A stretch of DNA of 64,000 nucleotides, from positions 18,290,001 to 18,354,000 of the forward strand of contig CM069159.1 of assembly GCA_035221665.1 (NCBI GenBank). The letters run 5' to 3'. The notes beneath the pieces were generated by a model. It saw only the letters and a list, made by a program, of their open reading frames with translations, ran no database searches and had not been told where the DNA came from. The DNA is from Okamejei kenojei (lineage: Eukaryota). Of the stretch, positions 1 to 64,000 are shown in pieces. Within the stretch, counting starts at the first letter, position 1. Every line of letters starts with the position of its first letter. Both the position numbers and the translations under genes were made by a program.

Positions 1-2069
1 GAACATTCTGATTACTACATGCTCAATTTTGCATTGTGCATCAACAATACTGTTTGCCTAATGAGGAAACTGGATTGCTTTACCTTTCACATGGATTATA
101 TTTGCTCTGTGGATGATCCTTTTCTCCACTTGTACTGCAGAAGATCATGAAAATTAAATGGACAGAAGATCTACCACATTTAACGAATCCTATCCCATTG
201 TCCTGACATGAATTAGTATATTGTGCATCTGTTGGCACTGGAATAAATCTGTTTGCTTGTCTAGCATTTGTTATAAAATATGATAAACTTTTAACCAATA
301 AAATGTTTAAGCAAATGGACCCGTTTTCTTTAAATGGAATGTATTTAGAATCAAGTTCACAAATCATTTCTTTTCCAGAGAGGCTTTTAGGCAATATAGA
401 CAGACTAAGTGTATGGGAAAGGTTATGGGAAATGAGAAATAATACAGAAATAATGTGCAGTCTTCCATTTTGGTAGAATTAAGTGGAAATGCAGAGTATC
501 GCTTGAAATGGTGAGACATGATATTGGTGTTCAGGGAGATCAGAACAACTTTATTTATGACATCTGGAAATGTGTCCAGTCTCTGATAGTTAGAATATCC
601 TTGCATTGTGGGAGTGCAGCAAAGTTCACAAAATTGATTCCAGAAACGACAGTCTTTTCTTTGCAGAGAAACAAAACAGAATGGGTCTGTATTCTCATTG
701 ATGATGTCATTGAAATGTACAAAGTTTTCCAACTTTATTAGTCGGATATAGAGCTGATGATTCATATTTTTTGGGATTGCTCATTCATGCAAGAGGTGGG
801 AAGAAATGTCTCCACCCAAATCATAATCAATCTCTGAAGTTTTCTACTTCAGAGGGGTTTGGAGGTGTAGTCATCGTATATTCAAGCAGAATGGATAATT
901 ATTAAGGAAATTAAGGGATTTGGAATTGGGAGAAAATAGTGCTTATTGAAAGTTAGGCTTATTGAACAACAGCAGTATTAGAGGCCACATAACCAACCTT
1001 GCTACTTTTTTATGTTCTGTTTAAAGTTATAGATCAACATCTGTCTGTTGGGCATCTGTCACAAACTACATAAAATGCTTATTTGAGCAGGTTTGTCCAG
1101 AGCGATTTTTGCTATTTTTTCTGGATTTTATTTCCAAACACATAATAATCGAGACTAGTTTGTTGATTCTGGCCAAGTGTAAGATCTGGATGTTACAAAA
1201 TGTCTCATAAACACTTCTCAGCACAGGGAGAGAACGCAGAACTATTTAAAAAGTGATACATCAAATGGCTGGCAAGTTTCCGTCAACTGTTAAGTCAAAT
1301 CACTGCTCTAACTTACCAGCTGATTTGATTTACAGGAAGTTCCCGGCATGATGCTTTCACAGTGTGGGAAAACATTGCGAATGCCACAGGGAAATGCTGT
1401 TGAAACATCAACTGAAGACCAGCCGTCTTCAACAAATTTTAATTGTTAGCACATTTCGAAAACTGATTAGATCACATTATACTTTGTGGATGGATGCAAT
1501 TCCATCAGTTTGCAATTGCATCCAACCTGCCGCATTTATGTGAAATTTGAAAAACAAAAATTATTCTTGCTAAATCTGTTAATGATTGCAAATTTGAGGT
1601 TCCAATAGCATCTTTACGCTATTAACATTGTTGAAGCTTGCCGTTCACATGTATAATGGGACTGTTTGCAACACGGCTCAAATGTTAATCGCATTTCCTG
1701 TGATAGGGACTGAGACATATAATGGAGGCACATGCACAACAAATGTACTATTTAATTTAGAATACCCTCTCTTTTTATAAATGCAGAAAGATGTTTCTTC
1801 ATAATTTGCTCGTTCACAAATTTTCAGGCTGCATGGTTGAAAATATTTAGGTTAATTTACAAATATTGGTCCAGGAGCACGTTTTTAACATACTATTAAA
1901 ACAACGTCAACATTAATAAGATAAATAATACACTATTCCCATTCAGATGTGTGCTGCCTGCTATAGAAGATATGGAACAATTATACTCATCTTGTATATA
2001 TGTCTGAAGTAGATGTTTGTAGGTGAAAAGCATTGATTTATAACTTTTAACCATGTGGTCAACTTATTA

Positions 2070-2820
2070 AACCAAACATATGAATTATAAGCAAAAGTTG
2101 GTCACTCGATCCCTCAAACCTGTTCCATCATTTAATTTGATGACTGATTGTAACCTCTACATTCCCATTCACTTGTGATAATTTTTCAACACATTTTAAA
2201 ATTAAGAATCTATATACCTCCACCTTAAACATTTTCAAAACTCTAGTATCCACTGTGCTTTGGGGAAGAGTTCTAAAAATTCACAACTCTCTGAGAGGAA
2301 AAGAAGTTTCATCATTTTGCTGTCTTAAATGGGCAATACCTTATTTCTAAACAGTGGACCCCAGTTCTAGATTCTCCCTCAAGATGAACCATCTTTCCTG
2401 GAGCTATCCTGTTAAAATCCCTCAAGATTCTTTTTATATATGATTCAATTAAATCTTTTCTCATGGTTCTTAATGACAGCAGCTACGAGCTTACTTTGAC
2501 TAAGCTTTGCACATTCCAGGCATTCATCTGATAAACATTATCTGAACTGCTTCCAACGCATTCTTCCTTGGAAAGAGGCCAGCACTGGATGCAATACTCC
2601 AGGTGAGGTCTCACCAATGCATTGAAGCAAAGCTTCCCTATTCCTGAATTCAATTCCCTTCACAATAAATGATAACATCATGTTTGCTTTCATAATTACT
2701 TGCTTCATATGCATGATCACCTTTGAGAAATCATGCATGAGGACACTTAGGTCCCTCTGCACCTCAGAATTCTACATTTTCTCACCATTTAGATAATACA
2801 TTTTCCTGTCAAAATAGACA
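2070..2820 (-). mobile_element. CR1-type LINE fragment
   Basis: ORF 2538-2762(-) reads QRDLSVLMH..KANMMLSFIVKGIEFRNREALLQ, followed by a CR1-type 3' UTR. Confidence 0.8.
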
Positions 2821-3689
2821 GGTTTGTGTCACTGTGATTGCTGAGATCAACTGTTCAACGTATCCTGTTGAGTTTTATAGGAGTGTTGTATGTTGCACAT
2901 TGCAATATATGAGCCCGTATTAATGCATTAGCAGAGTTACCTGCCATAGTTTATATTAAACAAAATTACACTACCTTGCAAATATTATGTTCCTTGTGTG
3001 TTCCAGCATTTCCTGGAAAACAGATTAAGTTAAGATTTGTTTCCACAACTTATAGTTATCTTCATAACTCTTTTTTAATCATTCCATTTCTGTCCCTTAG
3101 TAAGAGACAGAGAGCCTTGTCTGTTATACTGAGGTCCTGACTCAGATCTGGACTCGTTAGATCATTAGTAATAATTAATTCATACTTTGGTTTCCACATT
3201 TCGACTTTGCAGAATGAGTACTGTTCACAGCAACATCTTTTAGAACAGTATGATTCTCTTTAGTCGATTAAAATAACAAATAATATTTTGATTCCTGAGC
3301 TTTTAACATTTAAAATTGATTTATCTTTTCAATTGGTAATGGCTTCCAAGATTTTTGTCATATTCATTATTCACGTATGCACTCAGCCAAACAGCAGCAT
3401 CACCAATGCCAAATCCAATATGACAGGACAATTGACTACGTACTTAGCATGTCAAAAACCACAGGTTCTGGAAGCAAATAAGACTGGGCATAAATAGGAC
3501 TAAAATGAAATTGTTAAGAAAGAAATCAAATAAAATAAAAACTGTCAAGGACAAATCCAATAAAGTAAGATATTTTTAATTAAATTAGATAGAAATGTTG
3601 CAAAATAACAAAATATTTGAGATGGAATGACATGTACATTTGATAGAACTGAACTAGTTCACCAGATGATTAAAAGGGTAACTCGGAAA

Positions 3690-4490
3690 TTCCCTATTTC
3701 CAATGAACGTGATACGAGATGTCGGTTAGAGTGGAAGTGGACGTTCCGGGTAACTAGGACGTTTTGGACTGTATGTCGGAGTTCCAGAAAGCAAATGCCT
3801 AACCTACACTTTGTGAAGGTGGTGTGAAGGTGACAGCATTACAAACCTCAAATACAATACACTGAGAAAAAGGTGTGGGCTTGGGATTGTAGGAAGGGAG
3901 GAAATGAGTATTAGAATTGGGAGCAAGAATAGACCATCTGGCATTTCGCTGCCGCTTTGCCATTCAGCAGTCGCAATCTTCTACCTCATGTCAATTTTCC
4001 TGCATTATCCCAATATCCCTAGATGGACAAATCTATTGATCTCTATTTAGAATTCTATCTTGATGACTAAACCTCCCCATCCTTCCAGAACTTAGAATTC
4101 CAAATAAATGCCTTCCCCCGAATGAAGATGTTTGTCCTCATCTTGGCCATAAATCACCTATTATATTTGCTGAGACTGTGACCTTTGGTTCTAGACTCCT
4201 CAGATCAGGGAAACACACGATTTTAACAAAATGAGCTCAATGCTGGCATAAGATGATACTGCAAAAATAGATCAGGGTAGTTGATGGAGAGGTGGATGAG
4301 TGGTGAATGGGAATATTGAGCATTGGACTAGCGGGTTGCAGGGGGAACAAAATTCTGAAATGGAAGGAAATAGAAAATGTATTCCATTCGGGGTGCTTGA
4401 ATCAGCAGAATTGTTGGCTTCTAAATGGAGTGTGACATCAAAAGGATATGTTATATTGAATAGAGTAGGGAAGGTTCTGCTATTAAAATA
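3690..4490 (-). mobile_element. Old, highly degenerate Penelope-like fragment interrupted by a CR1 piece
   Basis: The reverse strand resembles the PLE segments (N)LVYCI.C...TKRRLG..F.EH...V (about 3740-3870) and HIFPS.P.SAF...L...LV.SS (about 4300-4440). Confidence 0.45.
3905..4215 (-). mobile_element. CR1-type 3' fragment
   Basis: GGAGCAAGAATAGACCAT..AGAATTCCAAA..CTGTGACCTTTGGTTCTAGACTCC. Confidence 0.65.
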
Positions 4491-5597
4491 ATAACTTTTG
4501 ACAATTTTCACTGCACCCACTAGTACTTCAAGTAATTTAATAAGGATGTTTCCTCAGGCAAAGTCATCTGTAAAATACGGTGACTAACCCTCTATAGTCC
4601 AAAATGTTAAGAAAATCATAGTCACAGCAGTCTAGAATTGTTGTGCTTATTAATTAATGTTCTTGATTTTGTCACTAAATTTACATTTTGAGAAACAATG
4701 TTAATTAAATTATAGTTGGCATACAAAAATAATAACAAAGCTTGGAATAATATTTATTTTGTCCTATTTCACATATGACATGCCTACGATGCATTAAACA
4801 ATAACACAGGGTGTTAAAGATGCATTGTCCAGCTACATGCAGTTCAGATGACTTTCAGCTTGGAAGGTGTGTGTTTGAACTCTTACTCAATGGGAGCCAA
4901 TTAGTTAACTGTTAACAAATAGTTTGTTCAGCGATTTATAGAAAAGGCCAAATTTCATTTTCTGAAATTCGTTGATATGAAAGAAGAACATTTGCCATTT
5001 TAAGCTCAGATTTACATAAATTGATACACTGTTTAGTTTATTGAACGGTGCTCTGTTTAATCATGTCGAGAGCAAAAAACCATTTTATTTTATTCTGCTG
5101 CCGAGGCTGGGCATGCATTAATGTTTACCTATGTTTGAAATGCTACAAATTTAATACTGCTTCAGATCAATTATTTTTTGGCTCTTGCTTGCCGAATAAA
5201 ATTTGGAGTGTGAGAGCTATTGAAATGCCTCAGCCCTTAATTATTAGATTAATTGGCTCTTCTCAATTAGCCCCCTGTGCGGGTGACTGGTGGGAGAATT
5301 GGAGGGGTGGTGTTAATGGGAATATGTGAGAAAATAGGTTACAAAAAAATTAGTGGAGGAATGGGATTGTTTCTATAGCTTATTCAATAAACTAAATGGC
5401 CTCCTCAGCTGTGATAAAGGAAAAAAAATCAATCATGAAGGACTGACTTTCTCCCTTAATACTCATAAAATTTTGAAATAGAAGCATTAAATAAACACCA
5501 TATTTATCACCTATTGTAATGTAAAAGTAGATAATGCTTGACTTGCAATCACTTTTGCTATTGGACCATGCAGCCAATTTTCATAAACAGTAAAAAA

Positions 5598-6092
5598 AAA
5601 CACACACAAAGTGCTGGAGTAACAGTGGGTCAGTCAGCATCTTTGTAGAAGATAGTCTGGTGACGTTTAAGGTTCTTTAGACGCACTGTGTGGGGGGACG
5701 GGGGAGAGATAGCTAATAGAGAGGAGGGGCAGGCTAAAACCTGAAAGTGATTGGTGGATACAGGAGATGGGTTTTTTTGATAGGCAGATGGATGGTTGGA
5801 AAATGACCAGAGCTGAAGAGACAAAAAGTGTGAGTTAAGGATAAACAATGTATAAATTGTGAAGCCGTATAAAGGAATGTGGGTGGAAGTGGACAAGGAG
5901 AAAGGGAGAAATTAGTACAAATTCAGGTGGGGCACAGGGAAGGGTGGACGTGAAAGGGAAGGTGGGGGGGGGGGTGGAGGGGTGCAGGATTTGCTTGCAG
6001 ATTTGCTTCTTGAAATTGGAAAAAACAATGTTCATACCTTTCGGTTGTAGGTTACCCAAGCGGAATACGAGGTGATATTCCTCCATTTTAAG
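5598..6092 (-). mobile_element. Penelope-like element 3' end (GIY-YIG C-terminus plus terminal repeat)
   Basis: ORF 5835-6086(-) begins EEYHLVFRLGNLQPKGMNIVFSNFK. It is followed by a pyrimidine-rich UTR and a degenerate hammerhead-family repeat at about 5598-5682. Confidence 0.8.
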
Positions 6093-6457
6093 TCTGGTAT
6101 AAACAGTAATTTGGTTTCATAGTCAGAAAAAGTCCTTATTTTCCTTAATGTTCAACTCAATTCAGTGCCTCATTTTTTTTTTCGTGCAGCCTGAACGATA
6201 ACATCTTTGACACTAAATATTTTACTCCCTCAAATTGCACAGAAATATCACCCAAGATTGTATGTTCATGTGCACTCTAGAAGATGAGCCTATGCTCACC
6301 TGCGTTAGAAAGAATTGCCTCACAAGTAACAGTTAATTATGGTATTTGTAATTTGACAAATGGTCTTAATATGCTATTGCTTTTGTTTTGTAAAATATGT
6401 TAGAGACAGTCTGAAATGTTGTGTCAGGATTTATATCTTACACTCATTATCTACCTT

Positions 6458-6633
6458 AGAGAGAAGGAATGGGTGATGTTTCGGGTCGATACCTTCTTCT
6501 GTCTGAAGAAGGGGTTCGACCTGAAACGTCACCCATTCCTTCTCTCCAGAGATGCTGCCTGTCCTGCTGAGTTACTCCAGCATTTTGTGTCTATCTTTGG
6601 TGTAAACCAGCCCCTGCAGTTCCTTCCTAGACA
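6458..6633. mobile_element. Hammerhead-family PLE-derived short element, inverted pair
   Basis: Minus-strand arm at about 6458-6499 abuts a plus-strand copy CTGAAGAAGGGGTTCGACCTGAAACGTCACCCATTCC... Confidence 0.8.
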
Positions 6634-6698
6634 TTTCTACCTTTAGATATCACAATATTAAAATTACAGGAAAAATGTAAAATGGTCATCTATAGATT

Positions 6699-6970
6699 GG
6701 GGTGGCAGTGTGGCACTGCAGTAAGGCTGCTGCCTCACAGCGCCAGAGACTCTGGTTCGATCCTGACCATGGGTGCTCTCCGTGCGGAGTTTATGTTAGC
6801 TCTGTGATTGCTTGAGTTTGCTCCAGGTGCTCTGGTTTTCTAACACCACATACCAAAGACATGCAAGCTTGTAGGTGAACCGGCTTCTGTAAATTGCCCT
6901 TTGGGTGTAGGACATATAACTAATGTACGGGTGATCGATGATCAGCCTGGACTCGGTGGGCTTGGAAGGT
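6699..6970 (+). mobile_element. tRNA-derived V-SINE (HE1-like)
   Basis: A-box-like GTGGCAC..GTAAG, B-box GGTTCGATCC, central V-domain GGAGTTT..CCAAAGACATGC..GTAAATTGCCC. Confidence 0.8.
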
Positions 6971-9099
6971 GAATAGGGCAGCAACGAGGCACCCCAGTAA
7001 CAAACTTATATCTCCAGGTGTTGCAGCTTTGTTTTAAGCTACAATTGTTCTACTTGGATTTTCTTTCCCTCAAGCTGTGGCAGGACAACAACTGCAGGTT
7101 AGGATGAGCAGACCATCAAAGCCCATCAATTGGCAGGTGATGGGCAGATAGGGAAAAGGAGACCAGCCATTCTCTTGTGTGGGATCATGGAAAGACCAGT
7201 GCTTGGCAGTGGGTGTAATAGATTTGGGAATGGAGTGCAACTGTTTGGCGTTGGGGGGGGAGAGTGGGACCTGACTTGACAATATTGTGTGGGAGGGAAG
7301 AATTACAGGGTCAGGACTAGGTCTCATAGGATGGTGTCATTATTGAAGACCAGGCTAGCGATCACGTAAAGGGTGTTCCAGTTGAGCAGTTTATTTCACC
7401 AACAGGTATCACGTTAGATGTGGTGGAGTAGCCAAGGCCAAGACAAAATTTGACTCCAAAATGTAGGTCACATGGGGAAATAATCCATTGTGGAGTAATA
7501 ATGATTAAGGGTAATAAGGGTAACTGATGCAGGGAAAATGTCCAGACAGATTTTCTGAGTGGCATGAATCAACTGGAAATGGTTGTAATAGCGTTTCAAT
7601 TGCATAATACTGGAAGGAAATGATGTTATGTAATTATTTCTAGGGATATATATTTTATTTACTGTGCCATTAAAACCCTTTGTAAAATAGCTAGAAAGTT
7701 GTAAAATTAAACGATGAAATCAGATTTAATCTGTTACGTTTTGGAAACAAATGTACAACAATTAAGTAAAGACCCACAGATCTTTATCCTGACCGCATTC
7801 ACAGATTTTGAGATTAATTTTAGAATGGCCAAATTAAATTCAAATAAAAAATCCATTCAGATCCTTACTCAGATCTCTAAATATTCCTGGGCTTTCAGAG
7901 TGAAGTGAGACATTCTGTGCACATGGTACATGTGTTCAGATTTATCAGACTTAAAAGTTCCCTTCTGCAAAATAATTGATAATGTGTGGAAATGTGGAGA
8001 CCAGTTGCCCTCTGTACGCCATAGTAAGTGTTTATTTTGTCCCTTCTTTCAAAGTTAGTGACTGCAGTAGTTCAGTTTGCTGTCTGCGGTTGAATTAATC
8101 CCTTGGTCAAAAGGCCCCCTTAAAATTCCACCCTACATATCACATTACACTTTCTCCTCTCGTCAGTGGGCCTCCGTACACGTATATCATTCAGATAATT
8201 TGTGAAAAATGTGTCAATGTAGCTACATTATTAATTTGGTAGGTTATGACCAATTGCACCAACTTAACCATTGTAAAACCCCTTTGAGTTGAGTTTCTTC
8301 CAATGAGGCTTGCGTAAACTTTAAATTCTCCGTCCTAATTCTGTAGCCTTGTTCCTCCCACAGTGAGGCCTCTATCAACAATTTGGCAGTTTAGCCCAAG
8401 GCTTCACTGAACAAAATTGTCAAATTAGGCTAATTTTATCCTATGGACAAGTGTCCACTGGGAATTGATGTAGCTTTCTCCAACTCATTTCACTGAGGAC
8501 CATTAAATGCTTTCAGACGGAAAATAACCATATGGTTTTGAAAGAAACCCTCCCACTATTTTTTATGGCTTTAGCTTTAAATGTGCAGTCAAAAGCAGCA
8601 CGCTTATAGCCATTGCCTTGACGTGCAGTTTCATCATTCGATATCCCCTTCCAGTCTCCAGAGATAGTTGGCTTGACTTCCTCCTTTAAATATTCCTCAA
8701 TTGATTAATTATTGCTACGATTCACTGACGTGCATTCTGAAGATTCTAATTTCTGTCTTTTCGACCAATTTCACTGTTGGAATGACATTGTTCGGGACAT
8801 TCTGCTTTCAGCAGGATTTTGCAATGTATACAGCAGCAAGACATGCTGTAAAAATACCCCTCTCCTGGGAGATGTGCAGTATAAGCAATATTCTGAGCTC
8901 CATTTCACAGCATTGTGTTGTCCCATATGTAATCTTAGAAAGCATTTTCACAAATAGCAATGTAGCATTTTCTCCCTGTGTTTTAATTTTTCCATTTCAC
9001 AAAACGATACCTTCTCTTTGGTAAACCTGTACACGGTACCCTAGATGTGCTTTCACCAAATTCCACCCAAAAAAAACAACCAACATAAGACTTGCTGGA

Positions 9100-9305
9100 G
9101 ATAGATACAAAAGGTTGGAGTAACTCAGCGGGTCAGACAGCATCTCTGGAGAAAATAAATTATTGACATTTCGAGTCTGAAGAACGGTCTCGACCCGAAA
9201 TGTCACCTATTCCATTCCTCCAGTGATGCTGTCTGACCCGCTGAGTTACTCCGGCCTTTTGTGTCTGTCTTCAGTTTAAAACAGCATCTGCAGTTCCTTC
9301 CTACA
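9100..9305. mobile_element. Hammerhead-family PLE-derived short element, inverted pair
   Basis: Minus arm at about 9100-9174, plus copy from about 9175 CTGAAGAACGGTCTCGACCCGAAATGTC. Confidence 0.8.
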
Positions 9306-10149
9306 ATAAAGACATGCTGGCCTAGTTTCTTGCAGTGTCTGCGTGATAATATCTGGTCTTTATATAGTCTTCTCTTCTTTTCGAGTCCATCTTGTTACAA
9401 ATGTTGGCCTCGCTGTCAACATCCGTCCTGAAAAGGACGCAAGGTTTCGGCGACAATCAGTGGGAAGCCATCACTTGCCGCAATAGACGATGGTGGTCGC
9501 AGAATTAGCTCAGGGTACTTCTAGTTTCCGGCCCCGCGACGTGGATGCTTCTGCTATGGGGCCCTTCACATAGTCAGACACCAAAACCCTTCTGCAAATT
9601 CCTGTGTCAGGCCTCTGGTTGCTACCTGTCAACCCATCAGTGAACTGAGAGAGAATGTTACATGAGGGTTCTGCTCAAGTCCTTGTCTATCAGGTTCATA
9701 CATTATACAGCCAGGTTCAGAAGTCTTAATTAGTTCTGAAACAAAAGGACTCAAAACTCATTACAAAAGAATAGTTACGTTGACATGTAGATGATTATTA
9801 TTTGGATAAATACAGAAGCCCATTGTAATGGAAGATCTCTCAATGCGATTAGAGGTGGCCAAAGTTAAAGAAGCATCACAACTGTTCGGAAGGTTATCAT
9901 GCTTAAGTAGACATGCTGCAAAATGGAGGGTAGTCACAGATTATGTTACACAATGGAGAACTAACTTGGTATCATGGGACTTGATCTCATTTTATTTCTG
10001 GTGCTTCATGGATAAAAACTGATTAGCCTGTCCCCACCGTAACAGTACTGAGACATTACGAACTTGATGCGCAAGGTCATAGGATAGAAGGTTTGCATCA
10101 GGCAGTGAGTGACCTGTCCGTGATATAGAAGCATCCTCTGTATTTGTTC

Positions 10150-10660
10150 TGTGACATATGTGCACAGTTCATTGAAAATGGCAGAGGAGATGATGAAAGT
10201 GGTTAGAAAAAGCAAATGGGACTTTGAGCTTCATAAATACAGTCATAGACTACAAATGCTAGGTCATGCTGATCTGAAAAAAACACTAGTTTAGGTACAA
10301 CTGGAGGACTGTTTCCACCTCTCGGTGCCACACTTTTGCAAATATATAAAAAGCTTTGTAGATGGACAGACAAAACTCACCGAAATGATTCCAGTGATGA
10401 AAGTCTTTAATCATGTGGACTGACTGGAGAAGCTTAGGGTGCTCTCCTTGGAACAGAAAGGGAAGTAACGAGATTTGATAAAGATATTTCAAATCATGCA
10501 GGACCTACACTGAAATAAATTGTTCCCATGGTGATAGAAATAAATAGTTTTGAGAGGCAGGTGGATCAAGAATCGGGCCTTGTAAGAACAGAATAAAAAT
10601 GATTGTCAAAAGAACCATAGGTGACAAGAGGAAAAATAAATACACAGTGTGTGCCATGGA
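10150..10660 (+). mobile_element. CR1-type LINE fragment
   Basis: AAAGCAAATGGG..GTTTAGGTACAACTGGAG..CTGGAGAAGCTTAGGGTGCTCTCCTTGGA, a degenerate ORF2 C-terminus. Confidence 0.65.
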
Positions 10661-10664
10661 GATA

Positions 10665-10752
10665 GGTCTCGACCCAAAATGTCACCCATTCCTTCTATGC
10701 ATAGCTGCCTGTCCTGCTGAGTTACTCCAGAATTTTGTGTCTATCTTCGATG
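10665..10752 (+). mobile_element. Hammerhead-family short element (5'-truncated)
   Basis: GGTCTCGACCCAAAATGTCACCCATTCC..CTGAGTTACTCCAG..TTTTGTGTCTATCTT. Confidence 0.75.
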
Positions 10753-10775
10753 TACAAGTTACCCCGTGGGCCTAA

Positions 10776-11086
10776 AGGGTCTGTCCCACTGTACGAGGTA
10801 ATTCAAGAGTTCTCCCGAGTTTTTTCCCCTGATTCGAACTCGGGAGAATTACGGTAATAGCCGCTCGTAGGTACTCGGGGCTCTCATGGACATTTTTCAA
10901 CATGTTGAAAAAACTTCACGAGCTTACCGCGTTTCCCGTGTACCTGCCTTTAGCGTTACGAGCCGCTAAGAGATGTCCCGACCTCCGACGTACCCGCTGC
11001 GTACGTTCTACGTACCTACCACGAGTTTGATTTCGTTTTAAACTCGGGAGAGCTCTTGGGTAAACTCGTATAGTGGGACAGGCCCT
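10776..11086. mobile_element. PIF/Harbinger-type MITE
   Basis: TIRs AGGGTCTGTCCCACTGTACGAG / CTCGTATAGTGGGACAGGCCCT, flanked by TAA and TTA, with a CpG-rich interior. Confidence 0.82.
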
Positions 11087-11245
11087 TTACTTTGCTGCCA
11101 GCTTGCCAGAGCCCTACAAATTATTTTCTTTCAGATTTCTCTTCAGCTCCATTGTGCATGTTGTGGTTGATTCTTTCTCCAGAAGCTGTGCACAAGCTGT
11201 GGATTTCTTTATCCTCGTGTCACCAATGGTTCTTTTCCCAGTCAT

Positions 11246-11343
11246 AACATCACCCATTCCTTCTATCCAGAGATGTTGCCGGTCCCGCTGAGTTACTCCA
11301 ACATTTTGTGTCTATCTTCAGCATCTGCAGTTCCTTCCTACAC
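11246..11343 (+). mobile_element. Hammerhead-family short element (5'-truncated)
   Basis: CACCCATTCCTTCTATCCAGAGATG..CTGAGTTACTCC..CAGCATCTGCAGTTCCTTCCTACAC. Confidence 0.75.
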
Positions 11344-11880
11344 ATACTTATACATCTAGCTGGTTTGGACCAGACAACCTGAATGGCCTTTTTCCATGCC
11401 ATTATTTTGTGATATTTATCTATCCACAATGGAACTGGGTTTGATGCGACATCAAACCATCCAGCTCTGAGAATGCCTACTTGCCTTACAATATATTGGG
11501 GCATCAGACTAAATTAATACCAATCCATTTTTCAGAATGTGCAAAATCGAACAAAAAATCCCACAGAATGTGCAAAATCTCACAGAAACATCAATCCATG
11601 GTTTGAACTTCAAATTAAGGTTCTGCTCAATTCATAGTCTATCAAAACAAAGCTTGATTGCTTTCCTACATTGTACAATAGAATTCAAATGCCTTAGTAC
11701 CTATAAAGAAACAGGGCTCAAAACTAGTCACAAAGGAATACCGACATTGAAATGGAGACTATTATGATTTGGGTAATACAGAAGTCATTGCAATGCAAGA
11801 TCTCACAACACACTTTGTGACAATGCCTCCTCCCTCATGTGCCACTCTGTTAATGGTAGACAGTCCAGGAGGAGTTTAAG

Positions 11881-11901
11881 ACCAGCACTGTGGACAGCGC
11901 C
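11881..11901 (+). promoter_or_regulatory. Candidate RE1/NRSE (REST binding) site
   Basis: ACCAGCACTGTGGACAGCGCC versus canonical TTCAGCACCACGGACAGCGCC: 16 of 21 identical, with a perfect right half-site and canonical spacing. Confidence 0.5.
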
Positions 11902-12047
11902 TGACTGCAGGAAAACACTGGGTCCCTGGACAGAGTTGCAGAGAGTGCTGAGGCCACAACCAGAGGAGCAACGTCTACAGCCAATCAGCTGCTATTGGAT
12001 TGGCCCATCTGCACCCCAGCTCATTAAAGACCAAGGCAGTTTCAGCT

Positions 12048-12153
12048 GGGAGAGAAGATGGAAGAGGAAGTAAGGAAGAGGGAGGAAGGAAGGAAGGAAG
12101 AGGAAGGGAGGAAGGGACAGGAAGAGGAAAGAGGAAGGAAGAGGAAGGAACAA
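12048..12153 (+). repeat. Polypurine (GGAA/GAGGAA) low-complexity tract
   Basis: About 105 bp consisting almost entirely of A and G. Confidence 0.85.
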
Positions 12154-12715
12154 GTGGTAGGGTGCCTCCCATCTCAGTGTTTTATTTTTCAGGCTTGGAG
12201 GAAGGCTGAGCTCTGGAACAATCCCTAGACTGCCAGTACCTCCTCACCTGGCCGCAGATGATGTGGCCTGTGCCCCCCCCCCCCCCCCCCCACATGGAGT
12301 GTAAAGAGTGAGCATAAGACAAGTGCAAGACCGTGGGTGCTGCCTCCTCGAGGCCCAGACTGAACTGCCAGGACAAACCCAAGACAGCCAGCACCTCCTC
12401 CTCGAGGCCAAGACTGAGCTGCCAGGAGAAGCCTGAGGTCGCTCACACCTGCTCTTGAGGCAAGGCTGAGCTGCTGGGACAAGCCCAACATCACCAGCGC
12501 TTCCTCACTTACCCACAGATGACAAGTTACTGCGCTCCCATGTGGACCCAGACCTACTCCTCCCAATCATCATTCACTATAAATAAACCATATCACGCGA
12601 GCTCACTCTACTGCGAGTGTCGGTGTAGTCATTGACGATGTGCTCTGTCCTTGATGCCACAACTGTTAGAGGTGAACAAAGTGAGAGCAGCATCACAACT
12701 GTTTGAAAAGTAGTC

Positions 12716-12843
12716 GTTAGAAAAATAGGTGCAGGAGGAGGCCATTCGGCCCTTTGAGTCAGCAGCGCCATTCATTGTGATCATGGTTGATCGTCCGCTA
12801 TCAAAAACCCATGCCTGCCTTCTCCCCATATCCCTTGACTCCA
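12716..12843 (-). mobile_element. CR1/HER1 3' tail
   Basis: ATAGGTGCAGGAGGAGGCCATTCGGCCC..TTCTCCCCATATCCCTTGACT. Confidence 0.75.
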
Positions 12844-13463
12844 TTCTTAAGCAAACATGTTAGAAAATGGAGGACAGTAGCCAATTATGTCCCAAAATGG
12901 AGCACTATCCAGGTATTGTGAGAATTGACCATATTCCATTTCTGTTTCTGGTTTCAGGGACAAAACAGACTATCCAGGCTTCCCTTATCTGTACTCGGGC
13001 AGTATGAACTGGAGAGGCAAGGTCACAGAATAGAGGGTTTGTGTTGGATAGTGACCAAGAAGCATATATTAGCTGTCCAAGAGATGATAGAACAATCATG
13101 TTATCTTTGTCTAACACTAGGTTGGGAATGCATATAATGCATTATCATGAATTGTTAATAATATTTGCTTGTAATAAACTAGGAAGAACTGGCAAAGATG
13201 GATTTTTCCATTTGTTCTGTGGAATTGGTTGCATGAGGCTATCTGTGATGAAAGCTTTGGCACCTTGAAATGGACCTGTGTCTATTGTGTACCCATGTGA
13301 TTCTTTGGCACCATGAATGGGTGTTCAATATTTCATGACTGATTGGTTGAATTGATTGAAAGATACATCATGGAAACTGGCCTGTCCCCAAATTTGCTCC
13401 GTTCTTCCATCATCCTTCACCCCTCCACAGTTCAATCAACCACTGACCCTTGTCCAAGTTCTT

Positions 13464-13572
13464 GTCACCCATTCCTTATCTCCAGAGATGCTATCTGTCC
13501 CGTGGAGTTATTCCATCCAGCATTTTGTGTCTATCTTTGGTTTGAACCAGCATCTGCAGTTCCTTCCAACAC
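13464..13572 (+). mobile_element. Hammerhead-family short element (5'-truncated)
   Basis: Same consensus body and tail as the other copies. Confidence 0.75.
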
Positions 13573-13694
13573 TCTTGTCACCTTTGGTTCTGTTGACAAA
13601 GGAAATAACTTTCCATTAGGTTCTTGGGTTCTGAAGTAGGAATCAATCACAACATTCAAAATGGAGCCTACTAGAGATTTAGTTACTTTAGGCA

Positions 13695-13851
13695 ATGAAC
13701 CTACAAACCTGCATGTCTTTTGAGTGTGGGAGGAATCCGAAGATCTCGGAGAAAACCTCCACACTGACAGTGCCCATAGTCGGTATCAAACCCAAGTCTC
13801 TGGCGCAGTAGACACTGTAAGGCAGCAATTATACCACTGCGCACCTGTGCT
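13695..13851 (-). mobile_element. HE1-like V-SINE (partial)
   Basis: CCTACAAACCTGCATGTCTTT..GTGGGAGGAA..CTGTAAGGCAGCAA. Confidence 0.75.
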
Positions 13852-14896
13852 GAAAAAAAAGCATTTGTTGGGCTATGGAGAGTTGCTAGCTGGTTGAGGC
13901 TAACTTGTAGAGCTGGTATGGACTAGACAGGCCAAATGGCCTCCTTCGTTCGTGATATCCTGTGATAGTTTATCCATACTGGGACTGTGAACAGTCCAGT
14001 TCTGACAGTGCCCGATTGCCATGGGGAATTAGACTAAATTATGTTCCAAAAACTGGAGTAAACTCGCTGGCCTGGGAATTGCTTTGCATAATTCCAAAAT
14101 AAATACATAGCTGTGTCGTTAAATAAATTGGTACACATTTCAGGATGTCCACGTGTTTTTCTGGAAATTCAACCTCAACTTATCAACAGGGTTTTTATTT
14201 GAACTGGCGCTTTTTGTTTACCAGCATAAAGCCCCAACAAATTAACTTGCAATAGGACAATGCTGATGTCGCCAGCAAAATATTCAACGTCAACAGCCTG
14301 AAAAACAATTATGTTACTCACTCTGTCAGCTAAAACTGTTTAGAAGACAGACATTCGGGCAGTTGTCAGTGAGATCTTTAGACAGGCTCACACATGTGCC
14401 TGAACTGCTTTGCCCATGGAAGTTAAAGTCAAGGGCATTATCAGCTTCCTAGTCAAAGGATAATTCCAGACAGGTCAAGGTCACTCTCAGCTTCCCAAAC
14501 AAGGCTGTTGCTCATGGTTTCTGCCATATCTCTCGGCTGCTCTCTAAGGCATGCTCAAACCTTATATTCAAGGGTTTCACTCGCTTTTCTTTCAGCACGC
14601 AGGAAGGCAGAGCAGACACAGGGGGCCTTGTAGCCTTAGTGATTGGGCTCACTAAGCTGCAGATAGTTATCATCTGCAGTCCTGTCCTTCGAGAGTTTAC
14701 GTGCAACTTCCAGTCAGGATCCCACCAGGCAGTGGTCTGAGTAGTATCAGTAATGCCATTGCAAAAATGAGCATGTCCCCAGTGGGGACAATCTTTACAG
14801 CCAGCCGAGTCTGTTCCATATCTCTTTGTGCACTCACTCCACCACCCCCCCCCCCCTCCCCCCCCCATCATTATTGAAGAATCCGTTCAAGTCACA

Positions 14897-15145
14897 CAAT
14901 GGCACAGTGGTGCAGCTGGTGGAGCTGCTGCCTCACACAGCGCCAGAGACCCAGATTCAATCCTGAGCTTGGGTGCAGTCTGCATGGAGTTTCCATGTTC
15001 TCCCTATACAGTGTGGATTTCCTCCGGGGTGCTCCGATTTCCGCCCACATCCCCACACCCAGACTGGGTTTGCAGGTTAATTGGCTTCTGTAAATTATCC
15101 CTGGTGTGACGAGAGTGGAGGAGAATTTGGAATGATGTTGAACTG
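14897..15145 (+). mobile_element. HE1-like V-SINE
   Basis: GGCACAGTGGTGCAGCTGG..GATTCAATCC..GGAGTTTCCATGTTCTCC. Confidence 0.8.
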
Positions 15146-15209
15146 GGACAACTAACCACGTTGACGTGATTCCTGCAGTTGAAAAGCTGATAAATGAAGG
15201 ATGGAATCT

Positions 15210-15845
15210 AAAAGATGGAATCCAAAAGTGTCAGTGCAAGTAGATAACGTGGTTTCAATTGGATAAGTGATACCGAGCTTCATTAGACGGGACATTGAAT
15301 ACAAGAATGAGGAGGTTATGTTCTAACCTGACAAAATATTGGTCAGATTTCAGCTGGAGCACTGCAGTTAGGTCACCACAATGTAGGAATGATATGTTAG
15401 TGCAGGGGAAGAGTTGTTAGGGGCAGAGCATTTCAGCTGTAAGGAGAGATTAGAAAGCCTAAGGTCAGTTTACCCTGGAGATGAGATGGTTAAGAGCGGA
15501 CATGACTTGAGGTATATAAATCTAAGAGGAGTATAGATATGGTAGACTGCGGGAAACTTTTCTCCTTATCAGGGGACATAGATTTAGAGTAAAAGGGAAA
15601 TATTTAAAGGGGATCTGCGGGAGAGCTTTCATACCCAGAGATTGGCGAGTACCAATAAGCAATTCTGGAGAGAGTGGTGGAAGCATTGCCAGCTTTTAAG
15701 GAGTGTCGAGATGAACACTTTCATTACCTAAACATTGAACGCTATGCACCAGGTGCTGGAACATGGAATTAATATGAACGGGTGCTCTCTGGTCAGCATG
15801 GATATAGTGGGCTGAATGGTTTATTTGTGTGCTCTTTGATGATTG
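15210..15845 (+). mobile_element. CR1-type LINE fragment
   Basis: TTCATTAGACGGGACATTGAATACAAG..ATTGGTCAGA..CAGCTGGAGCACTG, followed by a CR1 3' UTR. Confidence 0.7.
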
Positions 15846-15887
15846 TGCTGTTTTTGAACTTGGAAGAATAGTCTTAGAGTGAGAGAT

Positions 15888-15975
15888 AAAACACAAAGTA
15901 ACTGAGCGGGTCAGGTAGCATTTGTGGAGGGAATGGATAAACTACGTTTCAGGTGGCTACCCTTTTTCAGACTGG
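15888..15975 (-). mobile_element. Hammerhead-family short element
   Basis: Reverse strand reads CAGTCTGAAAAAGGGTAGCCACCTGAAACGTAG..TGCTACCTGACCCGCTCAGTTAC. Confidence 0.65.
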
Positions 15976-17861
15976 CTCTCGATTCCAGCAACCGCAGTTC
16001 CTTCTGTCTCCAGAGTGAGAAATGGTGTGTCTGCAAGCCATTAAAATGTGGTAAAGCAATTTGGAGGCTATTCTCTCCTGTTTATTTACAACAACAAAAA
16101 CGAGGGCAGGATTTGGACCTCAGCTGATGGTGCTGAACATGCAATATGTTCATGAGGACTGTAATTAAATTTTACATGTGAGCAAGGCATGTAGCTCCAC
16201 TGATCAAGGACACGTTTCTCAGCATTAGTTCTGTTAACTATTCACAGATGAAACACCGAGAATCACTGAGACATTTGGAAGGCTAGCAAAGATAATTGTC
16301 CAGATTTTGCAGTCACCTGCAACCACTTACCACCAATCTTGATAACAAAAAGCCTACGCCTACTCTCGGTAATCCTTCCAGCATCAATTTTAATCGAATG
16401 CCGGGAGATTTTCCCACTTGCCCTTTAGTACTGCTATTGTGCATTTAATCGTGTCTGTGTCTTCACTATAGAGAGATAATTTGATGTGATAGATTAGGAA
16501 GATGATTATGTAAAGATAGCAAGTTGATATCAAGATAACACTGACTCCCTGCAGTACATGTCAACAAAATCAAAAATTGAAGTGTTATTTAACAATTCAA
16601 GCAGCAATGTATTGGTCTATTTGCAACACATTTGTCTTTGTTATCATATGTCTGCTCTTTTATCTGTGCTATTCCAGTTCATGTTACTATTCAGAAGGTT
16701 ATAAGTAGTTATTGATACTGTTAAAATTAATGGTTGGGTGACTCACTTTGACCCACTGAACATTATTCTTAGCACTCACCTTATCTGGTGATTGTAGGGC
16801 AGAAATATAAAGTGATTCATTTAAAAGGAGAATAAAAGAAAATTAAAAAGTCAAATCTCTAAGCGACATTGTGAAAAAGTTTAATGTAGTTTTATTTCTA
16901 AGCCCACTCTGCACAAGCATAATCGTAATTACATTTTCACATCCTAATTTTTATTTCAAAGCACCTGTTACTTGCAGAGTTCTATGTAGTTTCGAGTTTC
17001 AATGGAAATAAAGGTCACGATAAGAGTTAAAGTACGTTTATACCATTAATATTTTAAAAAAGTGTGAGTATGTGTTAATTTTCACTGAGGTATCCACTCC
17101 AGCTTAAGGGATAGACTTGATGCATCGGCCCCATGTTAATATAGATGTTCTCCCATGTCAAAGGCATGTAAGCAAAAACATTGGATGTCTATATGTTCAC
17201 GGGCTCCATTTATTCTTAATTATGGTCAATATGGAATGCAAAAAGAAACCAAGTAGGGAAGAGAGTGCATTATTTCCACTTCACCACTTCAGTCACTTAT
17301 TTCTATTCAATCTCTGCACTTCTAAGACTCCAACATAAAATTAAAGATACCTGTAATTCCTTATTTTGCATTGAGTCAGTGGTATGGAGCTATAATGGAG
17401 GAAATTAAAGACAGATCTTTGCAGTCTGCTTAATTAACTTTGCTATTTAGTTGAGATTGGAAGAAGAAAAAAAATGTTTTGCCATTAAAGTTAATAATTA
17501 AGTTAAGTAAAATGCAGGAAGTTTACATTGGAACCATATATCTCCAACACTAGTGAAGTTTGCTGTTAAAGCTTCTTCACTACAGAATCAATTTTCTGCT
17601 GGCAATAGATGATTTATACTGGCAAGCTGGAATCACACACTCACATCCAGGATAGAGTGCTACGCATGCATGCTGCCTGCTAGTAACAAGAATATGATTC
17701 TGTCTCTGAAGAATAAATTACTTAAGTGCCCAAGCAAGATTGTCCAAACATTCACGCTCTGCATTACAAGATCAGTGCTTTAGTATGTTGAACGTTGAGC
17801 TGTTTCAGTGGAGTGAATGTGGAAACCTAGTCAGCACTGCTCTGGTTTTACTTCAATAAGC

Positions 17862-17970
17862 ATTGCGGTGTCAAGATTATGGGGAGAAGGCAAGGAGAGA
17901 TAGATCAGCAATGACTGAATTGACTTGATGGGCTGAATGGCCTAATTCTACTCCTATCACTTATGATCAT
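17862..17970 (+). mobile_element. CR1/HER1 3' tail
   Basis: GGGGAGAAGGCA..GACTTGATGGGCTGAATGGCCTAATTCTACTCCTAT. Confidence 0.7.
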
Positions 17971-18101
17971 TACTAAGAACATCCCACTTGGCTGTATTCT
18001 AGGGTCAGAGTCTGCATTTTGTATTCCTCTGAACCATCAAATACTTTGAACTTGTGTAATTGTTATGGACCAAGTATTTTTAAATGTAGCTTACGACAAA
18101 G

Positions 18102-18193
18102 TGACACAAAGTTCAAGAGTAACTCAGCAGGTGAGGCAACATGTTTAAAGGACATGGAAAGGCGATGTTTTGGGTTGGGATCCTTCAGACTGT
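18102..18193 (-). mobile_element. Hammerhead-family short element (degenerate)
   Basis: GACACAAA..GAGTAACTCAGC..GGCGATGTTTTGGGTT..CTTCAGACTG. Confidence 0.6.
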
Positions 18194-18729
18194 AGAATAA
18201 TTTATTTTGAATTAATTATGACAAACTCAAGTAATTCAAAATAATTCATTTTCTAGATTTAAAAAAAGTAATGCCCAAAATATTACGCATCTTTGATTGC
18301 TAAGTGGGAAAGTATGGTATATAATTTTCCAATAGTTTGTCGCAGACAAAAATAACACTGCCATCTTCAATATGAAGCATATTTGGTTCTTTTTATTCTC
18401 TGTATCTTCTCTAAAACTTCAGTTTCCGCCTGATTGGAAGCATTGGAATTTGCAAGGAAAGGTGACTCATAAAATGTCAAAGCCATCATGAGACTATATT
18501 TATAGTGTTTCGAACATATTTATAAGTAGTGGCTATGGCAGGTGCGTTCATTGATATTCTAATCATCTAGAGGGAGCAAACGTTTACACGACAGATATTT
18601 GACAAAAAAAAGTTATCAAGAAGGAACCAAAGACGAGAAGACCAAAATCCCAGCAGAATTTGTTATTGCATTGGACGTGGGAAGGTGTTTTTTTTTGGGG
18701 GGGGGGGGTGGAGGGGGGTAGAGGAGAAC

Positions 18730-18958
18730 ACTCCATCATTTTGTGTCTATCTTCGTTGTAAACCAGCATCTGCACTTCCTTGTGTAAGACACAAAGAGCT
18801 GGAGTAACTCAGCGGGACAGGCAGCATCTCTGGAGAGAAGGAATGGTTTCGGGTCGAGACCAAGACTGTCACCCAGTCCTTCTCTCCAGAGATGCTGCCT
18901 GTCCCGCTGAGTTACTCCAGCTCTTTCTGTCAATTGTGGTTGCAGTTCCCTCCTACAC
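18730..18958. mobile_element. Cluster of hammerhead-family elements including an inverted pair
   Basis: Arms at about 18787-18846 and 18870-18931 are near-perfect reverse complements. An extra tail copy lies at 18730-18781. Confidence 0.8.
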
Positions 18959-19361
18959 AAACCTAGCGAGGACGTCACTTACCTCAGTTCAACTCTATCG
19001 CAACATTATTTACTTCAGTAATACAAACCGCTGTCAAATAAGTATCGTTCAGGCATATTAGCTGTCGATGTTCTTTATCATGAAGCCGGCTACATCGGTA
19101 AGGGCAAGCAGTTTAAATCAACGACTCTCGTACTGTTCAGCTCGGAAAGGCTACAAGTAAAAGTGCCACAAAGTTCAGCTGGTGGATCCAGGTATTATCG
19201 GCAAGTGTGATCATTTGTGGCAGGGCGGTGGTGGTTGGCGGTACTGAAGTTAACCTGTCCATCAAGCAAGTGAAACATCTTGGCAAGACATGATGAAGCA
19301 AGGGTTAAATGCCACTGCTGGCTCTGGTGGGGAGGGGGGTTTAAAATTGATTCAATCGCGA

Positions 19362-19537
19362 NNNNNNNNNNNNNNNNNNNNNNNNNNNNNNNNNNNNNNN
19401 NNNNNNNNNNNNNNNNNNNNNNNNNNNNNNNNNNNNNNNNNNNNNNNNNNNNNNNNNNNNNNNNNNNNNNNNNNNNNNNNNNNNNNNNNNNNNNNNNNNN
19501 NNNNNNNNNNNNNNNNNNNNNNNNNNNNNNNNNNNNN
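19362..19537. other. Assembly gap (176 N)
   Basis: Run of N. Confidence 1.
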
Positions 19538-20399
19538 CGCCGGGCAGTGAGAACAAATGCGAAAGGACTTCACCGCTGCCCGTCGTAATAGGATATCTGG
19601 GAATGAGAGATGTGTGTTTTAATCACTGCTGGTTCTGTGTAACTCTCACGCTACGGGAGGGCTGACAGTGCCGATGGTTGTATTAGGCTGTAAATGGAAA
19701 GGGTGTTAAAAAAAAACCAACAACAACATTTTGCTAAACTCTGAAGACAAGGGTTAATTGCCACAAGGGTTGTGACAGGGAGAGTGAATGGGGAGGCGGA
19801 ACGAAGGGGTTACCTGCTGTCCATACCAGTGTAACTCCAGTGCGCTGGTCATTGAGGGAGGCGGCTGCCAAGTGACGATGCTGGAATGGGAAGGACTTGG
19901 TAACGCTGCTCAGGCAGTAACTGACAAGGAAGGCAGCGGCGTCCAACTGCCTCTTGTCATCTCTCTCCCTCTCTGAACACATTTTTTTTTGGCTCCGACT
20001 GCATTGCATTTCCAGCAGCCCCCCCCCCCCCCTCCCTCTCTTCAAGAGGAGAATCCTTTTCAAAAACCTCGACTTTTTTTTTCTCTTGCGATCTAAGAGG
20101 CGAAGCGAAGCCAGCACTTGTGCACAGTTTGGATACACACAGCCTGAATCTATTTTCCGGGGTTTTTTTTTTTTTTGGAACAGATTTATATTGTTGGATA
20201 TTTTTTTAATCCCCTTTTTTTTTGGTCGCTTGGAGTTTTTTTTTTAGTAGTGCCTGCACCAGGTTGCCGTTTGTGGAAGTGTTGGGTTTTTTTTTGGTAT
20301 TCTTCTTCTTGTGTGCTTGCGGTTGGACGCTCGGCTCGGCTCTGCTCTGCTCGACTCGGACTGGCGATGCGGCTGTGTTTGCTGATCTCCCCGGCCACG
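19538..20399 (+). promoter_or_regulatory. Putative 1b promoter / 5' UTR, CpG-enriched relative to the window
   Basis: Transposon-free stretch with higher CpG and GC content directly upstream of the coding exon. Contains C- and T-homopolymer runs and a GCTC(G/T) pentamer run at about 20328-20358. The TSS cannot be determined. Confidence 0.55.
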
Positions 20400-20578
20400 A
20401 TGGGACCTGTCCCCGGCTCGCCGCTGACGGGCGTGTACCCCGGCAGGTGGCTGATGTTACTAGCGCTCAGGTTACTTTTCCTTGTACCTGCAGGGGAGCC
20501 TGTCGGCCGCAGTGACAGTAACATCCCCAAAGCAATGGACAACGTGACGGTGAGGCAGGGCGACAACGCCGTACTCAG
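20400..20578 (+). CDS. IgLON-family (neurotrimin/OPCML-like) coding exon 1b: signal peptide plus start of the first Ig domain; gene continues beyond the window
   Basis: ATG at 20400 in near-perfect Kozak context (gccacgATGG). Translation [59 protein letters not shown](R) matches the NTM/OPCML N-terminus [38 protein letters not shown]. It ends at a phase-2 donor CTCAG|GTAGG (GT at 20579) and contains the N-glycosylation sequon NVT. NTM and OPCML cannot be told apart from this exon, so no symbol is given. Confidence 0.93.
20472..20494 (+). promoter_or_regulatory. Internal 3' splice acceptor inside exon 1b, for upstream exon 1a isoforms
   Basis: Polypyrimidine tract TTACTTTTCCTTGTACCTG followed by CAG|G (AG at 20492-20493) gives an 85-nt shared exon 20494-20578. 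This matches the known IgLON 1a/1b architecture. Confidence 0.75.
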
Positions 20579-22434
20579 GTAGGAGAACAACCCCGTCCCT
20601 TTGCATTTCCATGCACTGGGAGCCTTGAATTCAATGTGTAATGCATGAAAAGTTGTACACCTAGTCACTGTCGCCTGTTATTGCTTGCTTATTCTGCGCC
20701 TCGTCTCCTAAGCGGAGTATCTTTATGTATTGTTTTTTTTTTGTGGGAGAGATCTGGTCTCAATGCTGGATTAATATCAGTGGTCGGATGTGCTGGTAAA
20801 TCTCTGCCTGTAAAGGAAGGGATTATCCGCACGTTGCATAGCTATCATTTCCCCGGGAATTCGACTGCAGGCTTGGATATTGCTGGGATTTTATGAGAAG
20901 CGGTTCCGGAACATCGCCTGCCCTGTTTATATACAAGACAAAACTGCGATTTTGCTCACTTTATCTTTCAGCTCCTGACTACGATGGCCGCTGTTTTCCT
21001 TTGATGTTAATGATATTAATTAGTTATCCAGAGCCGCGCGGTGTGTGTGTAAATCTTCCTCTGTTGAGAACTGCTGATTTATTTTCCACTTTTCCCATAT
21101 TCTTGGACAATGCCCAAAGTGCTGTCTGCCGCCTATATTAGCAACTGCGTTGATGCATATATGGGGCTTCTTAAGTTTCTTGAGAGGTTGACATTAGGCG
21201 AGGTGAGGTAAAATTTAAAACAAAAATAGAACTGCCGGCAAGTTTTGAACCGCTGGAGGGGGAACAGGGGCGAAGGCAGAGAGGGGGTCATATTTAAAGA
21301 ATAGCGAGTTGCTTGTAGAACGGAGAAAATGATGTTTGTGGCTTTTATTTTACTGTGTGTTAAGTATTGTTGCACTGTTCTAATGGGTTTTTTCTTTCAG
21401 TTCTAATCCAAAAACGTTACGAGTGCAATGTATTCTTCGCCAGAGAGAATCGGTCAGTCGTTGAGATATTTACTGAAGGCTGCGGTCCTTGATGTTGTAG
21501 TTAGAGAAAACGCTTGGAAATTCATCTCTGTGCGAATAGTATCAATAGGCCAATGTGTGCACATTGCTTGCGCTGTGTTGCCTTGGTGTAGAGCACTCCC
21601 TCTGTTCACTGTTATTGATTTTATTAATGCAATCCTTCTCAGAACAGAGTCATATTGACAGAGGGGTGCCATTCCGATGATAGCGTATCAGGAATATTAT
21701 TATTCTTAAAGTTATGCAATGCTTCCTGTGCTGTGACAGCATGTCATGTTAATGATTTGCATTGATTTGTAGGATATTGGCTCTATAATCGAGGACAAAA
21801 CATTTGACGCGTAATTTTAAGTAGTTTTGCTGATTTTATTTTCAATAGTCACTAAAAAGGTTATACACTGTGACAAACATGGAATTTGTATTCCTATAAA
21901 TCTGATCCAAGTGGACCATTGGCAATTGATTTACCTTTGAAATTACAGCTGCATAATATTTGTGATTATAATGCCACTAATATTTATTGATCATTGGGGA
22001 CTTCTAGGCATGAAAATTATTTAGTTTTTTGATTTATAAAGGGGGAAAAAAAGTACTATAATTTAATTGTTATAGATATTAAATAGGTTCATTGGGATTC
22101 ATATAAAGCTGTTTGATAGCTCTGAATGCATTTATTTTACTTCAGAAGGATATTGATTTCATTGGGGAAAACTTCACGAACATTACATCTGTGACAAACT
22201 CGACAATAAGCAGGAAATGGCTGATTTTATGGTATCAAACCAGAAGAAACATTTTAGATGGGAATTACAGTTTTGTGTTTGATCAACAATCTAACTTTAA
22301 TTATTTTGCTTGCTTAGGAATTGCAATCAATTTCCAGCAATATGTGAATTTAACTTCTCCCACATCATGCAATCATAGGATGTTGATAGCACACAAATGT
22401 TGAAAAACTGTCCATGCAATAATTGTCATATGTG

Positions 22435-22592
22435 ATCATAACATCATGTGATAGGAGCACAATTAGGCCATTCAACAATGGCTGTCCTATCTCTCTCTCT
22501 CCGAACCCCATTCTCCTGTCTTCTCCCCATGACCTATACTAATCAAGAATCTATCTATCTCAGCCTTAAAAATATCCACTGACGGCCTCCAA
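22435..22592 (-). mobile_element. CR1/HER1 3' tail
   Basis: GATAGGAGCACAATTAGGCCATTC..CCCCATTCTCCTG..ACTAATCAAGAATCTATC. Confidence 0.7.
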
Positions 22593-23760
22593 TTAGCCTC
22601 CAAATGCAAGTCAGAGAAGAGTATCAATGTTTGCTTTTCAATGGAGATACCTGAGCTCTATTTGTGCATGTATGATAGAGCTATGTTGTTGATTGGTAAG
22701 ATGAATATACAATGGGATTTCTACAAGCATTAGTAATAATACACTATGGGCATCCAAAAAGCCTTCAGATTTAACTTAATTTGCTTCAAAAAGTGTGCCC
22801 ATTAACCACAGCCCAATCACACTGTGAGCAATGGAAGATTTCCTTTATGGCTGTTTCTATTGGTGACATTAAGCTGCTGAGTCATATTATATTGACTGCA
22901 TTATACCTCATAGTTTGCAGGACTGTAACGTTAAAAATTATGTTGCATGAATACCAATTGTCTAGTGCGATTTTTGCTAAGTGTTTGAGTCCTGCGGTGG
23001 ATCTTCTTGTTTCAGCATATCTTCCTCAGTCAGGAAACTTTCATGATTCCTGAGCAGGCTCCATATGAGGAATCACAGATTAATTCCTCCACTCCATTTA
23101 TTTTGCTGAAATTATATTTGGAGCTGGGTGAGCATGAAGCTGCATCATTGGCGAATTACGTGGGTAGACTGCACCAAGATGTCCACTCAAGCAAGAGTCA
23201 CAATTCAAACACACCCCACAAGGTTTATTCCATTCCTTCCATGGCTCCATGGCTTTCCTGCCTGAGTTAGGTAGAAAACAATAACTATTCCACTTGGAAT
23301 GCAAAGTCAGTTTACCAGTTCTGATAAAGGTTTGGCCAATCCTTAGCTGTTTGCAAACCCAGTTCTTCCTGAAAGTTACAATCAAACTAAAATTTAACTC
23401 GGTCTTTAGTTATCGGGGGCAGCTCACCTGAGATGAACCATCAGAATACACGACCTTCAGCAGAATGCTCGAAGAATATTGTTGCAGTTTTGTGTGCCCA
23501 GAATGAAGACATTTCAGTAGGACAGTTAAAACATCAATGCACTGTCTCTGTGCATGAGAAATGTTTTATGAATATTCAAAATGATAGATAATGCAAACAT
23601 TTAATGTCAATTTTACATTGATGTACAAAAACTATAAAGCATTTTGTGGAGTTAATAGCAAGTAGCTGTTTTTGGTTATTTCAGTGATTTGAGATATAAA
23701 ATTGTTATTTATTATGCAAAGATAAGCTATAACTTTGCTCAAGCCATATTATAGCCATGA

Positions 23761-23990
23761 GTTTAGTTTAGAGATACAGCGTGGAAACAGGCCCTTTGGC
23801 ACACAGAGTCTGCACCGATCAGCTATCCTACACACATGAGGGACAATTTACAACTTTACCTAGCCGACAATTACCTAGCTAATTTAAATTAGCCTACAAG
23901 CTCCGTACAGGCAGCACCCATTGTCAGGATCGAATCCGGGTCTCTGGTGCTGTAAGGCAGAAACTCAACCACTGCGCCACTGTGCCACCC
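23761..23990 (-). mobile_element. HE1-like V-SINE (internally deleted)
   Basis: GTTTAGTTTAGAGATACAGCG..GGATCGAATCC..CACTGTGCCACCC. Confidence 0.8.
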
Positions 23991-24069
23991 TAGTTATTTT
24001 CCATTTACAAATTCAAATGTTTAACGGAAGTACTTTGGGAAACATTCTAAATACAAATTAAAATCTTGC

Positions 24070-24225
24070 AACTGGAAATGTGAAAAAGTTTGAAATCTGA
24101 AACAAAACACTCTTGGAAGTGCACAGTACATTAGGCAACATCTGTGGGAGGTAAACAGTGTTAATTGTTTCTCCCTCCACAGATGTTGCCTGACCTGCTG
24201 AGTAGTTATAGCATTTTCTGTTTTA
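24070..24225. mobile_element. Older PLE-derived inverted short element
   Basis: AGGCAACATCTGTGG / CCACAGATGTTGCCT inverted, followed by GACCTGCTGAGT..AGCATTTTCTGTTTT. Confidence 0.55.
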
Positions 24226-24344
24226 GTTGAAGATTAATTAACTGGGGACTGTGGCAATTTTAATGAGTTCCTAATTAAATGCAATAGAAGTTGGTAACAT
24301 TTCAATTGATGAACATGAAATTGTAATATCCAGTAGGGTAGTAC

Positions 24345-24735
24345 ATACAGAAGAATTGCTGCCCTGGAACTCTATCCGACCTTTGGTTCTGTCTGTGTTG
24401 AGTTTTCACATTCTTCCTATGACTGGATGGATGTTATGTTGGTGCATTGGGTACCGCCACCATTCCAATAATATGTGGGTTGCCAGGTAAATTGGCCTCT
24501 ATGGACCCTCTGTGAATTGCCTCTTATGTGTCTATGAATGGTTGGATTTGGAGGTGTGGGGTTGATTGATGGGAATGTGGGGACCATAAATTGCAATAAT
24601 AATAATAATAATAATAATAAATATATTGATCCCCTCAGGGAAATTCAGGGTAAGTAGGGTAGGGTGAGTGTGAAATTGGAGACTTGATGATTGGCACGGA
24701 CACAATGAAGAGTCTATTCCTGTGCTGTGCCTTTT
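24345..24735 (+). mobile_element. Degenerate V-SINE interrupted by an (AAT)n-tailed Rex/Babar-type 3' end (about 24595-24648, minus strand)
   Basis: CTGTCTGTGTTGAGTTTTCACATTCTTCC..GGTAAATTGGC, plus (AAT)n followed by ATATTGATCCCCTCAGGGAAATT. Confidence 0.55.
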
Positions 24736-25327
24736 CTTTCACTATCTCTCTAAATACAGTAACTGAATCTTTGTTAACTTTCCGAGGTTTCAATCTAACT
24801 ATCAAATCAATGGTAAGGAGGCAGAGCCAAGTTGCTTGATGAACAGCCTAAGAGGACTGAACGTTAGCCAGAGCTATGAGAAATTCTCCAAAGGGGGGAA
24901 TTTTAGTTAATTATGTTAATGTTTAGTTAATTATGTTATGTTTAGTTAGTAAGGCTAAGGGTAACCACGAAGCTCACAGATTGTTATAAGCACCCACCAG
25001 CTTTAATAACTTCTGTGGGACAATTGAATCCATTATCCTTGAGCTGCAAGTGACTCCAGATCCATAGGCATGCATTTGTGCTCTGAAATGTTTTAGAGGA
25101 CCACGATGTCCGTTGGGGATGGGCATTAAATGCTGATGTTTCCTGTACCCATATCCTCTCATCAATTAAATTTAAAAAAACTGTCTCAAACCATGAGCCT
25201 CACTTCAATGATATATTTACTCGGTCTTCCATCCGTTGAATTGAAACAAATGCCTCTAATGTTTTTGCATTACCTGGCACATGTATACTGTGTAAGTTGT
25301 GAGCTTTTAATCTGTTCAAACAAATTG

Positions 25328-25807
25328 CAGTAAACCCTCCTTTTAATGGACCTCGTTATAACAGATTTCAGTTAGAGCGGACGGCTGCCAATGCCACCCC
25401 CATTTTGCACCCTCCCTAGCCGCTTCTAGTCTGGGCTGGCAACGCCAGCTCAGGCTTGCGACGCTTCCCCAGCCGCTTACAGATCTGGCTTCTGCCACAC
25501 CACTCTGGTTTGCACTGCTTTCAGGTCGGTCCTTCTGCCTCCACCACCGACCCTTACCTGCACTCGGCCGCCCGCGGGCCACGATCATTGACTCCGCCGA
25601 TTCTCCTCTCTCCCCCGGGTCTCGACTTGAAACACCACCAATCAATATTCTCCAGATATGCTCCAGCACTTTGTGTCCTTTTAAGCAACTGCAGTTCTAC
25701 CACTTACACAATGATAATACCTTACTCTGTTGTAGCATACAATTGGCAATAACGACCATTAATTCCCCCCACCCTCCTCCCACGGTTTGTTATAACGAGT
25801 GTTTACT
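25328..25807. mobile_element. Tc1/mariner (pogo/Tigger-like) MITE with a nested hammerhead-family fragment (about 25615-25708)
   Basis: Left end CAGTAAACCCTCCTTTTAA..CTCGTTATAAC, right end GTTATAACGAGTGTTTACT, GC-rich interior. Confidence 0.6.
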
Positions 25808-27146
25808 TTTTTAGGAGACTTGCAAACAACTTATTTCTATGATATGTAATAAATCATAGGAAGCATTGCCATTAACATTGGCATGAACATTTTGCAAAGC
25901 AGGCAAAAACAGCACACGTACGTAACAACTTTGCAACAACTGAGGTCGACTGTTTTACTGCCAACATTGGGAAAAAAAGTGTGGCATGTGAGAAGGACAT
26001 AATGGTCTGTCATTTTAATGGATAACAAAATATCATCAAATCACAGGCAGTGCAATGAAATTGCTGTTATTTTTCTGCAGCAGTTTCTTGATTTATTTTT
26101 GTGGCTCACGACAAGATTTCAAGCAAATCACATTATTTTCCATCGTTTTTGGAAGACTAATTTTATTGCCCTTTTATTTTTGTATTGTGATTTATATCTA
26201 AGGGATTAAAGATATTTTATGGGAGATTGGTACAGATAATATGTACTTGTGTTGCATGCAGAGACAATGTAGGGACACCAACAGATTTGACTATTTCACT
26301 CCTCCGAGGGTCAATGTCGTTTATTTGTGAAAATCAAAAATATGTTTCTTGCATGAAATTATATTCCCAGCCAGCAACAGCCTACAGTCATCCAGAACTT
26401 GTTGAATAATGTGACATTACGCTGAAAGATGTCAATCTTCATGGCGAACATGAATGTAAAATTGTAGCATTGTTAAAGATCCTTTATTTTTGAGCCCTGT
26501 TTAAAACAAAACTATGCATTTTGAGTTGTGTAAAGTTCGCTAGATTTAATTTGATAATTGACTTTAATGTTGAACACATGTGAGTAATTTAAAACTTTTC
26601 TTCCCAAATATTACAAGAAGCCTTTTACAAATTAAGAGAGTGATCTAGCATTATCATTTTCGGAAGGAGCTTCAGGATTTAGTCCCTTCTCACCCAAACC
26701 ACCCCCTCCCAGGTGCTTTCCCCTGCAACTGCCAAGGACCCCGACAGTCTTTTCAAGTGAGGCAGAGGTTCACTTGCACCTCCAACATCTACTAGTCCAG
26801 GTGTGGACTCCAATATATCAGCGAAACCAAGCGCAGGCTTGGCGATCGTTTCACTGAACACCTCTACTCAGCCTAAACATACCTGATCTCTCGGTTGCTA
26901 AACAATTAAATTCCCCCTCCCATTCCCACACTGACCTTTCTGTCCTGGGCCTCCTCCATAGTCAGAGTGAGGCCCAGCACTAATTGGGGCAACAACACAT
27001 CATATTTCTCTTGGGCAGCTTGGGCAGTGGTATCAATATTGACTTCTCTAACTTCAAGTAACCCTTGCTTTCTCTCTCTCTCTCTCCATCCCTTCTCCTT
27101 CCCAGTTCTCTGACCAGTCTGATTGTCCCGGATTACATTTTATCTC

Positions 27147-27247
27147 AATCCAGTCTGAAGAAGGGTCTCGACCCGAAACGTCGCCTATCTCCTTCGCTCC
27201 TTAGATGCTGCTGCACCTGAGTTTCTCCAGCTTTTTGTGTACCCACC
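27147..27247 (+). mobile_element. Young short hammerhead-bearing PLE-derived insertion nested in the Penelope 3' UTR
   Basis: Flanked by the 9-bp direct repeat TTTTATCTC (27138-27146 and 27248-27256). Intact core at 27155-27182. Confidence 0.8.
27153..27185 (+). ncRNA. Minimal type I hammerhead ribozyme motif
   Basis: CTGAAGA, extra A, stem II GGGT-CTCG-ACCC, GAAA, C-GTC. Palindromic ACGT in place of stem III, predicted cleavage after C27182, very short stem I. Confidence 0.65.
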
Positions 27248-28566
27248 TTTTATCTCTGGTTGCTTTGTTGTCACCTTTTAGCTAAGAATGATCTATTCTA
27301 CATTTTCCTTAATCCTAATCCCCTTTGATGTTTCATTCTCACACCTTACTCTTCCTTATCTCCGTGTCTCTCCCTCTCCCCTGAGTTACAGTTTGAAGTA
27401 GGGTTTAAACCCGAAATGTCACCTATTCCTTCTACCCACAGATGCTGCCTGTCCCGTTGAGTTTCTCCAGCATTTTGTGTCTATCTATTTTGTTCTGCAG
27501 TTTTGCCGTGAAAGGAATTGAGTGAGAATTAGTTGACTATAGATCAGCAGTTCTGTGGATGCTTAGTGCACTTGATTTATCAGGCTCTTTGGGACACCTT
27601 TTAAAGTTCAAAGTTAAGAATAGCACAACATTACTGAAAGTGCATCGACGTACTTCGATTTTTTTTATCCCCTCTCTCTATTATACCTAGTTTTCCCTTT
27701 TAAATAGCACCTGAGAACTCTATTAGATATTTCACCAGACATAATGTTTGGATTTTGCAGAGGGCTTCAATAAATTGTGCTATCCAGCATCCATTTTGGT
27801 GTAATTAAAACAATGTCGAGATATCATAATTTCCCCCCCTAATATTTAATACCTCCATGAATGGCAGGGATAAGGTCAAAGAGGCATTGGATCAGCAGAG
27901 TAAGTTTCTGGAGCTGCAAGTTTAAATATCATTCATTTCATCACTTCACTAGTTTCAAACCTTGCTTTACCTTATTTTTGCAGTTGTCGCAGGATTAGCA
28001 AGTCTGAAGTCTTAGCTAATGTAAATCACAGAGAGCAAGGATGAACAGGGCTAAAATAATGGATGAGAATGTGCAATACAGGCAACCCCCATGCAACGGG
28101 GTGGTTCATAGACAAAGTGAATTTTAAAATTATTTTTATATTATGACTTCAGTTCTGTATTGATTTATTCCAGATTTTTGCTCAAATTCTGTGAGAGCCA
28201 AGTGGCCATTTTCAGTGGCTCAAAATTTTGAGTCACAATTTGAGAATTTGGTTAGGGCAAATTTTCCATCACCTGACCAGCTGTAACTTGGGGATTGGCT
28301 TAAATGCTAAGTGCAGATAATTTTTTTTAAATATATACAAAGTTCAACAAAGTGTTGCTGTAATATATTTTATTCATGGCTGTATGCCATGCAAGTCCAG
28401 TTTAGGGACAAATGTCTCGGACAGCAAAAAAACAGAGCTGTATTAAGTGGCCCTCTATTGGGTCGCATTTTTACTGAAATGAATTTGCACATATGGCAAC
28501 CTACATTATATATTTAATTTAATTGATCTTTTGTGCTTTATTTACTAATTCATCCTCTCTGTACAT

Positions 28567-28621
<55 letters not shown>
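28567..28621 (+). repeat. G homopolymer (55 nt)
   Basis: Uninterrupted G run. Confidence 0.9.
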
Positions 28622-28623
<2 letters not shown>

Positions 28624-29606
28624 GATGCTATTTAGCTGCTTGCTGTTTTATTTGTCTCATTCACTTTGTGGGATTTCTTGTTGACTGGATAGCTATTGGC
28701 AATATCTGGCATTTTTGAACCAGCCATATACGAACTCCCAGGTAGCAACTGTGAGCTTTTAGTTGTAATTTCTTTTTATGCAATTCCACCTGCCATCCTT
28801 TCTGTAAAGGTAGAGCACCCGAGAGATCAGTCCTCTTGCTGAATCAATTTGGTGATCCAGAATACAATTCTACTGTGTCACCTGTGCTTTTGCATTTCTT
28901 TTGTGTTGACAATACGAAGGAAGAAGCAAGGGCTTCAATCGCACAATACTTACAATTGAATTATTTACACTGTTTTTGAAGGTGAATATTTTCCCTTCTC
29001 CAAAACCCAATTCCCAAAGTTGTCCTGATTTTGGATTGATGTTACTGAATAATGTTGCAAGAAATCCCTTGTGAGAAGAGTCTGAGAATTACTGTATAAG
29101 AATATGAATAATAAAGTGACTGTTAGTTATAAACTGCCTAAAATTTGAACTTTAAGTTTTGTTATGCACTTTTGTGTTAATGTAAGTTTTCACAATGTTG
29201 AGTGGTCAGCATAAACAAACTTTTACTATAAATTGCTGTTTTCAGATTGATAGCTCTCTTTCCAAGTACTGATTGTTGTAAACCATTATCTTAAGCCCTA
29301 CCTCCTGTACCATCACCAATAGCATTTACTTGAAGCCCATGACTGCGTCACTAAGATGGTGACCATTTACTGCTGCTGCACAAGTCCCTTTCCCCAAGTT
29401 ATTGGAATAAACTACACTTAAGGATCTTTCCTGTCCAGACTCTGAACGTTGTCCTCATCTCATTTTCCATTGATTGTCCCGTCCCCCCCTTCTTCTAACT
29501 TTTCTTGGTGATGAATTAGACATTTTACAGCCTTGAGTCAATTCCAATTCAATTGCTCACATTCCAACGTCCCTGCCAGTCACGCTTTTTAGTTGCTGGT
29601 GTTAAC

Positions 29607-30125
29607 TTTTTTTAACAATTTACTTGATTAGAAGCAAAAGGAGAAAGTAATCGACATAACAATGATACAATTTTCATACTGCTTCAGTTTTAACATTTTA
29701 TAAACTAATAACTAAATCGGGGGAAAAAAAGAAAAGAAAAAGAAAAGAAAGAATTCAGAAAAAGACACGAAAGTGAAAAAAGAAAAAACCCTGAACTAAC
29801 GAGGAAGTGAAAGAAGCGGAGATATATCCCACTACCCTTCCCTACGCCCGCTCACCCGACCCTAGCGTCGGTTTTGAATTTGTGTTCAACCCTTATGATG
29901 TTGAAATTCAATGAAAGGAGACCATATTTTGGAAAATTGATCTGGTTTGTCAGTCAAGACAAGCCTTATTTTTTCTAGATGTAGTGCCTCGGTCATTTCT
30001 GTGATCCACATCTTCACTGTGGGGACTGTTATCTTTTTCCAGAATTTATTTATAAGTTTATTTGCTGTGATTAAACCATAGTCAAGGATGCGTCTTTGTG
30101 ATAACTGTTTTTTAAGCGTATCATT
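29607..30125 (-). mobile_element. L1-clade LINE 3' end (ORF2 C-terminus, 3' UTR, A-tail)
   Basis: ORF 29886-30179(-) contains LDYGLITANKLINKFWKKITVPTVKMWITEMTEALHLEKIRLVLTDKPDQFSKIWSPF, typical of a fish-type L1 ORF2 C-terminus. The T-run at 29607-29613 corresponds to the A-tail. Confidence 0.85.
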
Positions 30126-30829
30126 CCCTAACACTTCGAAATCTGTCATTGTTACATCGCCCTCAAAAACAGCCAGCACACGTTCTCTCCAGCCTTGTAA
30201 ACGGCTGGCCTACTTTCATACTTTTTCTTCTTTTAAGGCCCCAAACCACGACCTATGTTTCCAACTCACTCAGATGCTGGAACAGCACTCAACTGAACGG
30301 TGTGACTTGGTGTCAACAACGTATTGTAAACGCTTCATTTGCTGAAATCTCAAATCAATTATCTCTGGAATTAAGATCCTTAAATCACTGACCAGAATGT
30401 TGTTATATCTCCGCAAAGTTGTTGCTAGATTGTAGCTATCAATGTTTCTGTAAACAAACACTGCAAGGCATCGGATATTTCTTTAAAGTCGCAATAAAAA
30501 TTGATATTGTTCACTGTAATTTCATTCGGAGTCATTAATAAGTGTCCCAAAGTGTTAACACTCAACAAACAAGTTTTTTTTTTATGGGATAGTTCAACAC
30601 TGTGAACAGTTGAAGAACTCCAGATCATTGCAGGTATGCAGGCTACATTTATTTAATCCATGGTCATTAACAACAATTGCCATAAGTTATTAATTTGTTT
30701 GCTCTGATTCTCCTCACTATGTCAAATGCAAAATGTATTTGTTCATCACAAAAGAAAAGTCGGACATTCAGCCCATTGAAGACTAGCCAATGTTGTTCCT
30801 TTATTGAAGAAGAGGTAATCCCAGAAATG

Positions 30830-32370
30830 ATAGATGGGCGCACCTCACATCAGTGGTTGGGAAGCTATCGGGGAGAATTCTTCGGGATAGGATTTGCTTG
30901 CATTTACAAGGGTATGAGGTAATGATGACTCGTCAGTGTGGTTTTATCCATGGGAAGTCGTGTCTTCCAAAATTAATTTAGTTTTTAAGGAGGTGACGAT
31001 GGTGATCGATGAGTGGATGGAGTCACATGGATTTTACTAAGGCATTTAATAAAGTCCCTCATGGTAGGCTAATCCAGAACATTAAGATGCATGAAATCCA
31101 TGGTGGCTTTGTTGTTTGCATTCAGCTGGCAAATAGAAGACAAAGGGTTCTGCTGGAAAGGTGTTAATCTGGCTGGAGGTCTGTGACCGGTCCTATCAAG
31201 AGTTCTGTGCTGGGGCCTCTGTTGTTTGTGACATATATATATACGATTTGGACTTTAATGTAGCTGAGTAACTTTGTAGACGACACCTAAATTGGTGGAG
31301 TTGCAGACGTGGAGGAGGAGCAGGAGTAGGCCATTCGGCCCTTCGAGCCAGCACCGCCATTCGCTGTGATCATGGCTGATCATCCACAATCAGTACCCCG
31401 TTCCTGCCTTCTCCCCATACCCCTTGACTCCGCTATCTTTAAGAGCCCTATCTAACTCTCTCTTGAAAGCATCCAGCGAATTTGCCTCCACTGCCTTCTG
31501 TGGCAGAGAAGTCTAAGTATATTGTGGGATATGGATCAGCTGCAGAAATGGCAAAGAGAGCTTAAAATGAACAAATGTCATATTTTGCACTTTGCGACAT
31601 TGAATGCAAGGGAAAGGTATGCAGTTAATGGCAACTCTAAACAACATTGATGTACAGAGGGATCTTGTGGTCCAAGTCCACAGTTCCCTGAAAGTAGTAA
31701 CACAAAGATAAACTGGTAAAGAAGCCATATGGTATGCACAGGTTATTGGTGTGGTATGCATTGATTTGTAGACCCAGCAAGTCATGATTCAGCTTGACAG
31801 GACATTGTAAGGCTGCATTTGGAATATTGTTGCAATTCTAGTCGCCCCAGTACTTGAAGGACATGCAAGCTTTGGAGAGAGTTCGGGCGAGGTTTACTAG
31901 AATTACACCTTGATTGAAGGATATTATCTATCAGGAGAAGTTGGGAAAAACTGATTATGTCTCTGGAACATCAGAGATTAACAGGAGACCTGATAGAAAG
32001 AAGATAACATGATGAGTGGCATAGATAGGGTGGATAGTCAAAACCTTTTCTCCCCACAATGAAGATGTTATGAACCGAGGGGGGGGGGGGGGGGGCAAGA
32101 GTGTTAAGGTGAGCAGTGCAAACTTTAAAGGCTATATTCAGGGCAAGTTTATACACAGAGTAGTGGGTACATGGAATGTGCCTCCAGGGATGGTGATGGA
32201 AGCAAATATAATAGTGGCTTTTGAGAAGCTTTTAGATAAGCACGTAGATATCCAGGGAATGGAGGGGTACGGATCATGTGCAGGCAGAGGAGATAAGTTT
32301 AATTGGCATCATTTTCGGCGTGGACATTGTGGGCTGAAAGGCCTGTTCCTGTGTTGTCCCTTTCATTGTA
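30830..32370 (+). mobile_element. CR1-type LINE RT fragment with a nested minus-strand CR1 3' tail (about 31310-31510)
   Basis: Degenerate RT motifs DFTKAFNKVPH, SVLGPLLF, FVDDT.IGG, and VVGTWN..P. Confidence 0.85.
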
Positions 32371-32777
32371 TCTTTGATGTTTACAAATACACAGGACTAG
32401 ATGTTAAAAGTCCAAAGTGCCAAATATCAATTTACTCCCGATGGTGATGGAAGCCTTCTGCACTCACCTTACACTCCGATGTTGAGACAGGCTAGGCAGA
32501 CATGTCATTGGGGTTATCAAGTGGGCACCTACTTTCACCGACGTTTCGCTGATTGAACCCGCGACGCCTCCAGTAGGCTCAGCGGTGCTTTCTGGCCTCC
32601 CAGATGATTAAAGAACACATCCATTAATGATGGATTAAAAACACATCCTGACATCTATTCCCCTGCAAACTATTCTTATTTGCTTATCAACTCCCCTCTC
32701 CCATTTCTCACCTGAGCTGGTCAGTTTACAAAAGCATATAACCCAGTGACCACACCAGAGCACTCAGAAGAAACATG

Positions 32778-32910
32778 TTTATTTTATTTTATTGTCACGT
32801 GCACCGAGGTACAGCGAACACCTTTTTTTGGTGCATGCTATCTAGTCAAAGGAAAGACCATACATGATTTTTAATCAAGCACTCCACAGCGTACCGATAA
32901 ATAAAGATTT
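32778..32910 (-). repeat. Interspersed repeat 3' end, shared with 41178-41310
   Basis: TTTATTGTCAC.TG.ACCG..TGCTATC.AGTCA..GGAAAGAC.AT.CATGATT occurs at both loci. Confidence 0.6.
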
Positions 32911-33051
32911 TAAACAGTGAAGTGATTGTTATGTATGATAGCCAATCCTCTTCTGGGACCAGCACGCAAAGAGTCGCCTGGGTCTGGCGCCATCGTGAGG
33001 TTGGAGTGGCCACAGAGAACATGCAAACTCCACACTGACAATTTGCAAGTG

Positions 33052-33148
33052 GAAGATAGGCACAAATTGCTGGAGTAATTCAGCGGGACAGGCAGCATCT
33101 CTGGAGAGAAGGAATGGGTGAGGTTTTGGGTTGAGACTCTTCTACAGA
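33052..33148 (-). mobile_element. Hammerhead-family short element nested in a SINE
   Basis: GCTGGAGTAATTCAGCGGGACAGGCAGCATCTCTGGAGAGAAGGAATGGGTGA. Confidence 0.75.
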
Positions 33149-33409
33149 TGATGGATTCTGGATTGTTGGAGCTGAGGCATTGCACTAGCTACTGCACCAC
33201 TGTGCCACCCTGACAATGAATGTGTCATCACTTGCCATAGTATTAATGTTGCCAATCCAAATTATTGGCATTGTGAAGCAATATTTATTCAATTTGCACA
33301 AATAATGCATATTTAGAGTTAATGCCTTCTCAGTATACAGTCAATAACAATCAGAGGTAGTGCATATTTAATAACCTTGTAATTATAAAAATGATTCAGT
33401 GTCACCTGT

Positions 33410-33720
33410 GACGCGGTTGGTGGCATCTGCTTCTGAGTCAGAAGCTTCCGATGAGCTCTTTCACTGTTGGAAATGACACATCTTAGAGAAGATGTTGAAC
33501 CGTTCCCACTGCTCTGTCAGCTTCATGTAGATACATCCCATGGACTCTTGAATGCAAGATTGGTGAAGTTACTTATTCAACTTAACTCTAATATAATAAT
33601 TTGTCATTAGCATACCGACGTTTGGCTATCACATTTCTTGCACCACAACAGTGATTCCAATTCACAGATGCTCAACTAGCTTTAGCTGGCTTTGGGATAT
33701 CCTGAACGGCCTGCAAAAGG
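33410..33720 (+). mobile_element. Ancient Deu-domain SINE, degenerate
   Basis: GCTTCTGAGTCAGAAG..CACTGTTGGA..GAAGATGTTGAACCG..ATCCCATGGAC..ACAACAGTGA..GCTTTGGGATATCCTGA. Confidence 0.5.
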
Positions 33721-33825
33721 TGGAATCCAACTTCCAGTCTTTTCATTTTAATAAGGTTCACATGGACTAATATTTCAATTCAAAAAATATTTATTTATAA
33801 ACACTCTTAACCAATCTTTTCTTAA

Positions 33826-33952
33826 GTCTGAAGAAGAGTCCTGGCCTGAAAAATCACGTATTCATGTTCTCCAGAGATGCTGCCTGATTCTCTGAGTTAC
33901 TCCAGCATTTTATGTGGTTTTTTTTTAGATAAACAAATATCTGTAATTCTTT
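33826..33952 (+). mobile_element. Hammerhead-family short element
   Basis: GTCTGAAGAAGAGTCCTGGCCTGAAA..CTCCAGAGATGCTGCCTG..CTGAGTTACTCCAGCATTTT. Confidence 0.7.
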
Positions 33953-34393
33953 GCAATTCTAAGCAATATATTTTCTATTTGTAGTAACAATCTAACTCAA
34001 TTTTGTATCCGAAAGGTGTTTTGCAAACATGTTTTGAGAGAATAACAATTCGTAATTCAAAATTAAATGCGATATTATTTTACGTTAGTTTGTGGAATAA
34101 CTGTTCTGCGTCATTACAGCAGTTGTCCATGCATTCCTTCCATATTATTATGGCAGATTTGCAGGTTTTATTCAATTATTGACACATTTATACTGTAGAA
34201 GTTGGAGTGTAGTCAAAAAAATGTCTTTCTTCCGTAGTTATGATATGAATAACACATTATTTCACAAAGTTATCCTGTTTTAATACCCTATTAACCTTCA
34301 AGCACTGTTCCAAGAATTAGCCTTTGTAGTTATAAGAGTCCACCAGCACGTATTTCGCAATGGTACTCTCACAGGTAGTAATTAATGTTCTTT

Positions 34394-34660
34394 GTGTTCA
34401 TGAAGGAACTGCAGATGCTGGAGAATCGAGGGTACACAAAAGGCTGGAGAAACTCAGCGGGTGCAGCAGCATCTAAGGAGCGAAGGAGATAGGCGATGTT
34501 TCGGGTCGAGACCCTTCTTCAGACTGGTCAGGGATCAGGGAAAAGATCCCTGATCCCTGACCGGTCTGAAGAAGGGTCTCGACCCGAAACGTCGCCTATC
34601 TCCTTCGCTCCTTAGATGCTGCTGCACCCGCTGAGTTTTTCCAGCCTTTTGTGTACCCCC
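34394..34660. mobile_element. Young fold-back (inverted) hammerhead-bearing PLE-derived element
   Basis: 112-bp arms 34430-34541 and 34547-34658 with 3 mismatches and a 5-nt loop. 36-bp unpaired tail at 34394-34429. 14-bp direct repeat AATTAATGTTCTTT at 34380-34393 and 34661-34674. Confidence 0.9.
34563..34596 (+). ncRNA. Minimal type I hammerhead ribozyme motif
   Basis: GGT-CTGAAGA-A-GGGT-CTCG-ACCC-GAAA-C-GTC-GCC: intact core, 3-bp stem I (GGT/GCC), predicted cleavage after C34593. Confidence 0.7.
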
Positions 34661-35547
34661 AATTAATGTTCTTTCATCTGTTTTCGATGAGGCTTTGTGA
34701 GTCTTCCAGTGGAACCAGAGCATAAATGAGTCAAGAAACATTGACGTGGTTTGAAACCACATCTGAATCAAACCTGTTTAATTTCCTGCAGGTTCTTCTT
34801 TTGAATATAAAAGTGCTCGTTGGACATGTCGTCTTTGGACATAGCTCATCCTAAGTTTTGCATTATAGCAGGTACATCCTAAAGAACATTCCACACAGCA
34901 GACATTTCACAAGCTCGGATATACATAAATGACAGCTTTGAATTATTTTTAAATAGGATGATCTCCCCTTGTGTGTTTAGAAAACATATTAATATAAATT
35001 ATTTTGAATTCAGCTTTTTTCAGTTTGGTATAATTAAATATTTTTCTATTTTTAGATTCTGCCAGTTAGCACATTGCAATTTTTTTTTTCATGACTGCTG
35101 ATATTTATTGCAGATGGAAGCCATCCAGTATTGCACCCTTCAGTAAACACTGACCACTTTCCCCCGAGCTTCTGTGTCAATCCACCACATTTGATGCCTG
35201 GATGACGAGGAATCTAATAAAGTCAATTTTTTTTCTTGTGTGTTGCTTGATCTTGAGAATTTCATGGGTCACATCGTCCATCTCCAAGACTGCCTGTGTA
35301 ATACTTCATCCAATATCGTTGAAGTTCGCATTGCATCATTTGAAAGTCAATGGCCTGGATTTTACAGTAATAATGGCAAAACTAAAAGTGTTTGCTGTCA
35401 TTATTCTGTACGTACATAGTTTACCAGTTGTGATTGTAACCACAGGCTGGATGTATGGTGCTTCCAATGTTGAAACTCACTCCGGAAATGCTCTTCCAGG
35501 TACGTACTTCTATAATATATTGGTGAGAAGAAAGTGAGGTAAACTTT

Positions 35548-35902
35548 AGATAGACACAAAATTCTGGAGTAACTCAGCGAACCATGCAACATCTCTGGAG
35601 AGAAGGAATAGATGGCGTTTCGGGTCAAGATCCTTCTTCAGACTAGAGTCAGGGTTCCTTAATGTTGGTTAACTCAAGATCTGCAGGTGTAGGAAAGAAC
35701 TGCAGGTGCTGGTTTAAATCAAAGATAGACACAAAATGCTGGAGTAACTCTGTGGGACAGGCTGCATCTTTGGAGAGAAGGAATGGGTGACGTTTCGGGT
35801 CCAGACCATTCTTCAGACTGAAGAAGTCTCAACCCGAAATGTCACCCATTCCTTTTCCAGAGAGACTGTCCCGCTGAGTTGCTTCAGCATTTTGTGCCTA
35901 TT
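35548..35902. mobile_element. Two adjacent hammerhead-family elements: 35548-35654 on the minus strand and an inverted pair with tail at 35687-35902
   Basis: Repeated consensus. The inverted junction CTTCTTCAG/CTGAAGAAG-like is at about 35809-35826. Confidence 0.8.
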
Positions 35903-36174
35903 TTCAAGATTTCTTTACAACATTTGGGAATTGGTCTGTTTTTTTCAGTAATGGTACTGCTTGAATATGCTGTGTGAAATCCATGTTTTTCCAGGAACAT
36001 TCCTTCTTACTGACCGGGCACTCTGCCACCTTTGTACTCATTGAATTCTTCAACTTCAGATAAACTGCTGTCTCATAATTTCCCATCATGCTAATATCCT
36101 TTTCTCAGTTCCTTTCCATAAATTGTCTCCCATTTGGTCAGCACTCATGTTGCTTATTATGTGTGTTGTATATT

Positions 36175-36965
36175 ATGTGAGGTTATCCACTTTGGTAGCA
36201 ACAACAGGAAGACAGATTACTATCTAAATGGCGTCAAGTTGGGAAAAGGGGAAGTACAACGGGATCTGGGTGTCCTTGTTCATCAGTCTATGAAAGTAAG
36301 CATGCGGGTACAGCAGGCAGTGAAGAAAGCGAATGGCATGTTGGCCTTTATAACAAGAGGAGTTGAGTATAGGAGCAAAGTGGTCCTTCTGCAGTTGTAC
36401 AGGGCCCATGTGAGACCACACATGGCGTATTGTGTGCAGTTTTGCTCCCCTAATGTGAGGAAGGACATTCTTGCTATTGAGGGAGTGCAGCGTAGGTTTA
36501 CAAGGTTAATTCCCGGGATGGCAGGACTGTCGTATGCTGAGAGAATGGAGCGGCTGGGCTTGTACACTCTGCAGTTTAGAAGGATGAGAGGACATCTTAT
36601 TGAAACATATAAGATTGTTAAGGGTTTGGACACGCTAGAGGCAAGAAACATGTTCCCGATGTTGGGGGAGTCCAGAACCAGGGGCCATAGTTTAAGAATA
36701 AGGGGTAAGCCATTTAGAATGTAGATGAGGAAACACTTTTTCTCACAGAGTGGTGAGTGTGGAATTCTCTGCCTCAGGAGGAGGCCAGTTCTCTGGATTT
36801 TTTCAAGAGGGAGCTAGATAGAGCTCTTAAAGATAGCGAAGTCAGGGGATATGGGGAGAAGGCAGGAACGGGGTACTGACGGAGGATGATCAGCCGTGAT
36901 CACATTGAATGGCGGTGCTGGCTCGAAGGGCCGAATGACCTAATCCTGCACCTATTGTCTATTAT
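36175..36965 (+). mobile_element. Young CR1/HER1-type LINE, 5'-truncated (ORF2 C-terminus plus 3' UTR)
   Basis: Open frame CEVIHFG..RDLGVLVH..AVKKANGMLAFI..LYRAHVRPHMAYCVQF..IEGVQRRFTRLIPG..SRTRGHSL, ending in the tail GAAGGGCCGAATG..CCTGCACCTATTGTCTA. Confidence 0.93.
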
Positions 36966-37004
36966 TAACTGAGCTACCTTCGTCAATCTCCATGTAGGCT
37001 TTTA

Positions 37005-37835
37005 CCTTGCACTTCAGATTACACTAAGATAGGTGGTACTGTAGACAGTGAAGATGATTGTCAAGAATTTCAGAGGGATGTTGATCATCTGGGGAAATAG
37101 GCCAAGGAATGGTTAATGGTATTTACTTCAGATACGACTGAGGTGTTGCATTTTGGGGCTGCATACCAGAGCAGGGCCTTTACATTGAGCGGTGAAACCA
37201 TGGGGAGTGTTTTTGAGCAGAGCGATCTCGGAATGCAAGCACAGTTCCCTGAAAGTGGCATTACAGGTAGTGAAAGCTTCATCAGCCAAGGACTTGAGGA
37301 GACTAGTTGGAACATTATGTTACATTTGTACAAGACATTGGCGCAGCCTTACTTGGAGGAGTTTGTTCAGTTTTGGACTCTCTGCTGTAGGAAAGATGCC
37401 ATTTAAGCCAGACAGGGTGCTGAACTGTAAGAGGATTTGGCCAGGGCTTGATATATGGGGAGAGCTTTGGCAATCTAGGACTTTATTCCTTGGAGTGCAG
37501 GAGACTGAGGGGTGATCTAAGGTAGATGCATAAAATCATCAGGGGAATAGAAAGTGAGAATGTACAGAGTATTTTCCCCCAGAGTTGGGGAATTGAGAAC
37601 TAGAGAGCACAGGTTTAAGGTGAGAGTGAAAAGATTGAATAGGAATTTGAGGGGTAACCTTTTCATGCTGAGGCTGGTGGGTATATGGAATGAACTACAA
37701 GAAGCAGTAGTTGACACGGGTACAAAAGAAACATTTATAAGACATTTAGATAGGCACATGGAGCATCTTGGTTGGCAGGGACGAGTCGGGCCAAAGGGCC
37801 TGTTTCCATTCTGTATTACTCTGAGTCTATGTGAC
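37005..37835 (+). mobile_element. Older CR1-type LINE fragment
   Basis: Degenerate DYTKIGG..QRDVD, EVLHFG, LYKTL..P.LE..VQFW, RTREHRFKV, GIWNEL. Confidence 0.85.
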
Positions 37836-37974
37836 TCTGACTTCACCCCTCCCCCCCCCCCCCCCCCCAGCTGTTTTGAAAACTGTTACCTCTTCACTCT
37901 TCCCCCTGACCCAAAATAATGAACTAGTTTCTCTTTCCACAGATGCTGCTTGACTCTCTGTTCTTGAAGCCATT

Positions 37975-38630
37975 TCATAGAAACATAGAAAATAGGTGCA
38001 GGAGTAGGACATTCGGCCCTTCGAGCCTGCACCGCCATTCAATATGATCATGGCAGATCATCCAACTCAGTATCCTGTGCCTGCCTTCTCTCCACCCCCT
38101 GATCCCTTTAGCCACAAGGGCCACATCTAACTCCCTCTTAAATATAGCCAATGAACTGGCCTCAACTACCTTCTATGGCAGAGAATTCCACCGATTCATC
38201 ACTCTGTGCAAAAAATGATTTTCTCATCTCGGTCCTAAAAGAGTTCCCCTTATCCTTAAACTGTGACCCCTTGTTCTGGACTTCCCCAACATCGGGAACA
38301 ATCTTCCTGCATCTAGCCTGTTCAACTCCTTAAGAATTTTGTACGTTTCTATAAGATCCCCCCTCAATCTTCTAAATTCTAGCGAGTACAAGCCGAGTCT
38401 ATCCAGTCTTTCTTCATATGAAAGTTCTGCCATCCCAGGAATCAGTCTGGTGAAGCTTCTCTGTACTCCCTCTATGGCAAGAATGTCTTTCCTTAGATTA
38501 GGAGACCAAATCTACACAATACTCCAGGTGTGGCCTCACCAAGACCCTGTAAAACCTCAGTAGAACCTCCCTGCTCTTATACTCAAATCCTTTTGCTATG
38601 AATCTTATACTCAAATCCTTTTGCTATGAA
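37975..38630 (-). mobile_element. Young CR1/HER1-type LINE, 5'-truncated
   Basis: ORF 38224-38433(-) reads LSYEERLDRLGLYSLEFRRLRGDLIETYKIL..SRTRGHSL. 3' tail (CATAGAAA)2 at 37976-37991. Confidence 0.92.
38575..38630 (+). repeat. Perfect 28-bp tandem duplication at a LINE truncation point
   Basis: TCTTATACTCAAATCCTTTTGCTATGAA x2. Confidence 0.9.
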
Positions 38631-39777
38631 AGGATTTCTGTCCTTAACTCAGATTTGGACAGACGCAATTGTATTTATTATTCACTTGAGTTTGTTCAAA
38701 GCCAAGTAGTTTCTGACTTGGGAGGATAAAAGACAACGGGAGTTGATAACCGCCAAAACATTTCCTTGCTCATGTGCCACAAGACGCTCCTTGCATCTAT
38801 TCCTTCCTGACTGTTCATCACCCCCTCTGTCCAGACAGGGTGCTTTTAGGAATGGTAATGGAGATGTCTGCGGCATTGAGTCTAAATGTGATGATATGAA
38901 ACTAGCTGGCCAGCCTGTTAGACTGCTCTCCCAATTGGGTATGTCCCTGGATATTCTTGAGTGCGACCTTTCATTGTTAAGTGGGAGAACTGAACCCTTT
39001 CAGTTAAATTGAGAAGCTGGAATTGGCTGACCATTAGACTGTTTTAGGGTGCTTTGAGGCGATTGAGTATCTTGACAGGTCATTTCATGGAAGATTGAAA
39101 GTTACATTTGACCCACACTTGCTGCAGACAACAGATTTAATTCCCGAAACTATGTTGATGAACACAATTGTCTTGGAAACCCATCTGGCATTTTTGCATT
39201 CACTTTTATCAGCACTTGCATTTCCAGATTAAATTAGTTAACGGAATACATTTTGCAGCTGCCTTTGTGGAATTTGAATGTTTTTTGAACACTCGTCAAG
39301 ACCACTCGTTAGGAGGCCAGTAATAACTATGCAGAACAATAATTAAATTGGCCCGTTAGAAAGAATACTAGCTGTTCTTTTTTTCTAGATTATGAAATAG
39401 ATTTGATTTAATTCTTGTTTCAAGGGCACATGTTCCAGAAAGCAGTTGAAAAACGATTGTTAAGTGAGAATCACATCCTTAAAAATTGTTGGTCATTAAT
39501 GAGTGAGACTGATTGCAGCTGATTATGTGGACCTGTGCAAAGATTAGTACTCAGTTCATGTATAATCTCAAGGAGAGTATTAAGTGGAAGCATTTTTAAA
39601 TTCACAGAAGAATCAAATGTGCACGAAGGTAGTCATTTAGAACAATTTCACTCCAAGCTGATTTGGTTCAATCTGGTTTAAAAAAGGAAGCAAGGGCACG
39701 ATTCAAATAATCACACAGTCATAGCCAAGGTGGGCAGCTTAAATGTTTTTTTTTAAACTATTAACTCAACGGAAAAA

Positions 39778-39870
39778 TCTGATAAAGGGTTTTGACCCGA
39801 AAAAATCAGCCATTCCTTCGCTCCAGAGATGCTGCCTGTCCTGCTGAGTTACTCCAGCATTTTGGGTCTA
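39778..39870 (+). mobile_element. Hammerhead-family short element
   Basis: TCTGATAAAGGGTTTTGACCCGAAA..CCATTCCTTCGCTCCAGAGATGCTGCCTGTCC. Confidence 0.7.
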
Positions 39871-40875
39871 ATTCAATGGAAAAGCTAGATGGTCCCGTAT
39901 ACCTGGGGATATATCTGTAATAATGTCAAATCTCCTGTTTCTATTTCAAAAGATAAATCTGCAGGGCATTTGAATGTAAAATCTAATGAATGAAACAAGC
40001 AGATTACATATTAAACTTGTAGTTTTAAGTGGAAACACTATTACATGTTAGCAAAGACATCAGGAAGGGTCTGTCGCTATTCCTGTACACTTGCTAATTG
40101 GGGATGGGAGGTATTCTACTGGACTGTTCGAAAGGAAAAGAATTGTACTGTGTTAGCAATTAACATTTGTGACAACAAAAGCACTATTGACCATTTTTGC
40201 ACTGGTTGACCAGAAAAAGTGCCAGGGGAAATACATTCCTCCTCCTATAAGGTTTGTGCTGAAAGTCTTAACAGAAATTTCAGCGATATTTCTGCAAGAA
40301 AGGATGCTCGGGAACAGATTGCATGCGCTGTGCGTATTGTTATTCTGCCAGCTGTCATAAAATGACCAAGTTTGCCATTTTGTATAGATGAAGATCTTAC
40401 TTAATTTCCTTAAAATCGACTTCCATTATTGAAAGCTGTAAGCGGGAGGTTATTTAAGAACCAATTGCTTACTGCAATTTCTTTATTAATTGAAAGATTG
40501 CCAAGAAATTAAAGCCCTTGAATGGGTTTAATCCCTGCAATAGACAGCCAGCTGCTAAAATCATATGTAGAAATCACCCATCAGCACATTGGTGTCTTCA
40601 TTTGACCCATCTCTTCCTTATAAAGAGAGAGGGAGAATGCTTATGATTCAGGTGAAAGACCCTTCAGCTCACGAAGGGTGTTTGACTGCAGTATGTTAAC
40701 TGTTTCTCTTTCCACGGATGCTGCCTTGCTCACAGGCAGTTTACAGCATTTTCTGTTTGTTTTTAAATTTCATTTTCTGGCATCTACAATTTCATTTAAC
40801 ATTTCCATATCCTATTCATTGTTCGTTCCCCACTGCAATAATGCCACTGCTTTATACCACTGCAGATATACCACT

Positions 40876-41045
40876 GCGCTTTTCAAGAGAGAGTTAGATT
40901 TAGCTCTTAGAGCTAAAGGAATCAAGGGATATGGGGGAATGAAGCAGGAACGGGGTACTGATTTTAGATGATCAGCCATGATCATATTGAATGGCGCTGC
41001 TGGCTTGAAGGGCCGGATGGCGTACTCCTGCACCTATTTTCTACA
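40876..41045 (+). mobile_element. CR1/HER1 3' tail
   Basis: TTTCAAGAGAGAGTTAGAT..GAAGGGCCGGATGGCGTACTCCTGCACCTATTTTCTA. Confidence 0.8.
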
Positions 41046-41177
41046 CGTAGCTCAATCCCCCATCCTTTCATCCTCCATCCATCCTACAGTGAGAAAGTGA
41101 CTATGATGAACTTCCGGACACCTTTGCTCTTGCTGATGTTGTTGGAAGGCTCAGATCAATAGTGTGCTGCTGAAATT

Positions 41178-41375
41178 TGTTTAGTTTATTGCCAAGTGTA
41201 CCGGTTGAAATGCAAAGCTTTTTTGTTGCTTGCTATCCAGTCAGCGGAAAGACTATGCATGATTACAATCCGGCTGTCCACAGCGTACATTTACAGGATG
41301 AAGAGAGCAGCGTTCAGCGCAAGGTAATGTCCAAGTAAAGGCAGTCCGAGGGTCTCCAGTGAGGTAGATGGGATA
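41178..41375 (-). repeat. Interspersed repeat 3' end, shared with 32778-32910
   Basis: Same motif series as at 32778. Confidence 0.6.
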
Positions 41376-41463
41376 TCATGTACAAGCAATGTACGCTGCA
41401 GATTTAGAGTTGAACCTCCAACACCGTTATCACTCATTTGCCGTTCTATATGTTCTCCCTATC

Positions 41464-41769
41464 GTTAGTTTAGTTGTTCGAGATACATTTTTTAGATAAA
41501 CAGGCACTTTGACCCATTGCGTCTGTGTCAATCGGCGATCCCCGCACATTAACACTATCCTATGCACACGAGGGACAATTTACAATGATGCCAAGCAAAT
41601 TAACATACGAACCTGTACGTCTTTGGAGTGTGGGAGATGACGGGAATTCTTGGTGAAAAACGAACGCGGGCCATGGGGAGAACGTGCAAGGTCTGTACAG
41701 ATAAGCACTCGTAGTCAGGATCGAACCCAGGTTGCTGGCACTGTAAGGCGGCAACTCTACCACTGTGCC
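41464..41769 (-). mobile_element. HE1-like V-SINE
   Basis: Full consensus, including GGATCGAACCC (reverse complement of the B-box). Confidence 0.82.
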
Positions 41770-42663
41770 AAGGAATTAGAGGATGCTGGCAAAAAGGAAG
41801 TTCATTTTTTTGGGGTATTTTTTCCCCAAAGGAAACGAGCAAACAATATCGATGAGAGCATTTTCAAACGCACTTTATTTCACCATCAACAGTGACAAAG
41901 CACTATTTGCAAAGGGACCTGCGGTGAATATAAGATCACGGGACTAGATCAGGCAGATGGCTGGCTGACTCATTGATCTTCCCGCTGACCTTCCTTGGGG
42001 TGGATCAGAGTGTTAAGCCAAATCGAGCATTGCCTGTGCCAGAGTATCCTTCCTACTATCTTTAGCCATTCTCAGAGTGTGCCTGCATCGATTGATTTAT
42101 CATAACTGTCACAGATCCTCTTAGAAGCCAGCATGGACATAAATCAGGTCTGTCCCGATAAACACATTTTTTGTTCCATCTCTAGATTTGTTTTAGCAGC
42201 TGTTGACTTGCCATTTCACCACTCAAAGAAAAAAAAACCTTCCATATACGCTGCAAATCTTCCTGTAAACAACATCCTGGAGAAGATCTGATGAAATATC
42301 TGGTGCATTCAGTTATTAATATCGATTATGGACTGTGGTCTTCTGCTTGACTTACAGACCATCTGTGTTTTGCTTCTGTCTTATCGCGTCTCTTCCATTT
42401 GGCTTCTCGTGGATTTATTGACCCTTTCTCTGCCGGGCAGTTCTGATTACTTCGCAGGAAAATAAGAGAAATGGGCAGGTTATGTTATTAGTTGCTCTTG
42501 TGAACAACAGGGTTATAACTTTCCCAGCACTCACTATGGTGTAAGGATCTCTTATCTTGAAACTAGCTTAAAATCCAAACCTTCCCAAGTGCATTGTCAC
42601 TGCAGTTTGAAGAAGTGAATGATTTCTTACATCTATTGGCACTTTGCTGATTTTTATCACAAT

Positions 42664-42978
42664 AGTTTAGTTTAGAGATATAGCACGGAAACAGGCCCTT
42701 CTGCCCACTGTGTCCGCACCGACCAGCGATCCCCGCACATTAACACTATTCTACCCTCACTAAGAACAATTTACATTTATACCAAGGCAATTAATCTACA
42801 AACCTGTACGTCTTTGGAGTGTGGGAGGACACCGAAGATCTCGGAGAAAACACGCTCAGTCACGGGGAGAACGTACAAACTCCGTACAGACAGCACCCGT
42901 AGTCGTGATCGAACCCGGGTCTCGGGCACTGCGAGCGCTGTAAGGCAGCAACTCTACCGCTGCGCCACCGTGCCGCCC
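42664..42978 (-). mobile_element. HE1-like V-SINE, young and full-length
   Basis: Reverse strand begins GGGCGGCACGGTGGCGCAGCGGTAGAG, has the B-box GGTTCGATC and V-domain, and ends in a (CTAAA)n tail. CpGs are retained. Confidence 0.88.
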
Positions 42979-44017
42979 TGGCATGTGATGTAAAATAAAT
43001 GATGGCAACTGTTTCCGGAGCCATGTAGCAGGAAAACCAGCTCTTCGGTCGATGCTGTGAGTGTTGAGCACCCATTGACACGAATCCTACTACACTAATT
43101 GTATTTTGTTTTCGATACATTCTCAAAGTTTTACCGTGTTTTTCCTTGAGCATTGAATTGGTTTTTACTGCAGCGTGTCATGAATTGAAAAATTAATTCC
43201 CCACTCATTATACTTATTATCCTATTGTCAGTGACACGACTCCAAGGCTTATTGTATCAGAGCAGGAGATGATATTGAAGTTTGTGCATGGGAGATCTGG
43301 GATGTGATTCTGTATAGCTCCCCTCTCTCAGTGATATATTTCCTACCACTTTCCTCTCTTAATCCTAAATTTATTGACGCAACTTTGGGTTCAACATCAG
43401 GCGATGGGTGTCAACTGTGCTTCACTTATGGATGACATTAATTTGCTGCACATTGAACCTGATCTTGCCACGAATTTCAGAATTGTGGCAGGCAATGTTT
43501 TGAACAGAGTCTAGGAACAAGGTTTCTGCAGCACTTCTTTCTTCCAATCCAAGTGTGGCATGTTAACCCCTTCAAACTGCAGTGACAATATGCTTCCTTC
43601 AACCATTCATGCCCCTTCTTTTCCTAACAAAGCTCAATATAGGAAAATAGTGACTGTAAAGTATTTGGGATGTATCCCAAAACGTCATACCTCAACTATC
43701 CCCAGAGAAAAAGCTCAGTTCATTAGTAAGCTTTTTAAGTAATATTTCTTTTTTTCTAAATGGCTGTATTTTTATTCCCTGGTTTCTACTTTATGGACAT
43801 TTTATCCTTCCAACAGAAATGATAAGTGCATTAAGAAACCATGGAGACGGAAAGGCAAAGACATAAACCACTTGAAGGTGGTTCCCCCCATTAATATTGG
43901 GTGGAAATTTTAATTTTGTACTGATGAATTTGCAAACCTCCTTAGTTTTCCCGTGCCATATTGGTTGTTTAATTCTGCTGAATGAAGTGTTGATATAGAG
44001 CCATTTTTATAATAAAG

Positions 44018-44165
44018 TACAGAACAGTGCAGCACATGAACGGCCTCTTTGGCCCACAATGTCTGTTCCAAACATGATGCCAAGACCATCTCTTATCTAT
44101 AATTCATATTCCTCCATTCCCTGCTTTTCCATATGCCTATCCAAAAATCTCCTAATTGCTAGCTA
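44018..44165 (-). mobile_element. Older CR1 3' tail
   Basis: AGAACAGTGCAGCAC..GGCCTCTTTGGCCCACAATGTC..CCTCCATTCCCTG. Confidence 0.6.
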
Positions 44166-45539
44166 TTTTAAGCATTTAATCGGTCAGTGTGTACATTCAA
44201 GGTAGTCACTTCACTATTTGACTGATTATTTATTAAGTTATTAATCTTCAGGACAATATGCAGCAGTTAACTACCATAGCTACAATCATATAAATCAGAA
44301 ATGCTTGTATCAATGTTCAAATCCATTCATTAATGTTTATTCTTACATTTTTTTGTGTGATGCTTGCAATGGAGTTGCTGTATCGGGCTACTGGCTCAAA
44401 ACCAGAACATGGAAATCAATGTTTTGTCTGTCTTCCTGCAGGAGTTTTTGCAAAAATGTATTTAAGCTATCTTGCCTTTCTGGACTAGAATGTTGTCAGC
44501 GAAAAATGTGTGCACATCTGGCAAACGAGTAAAGCTGCTGGCTGCACTTTTCCGATGGTGAAACCTGCAAAGAAAAAGCTCTGTACATGTTCTGAGACAC
44601 TAACTGAGAATTTGTTATTGAAGTCCAACTGCTTCTTGAGAAATGAATCCGGCATGCATTTATAATAGGAATAAAGTGGTTAAATGGAAAATGTTATGGG
44701 AAGGCGCTGGGCTGCTGAGAAGTTATGGACTAGTTTGGAGGTATTCTGCAGGTAGTAGAAACTAAAATTGAAGTGATTCACCACCCAGCATGTAACTCAG
44801 AGTGGTAAAGCCTTCTGTTATATTGCCATCTGTCCTTTTGTGCAAGTCTGGCATTTTTGCATTGATTACACAACCTAGCTCCATAAGTGACAGATATATC
44901 TTGAGTAATTTTCTGTTCCAGTTTAAATTTTTAGCCAGCAGATTTCTAAATCTAATAACAGTTTCATCAGTCAAAACCCTTAGAAGACATTATCTAACAC
45001 TGTGTAATATCTAGGTGCAGATAAACAATTTTGTGAATCGTTTCCCAAAAGCAGATGTTGAGATAATATGTTCCTCGATGGGATTATCTGAAAAAAAGCT
45101 TTAAAAAAAGATGAAAGGTTTGCCAATTTCAATAACTCTATTTTTAAAAGAATTGTTAACATTAGCATTGTTTCTTATATAAAATCCATAGCAACAATTC
45201 AGGTTTGTTCCTTACTGTCAGACATGAGCAAGAATAGACACAACGTCCGGGCACTTAAATTGGGTCATCCCGTAGAGAAACAAACCCTTCAGCCCAGCAT
45301 AGCCATGGTGACCATGAAATACTATCCCATATTCTAGTATCTGACCTGTAGACATCAATGGGCTGTTATTTGACTGGTTATTACAGACCTCTTCATGTTA
45401 CAAGAATGTCTGCCTCCAATACCTTCTCATGAAATGCATTCCAGCTGCCAACCATCATCTGGGTAAAATCGTACGTCATTGAATCCACCTAATCCGCTTA
45501 ACTCTTATTGTTATCCTTTGTCTTTTTGGTTTCGACTTT

Positions 45540-46215
45540 TGTCCGGCTGCATTTGGAGTATTGAATGCAGTTCTGGCCCATTAGAGGAAGGATGTGGAGG
45601 CTTTTGAGAGAGCTGGAGAGGTTTACCAGAACGCTGCCTTGATTAAGAAATGAATTTAAGAACGGGGAGAAGGCAGGAGAATGGGGTTAGGAGGGAGAAA
45701 TAGATCAGCCATGATTGAATGGTGGAGTAGACTTGATGGGCCGAATGGCCTAATTCTACTCCTATTCCTTATGACGTTATGATTAGGTGCCATTAACTAC
45801 AAGGAGAGGTTGGATAAACTTGGGTTGTTTTCTCTGAAATGCAAGAGGTTGAGGGGAGACCTGATAGGAGTTTCCAAAATGATGAGAGGTGTAGTAAGTG
45901 TAGGCTGTCGAAACCTGCTTCCTAGTGGAAATGTCAAAGACCAGAATGCATGGATTTAAGATGATAGGGGCAAAGTTGAAAGGAGACGTGGGGCAAGTTT
46001 AATACACAGTGGTGGTGATGAATGCATTCAACATAATGTCGAGGGTTGTGGTGGTGGCAGATACAATATAGGTTTAAGAGGCTTTCTAATAGATATGCAG
46101 TGAATGGAATGATATGGATCATGTAAAAGCAGATTAAATTAGTTTATCTTGCATTATGTTCGGCACAGATATTAGAGTAGAAGCATTTGTGATGTACTGT
46201 CCTATGTTCTATGTT
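45540..46215 (+). mobile_element. CR1-type fragment with a nested younger CR1 tail (about 45662-45783)
   Basis: CATTTGGAGTATTG..CAGTTCTGG, TACAAGGAGAGGTTGGATAAACTTGG..GAGGGGAGACCTGATAG, and the tail (CTATGTT)n. Confidence 0.78.
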
Positions 46216-46723
46216 ACGTATCCACTAACTCATCCACCTCCCTGGTTACCCTGGCATCCACCTCCACCAGGAGGAATTTATAATTGCTATTTAACCCCGC
46301 ATCTTTGACTGCTTTAACTCTTAAAGTATTAATATAGACCAGGTACAACTACATATTAGTTCATTGTCCTCCACATCAGGGTGCAAGAAATTACTGGTGC
46401 TCAAGAAATTCTCAAAGTAAAATGGAAACTATACAGCAATGATAGATCAACAATAAGTACGATGACCAGAGAAAGCAGCAACATGGTACAAGAAGGCAAT
46501 GCAAAAACCAAACAGTGCAAGGTAATATTAAAGTACAATAATAGAAGAACCAATGAGAATACATGGCAGCTCTTCTCGGAACGGAGTGTGAAAGCAATGA
46601 TTGTCCCACGAATGTGAGCGCCGTGGGCACCTCGTGTTTTAGTCTCTTGTCGGCGGCAGGAGCAGCAGCAGCAGATTACATGAATGGCTGAAATGTGATT
46701 GATGGATGGTGCAATATGCTTGT

Positions 46724-46870
46724 TTTAGTTTAAGAGATACAGTGCAGAAACAGGCCCTTCAGGTCCGCGCCAACCAGCGATCTCCGCATATTAACACTCT
46801 CCTATGCATTCTAGGGACAATTTACACTTATACCAAGCTAATTAACCTGCATACCTGCACATCTTTGGAT
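46724..46870 (-). mobile_element. HE1-like SINE 3' part
   Basis: TTTAGTTTAAGAGATACAG..AACAGGCCCTTC..AGGGACAATTTAC. Confidence 0.7.
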
Positions 46871-47099
46871 TCTTAATGGTGGTGCAGCAATGCTGCAGAA
46901 TGACTTGAGGTAGGAGACTTGATGATGTTATTGAGAGGATCCATTCCTGAGGTTAGCCTGATTGAAGTCACCCATTTTACTGAACAGGTTTGCAGGGACT
47001 TGTATCTCATCAGAGCTGATCAGTAGAATTTGTCCAATGCCATCTGTTGTTGGCTTGGGGTGATATGTAGACCACCAACAAGATGGTCGAGATGAATTG

Positions 47100-47381
47100 T
47101 AGTTTAGATCTACAACATGGAAAGTGGCCTTTTTGGCCGACGGAGTTTGTGCCAACCAGCGATCACCCATACAGTAGGTCTATCCTATACACTAGGGACA
47201 ATTTACAAAAGGCAATTAACCAACAACCTGCCCATCTTTGGAACAAGGGAGGAAACCAGAGCACCTGGAGCAATCCCATGTGGTCATGGGGAGAACGTAT
47301 AAACTCTGTACAGACAGCATCCATAGTCAGGATTGAACCCAGTTCTCTAGCGCTGTAAGGCAGCAACTGTGCTGCTGCCCT
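47100..47381 (-). mobile_element. HE1-like V-SINE
   Basis: Full consensus on the reverse strand. Confidence 0.8.
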
Positions 47382-48214
47382 GCTTGGCAGCCCTTGACTT
47401 TGATATAAATAAAAGTGATAAAAGCACTTATTTTGCAAATATATTCCAGGTCAGGGGAGGAGAATTGAATTCAGTGCACCACTAAGCATTGACCAGAAAG
47501 CCACCTTTACCTTTGCCTGAGCATTCAGTACGGTCCATGTCATAAATGAAGGAGCCCTTGGGTTATATGGCTGGGTCAGGTAATTCAGGGGTGAGCCATG
47601 TATCTGTGAGGCAGAGAACACTGCAGTCTCCGATCTCTCTTTAAAACAGCAGTTTTGCTCTAAGCTTTTCCACCTTGAGTGGAGTGATTGAACGTTAGTT
47701 AGAAATGGGTGGGGTGGAATATGTCATTAAGGTCGTACCAGTAGCTCCCCTCGCTCACCAATAATGCCACCCTTCCTTGTTTTGTTTCTACTCCCGGCTG
47801 TACCAGTTGTGTCGAGTCAAATAAAGATTTATAGTTCTGAGAGATGCTTTGATTTAGGGGAGGAGACGGGAGATGTTCAGCACTGGAACTGGTAAGAAGA
47901 AACAATCATAAAACATTGATTAAAGAGGAGCTTCATGTAAAATGTCACCACAATCCTGCACCATGTTGAGAGGGGGACCCTCATTGGGGTATGCCCACCG
48001 AATAACACATTAATTGGATGAACACAGGGAGTAGATGTACTAGTCATCTCTTTAATGCATAAAATGATAAGTGTGACTCTGAAAATCAAGGATGGGACCA
48101 GTGTCCTCAGTGCATGATCTCTGGATCTGTCCACTGCAGCAGAAAATAATTGACAATGGATGCTGAGGATACTCATTTTGAATTGTAAGAACTGGTAAAA
48201 AATAACTAAAAAAA

Positions 48215-48963
48215 ACTGCCAGGGGTGCTGGGGAGATGGCAGCCCTGCCGGCAGTCTGTTCATTTTTTCTTTCTTTTGTTATTTTTTTAGCGTGCTAAAA
48301 AGTGTGTTTTATTGTTCTTCGTTATGTTTTATGTGGGGGGAGGGGATCGGGGCAAACTTTTTTTTCAAGTTCCTACCTTGCCGGAGAAGATTAGTTTTCG
48401 GATCACATTCTCCGGGCTCTATGGCCTACCATCGCAGGAGCCGGAGGCCTCCTCGGACTGTCGTGTGCCCCATCGCGGGGCGCGGACTTACCATCGGAGC
48501 GGATCCCTTGCCTGGTTATCGTTCCCACCACGACCACCGTGGACTTACCATCAAGGGCTCGCTGTCTCGGGAGAGGCTGGTCGGGAGCTCCAACGCCGCG
48601 GAAGGCTTGATCAGCCCCGACGCGAGGTTCGATCGCCAGGCGCGGGGGAGCTGACATTCCCCTGATGCAGGAGCAGATCGCCTCGATGCAGAAGGCCCGA
48701 GCGCCGCTGGCTACGGGAGTCACGATCGTCCCATCAATGGAGGGCTTGAGGTCCCCGACCGAGGAAGAACAAAAGGAAGGACTTGAACTTTATTTTGCCT
48801 TTCATCACAGTGAGGCATGTGTAGGAGTCCCTGTGGTGGGTGTTCATGTTAAAATGTGTTTTTGAGTGATTTGTTGCTTTTAATTGTATGACTGACCTGG
48901 CCAATGAAATTCCTCGTATGTTGCAAAACATCCTTGGCGAATAAAGTGTGATTCTGATTCTGA
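48215..48963 (+). mobile_element. GC/CpG-rich non-autonomous retroelement with a Rex1/Babar-like 3' tail
   Basis: CpG-dense body with repeated GG(A)CTTACCATC motifs. Ends AAATTCCTCGTATGTTGCAAAACAT..GGCGAATAAAG followed by (GATTCT)2GA. Confidence 0.6.
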
Positions 48964-49354
48964 CATGAAGAATTTTCTTATAATAGGAAAATACATTTTA
49001 GTACAGGTAAAATGTTAGTTATTACATCTTGTAAGGAAACATAAGGAGGTTCTGAAAACACTAAAATCCAAGTAAGAAAGATGATGAGAGGTTTAGAGAT
49101 ACCAAAATTAGCTATGCTTTTCATTGACACAACATCAGAGGGAAGCTGAGTCCTTGGGTATATTTCAAGAGGAATAAACCAAAGAACAAGGGATTATGCT
49201 AATCATAAGATGCACTTGCTTGATGCACCAGTAATGTATGCTTTAATGAAGATAGATAAGCTGAAGAGTATACTGAGAAAAATTCTGTATAATATTAAAA
49301 AGGAAGATTTGCAAAGCACCATTCAGAAACTTTCATGCACCTTATAGCCAACAA

Positions 49355-49650
49355 ATTACTTAAGTGTTGTTCAAGGACAAGTTGCAGCCATTTCTTGGTC
49401 TGCAAAATTCCACAAAGTTGAACTGGATAATGTTTCGATATTTTTTAGTGATGTTGATTGAGGATAGAATAATGGTCTGATCTTGAGGGATCGCTTTCTG
49501 TTCTTCATCAACAGAGGGTGCGAGGAGAATAGACATGGTCTTGGTTTGACTGTCTATCTGAAAGGCAGCACATCCTAAGCAATGCACCAGAGTATAGATT
49601 TCTGACATTGCATCTCTGGCTTGGGATTTTAATATTGGATCAACCATGTA
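49355..49650 (-). mobile_element. Ancient Deu-domain SINE (SacSINE1/AmnSINE1-like)
   Basis: TTAGTGATGTTGATTGAGG.TA..AT.GG, GGTCTTGGTTTGAC.GTCT.ATCTGAAAG and TCTCTGG..TGGGATTTTAA resemble the reverse Deu consensus as I recall it. Confidence 0.55.
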
Positions 49651-49661
49651 GCGATTACATA

Positions 49662-50076
49662 ATGCAATTGGAGGAACAGTGCCTCATATTTTGCTTGAAC
49701 AGCTGAGAGTCTAGTGGTATGAATATTGATTTCTCTCACTTCAAGTAACGCTCGCATTACTAGTCGTCCGACTAGTTTCACTGCCATCCTGCTTAGTTTC
49801 ACTGCTTACTGTATATCCACTCGTTATTAGTATATCACCTTTTCCACAGCCAACAACAGACCATTGTGGACTCAACCTTTCTTTGATCTGGCTGGCTTTG
49901 ATTTGTTCTTTTCATACCTTTCATTCATTTGTTCTTTGTACCTTTTCATACCTTGAGTTTCCCTCTGCCCTGACTCTCTGTCTGAAGAAGAGTCTCGACC
50001 TGAAATGTCATCTATTCCTTTTCTCCAGAGATGCTGCCTGACCCACTGAGTTGCTCCAGCATTCGGTGTCTATCTT
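49662..50076 (+). mobile_element. Penelope-like element 3' end with terminal hammerhead-family repeat
   Basis: QLEEQCLIFCLNS*..SGMNIDFSHFK*, then UTR, then CTGAAGAAGAGTCTCGACCTGAAATGTC at about 49982-50009. Confidence 0.8.
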
Positions 50077-51964
50077 GCATATTACAGACCTGGGGACGAT
50101 GAATGTGCAGAGGATGGACCGAGCTGTCATTGTGTACATTAAGGATGATAATAGTTTTAACGCTGTAGTTCCTTCCAGCACGTTTAATCAGCCTGGATCT
50201 TTCTTGTGAAAATAGAAGGCTTGAAATTGACTAAATAGAAGTCCTTACTTATCATTCTGAGTTTTCTAAATTTAGTTCGATCGAGATTAATATTTACACG
50301 GGAGAAATAATAAGACTCGAAAACATCAGTAAAAAAAAATAGCAAACTCAAATAGAATTCAGTCATAACTTCTTTATCCAGAGTATTGTGAGAATGTGAA
50401 CTCACACCCACAGGAAGCGGTTGAGGTGAGTGTTACAGATGCTTTTAAGGGGAAGATAGCTCAGCATGTGCAAGGGATTAGAGGCTAAGCTGCTTGAGTT
50501 AGATGATGAGGAGAAATCCAAAGCAGCGCTGAAATCACAACAGGCCTAGTTCTGTGCTCCATATTCCTATAATTCTCTGTGAAGTCTTTGATATCACCAG
50601 CCTAAACCTCTTTTATTCTTCTGTAACTTGGTGACTGCATTTGGCAATCTCGATTTCAAACCATCTTCTTTGCTGTTGTGCAATTTTTCATCATACTGAT
50701 TTTGTCTTTAAATCTTTAAGTAGATGACCGCTTTGAACATGCCAACGACCATCTAAGATTCCCTGCCCCCCACCCCTTCCCCCTTCCCTTCCCCCTTCCC
50801 TTCCATTCCATGTAAACATTGTTAACAGCTGTTTACGAGGCCAAAACGATCAGGTTACACTTCAGATGGTGGCTGGTATTTTCCAACACTGGTCCATTCT
50901 AATTTCTGGCAAATCAAAATCCATTTGATTATGCTATTTCCTAACTGTTTTGTATTGAATTCAATTAATATTTGTAGCGTGTGTCGATGCATTTTTAGCA
51001 CAAAATCCAAAGTGAGAAAATTCTCATTTTTGCAATTTGACAATCTTTGTTTGCAATTGAACAGCAGGCAGTGACTGTTGCAAATTGGGAAAAAAAATGG
51101 TTTATAAATAATTGTCAGATTACAGGAACAAAAATTTGCATAATAAATATTTGGCATCATGCGTTGTTTATCTTTTCATATTGGGACTGTGGCAGCGTCC
51201 TGCAGGGTTTTACTATTCAAGCAATTGACTATTTCCCAATGCTTTTTCCATACAGTGCCAAGGTATTGTTTTCGTCAGTTGTCCTTGTCCCCAGTAGGTG
51301 AGGAGGCAGGGTGCATTATTTTTCTTGGAACCATTTGCCATAACTAACGTACATAATGAACCTACTTCCCACCATCCTGGTTTCGTGTCAGTTTCGTGCC
51401 ATCTGTTCAATCCCTTATTTTCGTTTCAATCCCTTAAGATTTCTCATTTGAGTGACTTCTGTTTATTTATTCCCTGTCTTGATGAGCCTTTAATTTTCCT
51501 CCCAAATGCATCTTGCAAATATTTGAGATGTGCTCAGCATCACCATCTCTTTGAAACTTCAGCTTCAAGCATAACCTTGTAAGACGTCTACGAAGCTGAC
51601 CAGTTAACAGGAGGCCCATCGTGTTCCTGTTTGTGTTTTACGCAGAACAGATTGCTGTTCCAATCTCCTCGACTGTTAAAATCATTGTCCTTCCTTTCAC
51701 TGTCCTGTTCCCTTTTTGTAACTCCAAAATGATGCTATGTTCTCTTACGTGGCAAATAATACTTTTGGCCCGCATTTTATTCATATTTCTCCTCCCATTC
51801 TATGACATTAAAAATGTGTGTTCCTGTTCTTGAATCTTTTGCTGATGGGGACAGCTTCCCTCTGTTACTCGATCTAATGGGTTCTGTCGACCCCTTATCA
51901 AATCCTCTCATCCTTTGCTGCAAGGATTAAAACCCCCTGATTCTCCATTCAGATCTTCAAACCC

Positions 51965-52460
51965 ATGAATCACACAGAACAGTACAGCAAAGGAACAGGC
52001 ACTTTGGCCCATCCTTGCCTGCTCTGATCATAATGTCAAATTAAACTCATACCATCTGTCTGCATATGGCATGTGTCCCTCTAGTCTCTGCTTCTTCGTG
52101 TCTGTTTAAATGCCTCTTACCTGCTTCTACTTTCTCCCCAAGCAGTGTGTTCCAGGCAAGCAGGACTTTAAAAAAAAACTTGCATTACAAATCTCCTTTT
52201 AACTCACCTCTCTCACCTTAAAGACTGACAAAAATGCTGGAGCAACTCAGTGGGTGAGGCAGCATCTATGGAGAGAACATACGTCCTCTAGTAGTTGACA
52301 TGTTCATCCCCTGGGAAAAATATGTAGATTAACTGACATGTCTCTCATAATTCTATGCACTTCCACAGGACGTTTCACAGCCCCCGAGGCTTCAGAGATA
52401 ATATTCCAGGTTTGTAGCTAAAACTCTTAATGCCTGGAATTATTCCAGTAAACCCTTCTG
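51965..52460 (-). mobile_element. Older CR1-type 3' fragment
   Basis: AGAACAGTACAGCAAAGGAACAGGC..GCAGTGTGTTCCAGGCA..CTCTCACCTTAAA. Confidence 0.65.
52225..52277 (-). mobile_element. Hammerhead-family fragment nested in CR1
   Basis: ACAAAAATGCTGGAGCAACTCAGTGGGTGAGGCAGCATCTATGGAG. Confidence 0.6.
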
Positions 52461-53064
52461 TTCCAAATAGACATTTGTTTTAAAGCAGTTGGCCTTTTTA
52501 TTTCAATCCTAATAACAACTAGTAGATGATAAGACATTTTAAATAATAAGCCAATGTTTTTCCACTACTAATGTCTGATTTCATTCCCTGGGCAGCTTTC
52601 GTGGCTGTCAGACCTAAATGAATAAAAAAAGTGTGCATTTGGGCCAAATGAGGTTGTAAGTAGTTGGTTGCCTAAGTGCAGCTGAAAGCCAGGAATATAG
52701 TCCTCATTATTTATTTACATGCAGACAAACCAATTTAAAGCACTTCACTGCAGCTGTGTAGTGTTGAAAAACTAAATGTGCATAATGCAGTTAGTATTGT
52801 TTACTTCATTAATGAACTTTTAATCACAGCATGCCTTAACCCCATTTATGCAACATTTTAGTCAAAACTGAGGTCATCATTCAATGCTCAAATAAAATAA
52901 ATCTGGAGAGTTTTCTACATTTATAGATTGGTTGAGAAAACCAATGGAAGACGAACTGCTTGGCTTCCTTTATGCTGGTTCTGACTTAGCTCGTCCTGGT
53001 AGAGCAGGCAGTCTGAACCTTTCTATGAGGATGGAAAAATCAAATGCTAGAAGGCGTAGCTATA

Positions 53065-53320
53065 AGATGAGAGGGACAACGTTTAAAGGATTTAACTTTT
53101 AACACGGTGGGCGGTGAATGCCTGGAACAGGTGGCCAGGTTTAGTGGTTGAGGCATATATGATAACGGCATTTAGGAGACATTTGGATAGGCATGTGGAT
53201 AAGCAGGAAATGGAGGGATATGGATTATATGCAGGTCGATAAGAGACAGTCTTGGCATCATATTTGGCACATACATTGTGGGCTGAAGGGCCTTTTCTTG
53301 TGCTGACCTGTTCTATGATC
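53065..53320 (+). mobile_element. CR1-type 3' fragment
   Basis: GTGAATGCCTGGAAC..ATTTGGATAGGCATG..GTGGGCTGAAGGGCC..TGTTCTATG. Confidence 0.7.
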
Positions 53321-53824
53321 TTCACATTGTTTGAGTCATTGGCAACTTCATCAAGTGCAATCCTCAGGTTATACCTTGTAGATATCAGCTGGCAAGTGGA
53401 ATCAGTACTGAATTCCTGGACCCTAACTTTTCCCTCTGCCTCTCTTTCGATGTGACAATATTGAATCATGGTATCATATTTCATTCCAAAGGCCACTGTC
53501 TTCACTTTCTTCCCCATTGAAGTTGGTTTGGTCTCATACTAAGTTTCAGACAATGAAGCAGTGGAGCTACCATAATGAAAATATGATTTCACCAGGTAGG
53601 AGTTCATGCGTTATAAAATAGAATTTCCTGAGATGGTCACATTATGGAATATCATTCTTGAATGTGAGCAACTTACTGATGCAGAGTGCTGCCATATCCA
53701 CCCACAACAATGTCCTTTTGCACACTCGCACAGACACTTGTTAATCTCCCTTTCCATTTTTGTCAGAATTGGTGATAGAACAAATAACTTGTAAAACGTT
53801 TTCAATAAACCTTCTCGTTTATCT

Positions 53825-54675
53825 GTTCTGGTCCCTGCCTTTCATCCCACTAGCCTCCGCCTGCATCCAGCACATAATTTCCGCCACTTTCAATTCACCA
53901 CAGGGACCACACATTGCATAGCCTTTTGGCTCGTTCATCTCCTCAACCACCTTTCCCCCCCCACCCAAGGAACTCCCCCTCCCTGCAACTACAGGAGATG
54001 TAACACCTATCCTCTACTGTTCCTTCCTCGTCTCCATTCACCTCTCCCAAACTGCTTTTCCAGGTGGGACAGGGGTTTGCATGAAACTCCTCCAGCCTAG
54101 CCTGCAGCATGTGGTGCTCTCCATCTGACCTCCTCTACATGTCTGACATAATGGTTAGACAAGGTGATCACTTTGACAAACATGTGCTCCGTCCACCAGG
54201 GCCAGCTGAGGTTTCTGTTCAGAACCCAATTGAATTCCCTTCCCTTTCGCAGACTGATCTGTCTGGTTACCCCATGTCCCCTCTTCCATCCACTCTTCTT
54301 CCACCATGCCCTATCAACCTCCTTCATCCCTCCCTCTGGATCAATATTTCAGTCTCCACCTTCCTTCCTTCTCAGAGGTTTGTCTTTCGTCTTTTCCACT
54401 TATCACCTCCATACTTTCTCCTCCCACCTCTCCCCCACTTAACTCACATGCCAACAACCCCTTCACACATGGACCCACCTATCACTCACTATCTCTTGTT
54501 CCACACCTTCCCCCATCACCTCTTTCTGTTGGCTGTCTACCCTCTACTCTCTGTTGGAAGATTGGTACTAACCAGAAACATCTGTCCATTTCCCTCCACA
54601 GATGCTGCCTGACCCGTTGAGTTCTTCCAGCAGTTTGGTTTTTGCTCAAAATGTTAGCATCTGCAGTCTCTTGTG
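53825..54675 (+). mobile_element. Degenerate Penelope-like element 3' portion (linker, GIY-YIG, terminal repeat)
   Basis: FHPTSLR..QHII.RHF, PCNYRRCNT, FQVGQGF, WCSPSDLLYMSD..RQGDHFDKH, SPSLSQTDLS. Terminal repeat CCATTTCCCTCCACAGATGCTGCCTGACCCGTTGAGTT at about 54586-54624. Confidence 0.75.
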
Positions 54676-55356
54676 AATACCTTAACTTGAAGATCACTGT
54701 GAAATTTCTATTTTTATGAAGTTTGTGAGTCTTCTGTGCCTGGCTTTCTTTCTATCTTGCCTATTTCTTCACTTTTCCCGTGGGAAGAATGCCTTTGTCA
54801 TAGCTTTAAGCGCACTCGTATATCTAGCAGCTTGCCCAAGAGCCCATTATTTGCAATGAGTTGTGATTGCATGTGATTTCAGATGGTTGGAATTCTGCAG
54901 CTCCGTAAATGAGAATATTTCATTCCTCCACACCTGCAGTCCAGTGGGAACAGTTTTACCAGGGGAACCTGCACATAATCAAGAGTATTCATTCTCTCTC
55001 TTGATTTTTTTTTTCTCTCCAACTTCTCCAAAGTGTTGCCCCAAATGTATAAACTCAGTGAATCTGCAGAGCCTGGTAATAATTCAGTTGTTCAATGTTA
55101 GAGGTGAAATCTTGCAGAGAAAAAAAATGAAGCAACTTCCCACAATACACTTAATCCCTGTTATTTACAATGGGCAGGAACACAAACTACCAATGGATAA
55201 TAAAAGTGCAGATACTGCCAAGGCCTTTTATGTACCCAAAAAACCCATAAATACACCATATAATATTATGCAAGTATTAACACATTAACAAACATTAAAC
55301 CAATGATATATTTAAAATATAACTATTTTAAAAGATCACAAAAGGTGCATAAATTT

Positions 55357-55628
55357 TGTTAGTTTAGTTTAGAGATGCAACACGGAAACAGGCCCTTCAG
55401 CCCTCCGAGTTCATGCTGACCATCGATCACCCAATCATGCTAGTTCTGTGTTATCCCACTTTAGCATCTACACCCTATACACCAGGGGCAATTTATAGTG
55501 ACCAATTAGCCTACAAACTTACCCGTATTCTGCCCGCTCACGTGCAAACTCCACACAGACAGCACCCAAGGTCAGGATTAAACCCTTCTCTGGTGCTGTG
55601 AGTCACCACATCTACAATCTCTGCTACT
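55357..55628 (-). mobile_element. HE1-like V-SINE
   Basis: TTAGTTTAGTTTAGAGATG..CAAACTCCACACAGACAGCACCC. Confidence 0.78.
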
Positions 55629-55737
55629 GATTATTTACAGTAATCCAAGATGGACCTGGATGGGACTATGATATGTGGATGCTCCGATTCAGGTGGCATG
55701 GGAGATGTGCACAAAGGAACACACTTGAGCACTAGAA

Positions 55738-56100
55738 GGATAGTAAAAGACCTGGATAGACTGGATGCGGAGAGGATGTTTCCACTTCTGAGAGAGTCTA
55801 GGACCAGAGGCCATAGCCTCAGAATAAAAGGACATATCTTCAGAAAGGAGATGAGGAGGAATTCCTTTAGTCATGCAGTGGTGAATCTGTGGAATTCATT
55901 ACCACGGATGGCTGTGGAGGCCAAGTCAATGGATATTTTCAAGGCGGAGATTGACAGATTCTTGATTAGTGTGGGTGTCAGTGGTTATGGGGAAAAGGCA
56001 GGAGAATGGGGTTGAGAGCAAAAGATAGATCATCCATGATTGAATGGCAGAGTAGACTTGATGGGCCGAATGCCCTCATTCTGCTCTTGGAATTTATGAA
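55738..56100 (+). mobile_element. CR1/HER1 LINE 3' fragment
   Basis: ORF 55650-56015 contains LDRLDAERMFPL..ESRTRGHSLRIKG..FRKEMRRN.FS..VVNLWNSLP. Confidence 0.88.
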
Positions 56101-56109
56101 TGTTTGAAG

Positions 56110-56207
56110 ATGTCTGCGGAGGAATTCTGACCCAAAACGTCACCTATTCCTTTTCCCCCAGAGATGCTGCCTGACACGCTGAGTTACTCCAGCATTTTAT
56201 GTCTACA
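56110..56207 (+). mobile_element. Hammerhead-family short element
   Basis: GTCTGCGGAGG..GACCCAAAACGTCACCTATTCC..CTGAGTTACTCCAGCATTTT. Confidence 0.7.
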
Positions 56208-56754
56208 CCTGTGGATGGTATCTGCAAGCAGTAGCAGTCTTTTGCGGTCATTTCAATTTTTGATGATCAGTCTCAAAATCAAGGGCTGTAGAAAATAAAA
56301 CATAGAGTCTGAGACTGACGTCATGATAACAAATCAGCAGATAATGAGGACTGAATACAACAATCTGAAAATGCTCTAATGTTGAAATAGTGCTGCTGAT
56401 GCATTATTCCCACTGAGATTACTTGTGAGCTAATCAGCTACAAGCATGAATGACTTCCAGAGAGCACCTGGGCAATCTAAACAAATCGAGAATTATCAAA
56501 TGTTTTTCATTTCTATAATTGTAAAATATAATTTCCATGTTTAACTTTTAAGACAAACACAGCTCTTGTACATTCATCCTTCATGACAGCGTAGCACATT
56601 TGTTTACACTGATAAGAACATAAGCATATTAGGAGCAGAATTAGGCCATATGGTCCCTCAAGCCTGATAAAATTTGACAAGAGTTTTCATTTTTTTAAAT
56701 GATAATCGTTTCCATTTGCATAAGGTTGAAAAGACTGAACATGTATGCTGCAAT

Positions 56755-56892
56755 AAAAGCAGCAGATGCTGGAAACACACAGCAGGTCGGGCAGCATCTG
56801 TGGACCTGGGAAAACAAGGATAACATTTCCATACCTCCATTATTTTCAGTCTTGGTTGCAGATCTCCAGCCTCTGCAGTTTTATTTTTGCTT
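56755..56892. mobile_element. Older PLE-derived short element
   Basis: GCAGATGCTGGAAACACACAGCAGGTCGGGCAGCATCTGTGG ... CTCCAGCCTCTGCAGTT. Confidence 0.5.
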
Positions 56893-57639
56893 TTCAATTA
56901 CATAAATATACACTCAGTTTGTTTATATGCAATTAATTTCAAGCCTACTTGAATTTTAGTAACTCTTCAGTAGTTTGCAGAGAAGCAGCTGACATCAAAA
57001 TAAATATTTCCCACCTCTTGAAAGCTCAACATTTGTCCACTTGATCCTTGCAACATGATCGAGTTCATAAAAGCAAAAGATGACTGCTTTTAGTGGTGCT
57101 TCAGTTTACACAATGTGATTTTATTTTCAGCAGTTATTTTTGTGGATTTAATCTGAAAACAAGATCAGATTCCTGTTTGTTAATTTTAGGCTGGAATCTT
57201 TACCTTCTACTTTTAAGATCAGAGAAAATCTCTTGTTATGTCCCGAAAAGGCAGGTTGGTTCTGCAAGGTGACAGGAAGCACATTTGATTATTTTTGGTA
57301 GAGTTTGCTTATTTTAGCATTCTGGTCCTTGTACATTATCCAATTCCTTGCATCACCCTTTAAGTTTGCATTTTAGATGCTATCACTTTTGCAAAGTGCA
57401 TCACCTCAATTAGTGCACCAAAGTTTGAAGCCTTGGGCTGAGATTTCTGATATGACACATTGTGAAGCAATTTCATGCCAAACAATTTTTTCTCCCCTCT
57501 TGTGATTGATGCCTATTGGCTTACTGCCTTCAAGATTTGATAGCTTTAGCCAGAAGGAGAAGAGCAACGAGTACATTGGAACACCGATTGCAAGTTACTT
57601 CCAACTTGCAACCTCATCTTGATTTGAAAATATGTTCAT

Positions 57640-58246
57640 ACGTCATAAGATCATGTGATAGGAGTAGAATTAGGCCATTCGGCAATTCAAGTCGACTGCC
57701 ATTCAATTATGGCTGATCTATCTCTCTCTCCATTCTCCTGCCTTCTCCCAATCATCTCTCACCCGTACTAATCAAGAATCTATCTGTCTCAGCCTCCACA
57801 CTATTCTGTGGCAAAGAATTCCACAGATTCCGCACCCTCTAACTAAAGAAATTTCTCCTCATCTCCTTCCTAAAAGAACGTCCTTTAATTCTGAGGCTAT
57901 GACCTCTAGTCCTAGACTCTCCCATGAGTGGAAACACCCTCTTCACATCCACTCTATCCAAGCCTTTCATTATTCTGTACATTTCGATGAGGTCTCCACA
58001 CATTCTTCTAAACTCCAGCGCATAAAAGGGGACGGTGCCGCCAAATGCTCATCATATGTTAACCTAATTCCTGGGATCATTCTTGTAAGCCTCCCCTGGA
58101 CCCTCTCCAGAGCCAGCACATCCTTCCTCAGATATGGTGCCCAAAACTGCTCACAATATTCCAAATGCGGCCTGACCAGAGCCTTATAGAGCCTCAGCAT
58201 CACATCTCTGTTTTTGTGTACAAGCCCTCTCAAAATAAATGCTAGC
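57640..58246 (-). mobile_element. CR1/HER1 LINE 3' fragment
   Basis: ORF 57970-58362(-) contains MLAFILRGLVHKNRDVMLRLYKALVRPHLEYCEQFWAPYLRKDVLALERVQGRLTRMIPG. Confidence 0.9.
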
Positions 58247-58348
58247 ATAATAAATGAATGATGTTGTTCTATCACTAACACTGGGATAAAAGCATCAGAC
58301 TTAATGATAGGAATGGTGGGAGGACTACATGTTAAGCAGATCAAGACG

Positions 58349-58928
58349 GTGGGCAGCTTCACTTGGGCAGCTTACAAGTTACAACACAATATTTTGAGTA
58401 TTGATTTTGTTAACTTTAAGTAACCCTTGCTTTCCCTCTCTCTCTGTCTCTCCCCCACCCTTACAAGTCGAGGTATACAAACAGCAACATTAATCAGGAG
58501 GACAGCGAAACTAGTAGGAGAACCTATAGAGCCTCAGCATTACATCTCTGTTTTTGTATACAAGTCCTCTCGATGATTTTATCCCAGTGTTAGTGATAGA
58601 ACAATGACATTAATTTATTATGCTAGCATTTATTTCGAGAGGGCTTGTATACAAAAACAGAGATATAATGCTGAGGCTCTATAAGTTCTCCTACTAGTTT
58701 CGCTGTCCTCCTGATTAATGTTGCTGTATGTATACCTCAACGGCAGCTTCCCCTCAACCAACAATGGACCATAGTACATTTCCTCGATCATTTGCACCCT
58801 TCCATAGCTCTAGTTTCCCTCTCCCCTGATTCTCAGTCTGAGAAAAGGGTCTCTACCCAAAACGCAGCCCATTTCTTCTCTCCAGAGATGCCCACCCCGC
58901 TGAGTTACTCCAGCATTTTGTGTTTATC
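58349..58928 (+). mobile_element. Penelope-like element 3' end containing an internal inverted rearrangement
   Basis: TTGGGCAGCTTACAA..ATTGATTTTGTTAACTTTAAGTAA (LGSLQ..IDF.NFK*), the same UTR as the 27061+ and 49750+ copies, and a terminal repeat at about 58834-58928. Confidence 0.75.
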
Positions 58929-59182
58929 AAGGTGGATCACCAACTCCAGAGCAAACAGTTATGGATGATGTTATTCGCAGACTTGTTCATTTACAACCAC
59001 ATTTTGTCAGATATTAAAACCGTTGATGAACATCCTGGAAACATTCCTGATAAAAAATTTCAAACCTTGATGATATTGAGAAAATACAAGTTGAGCCTTC
59101 AAATTTTCGAGTAATTTTTATGCTGCCAAATAACTTGCACTGAATAAACACTGGTTGTTGGAGAAAGACAACATGTTGATAA

Positions 59183-59445
59183 ATGATAGGAGCAGAATTA
59201 GGCGATTCAGCTCATCAAGTCCATTCCACATTCAATCATGGCTGATCTATCTCTCTTAACCCCATTCTCCTGCCTTACCCCCATAACCCCTGACACCCGT
59301 ACTAATCAAGAATCTTTCTATCTCTACCGCAAAAATATCCATTGACTTTGTCTCCACAGCCTTCTGTGGCGATGAATTCCATGAAATCACCTCCCTCTGA
59401 CCAAATAAATTCCTCCTTGTCTCCTTCCTAAAGGAACACCCTTTA
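59183..59445 (-). mobile_element. CR1/HER1 LINE 3' fragment
   Basis: ORF 59256-59471(-) contains FRKETRRNLFGQR..ISWNSSPQKAVE..GVRGYGGKAGEWG. Confidence 0.85.
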
Positions 59446-59561
59446 ACATCTGTTATGATTAAGACCCGCACTTCAGAACTAGTTATGCCTTTCGTCGTGC
59501 TGCTCGATTAAAGTTACAACCTTTTCTTCCGCTTGACAACGTCAGTAAAACCTTTTATATA

Positions 59562-59690
59562 AAAAAAACAGGACAAATTCAATCCCATTAATTACTGCCA
59601 AATCAGTCCACTCTCAATCAGCAAAGTGATGGAAGCCATCATTGACAGTGCTGTCAAGTGGCACTTACTCAATATTAACCTGCTCCCAAT
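59562..59690 (+). mobile_element. Non-LTR retrotransposon RT N-terminal fragment
   Basis: DKFNPINYCQISPLS(I)SKVMEAIIDSAVKWHLLNINLL resembles the conserved NYRPISLLS..SKV.E block. Confidence 0.65.
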
Positions 59691-60571
59691 TTCACTCACA
59701 AGCTAATTCCAGAATGTAACGCACTTCCCACGTTCAAAACTGCCCACTGTTTCCTGGAAATGTCTTTTTATGTCACCCAGGATGGGGGACATTCTGAAGT
59801 TGGTATTTGAATGAATTTTGGGAGCAGAGTTTGAGAAACGTTTCTCCTCTCTCTGATCAGCGTCATGTATGATGGCCGCGCTCTTTGTTATGGCTTGAAT
59901 CTCAGGTATTTGATTCCTCACGGTATCTTACCTTAACTTTGCAGCTATTATTGTTTGTGACGAATTAATGTCATTGTAGCCTCTGGTTTTTGAAGAAAAA
60001 CGATCGGCAAGTTATAAATTCCCCAAGATGTGGAATGAACTGAATGACCACTTTCTAATCCTGGCTTTGTAAGTTGAACCGTAATGTACTCGGGGTGATA
60101 TCCAGTTGATGAGATGGCTTCCATGAGCTGGTTCTGCATCATTTGATTTCTCTATATTCGGAATACAATGCAATGTCTGGCTGTAGGGCTAGATGGCCGC
60201 TTTTGAATCAGTGCATGCCTGGAAACATGTTGATTCTATTTGAAAGTGGCAGTTATATAGCTCAAATCCTATCTTTCGCAATCCTCCTTTTACAAACATG
60301 CTGCAATGTCTTTCAAGTGCTTTTATCATCTCACAGTTGCTCTTTTAAGATTAACTTTTTTTTCTCTGTGGATGACACCATTCCACTCTCATTTACTGCA
60401 GACTGTAATTTACTGTACTCTGAACAATGGATAGTAAATTGCTATTAACCTACACAACAGCATTCTTTGAAAATATTTGCTCTCTGTAAATATTTGTGCC
60501 GATGAATTGCATGTGAAAACAAAATAGGTACGCTGGTACCTTGATTTCACAACAGTTTTAAGCATTTGTGA

Positions 60572-60915
60572 GATCATAACCCATCAGGGCATTCAGCCCA
60601 TCGAGTCTGCTCCTCCATTCTGATCTACTTTTCACTCTCCACCACATTCTCCAAGCTTTTCCCCATAATCTTTGCCACTCTTACTCTTTGGGGAAACTAA
60701 TAATCACCGCTCTCCAAAAATACCCAGTGACTGGGCTTCCACAGCCATCTATGGCAATGAATTGCACAAATTCACCACCCTCAGTCTAAAGAAATCCCTC
60801 CTCATCTCCATTCTGAAGGTACGCCCTTTTATTGTGAGGATGTGCTCTCTGGTCCTAGTCTCTCCCATAACTGGAAATATCCACTCAACCGAGACCTTTC
60901 ATTATTTGGTAGACT
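60572..60915 (-). mobile_element. CR1-type 3' fragment
   Basis: GGCATTCAGCCCATCGAGTCTGCTCC..GGCAATGAATTGCACAAATTCACCACCCTC..CTGGTCCTAGTCTCTCCC. Confidence 0.75.
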
Positions 60916-61173
60916 TACTCAAATTCAAATAGGTTTATAATTCGCTGCTTGATGATTTATCAGGTTCCTTGGCTAAACTACAGGTTATGATTCAGCCACA
61001 TGGTAACCATTTTAATTTATTGTCCACCATTTGGCATGAAAATAGCTTTTATTCTAATATAATGCAAGTTAAACTAGACATTTAAATTTGATAAAGCATG
61101 TTAAGTTCTCATATTGTAAAATGGAAGGAATTGTAATGTCTTAACGAACAGTCGCATTCATTCCACGGCCCTT

Positions 61174-61465
61174 TTTAGAGATGGGAGCATGGAAACGGGC
61201 CCTTCGGCCCTCGGAGTCCGCATGTTATCCCAGTTTTGCATCCTACACAATAGGGGCAATTTACAGAAGCCAATTAACTTACACAAACCTGTACATCTTG
61301 GGAAAAGAAATGGGAGGAAACCGCATTTTATGCACCTGGAGAAAAACTGACATAGTCACAGGGAGAAAGTACAAACACTGCACAGACAACACCTATAATC
61401 AGGATTGATCCCAGGTCTCTGGCGCTGCAAGCCACCAGATCTACTGCTCATCCACTGTGTCGTGT
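61174..61465 (-). mobile_element. HE1-like V-SINE
   Basis: TTTAGAGAT..GGAAACGGGCCCTTCGGCCC..GGTCTCTGGCGCTG. Confidence 0.75.
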
Positions 61466-61715
61466 GCTATGTATAACTCAGTGCAGCAGGACCTCAAAGT
61501 ATCGAATAGTTGAGCTAATTTGGATCCTGTTAATGTGTTAATGTATCCTGCGTTAATATGTTGCGGGATATCGACCAAGGTATGGTGACTGCCTTCAATC
61601 AACAAGTGCTTCTCTGCCTTGTGTTTGAATGAATCATGACAGCATCAAAAATCCCAACTCCCAATCCCCCTCCATTCTCTTTGCCTTATCATGCATTTGT
61701 GAGCACGGTTGCTGA

Positions 61716-61930
61716 AGGGGCTGTCCCACTTTCACGACCTCTGCCGAGTTTGCCCTTGACTCGTACTCGCAGCATGGTCATCATGAGGTCGTAGGAGGTC
61801 GTAGGTAGGTTGTGATGCTAGTCGTAGTTACTCGTGGCATCAAGTAGGTCGGAGCATTTTTGCAACATGATGAAAAATGTCCACGAGTAAAAAAGGTTGT
61901 GCATTAGGTCTTGAAAGTTGGACAGGCCCT
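61716..61930. mobile_element. PIF/Harbinger-type MITE
   Basis: TIRs AGGGGCTGTCCCACTTTCA / TGAAAGTTGGACAGGCCCT, with a 3-bp TSD TGA at 61713-61715 and 61931-61933. Confidence 0.85.
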
Positions 61931-62685
61931 TGAGAGGGTACCTCTGTTTCTCCCAGCTATGATATTTGAATTTGTTCTACCTTTTGAATCACCAAGCTAT
62001 TTTAATTACAATTTAAAATAGCTTCCTATAGCAAACACCATCTTTAATTTCCCTCTCATAGATCAGGTGACCTGTTACGTTACATAACAGCTGAATATCT
62101 TACCAATATCAACTCTTCCTGTGTTAACCAATCTCAGCAAGCTTTTATATATTTGTTCCATTGAGTGTATCAAAGTGAGAACATTTCACCTGGCCATATA
62201 AATGTTGAAGTTGAAGCGAAGAGATTGATATTATTCTGAATTTTGGAAATGGGTAAGTACTAGGTACTATTTTGCCTAAGTACTAGGCAAAATGCAGTAA
62301 AAGATTATTAATGAAAACAAAACCCAAAAGGGGATGGAAATGTTTATTGGATTTGGTTAACTTCTGTGGTCTATTTTATGTTTGTCAGCTTGAAACCTTT
62401 TCAGATTCATAGAATGGCTACAGTTTGGAAGGCCATTCAGTCCATCATGCATGTGTCAGTGCTCTACCAGGGACAATCAGACATTACAGCTAGGAAATGT
62501 CCCTCACTGTGCATTTATCAAAGTTTGCCCTGTACATCACAATGGAACCCACCAGGACAGGACACACTTGCATGAAGTTCATTTCAGAACTCACCTCCCG
62601 CTGTGTTTAAATATAGAAGTTTTTCAAAACAAGGGCTGGAAAGGACGTTACAGCTTGCATACTCATCCTTTGCTATGAGCTCCAC

Positions 62686-62762
62686 TTCTGAAGAAGGGTC
62701 ACCCATTCCTTCTCTCCAGAGATGCTGCCTGTCCCGCTGAGTCACTCCAGCTTCTTGTGTCT
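62686..62762 (+). mobile_element. Hammerhead-family short element with the core internally deleted
   Basis: CTGAAGAAGGGTC is joined directly to ACCCATTCC, a GTC-to-GTC deletion that removes GACCCGAAAC. Confidence 0.75.
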
Positions 62763-63532
62763 CACTACTCTTCTAACATCTATGGACATGGACCACCAAG
62801 GTTTGTCACATGTTGAGAAACTCGTTATGTTTTTCATTGTATTATCAGCACAAAATGTCACATAACTTTAAATATCATTTGCATGTCCATGTTTTCCCTT
62901 TGATTTGTATGGTTGAATATCAGTCAATAGTTGGATCTCAATCAAGAGATAATTAATGTTAGCATTAGTTGCGAACAAATTACTTGCTTAAATATTTAAT
63001 CTTTTGTGTGTTTAATGGGCAATTGATGCACAATTACGAACATCACAAATTTCACAACCAGGCTAAGGATGGATCAGCACAAATCCCCCAGAGGTTTATT
63101 GAATGTTGAAGACTAGGGGTTTGTGCATTTAGAATTGGTGAACACTGTCCAGTTTCTGTCATTTTGCATTCTGATATAACAATAATTTAGACTTCAAATA
63201 GATGATTTGCCAGCGAACAGAAGTTGTTTATCCAAGGCTGAAAGACTGTATGGATAGTGGAATGAAAGTCCAATGTTTCACTCCTTGGAAACTTATTTTG
63301 TTCCTTTTGTGGCAAATCGATGAAGTCCCCATTGCTATCTAAAATCTAGATTGGCCTTAAAATACCTTACAACCATTAAGTTTAGCCTCAAGAATGTTGT
63401 CTTTTGCAATACCATGCATTATTTACGTCCCATCCACATCTTGACAGGGTTTATTTTGTTTTGTTTTTCTCCTCTAGACCTTTAGCAGCTTCTCTTCCTT
63501 CATTAAATACCATTGAAGAAAGAAGGAAAAAC

Positions 63533-63842
63533 TTGTTTAGCTTAGAGATACAGCGCGGCAACAGGCCCTTTGGCCCAAAGAGGCCGCACCGACCAGCGAT
63601 CCCCGCACACTACCACTGTGCTACACACACAAGGGATAATTTACAATTCATACCTGAGCCAATTAACCTACAAACCTGTACCTCTTTGGAATGTGGGAGA
63701 AAACTGGAGCACCCGGAGAAAACCCATGCAGGTCACGGGGAGAACGTACAAACTCCGTACAGACAGCACCTGTAGTTAGGATTGAACCTGGAATTCTGGC
63801 ACTGTAAGGCAGCAACTCTACTGCTGCACCACCATGCTCCCC
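63533..63842 (-). mobile_element. HE1-like V-SINE
   Basis: Full consensus on the reverse strand. Confidence 0.85.
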
Positions 63843-63905
63843 TGTTATTTTGCCTCTTACTATTTGGGCATGTGATTCTCATTGGGAATTATTTTGGGCA
63901 ATATT

Positions 63906-64000
63906 GGGGATGGCACAGTGTTGCAGCTGGTAGAACCCACTGCCTCGCAGAGACCCTGGCTCAATCCTGACCTCGGGTGCAGTCTGTATGGAGTTTGCAC
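63906..64000 (+). mobile_element. HE1-like V-SINE 5' part (runs off the window)
   Basis: GGCACAGTGTTGCAGCTGGTAGA..GGCTCAATCCTGACC..GGAGTTTGCAC. Confidence 0.75.

Follow-up and report, generated by a model that had tools for sequence, protein, structure and literature searches.

The question raised by this locus is what the many short hammerhead-bearing repeats within it are and how they were made. It was addressed in a window of 64,000 nt of Okamejei kenojei CM069159.1, from which all copy statistics below were taken. The repeat units are almost certainly the 3′ terminal repeats (solo pLTRs) of an EN+ Neptune-like Penelope element. Most of the short ones begin at one fixed point which, to judge from the surrounding motifs, may mark the RNA start of the element.

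Repeat family and its Penelope-like source

With a profile made from 12 of the copies, 34 matches spanning 2,769 bases were obtained in the window at E≤0.01, and none in the reversed window and five shuffles; blastn gave 32 matches in the window and none in 10 shuffles and the reversed window. The weakest three profile matches were those at 18730, 37908 and 40672 (E 0.0009-0.01). The matches were grouped by hand into 29 insertion units (Table 1), which became 26 loci after merging of nested or abutting units. The resulting density, one locus per 2.2-2.5 kb, agrees with the 25-28 loci, one per 2.5 kb, of an earlier note on this DNA, and 29 of the 34 matches were without coding sequence, as that note had stated for most copies. 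No full-length element copy, RT or partial tandem was found in the 64-kb window.

By tblastn, a stingray protein of Penelope-like elements (PLEs) matched four of the five coding remnants, at 26592-27058 (E 8e-26), 6095-6009 (E 2e-8), 53860-54186 (E 1e-6) and 49662-49745 (E 0.001), with the best control match at E 0.32. The Penelope origin proposed in the earlier note was thereby upheld, and mobilisation by PLE RT/endonuclease was rated as supported. The fifth of its GIY-YIG remnants, at 58349, stands at the DNA level only (58399-58454, 84% to the 26.7-kb remnant, E 2e-11), its match to the PLE protein being weak. The homologue P0001 carries the Cys linker, and its GIY-YIG match (E 0.0008, 20.1 bits) lies slightly under the Pfam cut-off of 22.6. 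The unit said to terminate the remnant at 26682 is present, as 27390-27486; the nearer one, 27147-27244, is a copy of a younger subfamily that was inserted into the 3′ UTR of this remnant and has its own target duplication.

Two alternative 3′ ends lie ~35 nt apart, with or without an optional tail (14 matches at E<1 and 11 at E<0.01; controls E≥0.12). Target duplications were significant in eight of the 29 units, with ~1.5 expected (p≤0.05 against 812 mismatched flank pairs), and not in the other 21. Seven units are inverted, with the intact tail confined to one arm in five and two ambiguous; inverted arms and an optional tail are textbook PLE anatomy. Nothing common was found past the 3′ ends among the 21 copies tested. 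Copies continuing into the PLE 3′ UTR or ORF are present in each subfamily, and diagnostic bases are common to ORF-linked and short copies; the tree of copies was mostly poorly supported (2 of 24 branches with support).

EN+ PLEs of the Neptune (or Nematis) clade have the same C-terminal GIY-YIG endonuclease after a Cys linker, the same hammerhead-bearing pLTR, 5′ truncation and inverted arm, and the same optional tail (30-40 bp) and target duplications (~8-17 bp), whereas the window family is very dense (4.3% of the window) and has a sharp 5′ boundary. The family is ordinary in kind, a member of the already-known class of truncated PLE ends. This is largely the outcome that the earlier note had named as counting against its proposal, solo minimal hammerheads from truncated PLEs having been described as massive in many animals (PMC4209133).

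Table 1. PLE copies, repeat units and example motifs in the window (TD, target duplication)
Feature	Positions	Strand	Remarks
5′-truncated PLE copy	5598..6110	-	GIY-YIG endonuclease ORF end (6095-6009), 3′ UTR, degenerate terminal unit (5674-5598); 17-bp imperfect TD
Head-to-head unit	6457..6633	.	short minus arm 6457-6499, full plus arm 6501-6599 with tail; 8-bp TD
Head-to-head unit	9099..9305	.	minus arm without tail, plus arm with tail; 12-bp TD
Solo unit without tail	10657..10749	+	5′ end ~+5
Solo unit with tail	11243..11343	+	start inside core, ~+26
Solo unit with tail	13463..13572	+	start close to cleavage site; 10-bp TD overlapping 5′ junction
Older unit on minus with inverted tail-only arm (15982-16007)	15890..16007	.	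12-bp TD
Older solo unit	18103..18190	-	5′ end ~-1
Very short unit end with tail	18730..18785	+	weak match
Head-to-head unit with internal deletions	18786..18957	.	
Old partial unit	24172..24221	+	inverted partner immediately upstream by eye, left out of counts
Degenerate unit, partial tail	25617..25697	+	
5′-truncated PLE copy	26682..27486	+	zinc-linker remnant, GIY-YIG endonuclease (stop 27059-27061), 3′ UTR, terminal unit 27390-27486
Young subfamily-B solo unit	27147..27244	+	nested in 3′ UTR of PLE copy 26682..27486; 12-bp TD
Intact minimal hammerhead core, example	27155..27182	+	predicted cleavage after 27182
Solo unit without tail	33052..33148	-	5′ end ~+3; sits in SINE-like repeat
Solo unit	33825..33915	+	5′ end at +1
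Young subfamily-B head-to-head unit	34394..34660	.	tail on minus arm only; both arms extend 17-24 nt into 3′ UTR; perfect 14-bp TD
Unit without tail	35548..35660	-	extends ~14 nt into 3′ UTR
Head-to-head unit	35686..35905	.	palindromic junction at core's 5′ edge; tail on minus arm only
Old partial match, weak	37908..37960	+	E 0.0014
Solo unit	39777..39871	+	15-bp TD directly adjoins 5′ end at ~+3
Old match, weak	40672..40761	+	E 0.00085
5′-truncated PLE copy	49662..50076	+	endonuclease last 28 codons, 3′ UTR, terminal unit 49980-50076
Partial unit without core	52221..52277	-	
Older 5′-truncated PLE copy	53828..54672	+	thumb/linker and endonuclease remnant, 3′ UTR, unit 54553-54638, partial tail
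Solo unit	56112..56208	+	5′ end ~+2
Old unit on minus with inverted tail-only arm (56859-56880)	56763..56880	.	
5′-truncated PLE copy	58349..58928	+	endonuclease ORF extreme end (DNA-level support only), 3′ UTR broken up by another repeat, unit 58835-58928
Initiator-like (also splice-acceptor-like) hexamer, example	58833..58838	+	A at 58835 is +1 of the pile-up of 5′ ends
Solo unit, stem II deleted	62687..62765	+	5′ end ~+3

The hammerhead core

The hammerhead-like core described in the earlier note was found letter-perfect at two sites, 27155-27182 and 34566-34593. In it, CUGANGA carries an additional A, CUCG closes a stem II of 4 bp, and GAAA is accompanied by the palindrome ACGU and by GUC. 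Helix I has only 2-3 bp; on its length, as on the fixed 5′ end, the earlier note was silent. The core was spanned by 17 of the 34 matches and scored as intact, by a lenient rule, in six. Judged by its letters, it fits the published minimal-hammerhead (type I) consensus, which supports the presence of such a motif in the terminal repeat as proposed before. The minimal hammerheads of metazoan PLEs (PMC4209133) have the same CUGANGAH, G10.1-C11.1 and GAAA, the same palindrome replacing helix III, a U-rich upstream sequence, and mostly solo copies with opposite-strand pairs close by, the helix I found here being at the short end of theirs (usually 3-5 bp). Between subfamilies A and B, differences were seen at 0-1 of 30 positions in the core and at 11-14 of 60 downstream of it (Fisher p 0.014), so the core was constrained in the source elements.

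Two checks suggested by the earlier note were negative: the Rfam hammerhead models gave no match in the window even at E≤10, and covariation was not above shuffles (one compensatory cell of 107). Predicted monomer folds gave pairing probabilities of ≤0.13 for stem II and ~0 for helix I, with preference for a hairpin pairing the core with downstream sequence. The predicted monomers do not fold as hammerheads, and self-cleavage of the monomer is doubtful. The hairpin preference and the two negative checks, together with the short helix I and the failure of eight of nine tested frog dimer elements to cleave, would suit a core that is no longer a working ribozyme here and is kept as a promoter or protein-binding site, a reading compatible with the explanation preferred below. 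It is nevertheless considered less likely than not: neither the majority sequence nor either subfamily has lost a catalytic position or the ACGU palindrome, 2-bp cases of helix I exist among published PLE hammerheads, the anole motif cleaves once its protein is added, and covariation is not expected in neutrally decaying copies.

The 5′ boundary and promoter-like motifs

Fifteen of the 29 short copies, or 13 of the 24 short units when counted by insertion unit, start at -2..+6 of one A immediately before the CUGA box, with the 5′ ends curated by hand and the pile-up spread over 8 nt. The truncation rate in this interval was 0.107 per nt, ~20 times the rate elsewhere (0.005 per nt downstream, 0.018 just upstream and 0 over the remaining 3′ UTR). 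In an independent anchored alignment, none of the 15 pile-up copies continued upstream (p 0.06-1.0) and all seven extended copies tested did. Several pile-up copies retain one or two bases upstream of the boundary A. No description of a sharp 5′ boundary of such PLE units was found in the literature.

With the boundary A taken as +1, scoring by the consensus table of PMC4581360 gave Inr 6/6, MTE 9/12, Bridge I 5/5, DPE 5/6 and G+24, the motifs overlapping the ribozyme core with the right spacing. An equal match was reached at 2 of 117,424 background positions and by 0.04% of random hammerheads with identical geometry, in a test made after the pile-up had been seen and with thresholds taken from the element's own score; the downstream motifs were matched by 1.2% of random hammerheads. 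Part of the match is supplied by the hammerhead GAAA and GUC. Individual copies score lower (MTE 7-9/12, DPE 4-6/6), and human promoters show no enrichment of the MTE (PMC8384218). By eye, TCAKTY lies ≤~15 nt upstream of CUGA in 9 of 56 published PLE-type hammerheads, with 1.2-1.8 expected by chance under assumed base compositions. With a pyrimidine tract before it, the TCAG at the boundary also makes a good 3′ splice acceptor; in Drosophila virilis Penelope, the intron extends as far as the 5′ end of helix I. That element is transcribed from the same kind of TATA-less internal Inr/DPE promoter inside the pLTR (PMC2377424), starting 46 nt before a 75-nt intron that is followed by the hammerhead, whereas the candidate promoter of the window family, which is a prediction, would overlap the hammerhead core directly.

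Origin of the short copies

It is proposed that the units are dead-on-arrival, each inserted separately by target-primed reverse transcription. The boundary A would be the transcription start. From either of the two tail sites in the 5′ leader, a primed RT would reach the RNA end and run off after ~100 or 135 nt, and these run-off cDNAs of the uncleaved leader would be the abundant short copies. The inverted pairs would come from priming on both nicked strands, and the five long copies reaching into the 3′ UTR and ORF from rarer priming in a downstream unit of a tandem transcript, with the hammerhead merely carried along and having no role in copy making. For Poseidon PAc of Anolis carolinensis (PMC11167929), the PLE protein nicks both DNA strands, the tail results from internal initiation of reverse transcription at two neighbouring sites toward the 5′ end of the RNA, the main template is uncleaved RNA and the hammerhead requires protein. 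The window family has the same two 3′ ends one tail apart, both-strand insertion geometry and hammerhead near the pLTR/ORF junction, and likewise gives no sign of cleaved RNA as template; PAc differs in belonging to another clade and in having been tested biochemically, the window family being known from its sequence. Internal priming was demonstrated for that Poseidon-clade element and not for Neptune. The whole statement, solo pLTRs of an EN+ Neptune-like PLE with run-off as its likeliest form, is given an even chance, and the run-off step itself, as read from the sequence, is held tentatively, at somewhat less than that; the bases kept upstream of the boundary A, which strict run-off would not copy, count against it.

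Those same bases would be accommodated if long cDNAs of the same PLE 3′ ends were truncated prematurely, with a hot spot on the 5′ margin of the core caused by a bound protein, a splice-acceptor complex or annealing of a CAG-N-CTG palindrome, with no transcription start involved. PLEs are typically heavily 5′-truncated, the boundary motif is acceptor-like, and palindromes at inverted junctions are known and read as self-priming (PMC3846280), the 35815/35819 junction being one. However, in eight of the 15 pile-up copies the insertion is single and not inverted, so fold-back fails to explain them, and two of these eight have a target duplication at or ≤5 nt from the boundary; moreover, an RT halted by the hairpin predicted for the monomer would end at the 3′ base of that hairpin, ~50 nt earlier, splicing does not create a free 5′ end, and no upstream exon common to the copies was seen by eye. 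Such a hot spot is therefore regarded as a possible but less probable cause. A self-propagating non-autonomous family (SINE- or MITE-like), whose solo units would be transcribed from an internal promoter of their own and mobilised again by the PLE protein, appears improbable. Its discrete 5′ and 3′ ends, internal promoter-like motifs and preponderance of non-coding matches would be accounted for, and rotifer pLTR sequences sufficed to mobilise other DNA; against it, each subfamily is tied to ORF-linked copies by continuation and by diagnostic bases, the absence of a common 3′ flank among the 21 ends gives no sign of re-mobilisation, and solo copies are without the sequence beyond the tail, which the PLE protein of the anole requires in its RNA.

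Least probable by far is a retrozyme origin, in which cleavage and ligation would yield small circular RNAs as the template for reverse transcription and insertion. Animal non-LTR retrozymes are likewise non-coding, hammerhead-bearing and derived from PLE pLTRs, and are present in one chondrichthyan genome (mean 363 bp). They are, however, defined as tandem units with a hammerhead in each, and have mostly canonical hammerheads and circular RNAs (PMC7229834; bioRxiv 2026.07.22.740005), whereas the window copies are solo or inverted, carry a minimal hammerhead with the weak monomer pairing predicted above, and do not have their ends at the cleavage site. The 22 tandem-repeat rows included no array of the unit. 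A start at most 4 nt from the cleavage site was seen in only two of the 29 short copies, and copies are not permuted at that site. These two results largely ruled out the retrozyme reading for the window and leave the label "retrozyme-like" of the earlier note unsupported.

The 56 motifs from 40 species in Fig. S3 of Cervera and de la Pena 2014 (PMC4209133) include no cartilaginous fish, and descriptor matches number 4,000-9,000 for coelacanth and Xenopus in the same work. If the window is typical, the copy number in Okamejei kenojei would be far above those values, as an extrapolation made under a different counting rule.

Repeat family and its Penelope link

A profile of the ~100-nt unit was built from 12 window copies and gave 34 matches covering 4.3% of the window, with 0 matches in the reversed window and five shuffles. 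By blastn, 32 matches were found in the window vs 0 in 11 controls, and the repeat observation of the earlier note was thus borne out. The 34 matches were grouped by hand into 29 insertion units, or 26 loci, giving a density of one unit per 2.2-2.5 kb within the window. Copies were 2-31% off the computed majority sequence (CpG left out), and this wide span of divergence implies a prolonged period of insertion. In a tree of 27 of the 34 matches, the young subfamily B (27152, 34434, 34564) was the sole well-supported larger clade (support 100/99). An old inverted partner of the 24172 match was seen by eye at ~24120-24165 (minus strand) and stands outside the count.

The Penelope link was examined by tblastn with P0001 (a stingray homologue of the Penelope-like element (PLE) protein) as the query. 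Four remnants were matched at E 8e-26, 2e-8, 1e-6 and 0.001, respectively (best control 0.32), and the fifth remnant (58349) was backed by DNA similarity only, so that the claim of five coding remnants holds at the protein level for four and at the DNA level for one. The best named protein match was from the stingray Hypanus sabinus, and by this one match the host appears to be a cartilaginous fish. A search with the last 68 codons gave 29 relatives and a C-terminus common to the five aligned. No family was matched by any of six window fragments in a Pfam search, and the GIY-YIG match of P0001 (E 0.0008) was under the cut-off. The reverse transcriptase (RT) portion of P0001 had no window match at a useful E by tblastn, and P0001 had no Pfam RT match at E<=0.1, though by eye it seems to carry RT-like motifs. 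A CX2-5CxxC zinc-finger linker between RT and endonuclease was found in P0001 and in the protein P0009, and degenerate traces of it remain in the 26.7-kb and 53.9-kb copies. This linker is the criterion for the Neptune/Nematis clade in the accessible text of bioRxiv 2021.04.23.441226, and the motifs in these sequences point to Neptune or Nematis, not Poseidon. The PLE protein of the window belongs to a known family and is decayed.

In 5/5 remnants the unit follows the stop codon in the same orientation and is therefore regarded as their 3' terminal repeat. The earlier picture of the 26682 remnant had to be amended: its terminal unit is 27390-27486, and the copy 27147-27244 was inserted into its 3' UTR afterwards. 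In the fifth remnant, an inverted-repeat insertion akin to 58183-58296 splits the 3' UTR at 58467-58741. In 3/4 remnants checked (27056-27064, 49741-49749 and 58418-58426) a GTAAC that resembles a splice donor overlaps the stop codon, and the remnant 3' UTR ends with a pyrimidine tract plus CAG. An intronic 3' UTR is conceivable, but it is retained in 5/5 ORF-linked copies.

Target duplications of 8-17 bp were detected for 8/29 units (p<=0.05, relative to 812 mismatched flank pairs). Seven units were head-to-head, with the tail (the optional 3' extension) intact on a single arm in five and ambiguous in two. The unit 3' ends fell at two places, just past the unit or ~35 nt further, and among 21 unit ends compared neither read-through past the tail nor 3' transduction was seen. 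The window held no full-length PLE copy in which a partial tandem (terminal repeat, ORF, terminal repeat) would show, and nothing in common was found beyond the 21 unit 3' ends. Target duplications, inverted arms and the tail belong to known PLE anatomy in the available parts of bioRxiv 2021.04.23.441226, PMC3846280 and PMC8969392; an inverted 5'-truncated arm with a 30-40 bp tail at one end is described in the first two, and the origin of the tail is ascribed to two internal RT start sites in PMC11167929 (available in part). Around 35538-35680 and 35904-35910, two neighbouring insertions seemingly have one AT-rich target site in common, with duplications of which neither is significant alone (p 0.12-0.16). 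By eye, the unit 33052-33148 is inserted in a repeat similar to that at 6700-6960.

Other features of the window
Feature	Position	Strand	Basis
IgLON coding exon	20403-20582	plus	neurotrimin E 0.0007, OPCML E 0.012
HDV-like ribozyme	9498-9572	minus	Rfam CPEB3 model 32.9 bits, E 6.9e-5, gathering score 35
Second dispersed repeat	6700-6960 and 11 further matches, e.g. 47157-47365, 63657-63832, 42704-42978		
MITE-like element	10773-11089, directly after the 10657 unit		50-bp terminal inverted repeats, 86% alike
LINE-like protein fragments	36122-36813, 37551-37919, 38224-38563, 55644-56015, 57674-58371		translations
Assembly gap	~19360-19535		176 N in whole window

The IgLON (neurotrimin/OPCML-like) exon ends at 20582; what follows it makes up most of the window and is probably one long intron. 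The HDV-like ribozyme, a single copy in the window with P1, P2 and the catalytic junction intact by eye, may head a short retroelement reaching ~9345. The second dispersed repeat is taken by us to resemble the vertebrate V-SINE, and the LINE-like fragments presumably correspond to the C-terminal part of a CR1/L2-type LINE protein.

Condition of the hammerhead core

The majority core was compared with the minimal hammerhead consensus of PMC4209133 and its supplement (both available in part) and fits CUGANGAH...GAAAN-palindrome-NUH, with an additional base following A9, G10.1-C11.1 and a palindrome in the place of helix III all present. By a lenient rule the core is kept in 6/34 unit matches. 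Subfamilies A and B differ at 0-1/30 core positions and at 11-14/60 downstream positions (p 0.014), and this far smaller difference in the core suggests constraint on it in the source elements. Over all decayed copies, conservation outside CpG was 0.92 in the core vs 0.86 in the flank, a weak difference.

That the core does not cleave at all is possible rather than probable. Helix I has 2 bp in subfamily A and 2-3 bp in B, with a pairing probability of ~0, and a longer helix I common to both was searched for and not found. The pairing probability of stem II is <=0.13, and the monomer favours pairing of the core with downstream sequence. Monomer folding gave z from -0.9 to +0.4 in 5/6 copies and -2.1 in one; stem II was present in the minimum-energy fold of 1/6 copies and the full hammerhead in 0/6, and constrained folds cost 4-14 kcal/mol. 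In the computed homodimer of the 44-nt core, stem II rather than the ACGU palindrome pairs between strands. Two checks raised in the earlier note were run: no hammerhead family was among 15 Rfam matches at E<=10, and in helices I and II 85% of cells were paired with 1 compensatory, no better than shuffles, in 18 decayed copies of few subfamilies where little signal is expected. The Rfam hairpin matches at 18802-18917 correspond to an inverted unit pair. Against a non-cleaving core, three published minimal motifs also have a 2-bp helix I (PMC4209133), and an anole motif is cleaved once protein is supplied and only then (PMC11167929); by analogy, putative core activity may persist.

Fixed 5' end and promoter-like motifs

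The 5' ends of short copies were curated by hand and expressed relative to A(+1), the A just before the CUGA box. Starts at -2 to +6 were found in 15/29 copies and 13/24 short units. The truncation rate per nt was 0.107 at -2 to +6, 0.005 downstream, 0.018 in the adjoining 23 nt on the upstream side and 0 in what is left of the 3' UTR; under a uniform null with 100 positions the pile-up has a binomial p of 9e-10. In an anchored alignment of 22/34 matches, 0/15 pile-up copies extended into the 3' UTR vs 7/7 extended copies. The old 56763 copy (~56820-56852, minus strand) seems to run into a diverged core, which would give an extra, uncounted end near +1.

The sequence around this boundary was compared with core-promoter consensuses taken from the accessible parts of PMC4581360 and PMC8384218. 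A(+1) lies in a 6/6 Initiator (Inr), and the majority sequence holds MTE 9/12, Bridge I 5/5, DPE 5/6 and G+24, all spaced as required. Among 117,424 background positions 2 matched equally well, as did 0.04% of random hammerheads built with the same geometry; the test was made post hoc, after the pile-up was seen, and the hammerhead GAAA and GUC contribute to the match. TCAKTY just before CUGA was counted by eye in 9/56 published motifs, vs 1.2-1.8 expected; 5/9 of these include AG, so splice acceptors could be an alternative. For D. virilis Penelope, an internal Inr/DPE promoter in the terminal repeat (pLTR) is reported in PMC2377424 (available in part).

The same boundaries bear on three other explanations. 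Animal retrozymes are tandem units, two or more in a head-to-tail row and every one bearing a hammerhead (PMC7229834; bioRxiv 2026.07.22.740005, both in part), and no head-to-tail unit array was present among 22 tandem-repeat rows in the window; the closest same-strand units, 35548-35660 and 35686-35819, have unrelated sequence between them. Cleavage-defined 5' ends were likewise rejected, with only 2/29 short copies beginning near the cleavage site. That the unit is a retrozyme is thus highly improbable, and of the earlier interpretation the Penelope link stands, through the remnants matched by P0001, and the retrozyme-like label falls. A self-propagating, SINE-like non-autonomous solo family would have a discrete 5' end, as do 15/29 short copies within 8 nt; the tree of 27/34 matches is mostly without resolved branches, diagnostic bases of short copies also occur in ORF-linked copies, and a general Rfam scan gave no tRNA/5S/7SL-type RNA at the units. 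We regard such a family as unlikely. A non-transcriptional truncation hot spot might also lie behind the 5' ends, which we consider possible rather than probable.

Proposed insertion route and its meaning

On the anatomy, boundaries and motif matches observed in the window, we tentatively propose, without holding it probable, that the 30-nt core is dual-coded, acting as an Inr plus MTE/DPE Pol II promoter in DNA and as a protein-assisted ribozyme in RNA, with internal priming at the tail copying the leader only, as far as the start site. In PLEs elsewhere both strands are nicked, RT is primed internally at two sites within the 5' portion of the RNA, and the template is uncleaved, its 5' end setting the product length (PMC11167929, in the text available). 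Transcription start and run-off are here inferred: PLE transcripts would start at A(+1), RT primed in the leader would run off the RNA after ~100 or 135 nt, and two run-off cDNAs at opposite nicks would give a head-to-head unit. Less frequent priming in the downstream unit of a tandem transcript would yield ORF-bearing copies.

In many animals, truncated PLEs are reported to have given rise to solo minimal hammerheads on a massive scale (~4,000 in coelacanth, 9,000 in Xenopus; PMC4209133, in part), and the unit family is an additional PLE minimal-hammerhead family of this known kind. Cartilaginous fish are missing from the 56 motifs in the accessible part of that paper. For one chondrichthyan, tandem retrozymes (mean 363 bp) are reported, together with co-occurrence of PLEs and retrozymes (bioRxiv 2026.07.22.740005), and in the available parts of whale shark papers Penelope elements are present and expanded in introns. 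The literature found holds no account of the unit family, which Repbase, Dfam or Lunse et al. (RNA Biol 14:1499) may contain, nor of a hammerhead 5'-end pile-up or hammerhead-promoter overlap.

The catalogue value is modest: PLE minimal hammerheads are now placed in a cartilaginous-fish-like genome, at a density that may be unusually high. The fixed 5' end weighs more, as it bears on pseudo-LTR regeneration, termed unexplained in the accessible part of PMC2377424, and on the role of PLE hammerheads, and many short copies with a sharp boundary make both directly testable. Should the promoter overlap be borne out, PLE "ribozyme" cores could owe part of their conservation to transcription, and the copies would amount to a large reservoir of cryptic start or splice sites within long introns. 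Dual coding, if true, could perhaps extend to many PLEs and would give a one-step account of solo pLTRs and minimal hammerheads far exceeding full PLEs; with leader run-off it would also explain pseudo-LTR regeneration, and very many promoter-plus-ribozyme cassettes would have been sown across the genome.

Follow-up and report, generated by a model that had tools for sequence, protein, structure and literature searches.

The window analysed here, a 64,000-nucleotide stretch of the Okamejei kenojei genome, contains an almost perfect hairpin that carries a tail on one side only and lies between two copies of a 14-mer in an intron of an IgLON gene. What kind of event produces such a structure, and does it do anything for the gene that hosts it? 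A preliminary description, made from the letters of the window, gave two 112-bp arms with three mismatches and a 5-nt loop, a one-sided 36-nt tail and a 14-bp target-site duplication, and all of these features were recovered (Table 1). The arms differ at 34449 G/34639 T, 34497 T/34591 G and 34525 T/34563 G, and the window holds exactly two occurrences of the flanking 14-mer, which is not extendable. Two additional C residues (34659-34660), missed by the preliminary description, lie between the right arm and the duplication; among sibling copies, G-runs exceeding the template's three were found at 13 of 60 short ends. The proposed folding check bore out a strong hairpin for the 295-nt region (-252.2 kcal/mol, z = -29.9, 0/200 shuffles equally good), with 112 arm pairs on the + strand (three of them G-U) against 109 on the - strand. 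Short-read contigs of organism A (two samples) cover 26-28 letters of the element from the left and 20 from the right, under the 31-letter bridging rule; the hairpin centre, which is spanned by no short-read contig of these samples, rests on the assembly.

Table 1. Features of the fold-back locus and of the host gene in the window
Feature	Position	Strand	Remarks
Exon of neurotrimin/OPCML-like IgLON gene	20400-20578	+	neurotrimin match E 0.0008; donor GT at 20579
Target-site duplication, left copy, 14 bp	34380-34393		single copy at empty site in organisms B, C and D
PLE tail, 36 nt, distal 3' end of element	34394-34429	- (element sense is - here)	9/30 subfamily copies end here
Left arm, 3' pLTR of Neptune-type PLE, 5'-truncated	34430-34541	-	longer copies continue into 3' UTR, GIY-YIG and RT coding sequence
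Left-arm minimal hammerhead motif, C>T at CpG (34497)	34495-34522	-	palindromic helix-III seed broken
5-nt junction between arms	34542-34546		unique to this locus, not the family's continuation
Right arm, inverted pLTR, ending at short (proximal) end	34547-34658	+	36 nt before tail end
Intact minimal hammerhead core	34566-34593	+	predicted cut after 34593
Two extra C (extra G in cDNA sense) at short end	34659-34660
Target-site duplication, right copy, 14 bp	34661-34674		14 bp is the modal length among siblings

The arm sequence is a common repeat with 27 local matches in the window. Genome-wide, a 35-nt marker of its subfamily matches exactly at 17,749 sites (reversed control, 0), and among the first 30 marker loci most copies extend beyond the turning point of the hairpin, on the left-arm side. 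When translated on the other strand, longer subfamily copies (up to 1.5 kb in those read) contain RT motifs, a CX4CX2C linker, present between RT and EN in L035, L046, L048 and L056, and a GIY-YIG domain, for which the Pfam match (E 0.0013) scores 19.5 bits, under the 22.6-bit cut-off; the element in the window itself has no open reading frame. The same order of RT, CX2-5CxxC linker motif and C-terminal GIY-YIG is described for EN+ Penelope-like elements (PLEs) of the Neptune type in the available text of PMC8557442. The Neptune label rests on this linker, which Nematis shares, and on Neptune being the linker-bearing PLE clade reported in vertebrates (available text of 10.64898/2026.07.22.740005).

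Inverted pLTRs, an optional tail of 30-40 nt at one end and target duplications have been reported for PLE insertions in the parts available of PMC3846280, PMC8557442 and PMC8969392. The locus has the inverted pLTR, the 36-nt tail, the duplication and the sequence features of a minimal hammerhead, and its parent copies encode RT and GIY-YIG. Judged by its sequence, 34380-34674 is the 5'-truncated, head-to-head end (pLTR) of an abundant Neptune-type EN+ PLE. The preliminary reading, a Penelope insertion in which the pLTR is inverted, the tail lies on one side and the target is duplicated, is thus supported, and the longer copies carry RT and GIY-YIG coding sequence. A close parallel is found in Pen2a and other EN+ PLE insertions of Adineta vaga, which share the head-to-head pLTRs, the one-sided 30-40-nt tail, the duplication and the 5' truncation; unlike these, as far as they are described in the text available of PMC3846280, the skate locus has no ORF between the repeats, its arms measure only 112 bp and it belongs to a class of thousands of copies, and its duplication is 14 bp rather than 8-10 bp. 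The Anolis carolinensis element PAc also has two 3' ends about a tail length apart, a pLTR hammerhead and an ATG-opened short frame in the pLTR, but it belongs to the Poseidon clade, not to Neptune, and PMC11167929 treats neither inverted insertions nor target duplications. A non-LTR retrozyme was ruled out, the locus consisting of two copies head to head and not of a tandem array. L076, considered as a tandem full-length pLTR-ORF-pLTR copy, proved to be two truncated copies, and among the copies read there was no intact full-length source element. Elsewhere in the window, 27150-27244 is a second end copy of the same young subfamily (95% identical, with an intact minimal hammerhead on the + strand), fused to the 3' UTR of another subfamily, with a further decayed copy behind it. 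Open frames at 36122-36813, 37551-37919, 55644-56015 and 57674-58371 include stretches similar to the C-terminal region of CR1/L2-type LINE RTs.

Three relatives inform on the history of the insertion. Single contigs of organisms C and D run directly from 34379 to 34661, and a single contig of organism B runs from 34378 to 34663 with three further bases missing; each is an empty site with one 14-mer, and divergence of the flanks from the window sequence is 2.7% in B, 3.6% in C and 3.8% in D. Organism B also lacks about 77 bp of the left flank (window 34236-34312). The insertion is specific to the lineage of organism A, because the empty sites of all three relatives retain one 14-mer; retention of both would have spoken against the preliminary description. 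In both samples of organism A, contigs reach into the element on either side, and one of them belongs to a haplotype that carries additional differences. Among the pieces listed for these samples no empty allele was found, which does not imply fixation.

The preliminary description had called the element young. That it is lineage-specific stands, yet the term is overstated, since two haplotypes carry the insertion and 18 of 98 sibling fold-backs are as diverged between their arms or more so; at 47 of 98 the arms are identical. Measured against the commonest letter in each column, two of the three changes arose in the right arm and one, the CpG change, in the left, at a position (34497) where C is kept in 109 of 110 arms. 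Of 60 siblings, one has the tail variant of this locus; in a sister subfamily that variant is the usual one, as would fit descent from an older source copy. An ATG in the pLTR opens a frame through the tail (34394-34471, - strand) that is closed by a stop in the tail variant of this locus and remains open in the usual variant; as in other PLEs, this ATG may start the element's ORF.

The locus is far from alone. Three search patterns recovered fold-back loci of the subfamily: 2,010 are centred at the 5' edge of the hammerhead, 184 inside that edge and 15 just past it. Two other subfamilies gave 1,024 and 2,171. Any suggestion that this copy is special was therefore too strong, there being more than 2,000 like it in its own subfamily and 21 fold-backs, this one included, in the 264 kb examined of the same gene. 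Such numbers, together with the few junction types that recur (the L085 and L167 groups), could be taken to mean that the hairpin itself is a non-autonomous mobile unit, similar to a MITE or a retrozyme and copied whole. We regard this as highly improbable. All 15 loci with a centre like that of 34380-34674 differ in junction and flanks, which indicates that every insertion builds its hairpin afresh; the junction at 34542-34546 was found once in the genome. Arm lengths of inverted insertions form a continuum up to 1.2 kb. A search for fold-backs centred about 120 nt further in gave one locus, which was left out of the counts. The recurrent junctions mostly share their flanks, that is, they ride in another repeat. 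A fold-back with a templated central insert recurs with a shared flank at L085, L090, L091, L125 and L132 and is one insertion that was carried by another repeat or duplicated. At L007, L010, L012, L013, L017, L020 and L167-L175, a fold-back of a sister subfamily sits inside another, since multiplied repeat, which inflates the count of 1,024 fold-backs for that subfamily. The preliminary claim of a single insertion event is thus upheld by the empty sites in three relatives and by the differing junctions.

To define the ends of the class, 113 fold-back loci were fetched (all 15, the first 50 of the 2,010 and 48 of the 184); 8 duplicates were dropped and 4 could not be classified, leaving 101. 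A clear pattern was observed, with one tailed and one short end in 98 of 101 loci, two tails in one and two short ends in two (p 7e-26 against independent end choice at its most favourable rate). Both loci classed as having two short ends begin inside the tail region, and L125, whose junction is that of L085, is the one pseudo-replicate remaining in the 98. Long inverted pairs followed the same rule in six of seven cases taken from the first 100 matches listed, the seventh being damaged. Among 30 subfamily copies chosen regardless of inversion, 9 stop at the tail end, 19 at the short end 36 nt inward, and 2 are damaged. Exact duplications of 13-17 bp flank 71 of the 98 siblings, with a mode of 14, and 9 have none. 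At one polymorphic column the two arms carry the same letter in 94 of 95 loci (49.6 expected); at a second they do so in 52 of 52 (41.3 expected), and all 77 loci scored for an indel variant are likewise concordant. By these sequence variants, both arms of a fold-back appear to share one source. The arms differ in reach: in 25 of 98 loci the short-end arm goes at least 7 nt deeper into the element than the tailed arm, and in 10 of 98 the reverse holds (p 0.017). In five of six long pairs the short-end arm exceeds its partner by 79-806 nt.

The majority of cDNAs in this family, whether inverted or not, terminate no more than a few bases from the 5' edge of the hammerhead core (window 34522-34526; about 2,000 loci). 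The left arm of the present hairpin is truncated about 15 nt beyond this zone. On the element sense strand the zone consists of a pyrimidine tract followed by YAG and resembles a splice acceptor; in the Penelope element of D. virilis an intron ends at this place, according to the text available of PMC4209133. The zone may mark the start of the transcript, a stop of the RT or a site of splicing. The hammerhead cut site was considered as the cause of the junctions and rejected, since the centres fall mostly at template positions 129-133, on the 5' edge of the core, with 2,010 loci there versus 184 nearer the cut site.

Both outer ends of the insertion are 3' ends of the element, one being the tail end and the other the short end 36 nt inward. 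Read in cDNA sense, each stands behind the 3' end of a 14-mer, as it would if reverse transcription had been primed from the two 3'-OH ends left by a staggered cut. In LINE-1 retrotransposition, such twin priming from both ends of a staggered cut produces an inversion inside a target duplication. The LINE-1 cDNAs cover different parts of the RNA, whereas the arms of 34380-34674 cover the same part and form a palindrome. By a modest margin over an even chance, we favour a model in which twin priming is obligatory and asymmetric: a dimer primes both ends of a 14-bp staggered cut, synthesis from one end is directed to the distal and from the other to the proximal start site of the same RNA, and the proximal RT is ahead. 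The steps are inferred from end products. A dimeric RT-GIY-YIG protein would cut the two DNA strands about 14 bp apart, and the two 3'-OH ends would prime separate cDNAs: synthesis from one end would begin at the distal start site, which produces the tail, and from the other at the proximal site, with a single RNA or RNAs from one source copy as template. Both cDNAs would stop after about 110-150 nt and be joined in head-to-head orientation, needing hardly any homology or none, and gap filling would duplicate the 14 bp; the three arm differences would be later, independent transitions, and the hammerhead an inherited passenger. At this locus, the tail end (34394-34429) would correspond to the distal RT start and the short end of 34547-34658 to the proximal one.

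The Anolis PLE provides a biochemical precedent: in vitro its protein, a predicted dimer, cleaves and extends the two strands, with reverse transcription beginning at two sites that bound the tail (PMC11167929). However, top and bottom strands were not seen to differ in their start sites in vitro (PMC11167929); the rule of one tail and one short end was not reproduced there, and this counts against twin priming.

A different origin of inverted PLE pLTRs has been put forward in the parts available of PMC3846280 and PMC8557442, namely self-priming. Here the tailed cDNA would fold back at a micro-palindrome and copy itself up to the tail boundary, and an endonuclease or a template jump would resolve the product. 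Exactly one tail is then expected naturally, many junctions do lie at short palindromes, and the arms always share source variants, with a few private ones in addition. Under this model the surplus bases found at the short end could have been added without a template before the jump. We nevertheless consider self-priming unlikely for these insertions. One observation against it is the reach of the arms: in 25 of the 98 short insertions and five of the six long ones, the short-end arm holds sequence that is missing from the tailed arm, and a tailed cDNA copying itself cannot give a longer short-end arm, which favours two cDNAs. Later deletions at the palindrome centre could, however, also lengthen either arm relative to the other. 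In addition, several junctions are blunt, zero-loop palindromes (L086, L115), and the short end, the commonest end in copies chosen regardless of inversion (19 of 30), behaves as a start site of its own. Concordance of the arms is equally expected from self-priming or gene conversion, and the junction of 34380-34674 fits either twin priming or self-priming.

The second part of the question concerns function. The preliminary description reported an intact hammerhead core in the right arm and a CpG-type change in the left-arm copy, both of which are as claimed. The core consists of CUGANGA, a bulged A, a 4-bp stem II with a tetraloop, GAAA and a palindromic helix-III seed. Metazoan PLE minimal hammerheads, in the portion available of PMC4209133, share the CUGANGA and GAAA boxes, the bulged base before stem II, the G10.1-C11.1 pair and the loopless palindromic helix-III seed, but their stem I has 4-5 bp compared with 2-3 bp at 34566-34593 (stem II here being 4 bp). 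The same source reports opposite-strand pairs of hammerhead motifs 100-700 bp apart in Schistosoma. It further reports that a PLE minimal hammerhead, lacking helix III beyond the seed, needs a second copy on the same strand, and that single motifs gave no cleavage. The core in the right arm has no helix III beyond the seed and a stem I of at most 3 bp, its fold is not predicted for the right arm alone, and no family reaches the gathering score in an Rfam scan of the 64-kb window. By analogy with the published motifs, the right-arm hammerhead is likely inactive as a monomer. The proposal that a ribozyme is held off by its antisense copy thus loses its footing, as sequestration would lock something that is probably inactive anyway.

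The preliminary description also placed the element in the orientation of the IgLON pre-mRNA, correctly, since the exon at 20400-20578 reads on the + strand and the intron after it contains the element, on the sense strand of the gene. The next Ig-domain exon, located by sequence motifs, lies about 417.6 kb from the window start on the + strand, which makes the intron about 397 kb long. All three arm mismatches become G-U wobbles on the + strand, as had been pointed out, but the meaning attached to this is unsupported: three transitions are all G-U on a named strand by chance in 1 of 8 cases, and the other 20 fold-backs in the examined part of the gene show 54 G-U and 54 A-C on the IgLON strand. 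A G-U bias tied to host transcription was rejected on this equality.

Could the bias instead follow the orientation of the element? On the tail-first strand, G-U exceeded A-C in the discovery set by 34 to 13 (p 0.003; 35:12 in another count). This was not replicated in a second sample of the same subfamily (7 vs 12; pooled p 0.064) or in two other subfamilies (23:22 and 22:21, counts that are noisier and follow too strict a de-duplication, with 47:28 for old copies in the IgLON region). A bias tied to element orientation is unproven. The tail-first excess in the one sample of sibling fold-backs consists of C>T and A>G changes.

These counts bear on the idea that the hairpin acts in the IgLON pre-mRNA, as an ADAR or Dicer substrate or an antisense-locked ribozyme, with selection keeping G-U-compatible changes. 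Its position on the intron sense strand, the 112 uninterrupted pairs it would form and the G-U excess of the discovery set speak for such a role, and action of ADAR or Dicer is plausible for any hairpin of this kind. Reads of runs X16 and X17, which are probably DNA, did not reach the unique sequence on either side of the hairpin. A role of this sort is nonetheless very improbable, given that the insertion is missing in three close relatives, that it is one among 21 fold-backs in 264 kb, that the bias is absent on the gene's strand and failed to replicate on the tail-first strand, and that minimal hammerheads are inactive as monomers in the text available of PMC4209133. No host function is indicated. 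Taken together, these results make it probable that the hairpin arose in one event, the twin-priming insertion of a Neptune-type PLE end, likely without host function, with the arm differences being later transitions and the hammerhead an inherited passenger.

In the literature searched, we found neither a twin-priming account for PLEs nor a description of this PLE family in skates. The hairpin at 34380-34674 is itself ordinary, a neutral, lineage-specific retroposon scar that is useful at most as a presence/absence marker. The class to which it belongs bears on an open question in the PLE papers, the origin of inverted pLTRs and one-sided tails, for which accounts differ: self-priming (PMC3846280, in the part available), resolution by the endonuclease (PMC8557442, likewise in part) and two RT starts with inversions unaddressed (PMC11167929). 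The 98/101 rule and the longer short-end arms provide a sharp prediction for the existing in vitro PLE system. If true, asymmetric twin priming would explain together why the pLTR is inverted, why the tail is one-sided and why the target is duplicated; the thousands of hairpins in this genome would be a census by which it can be tested.
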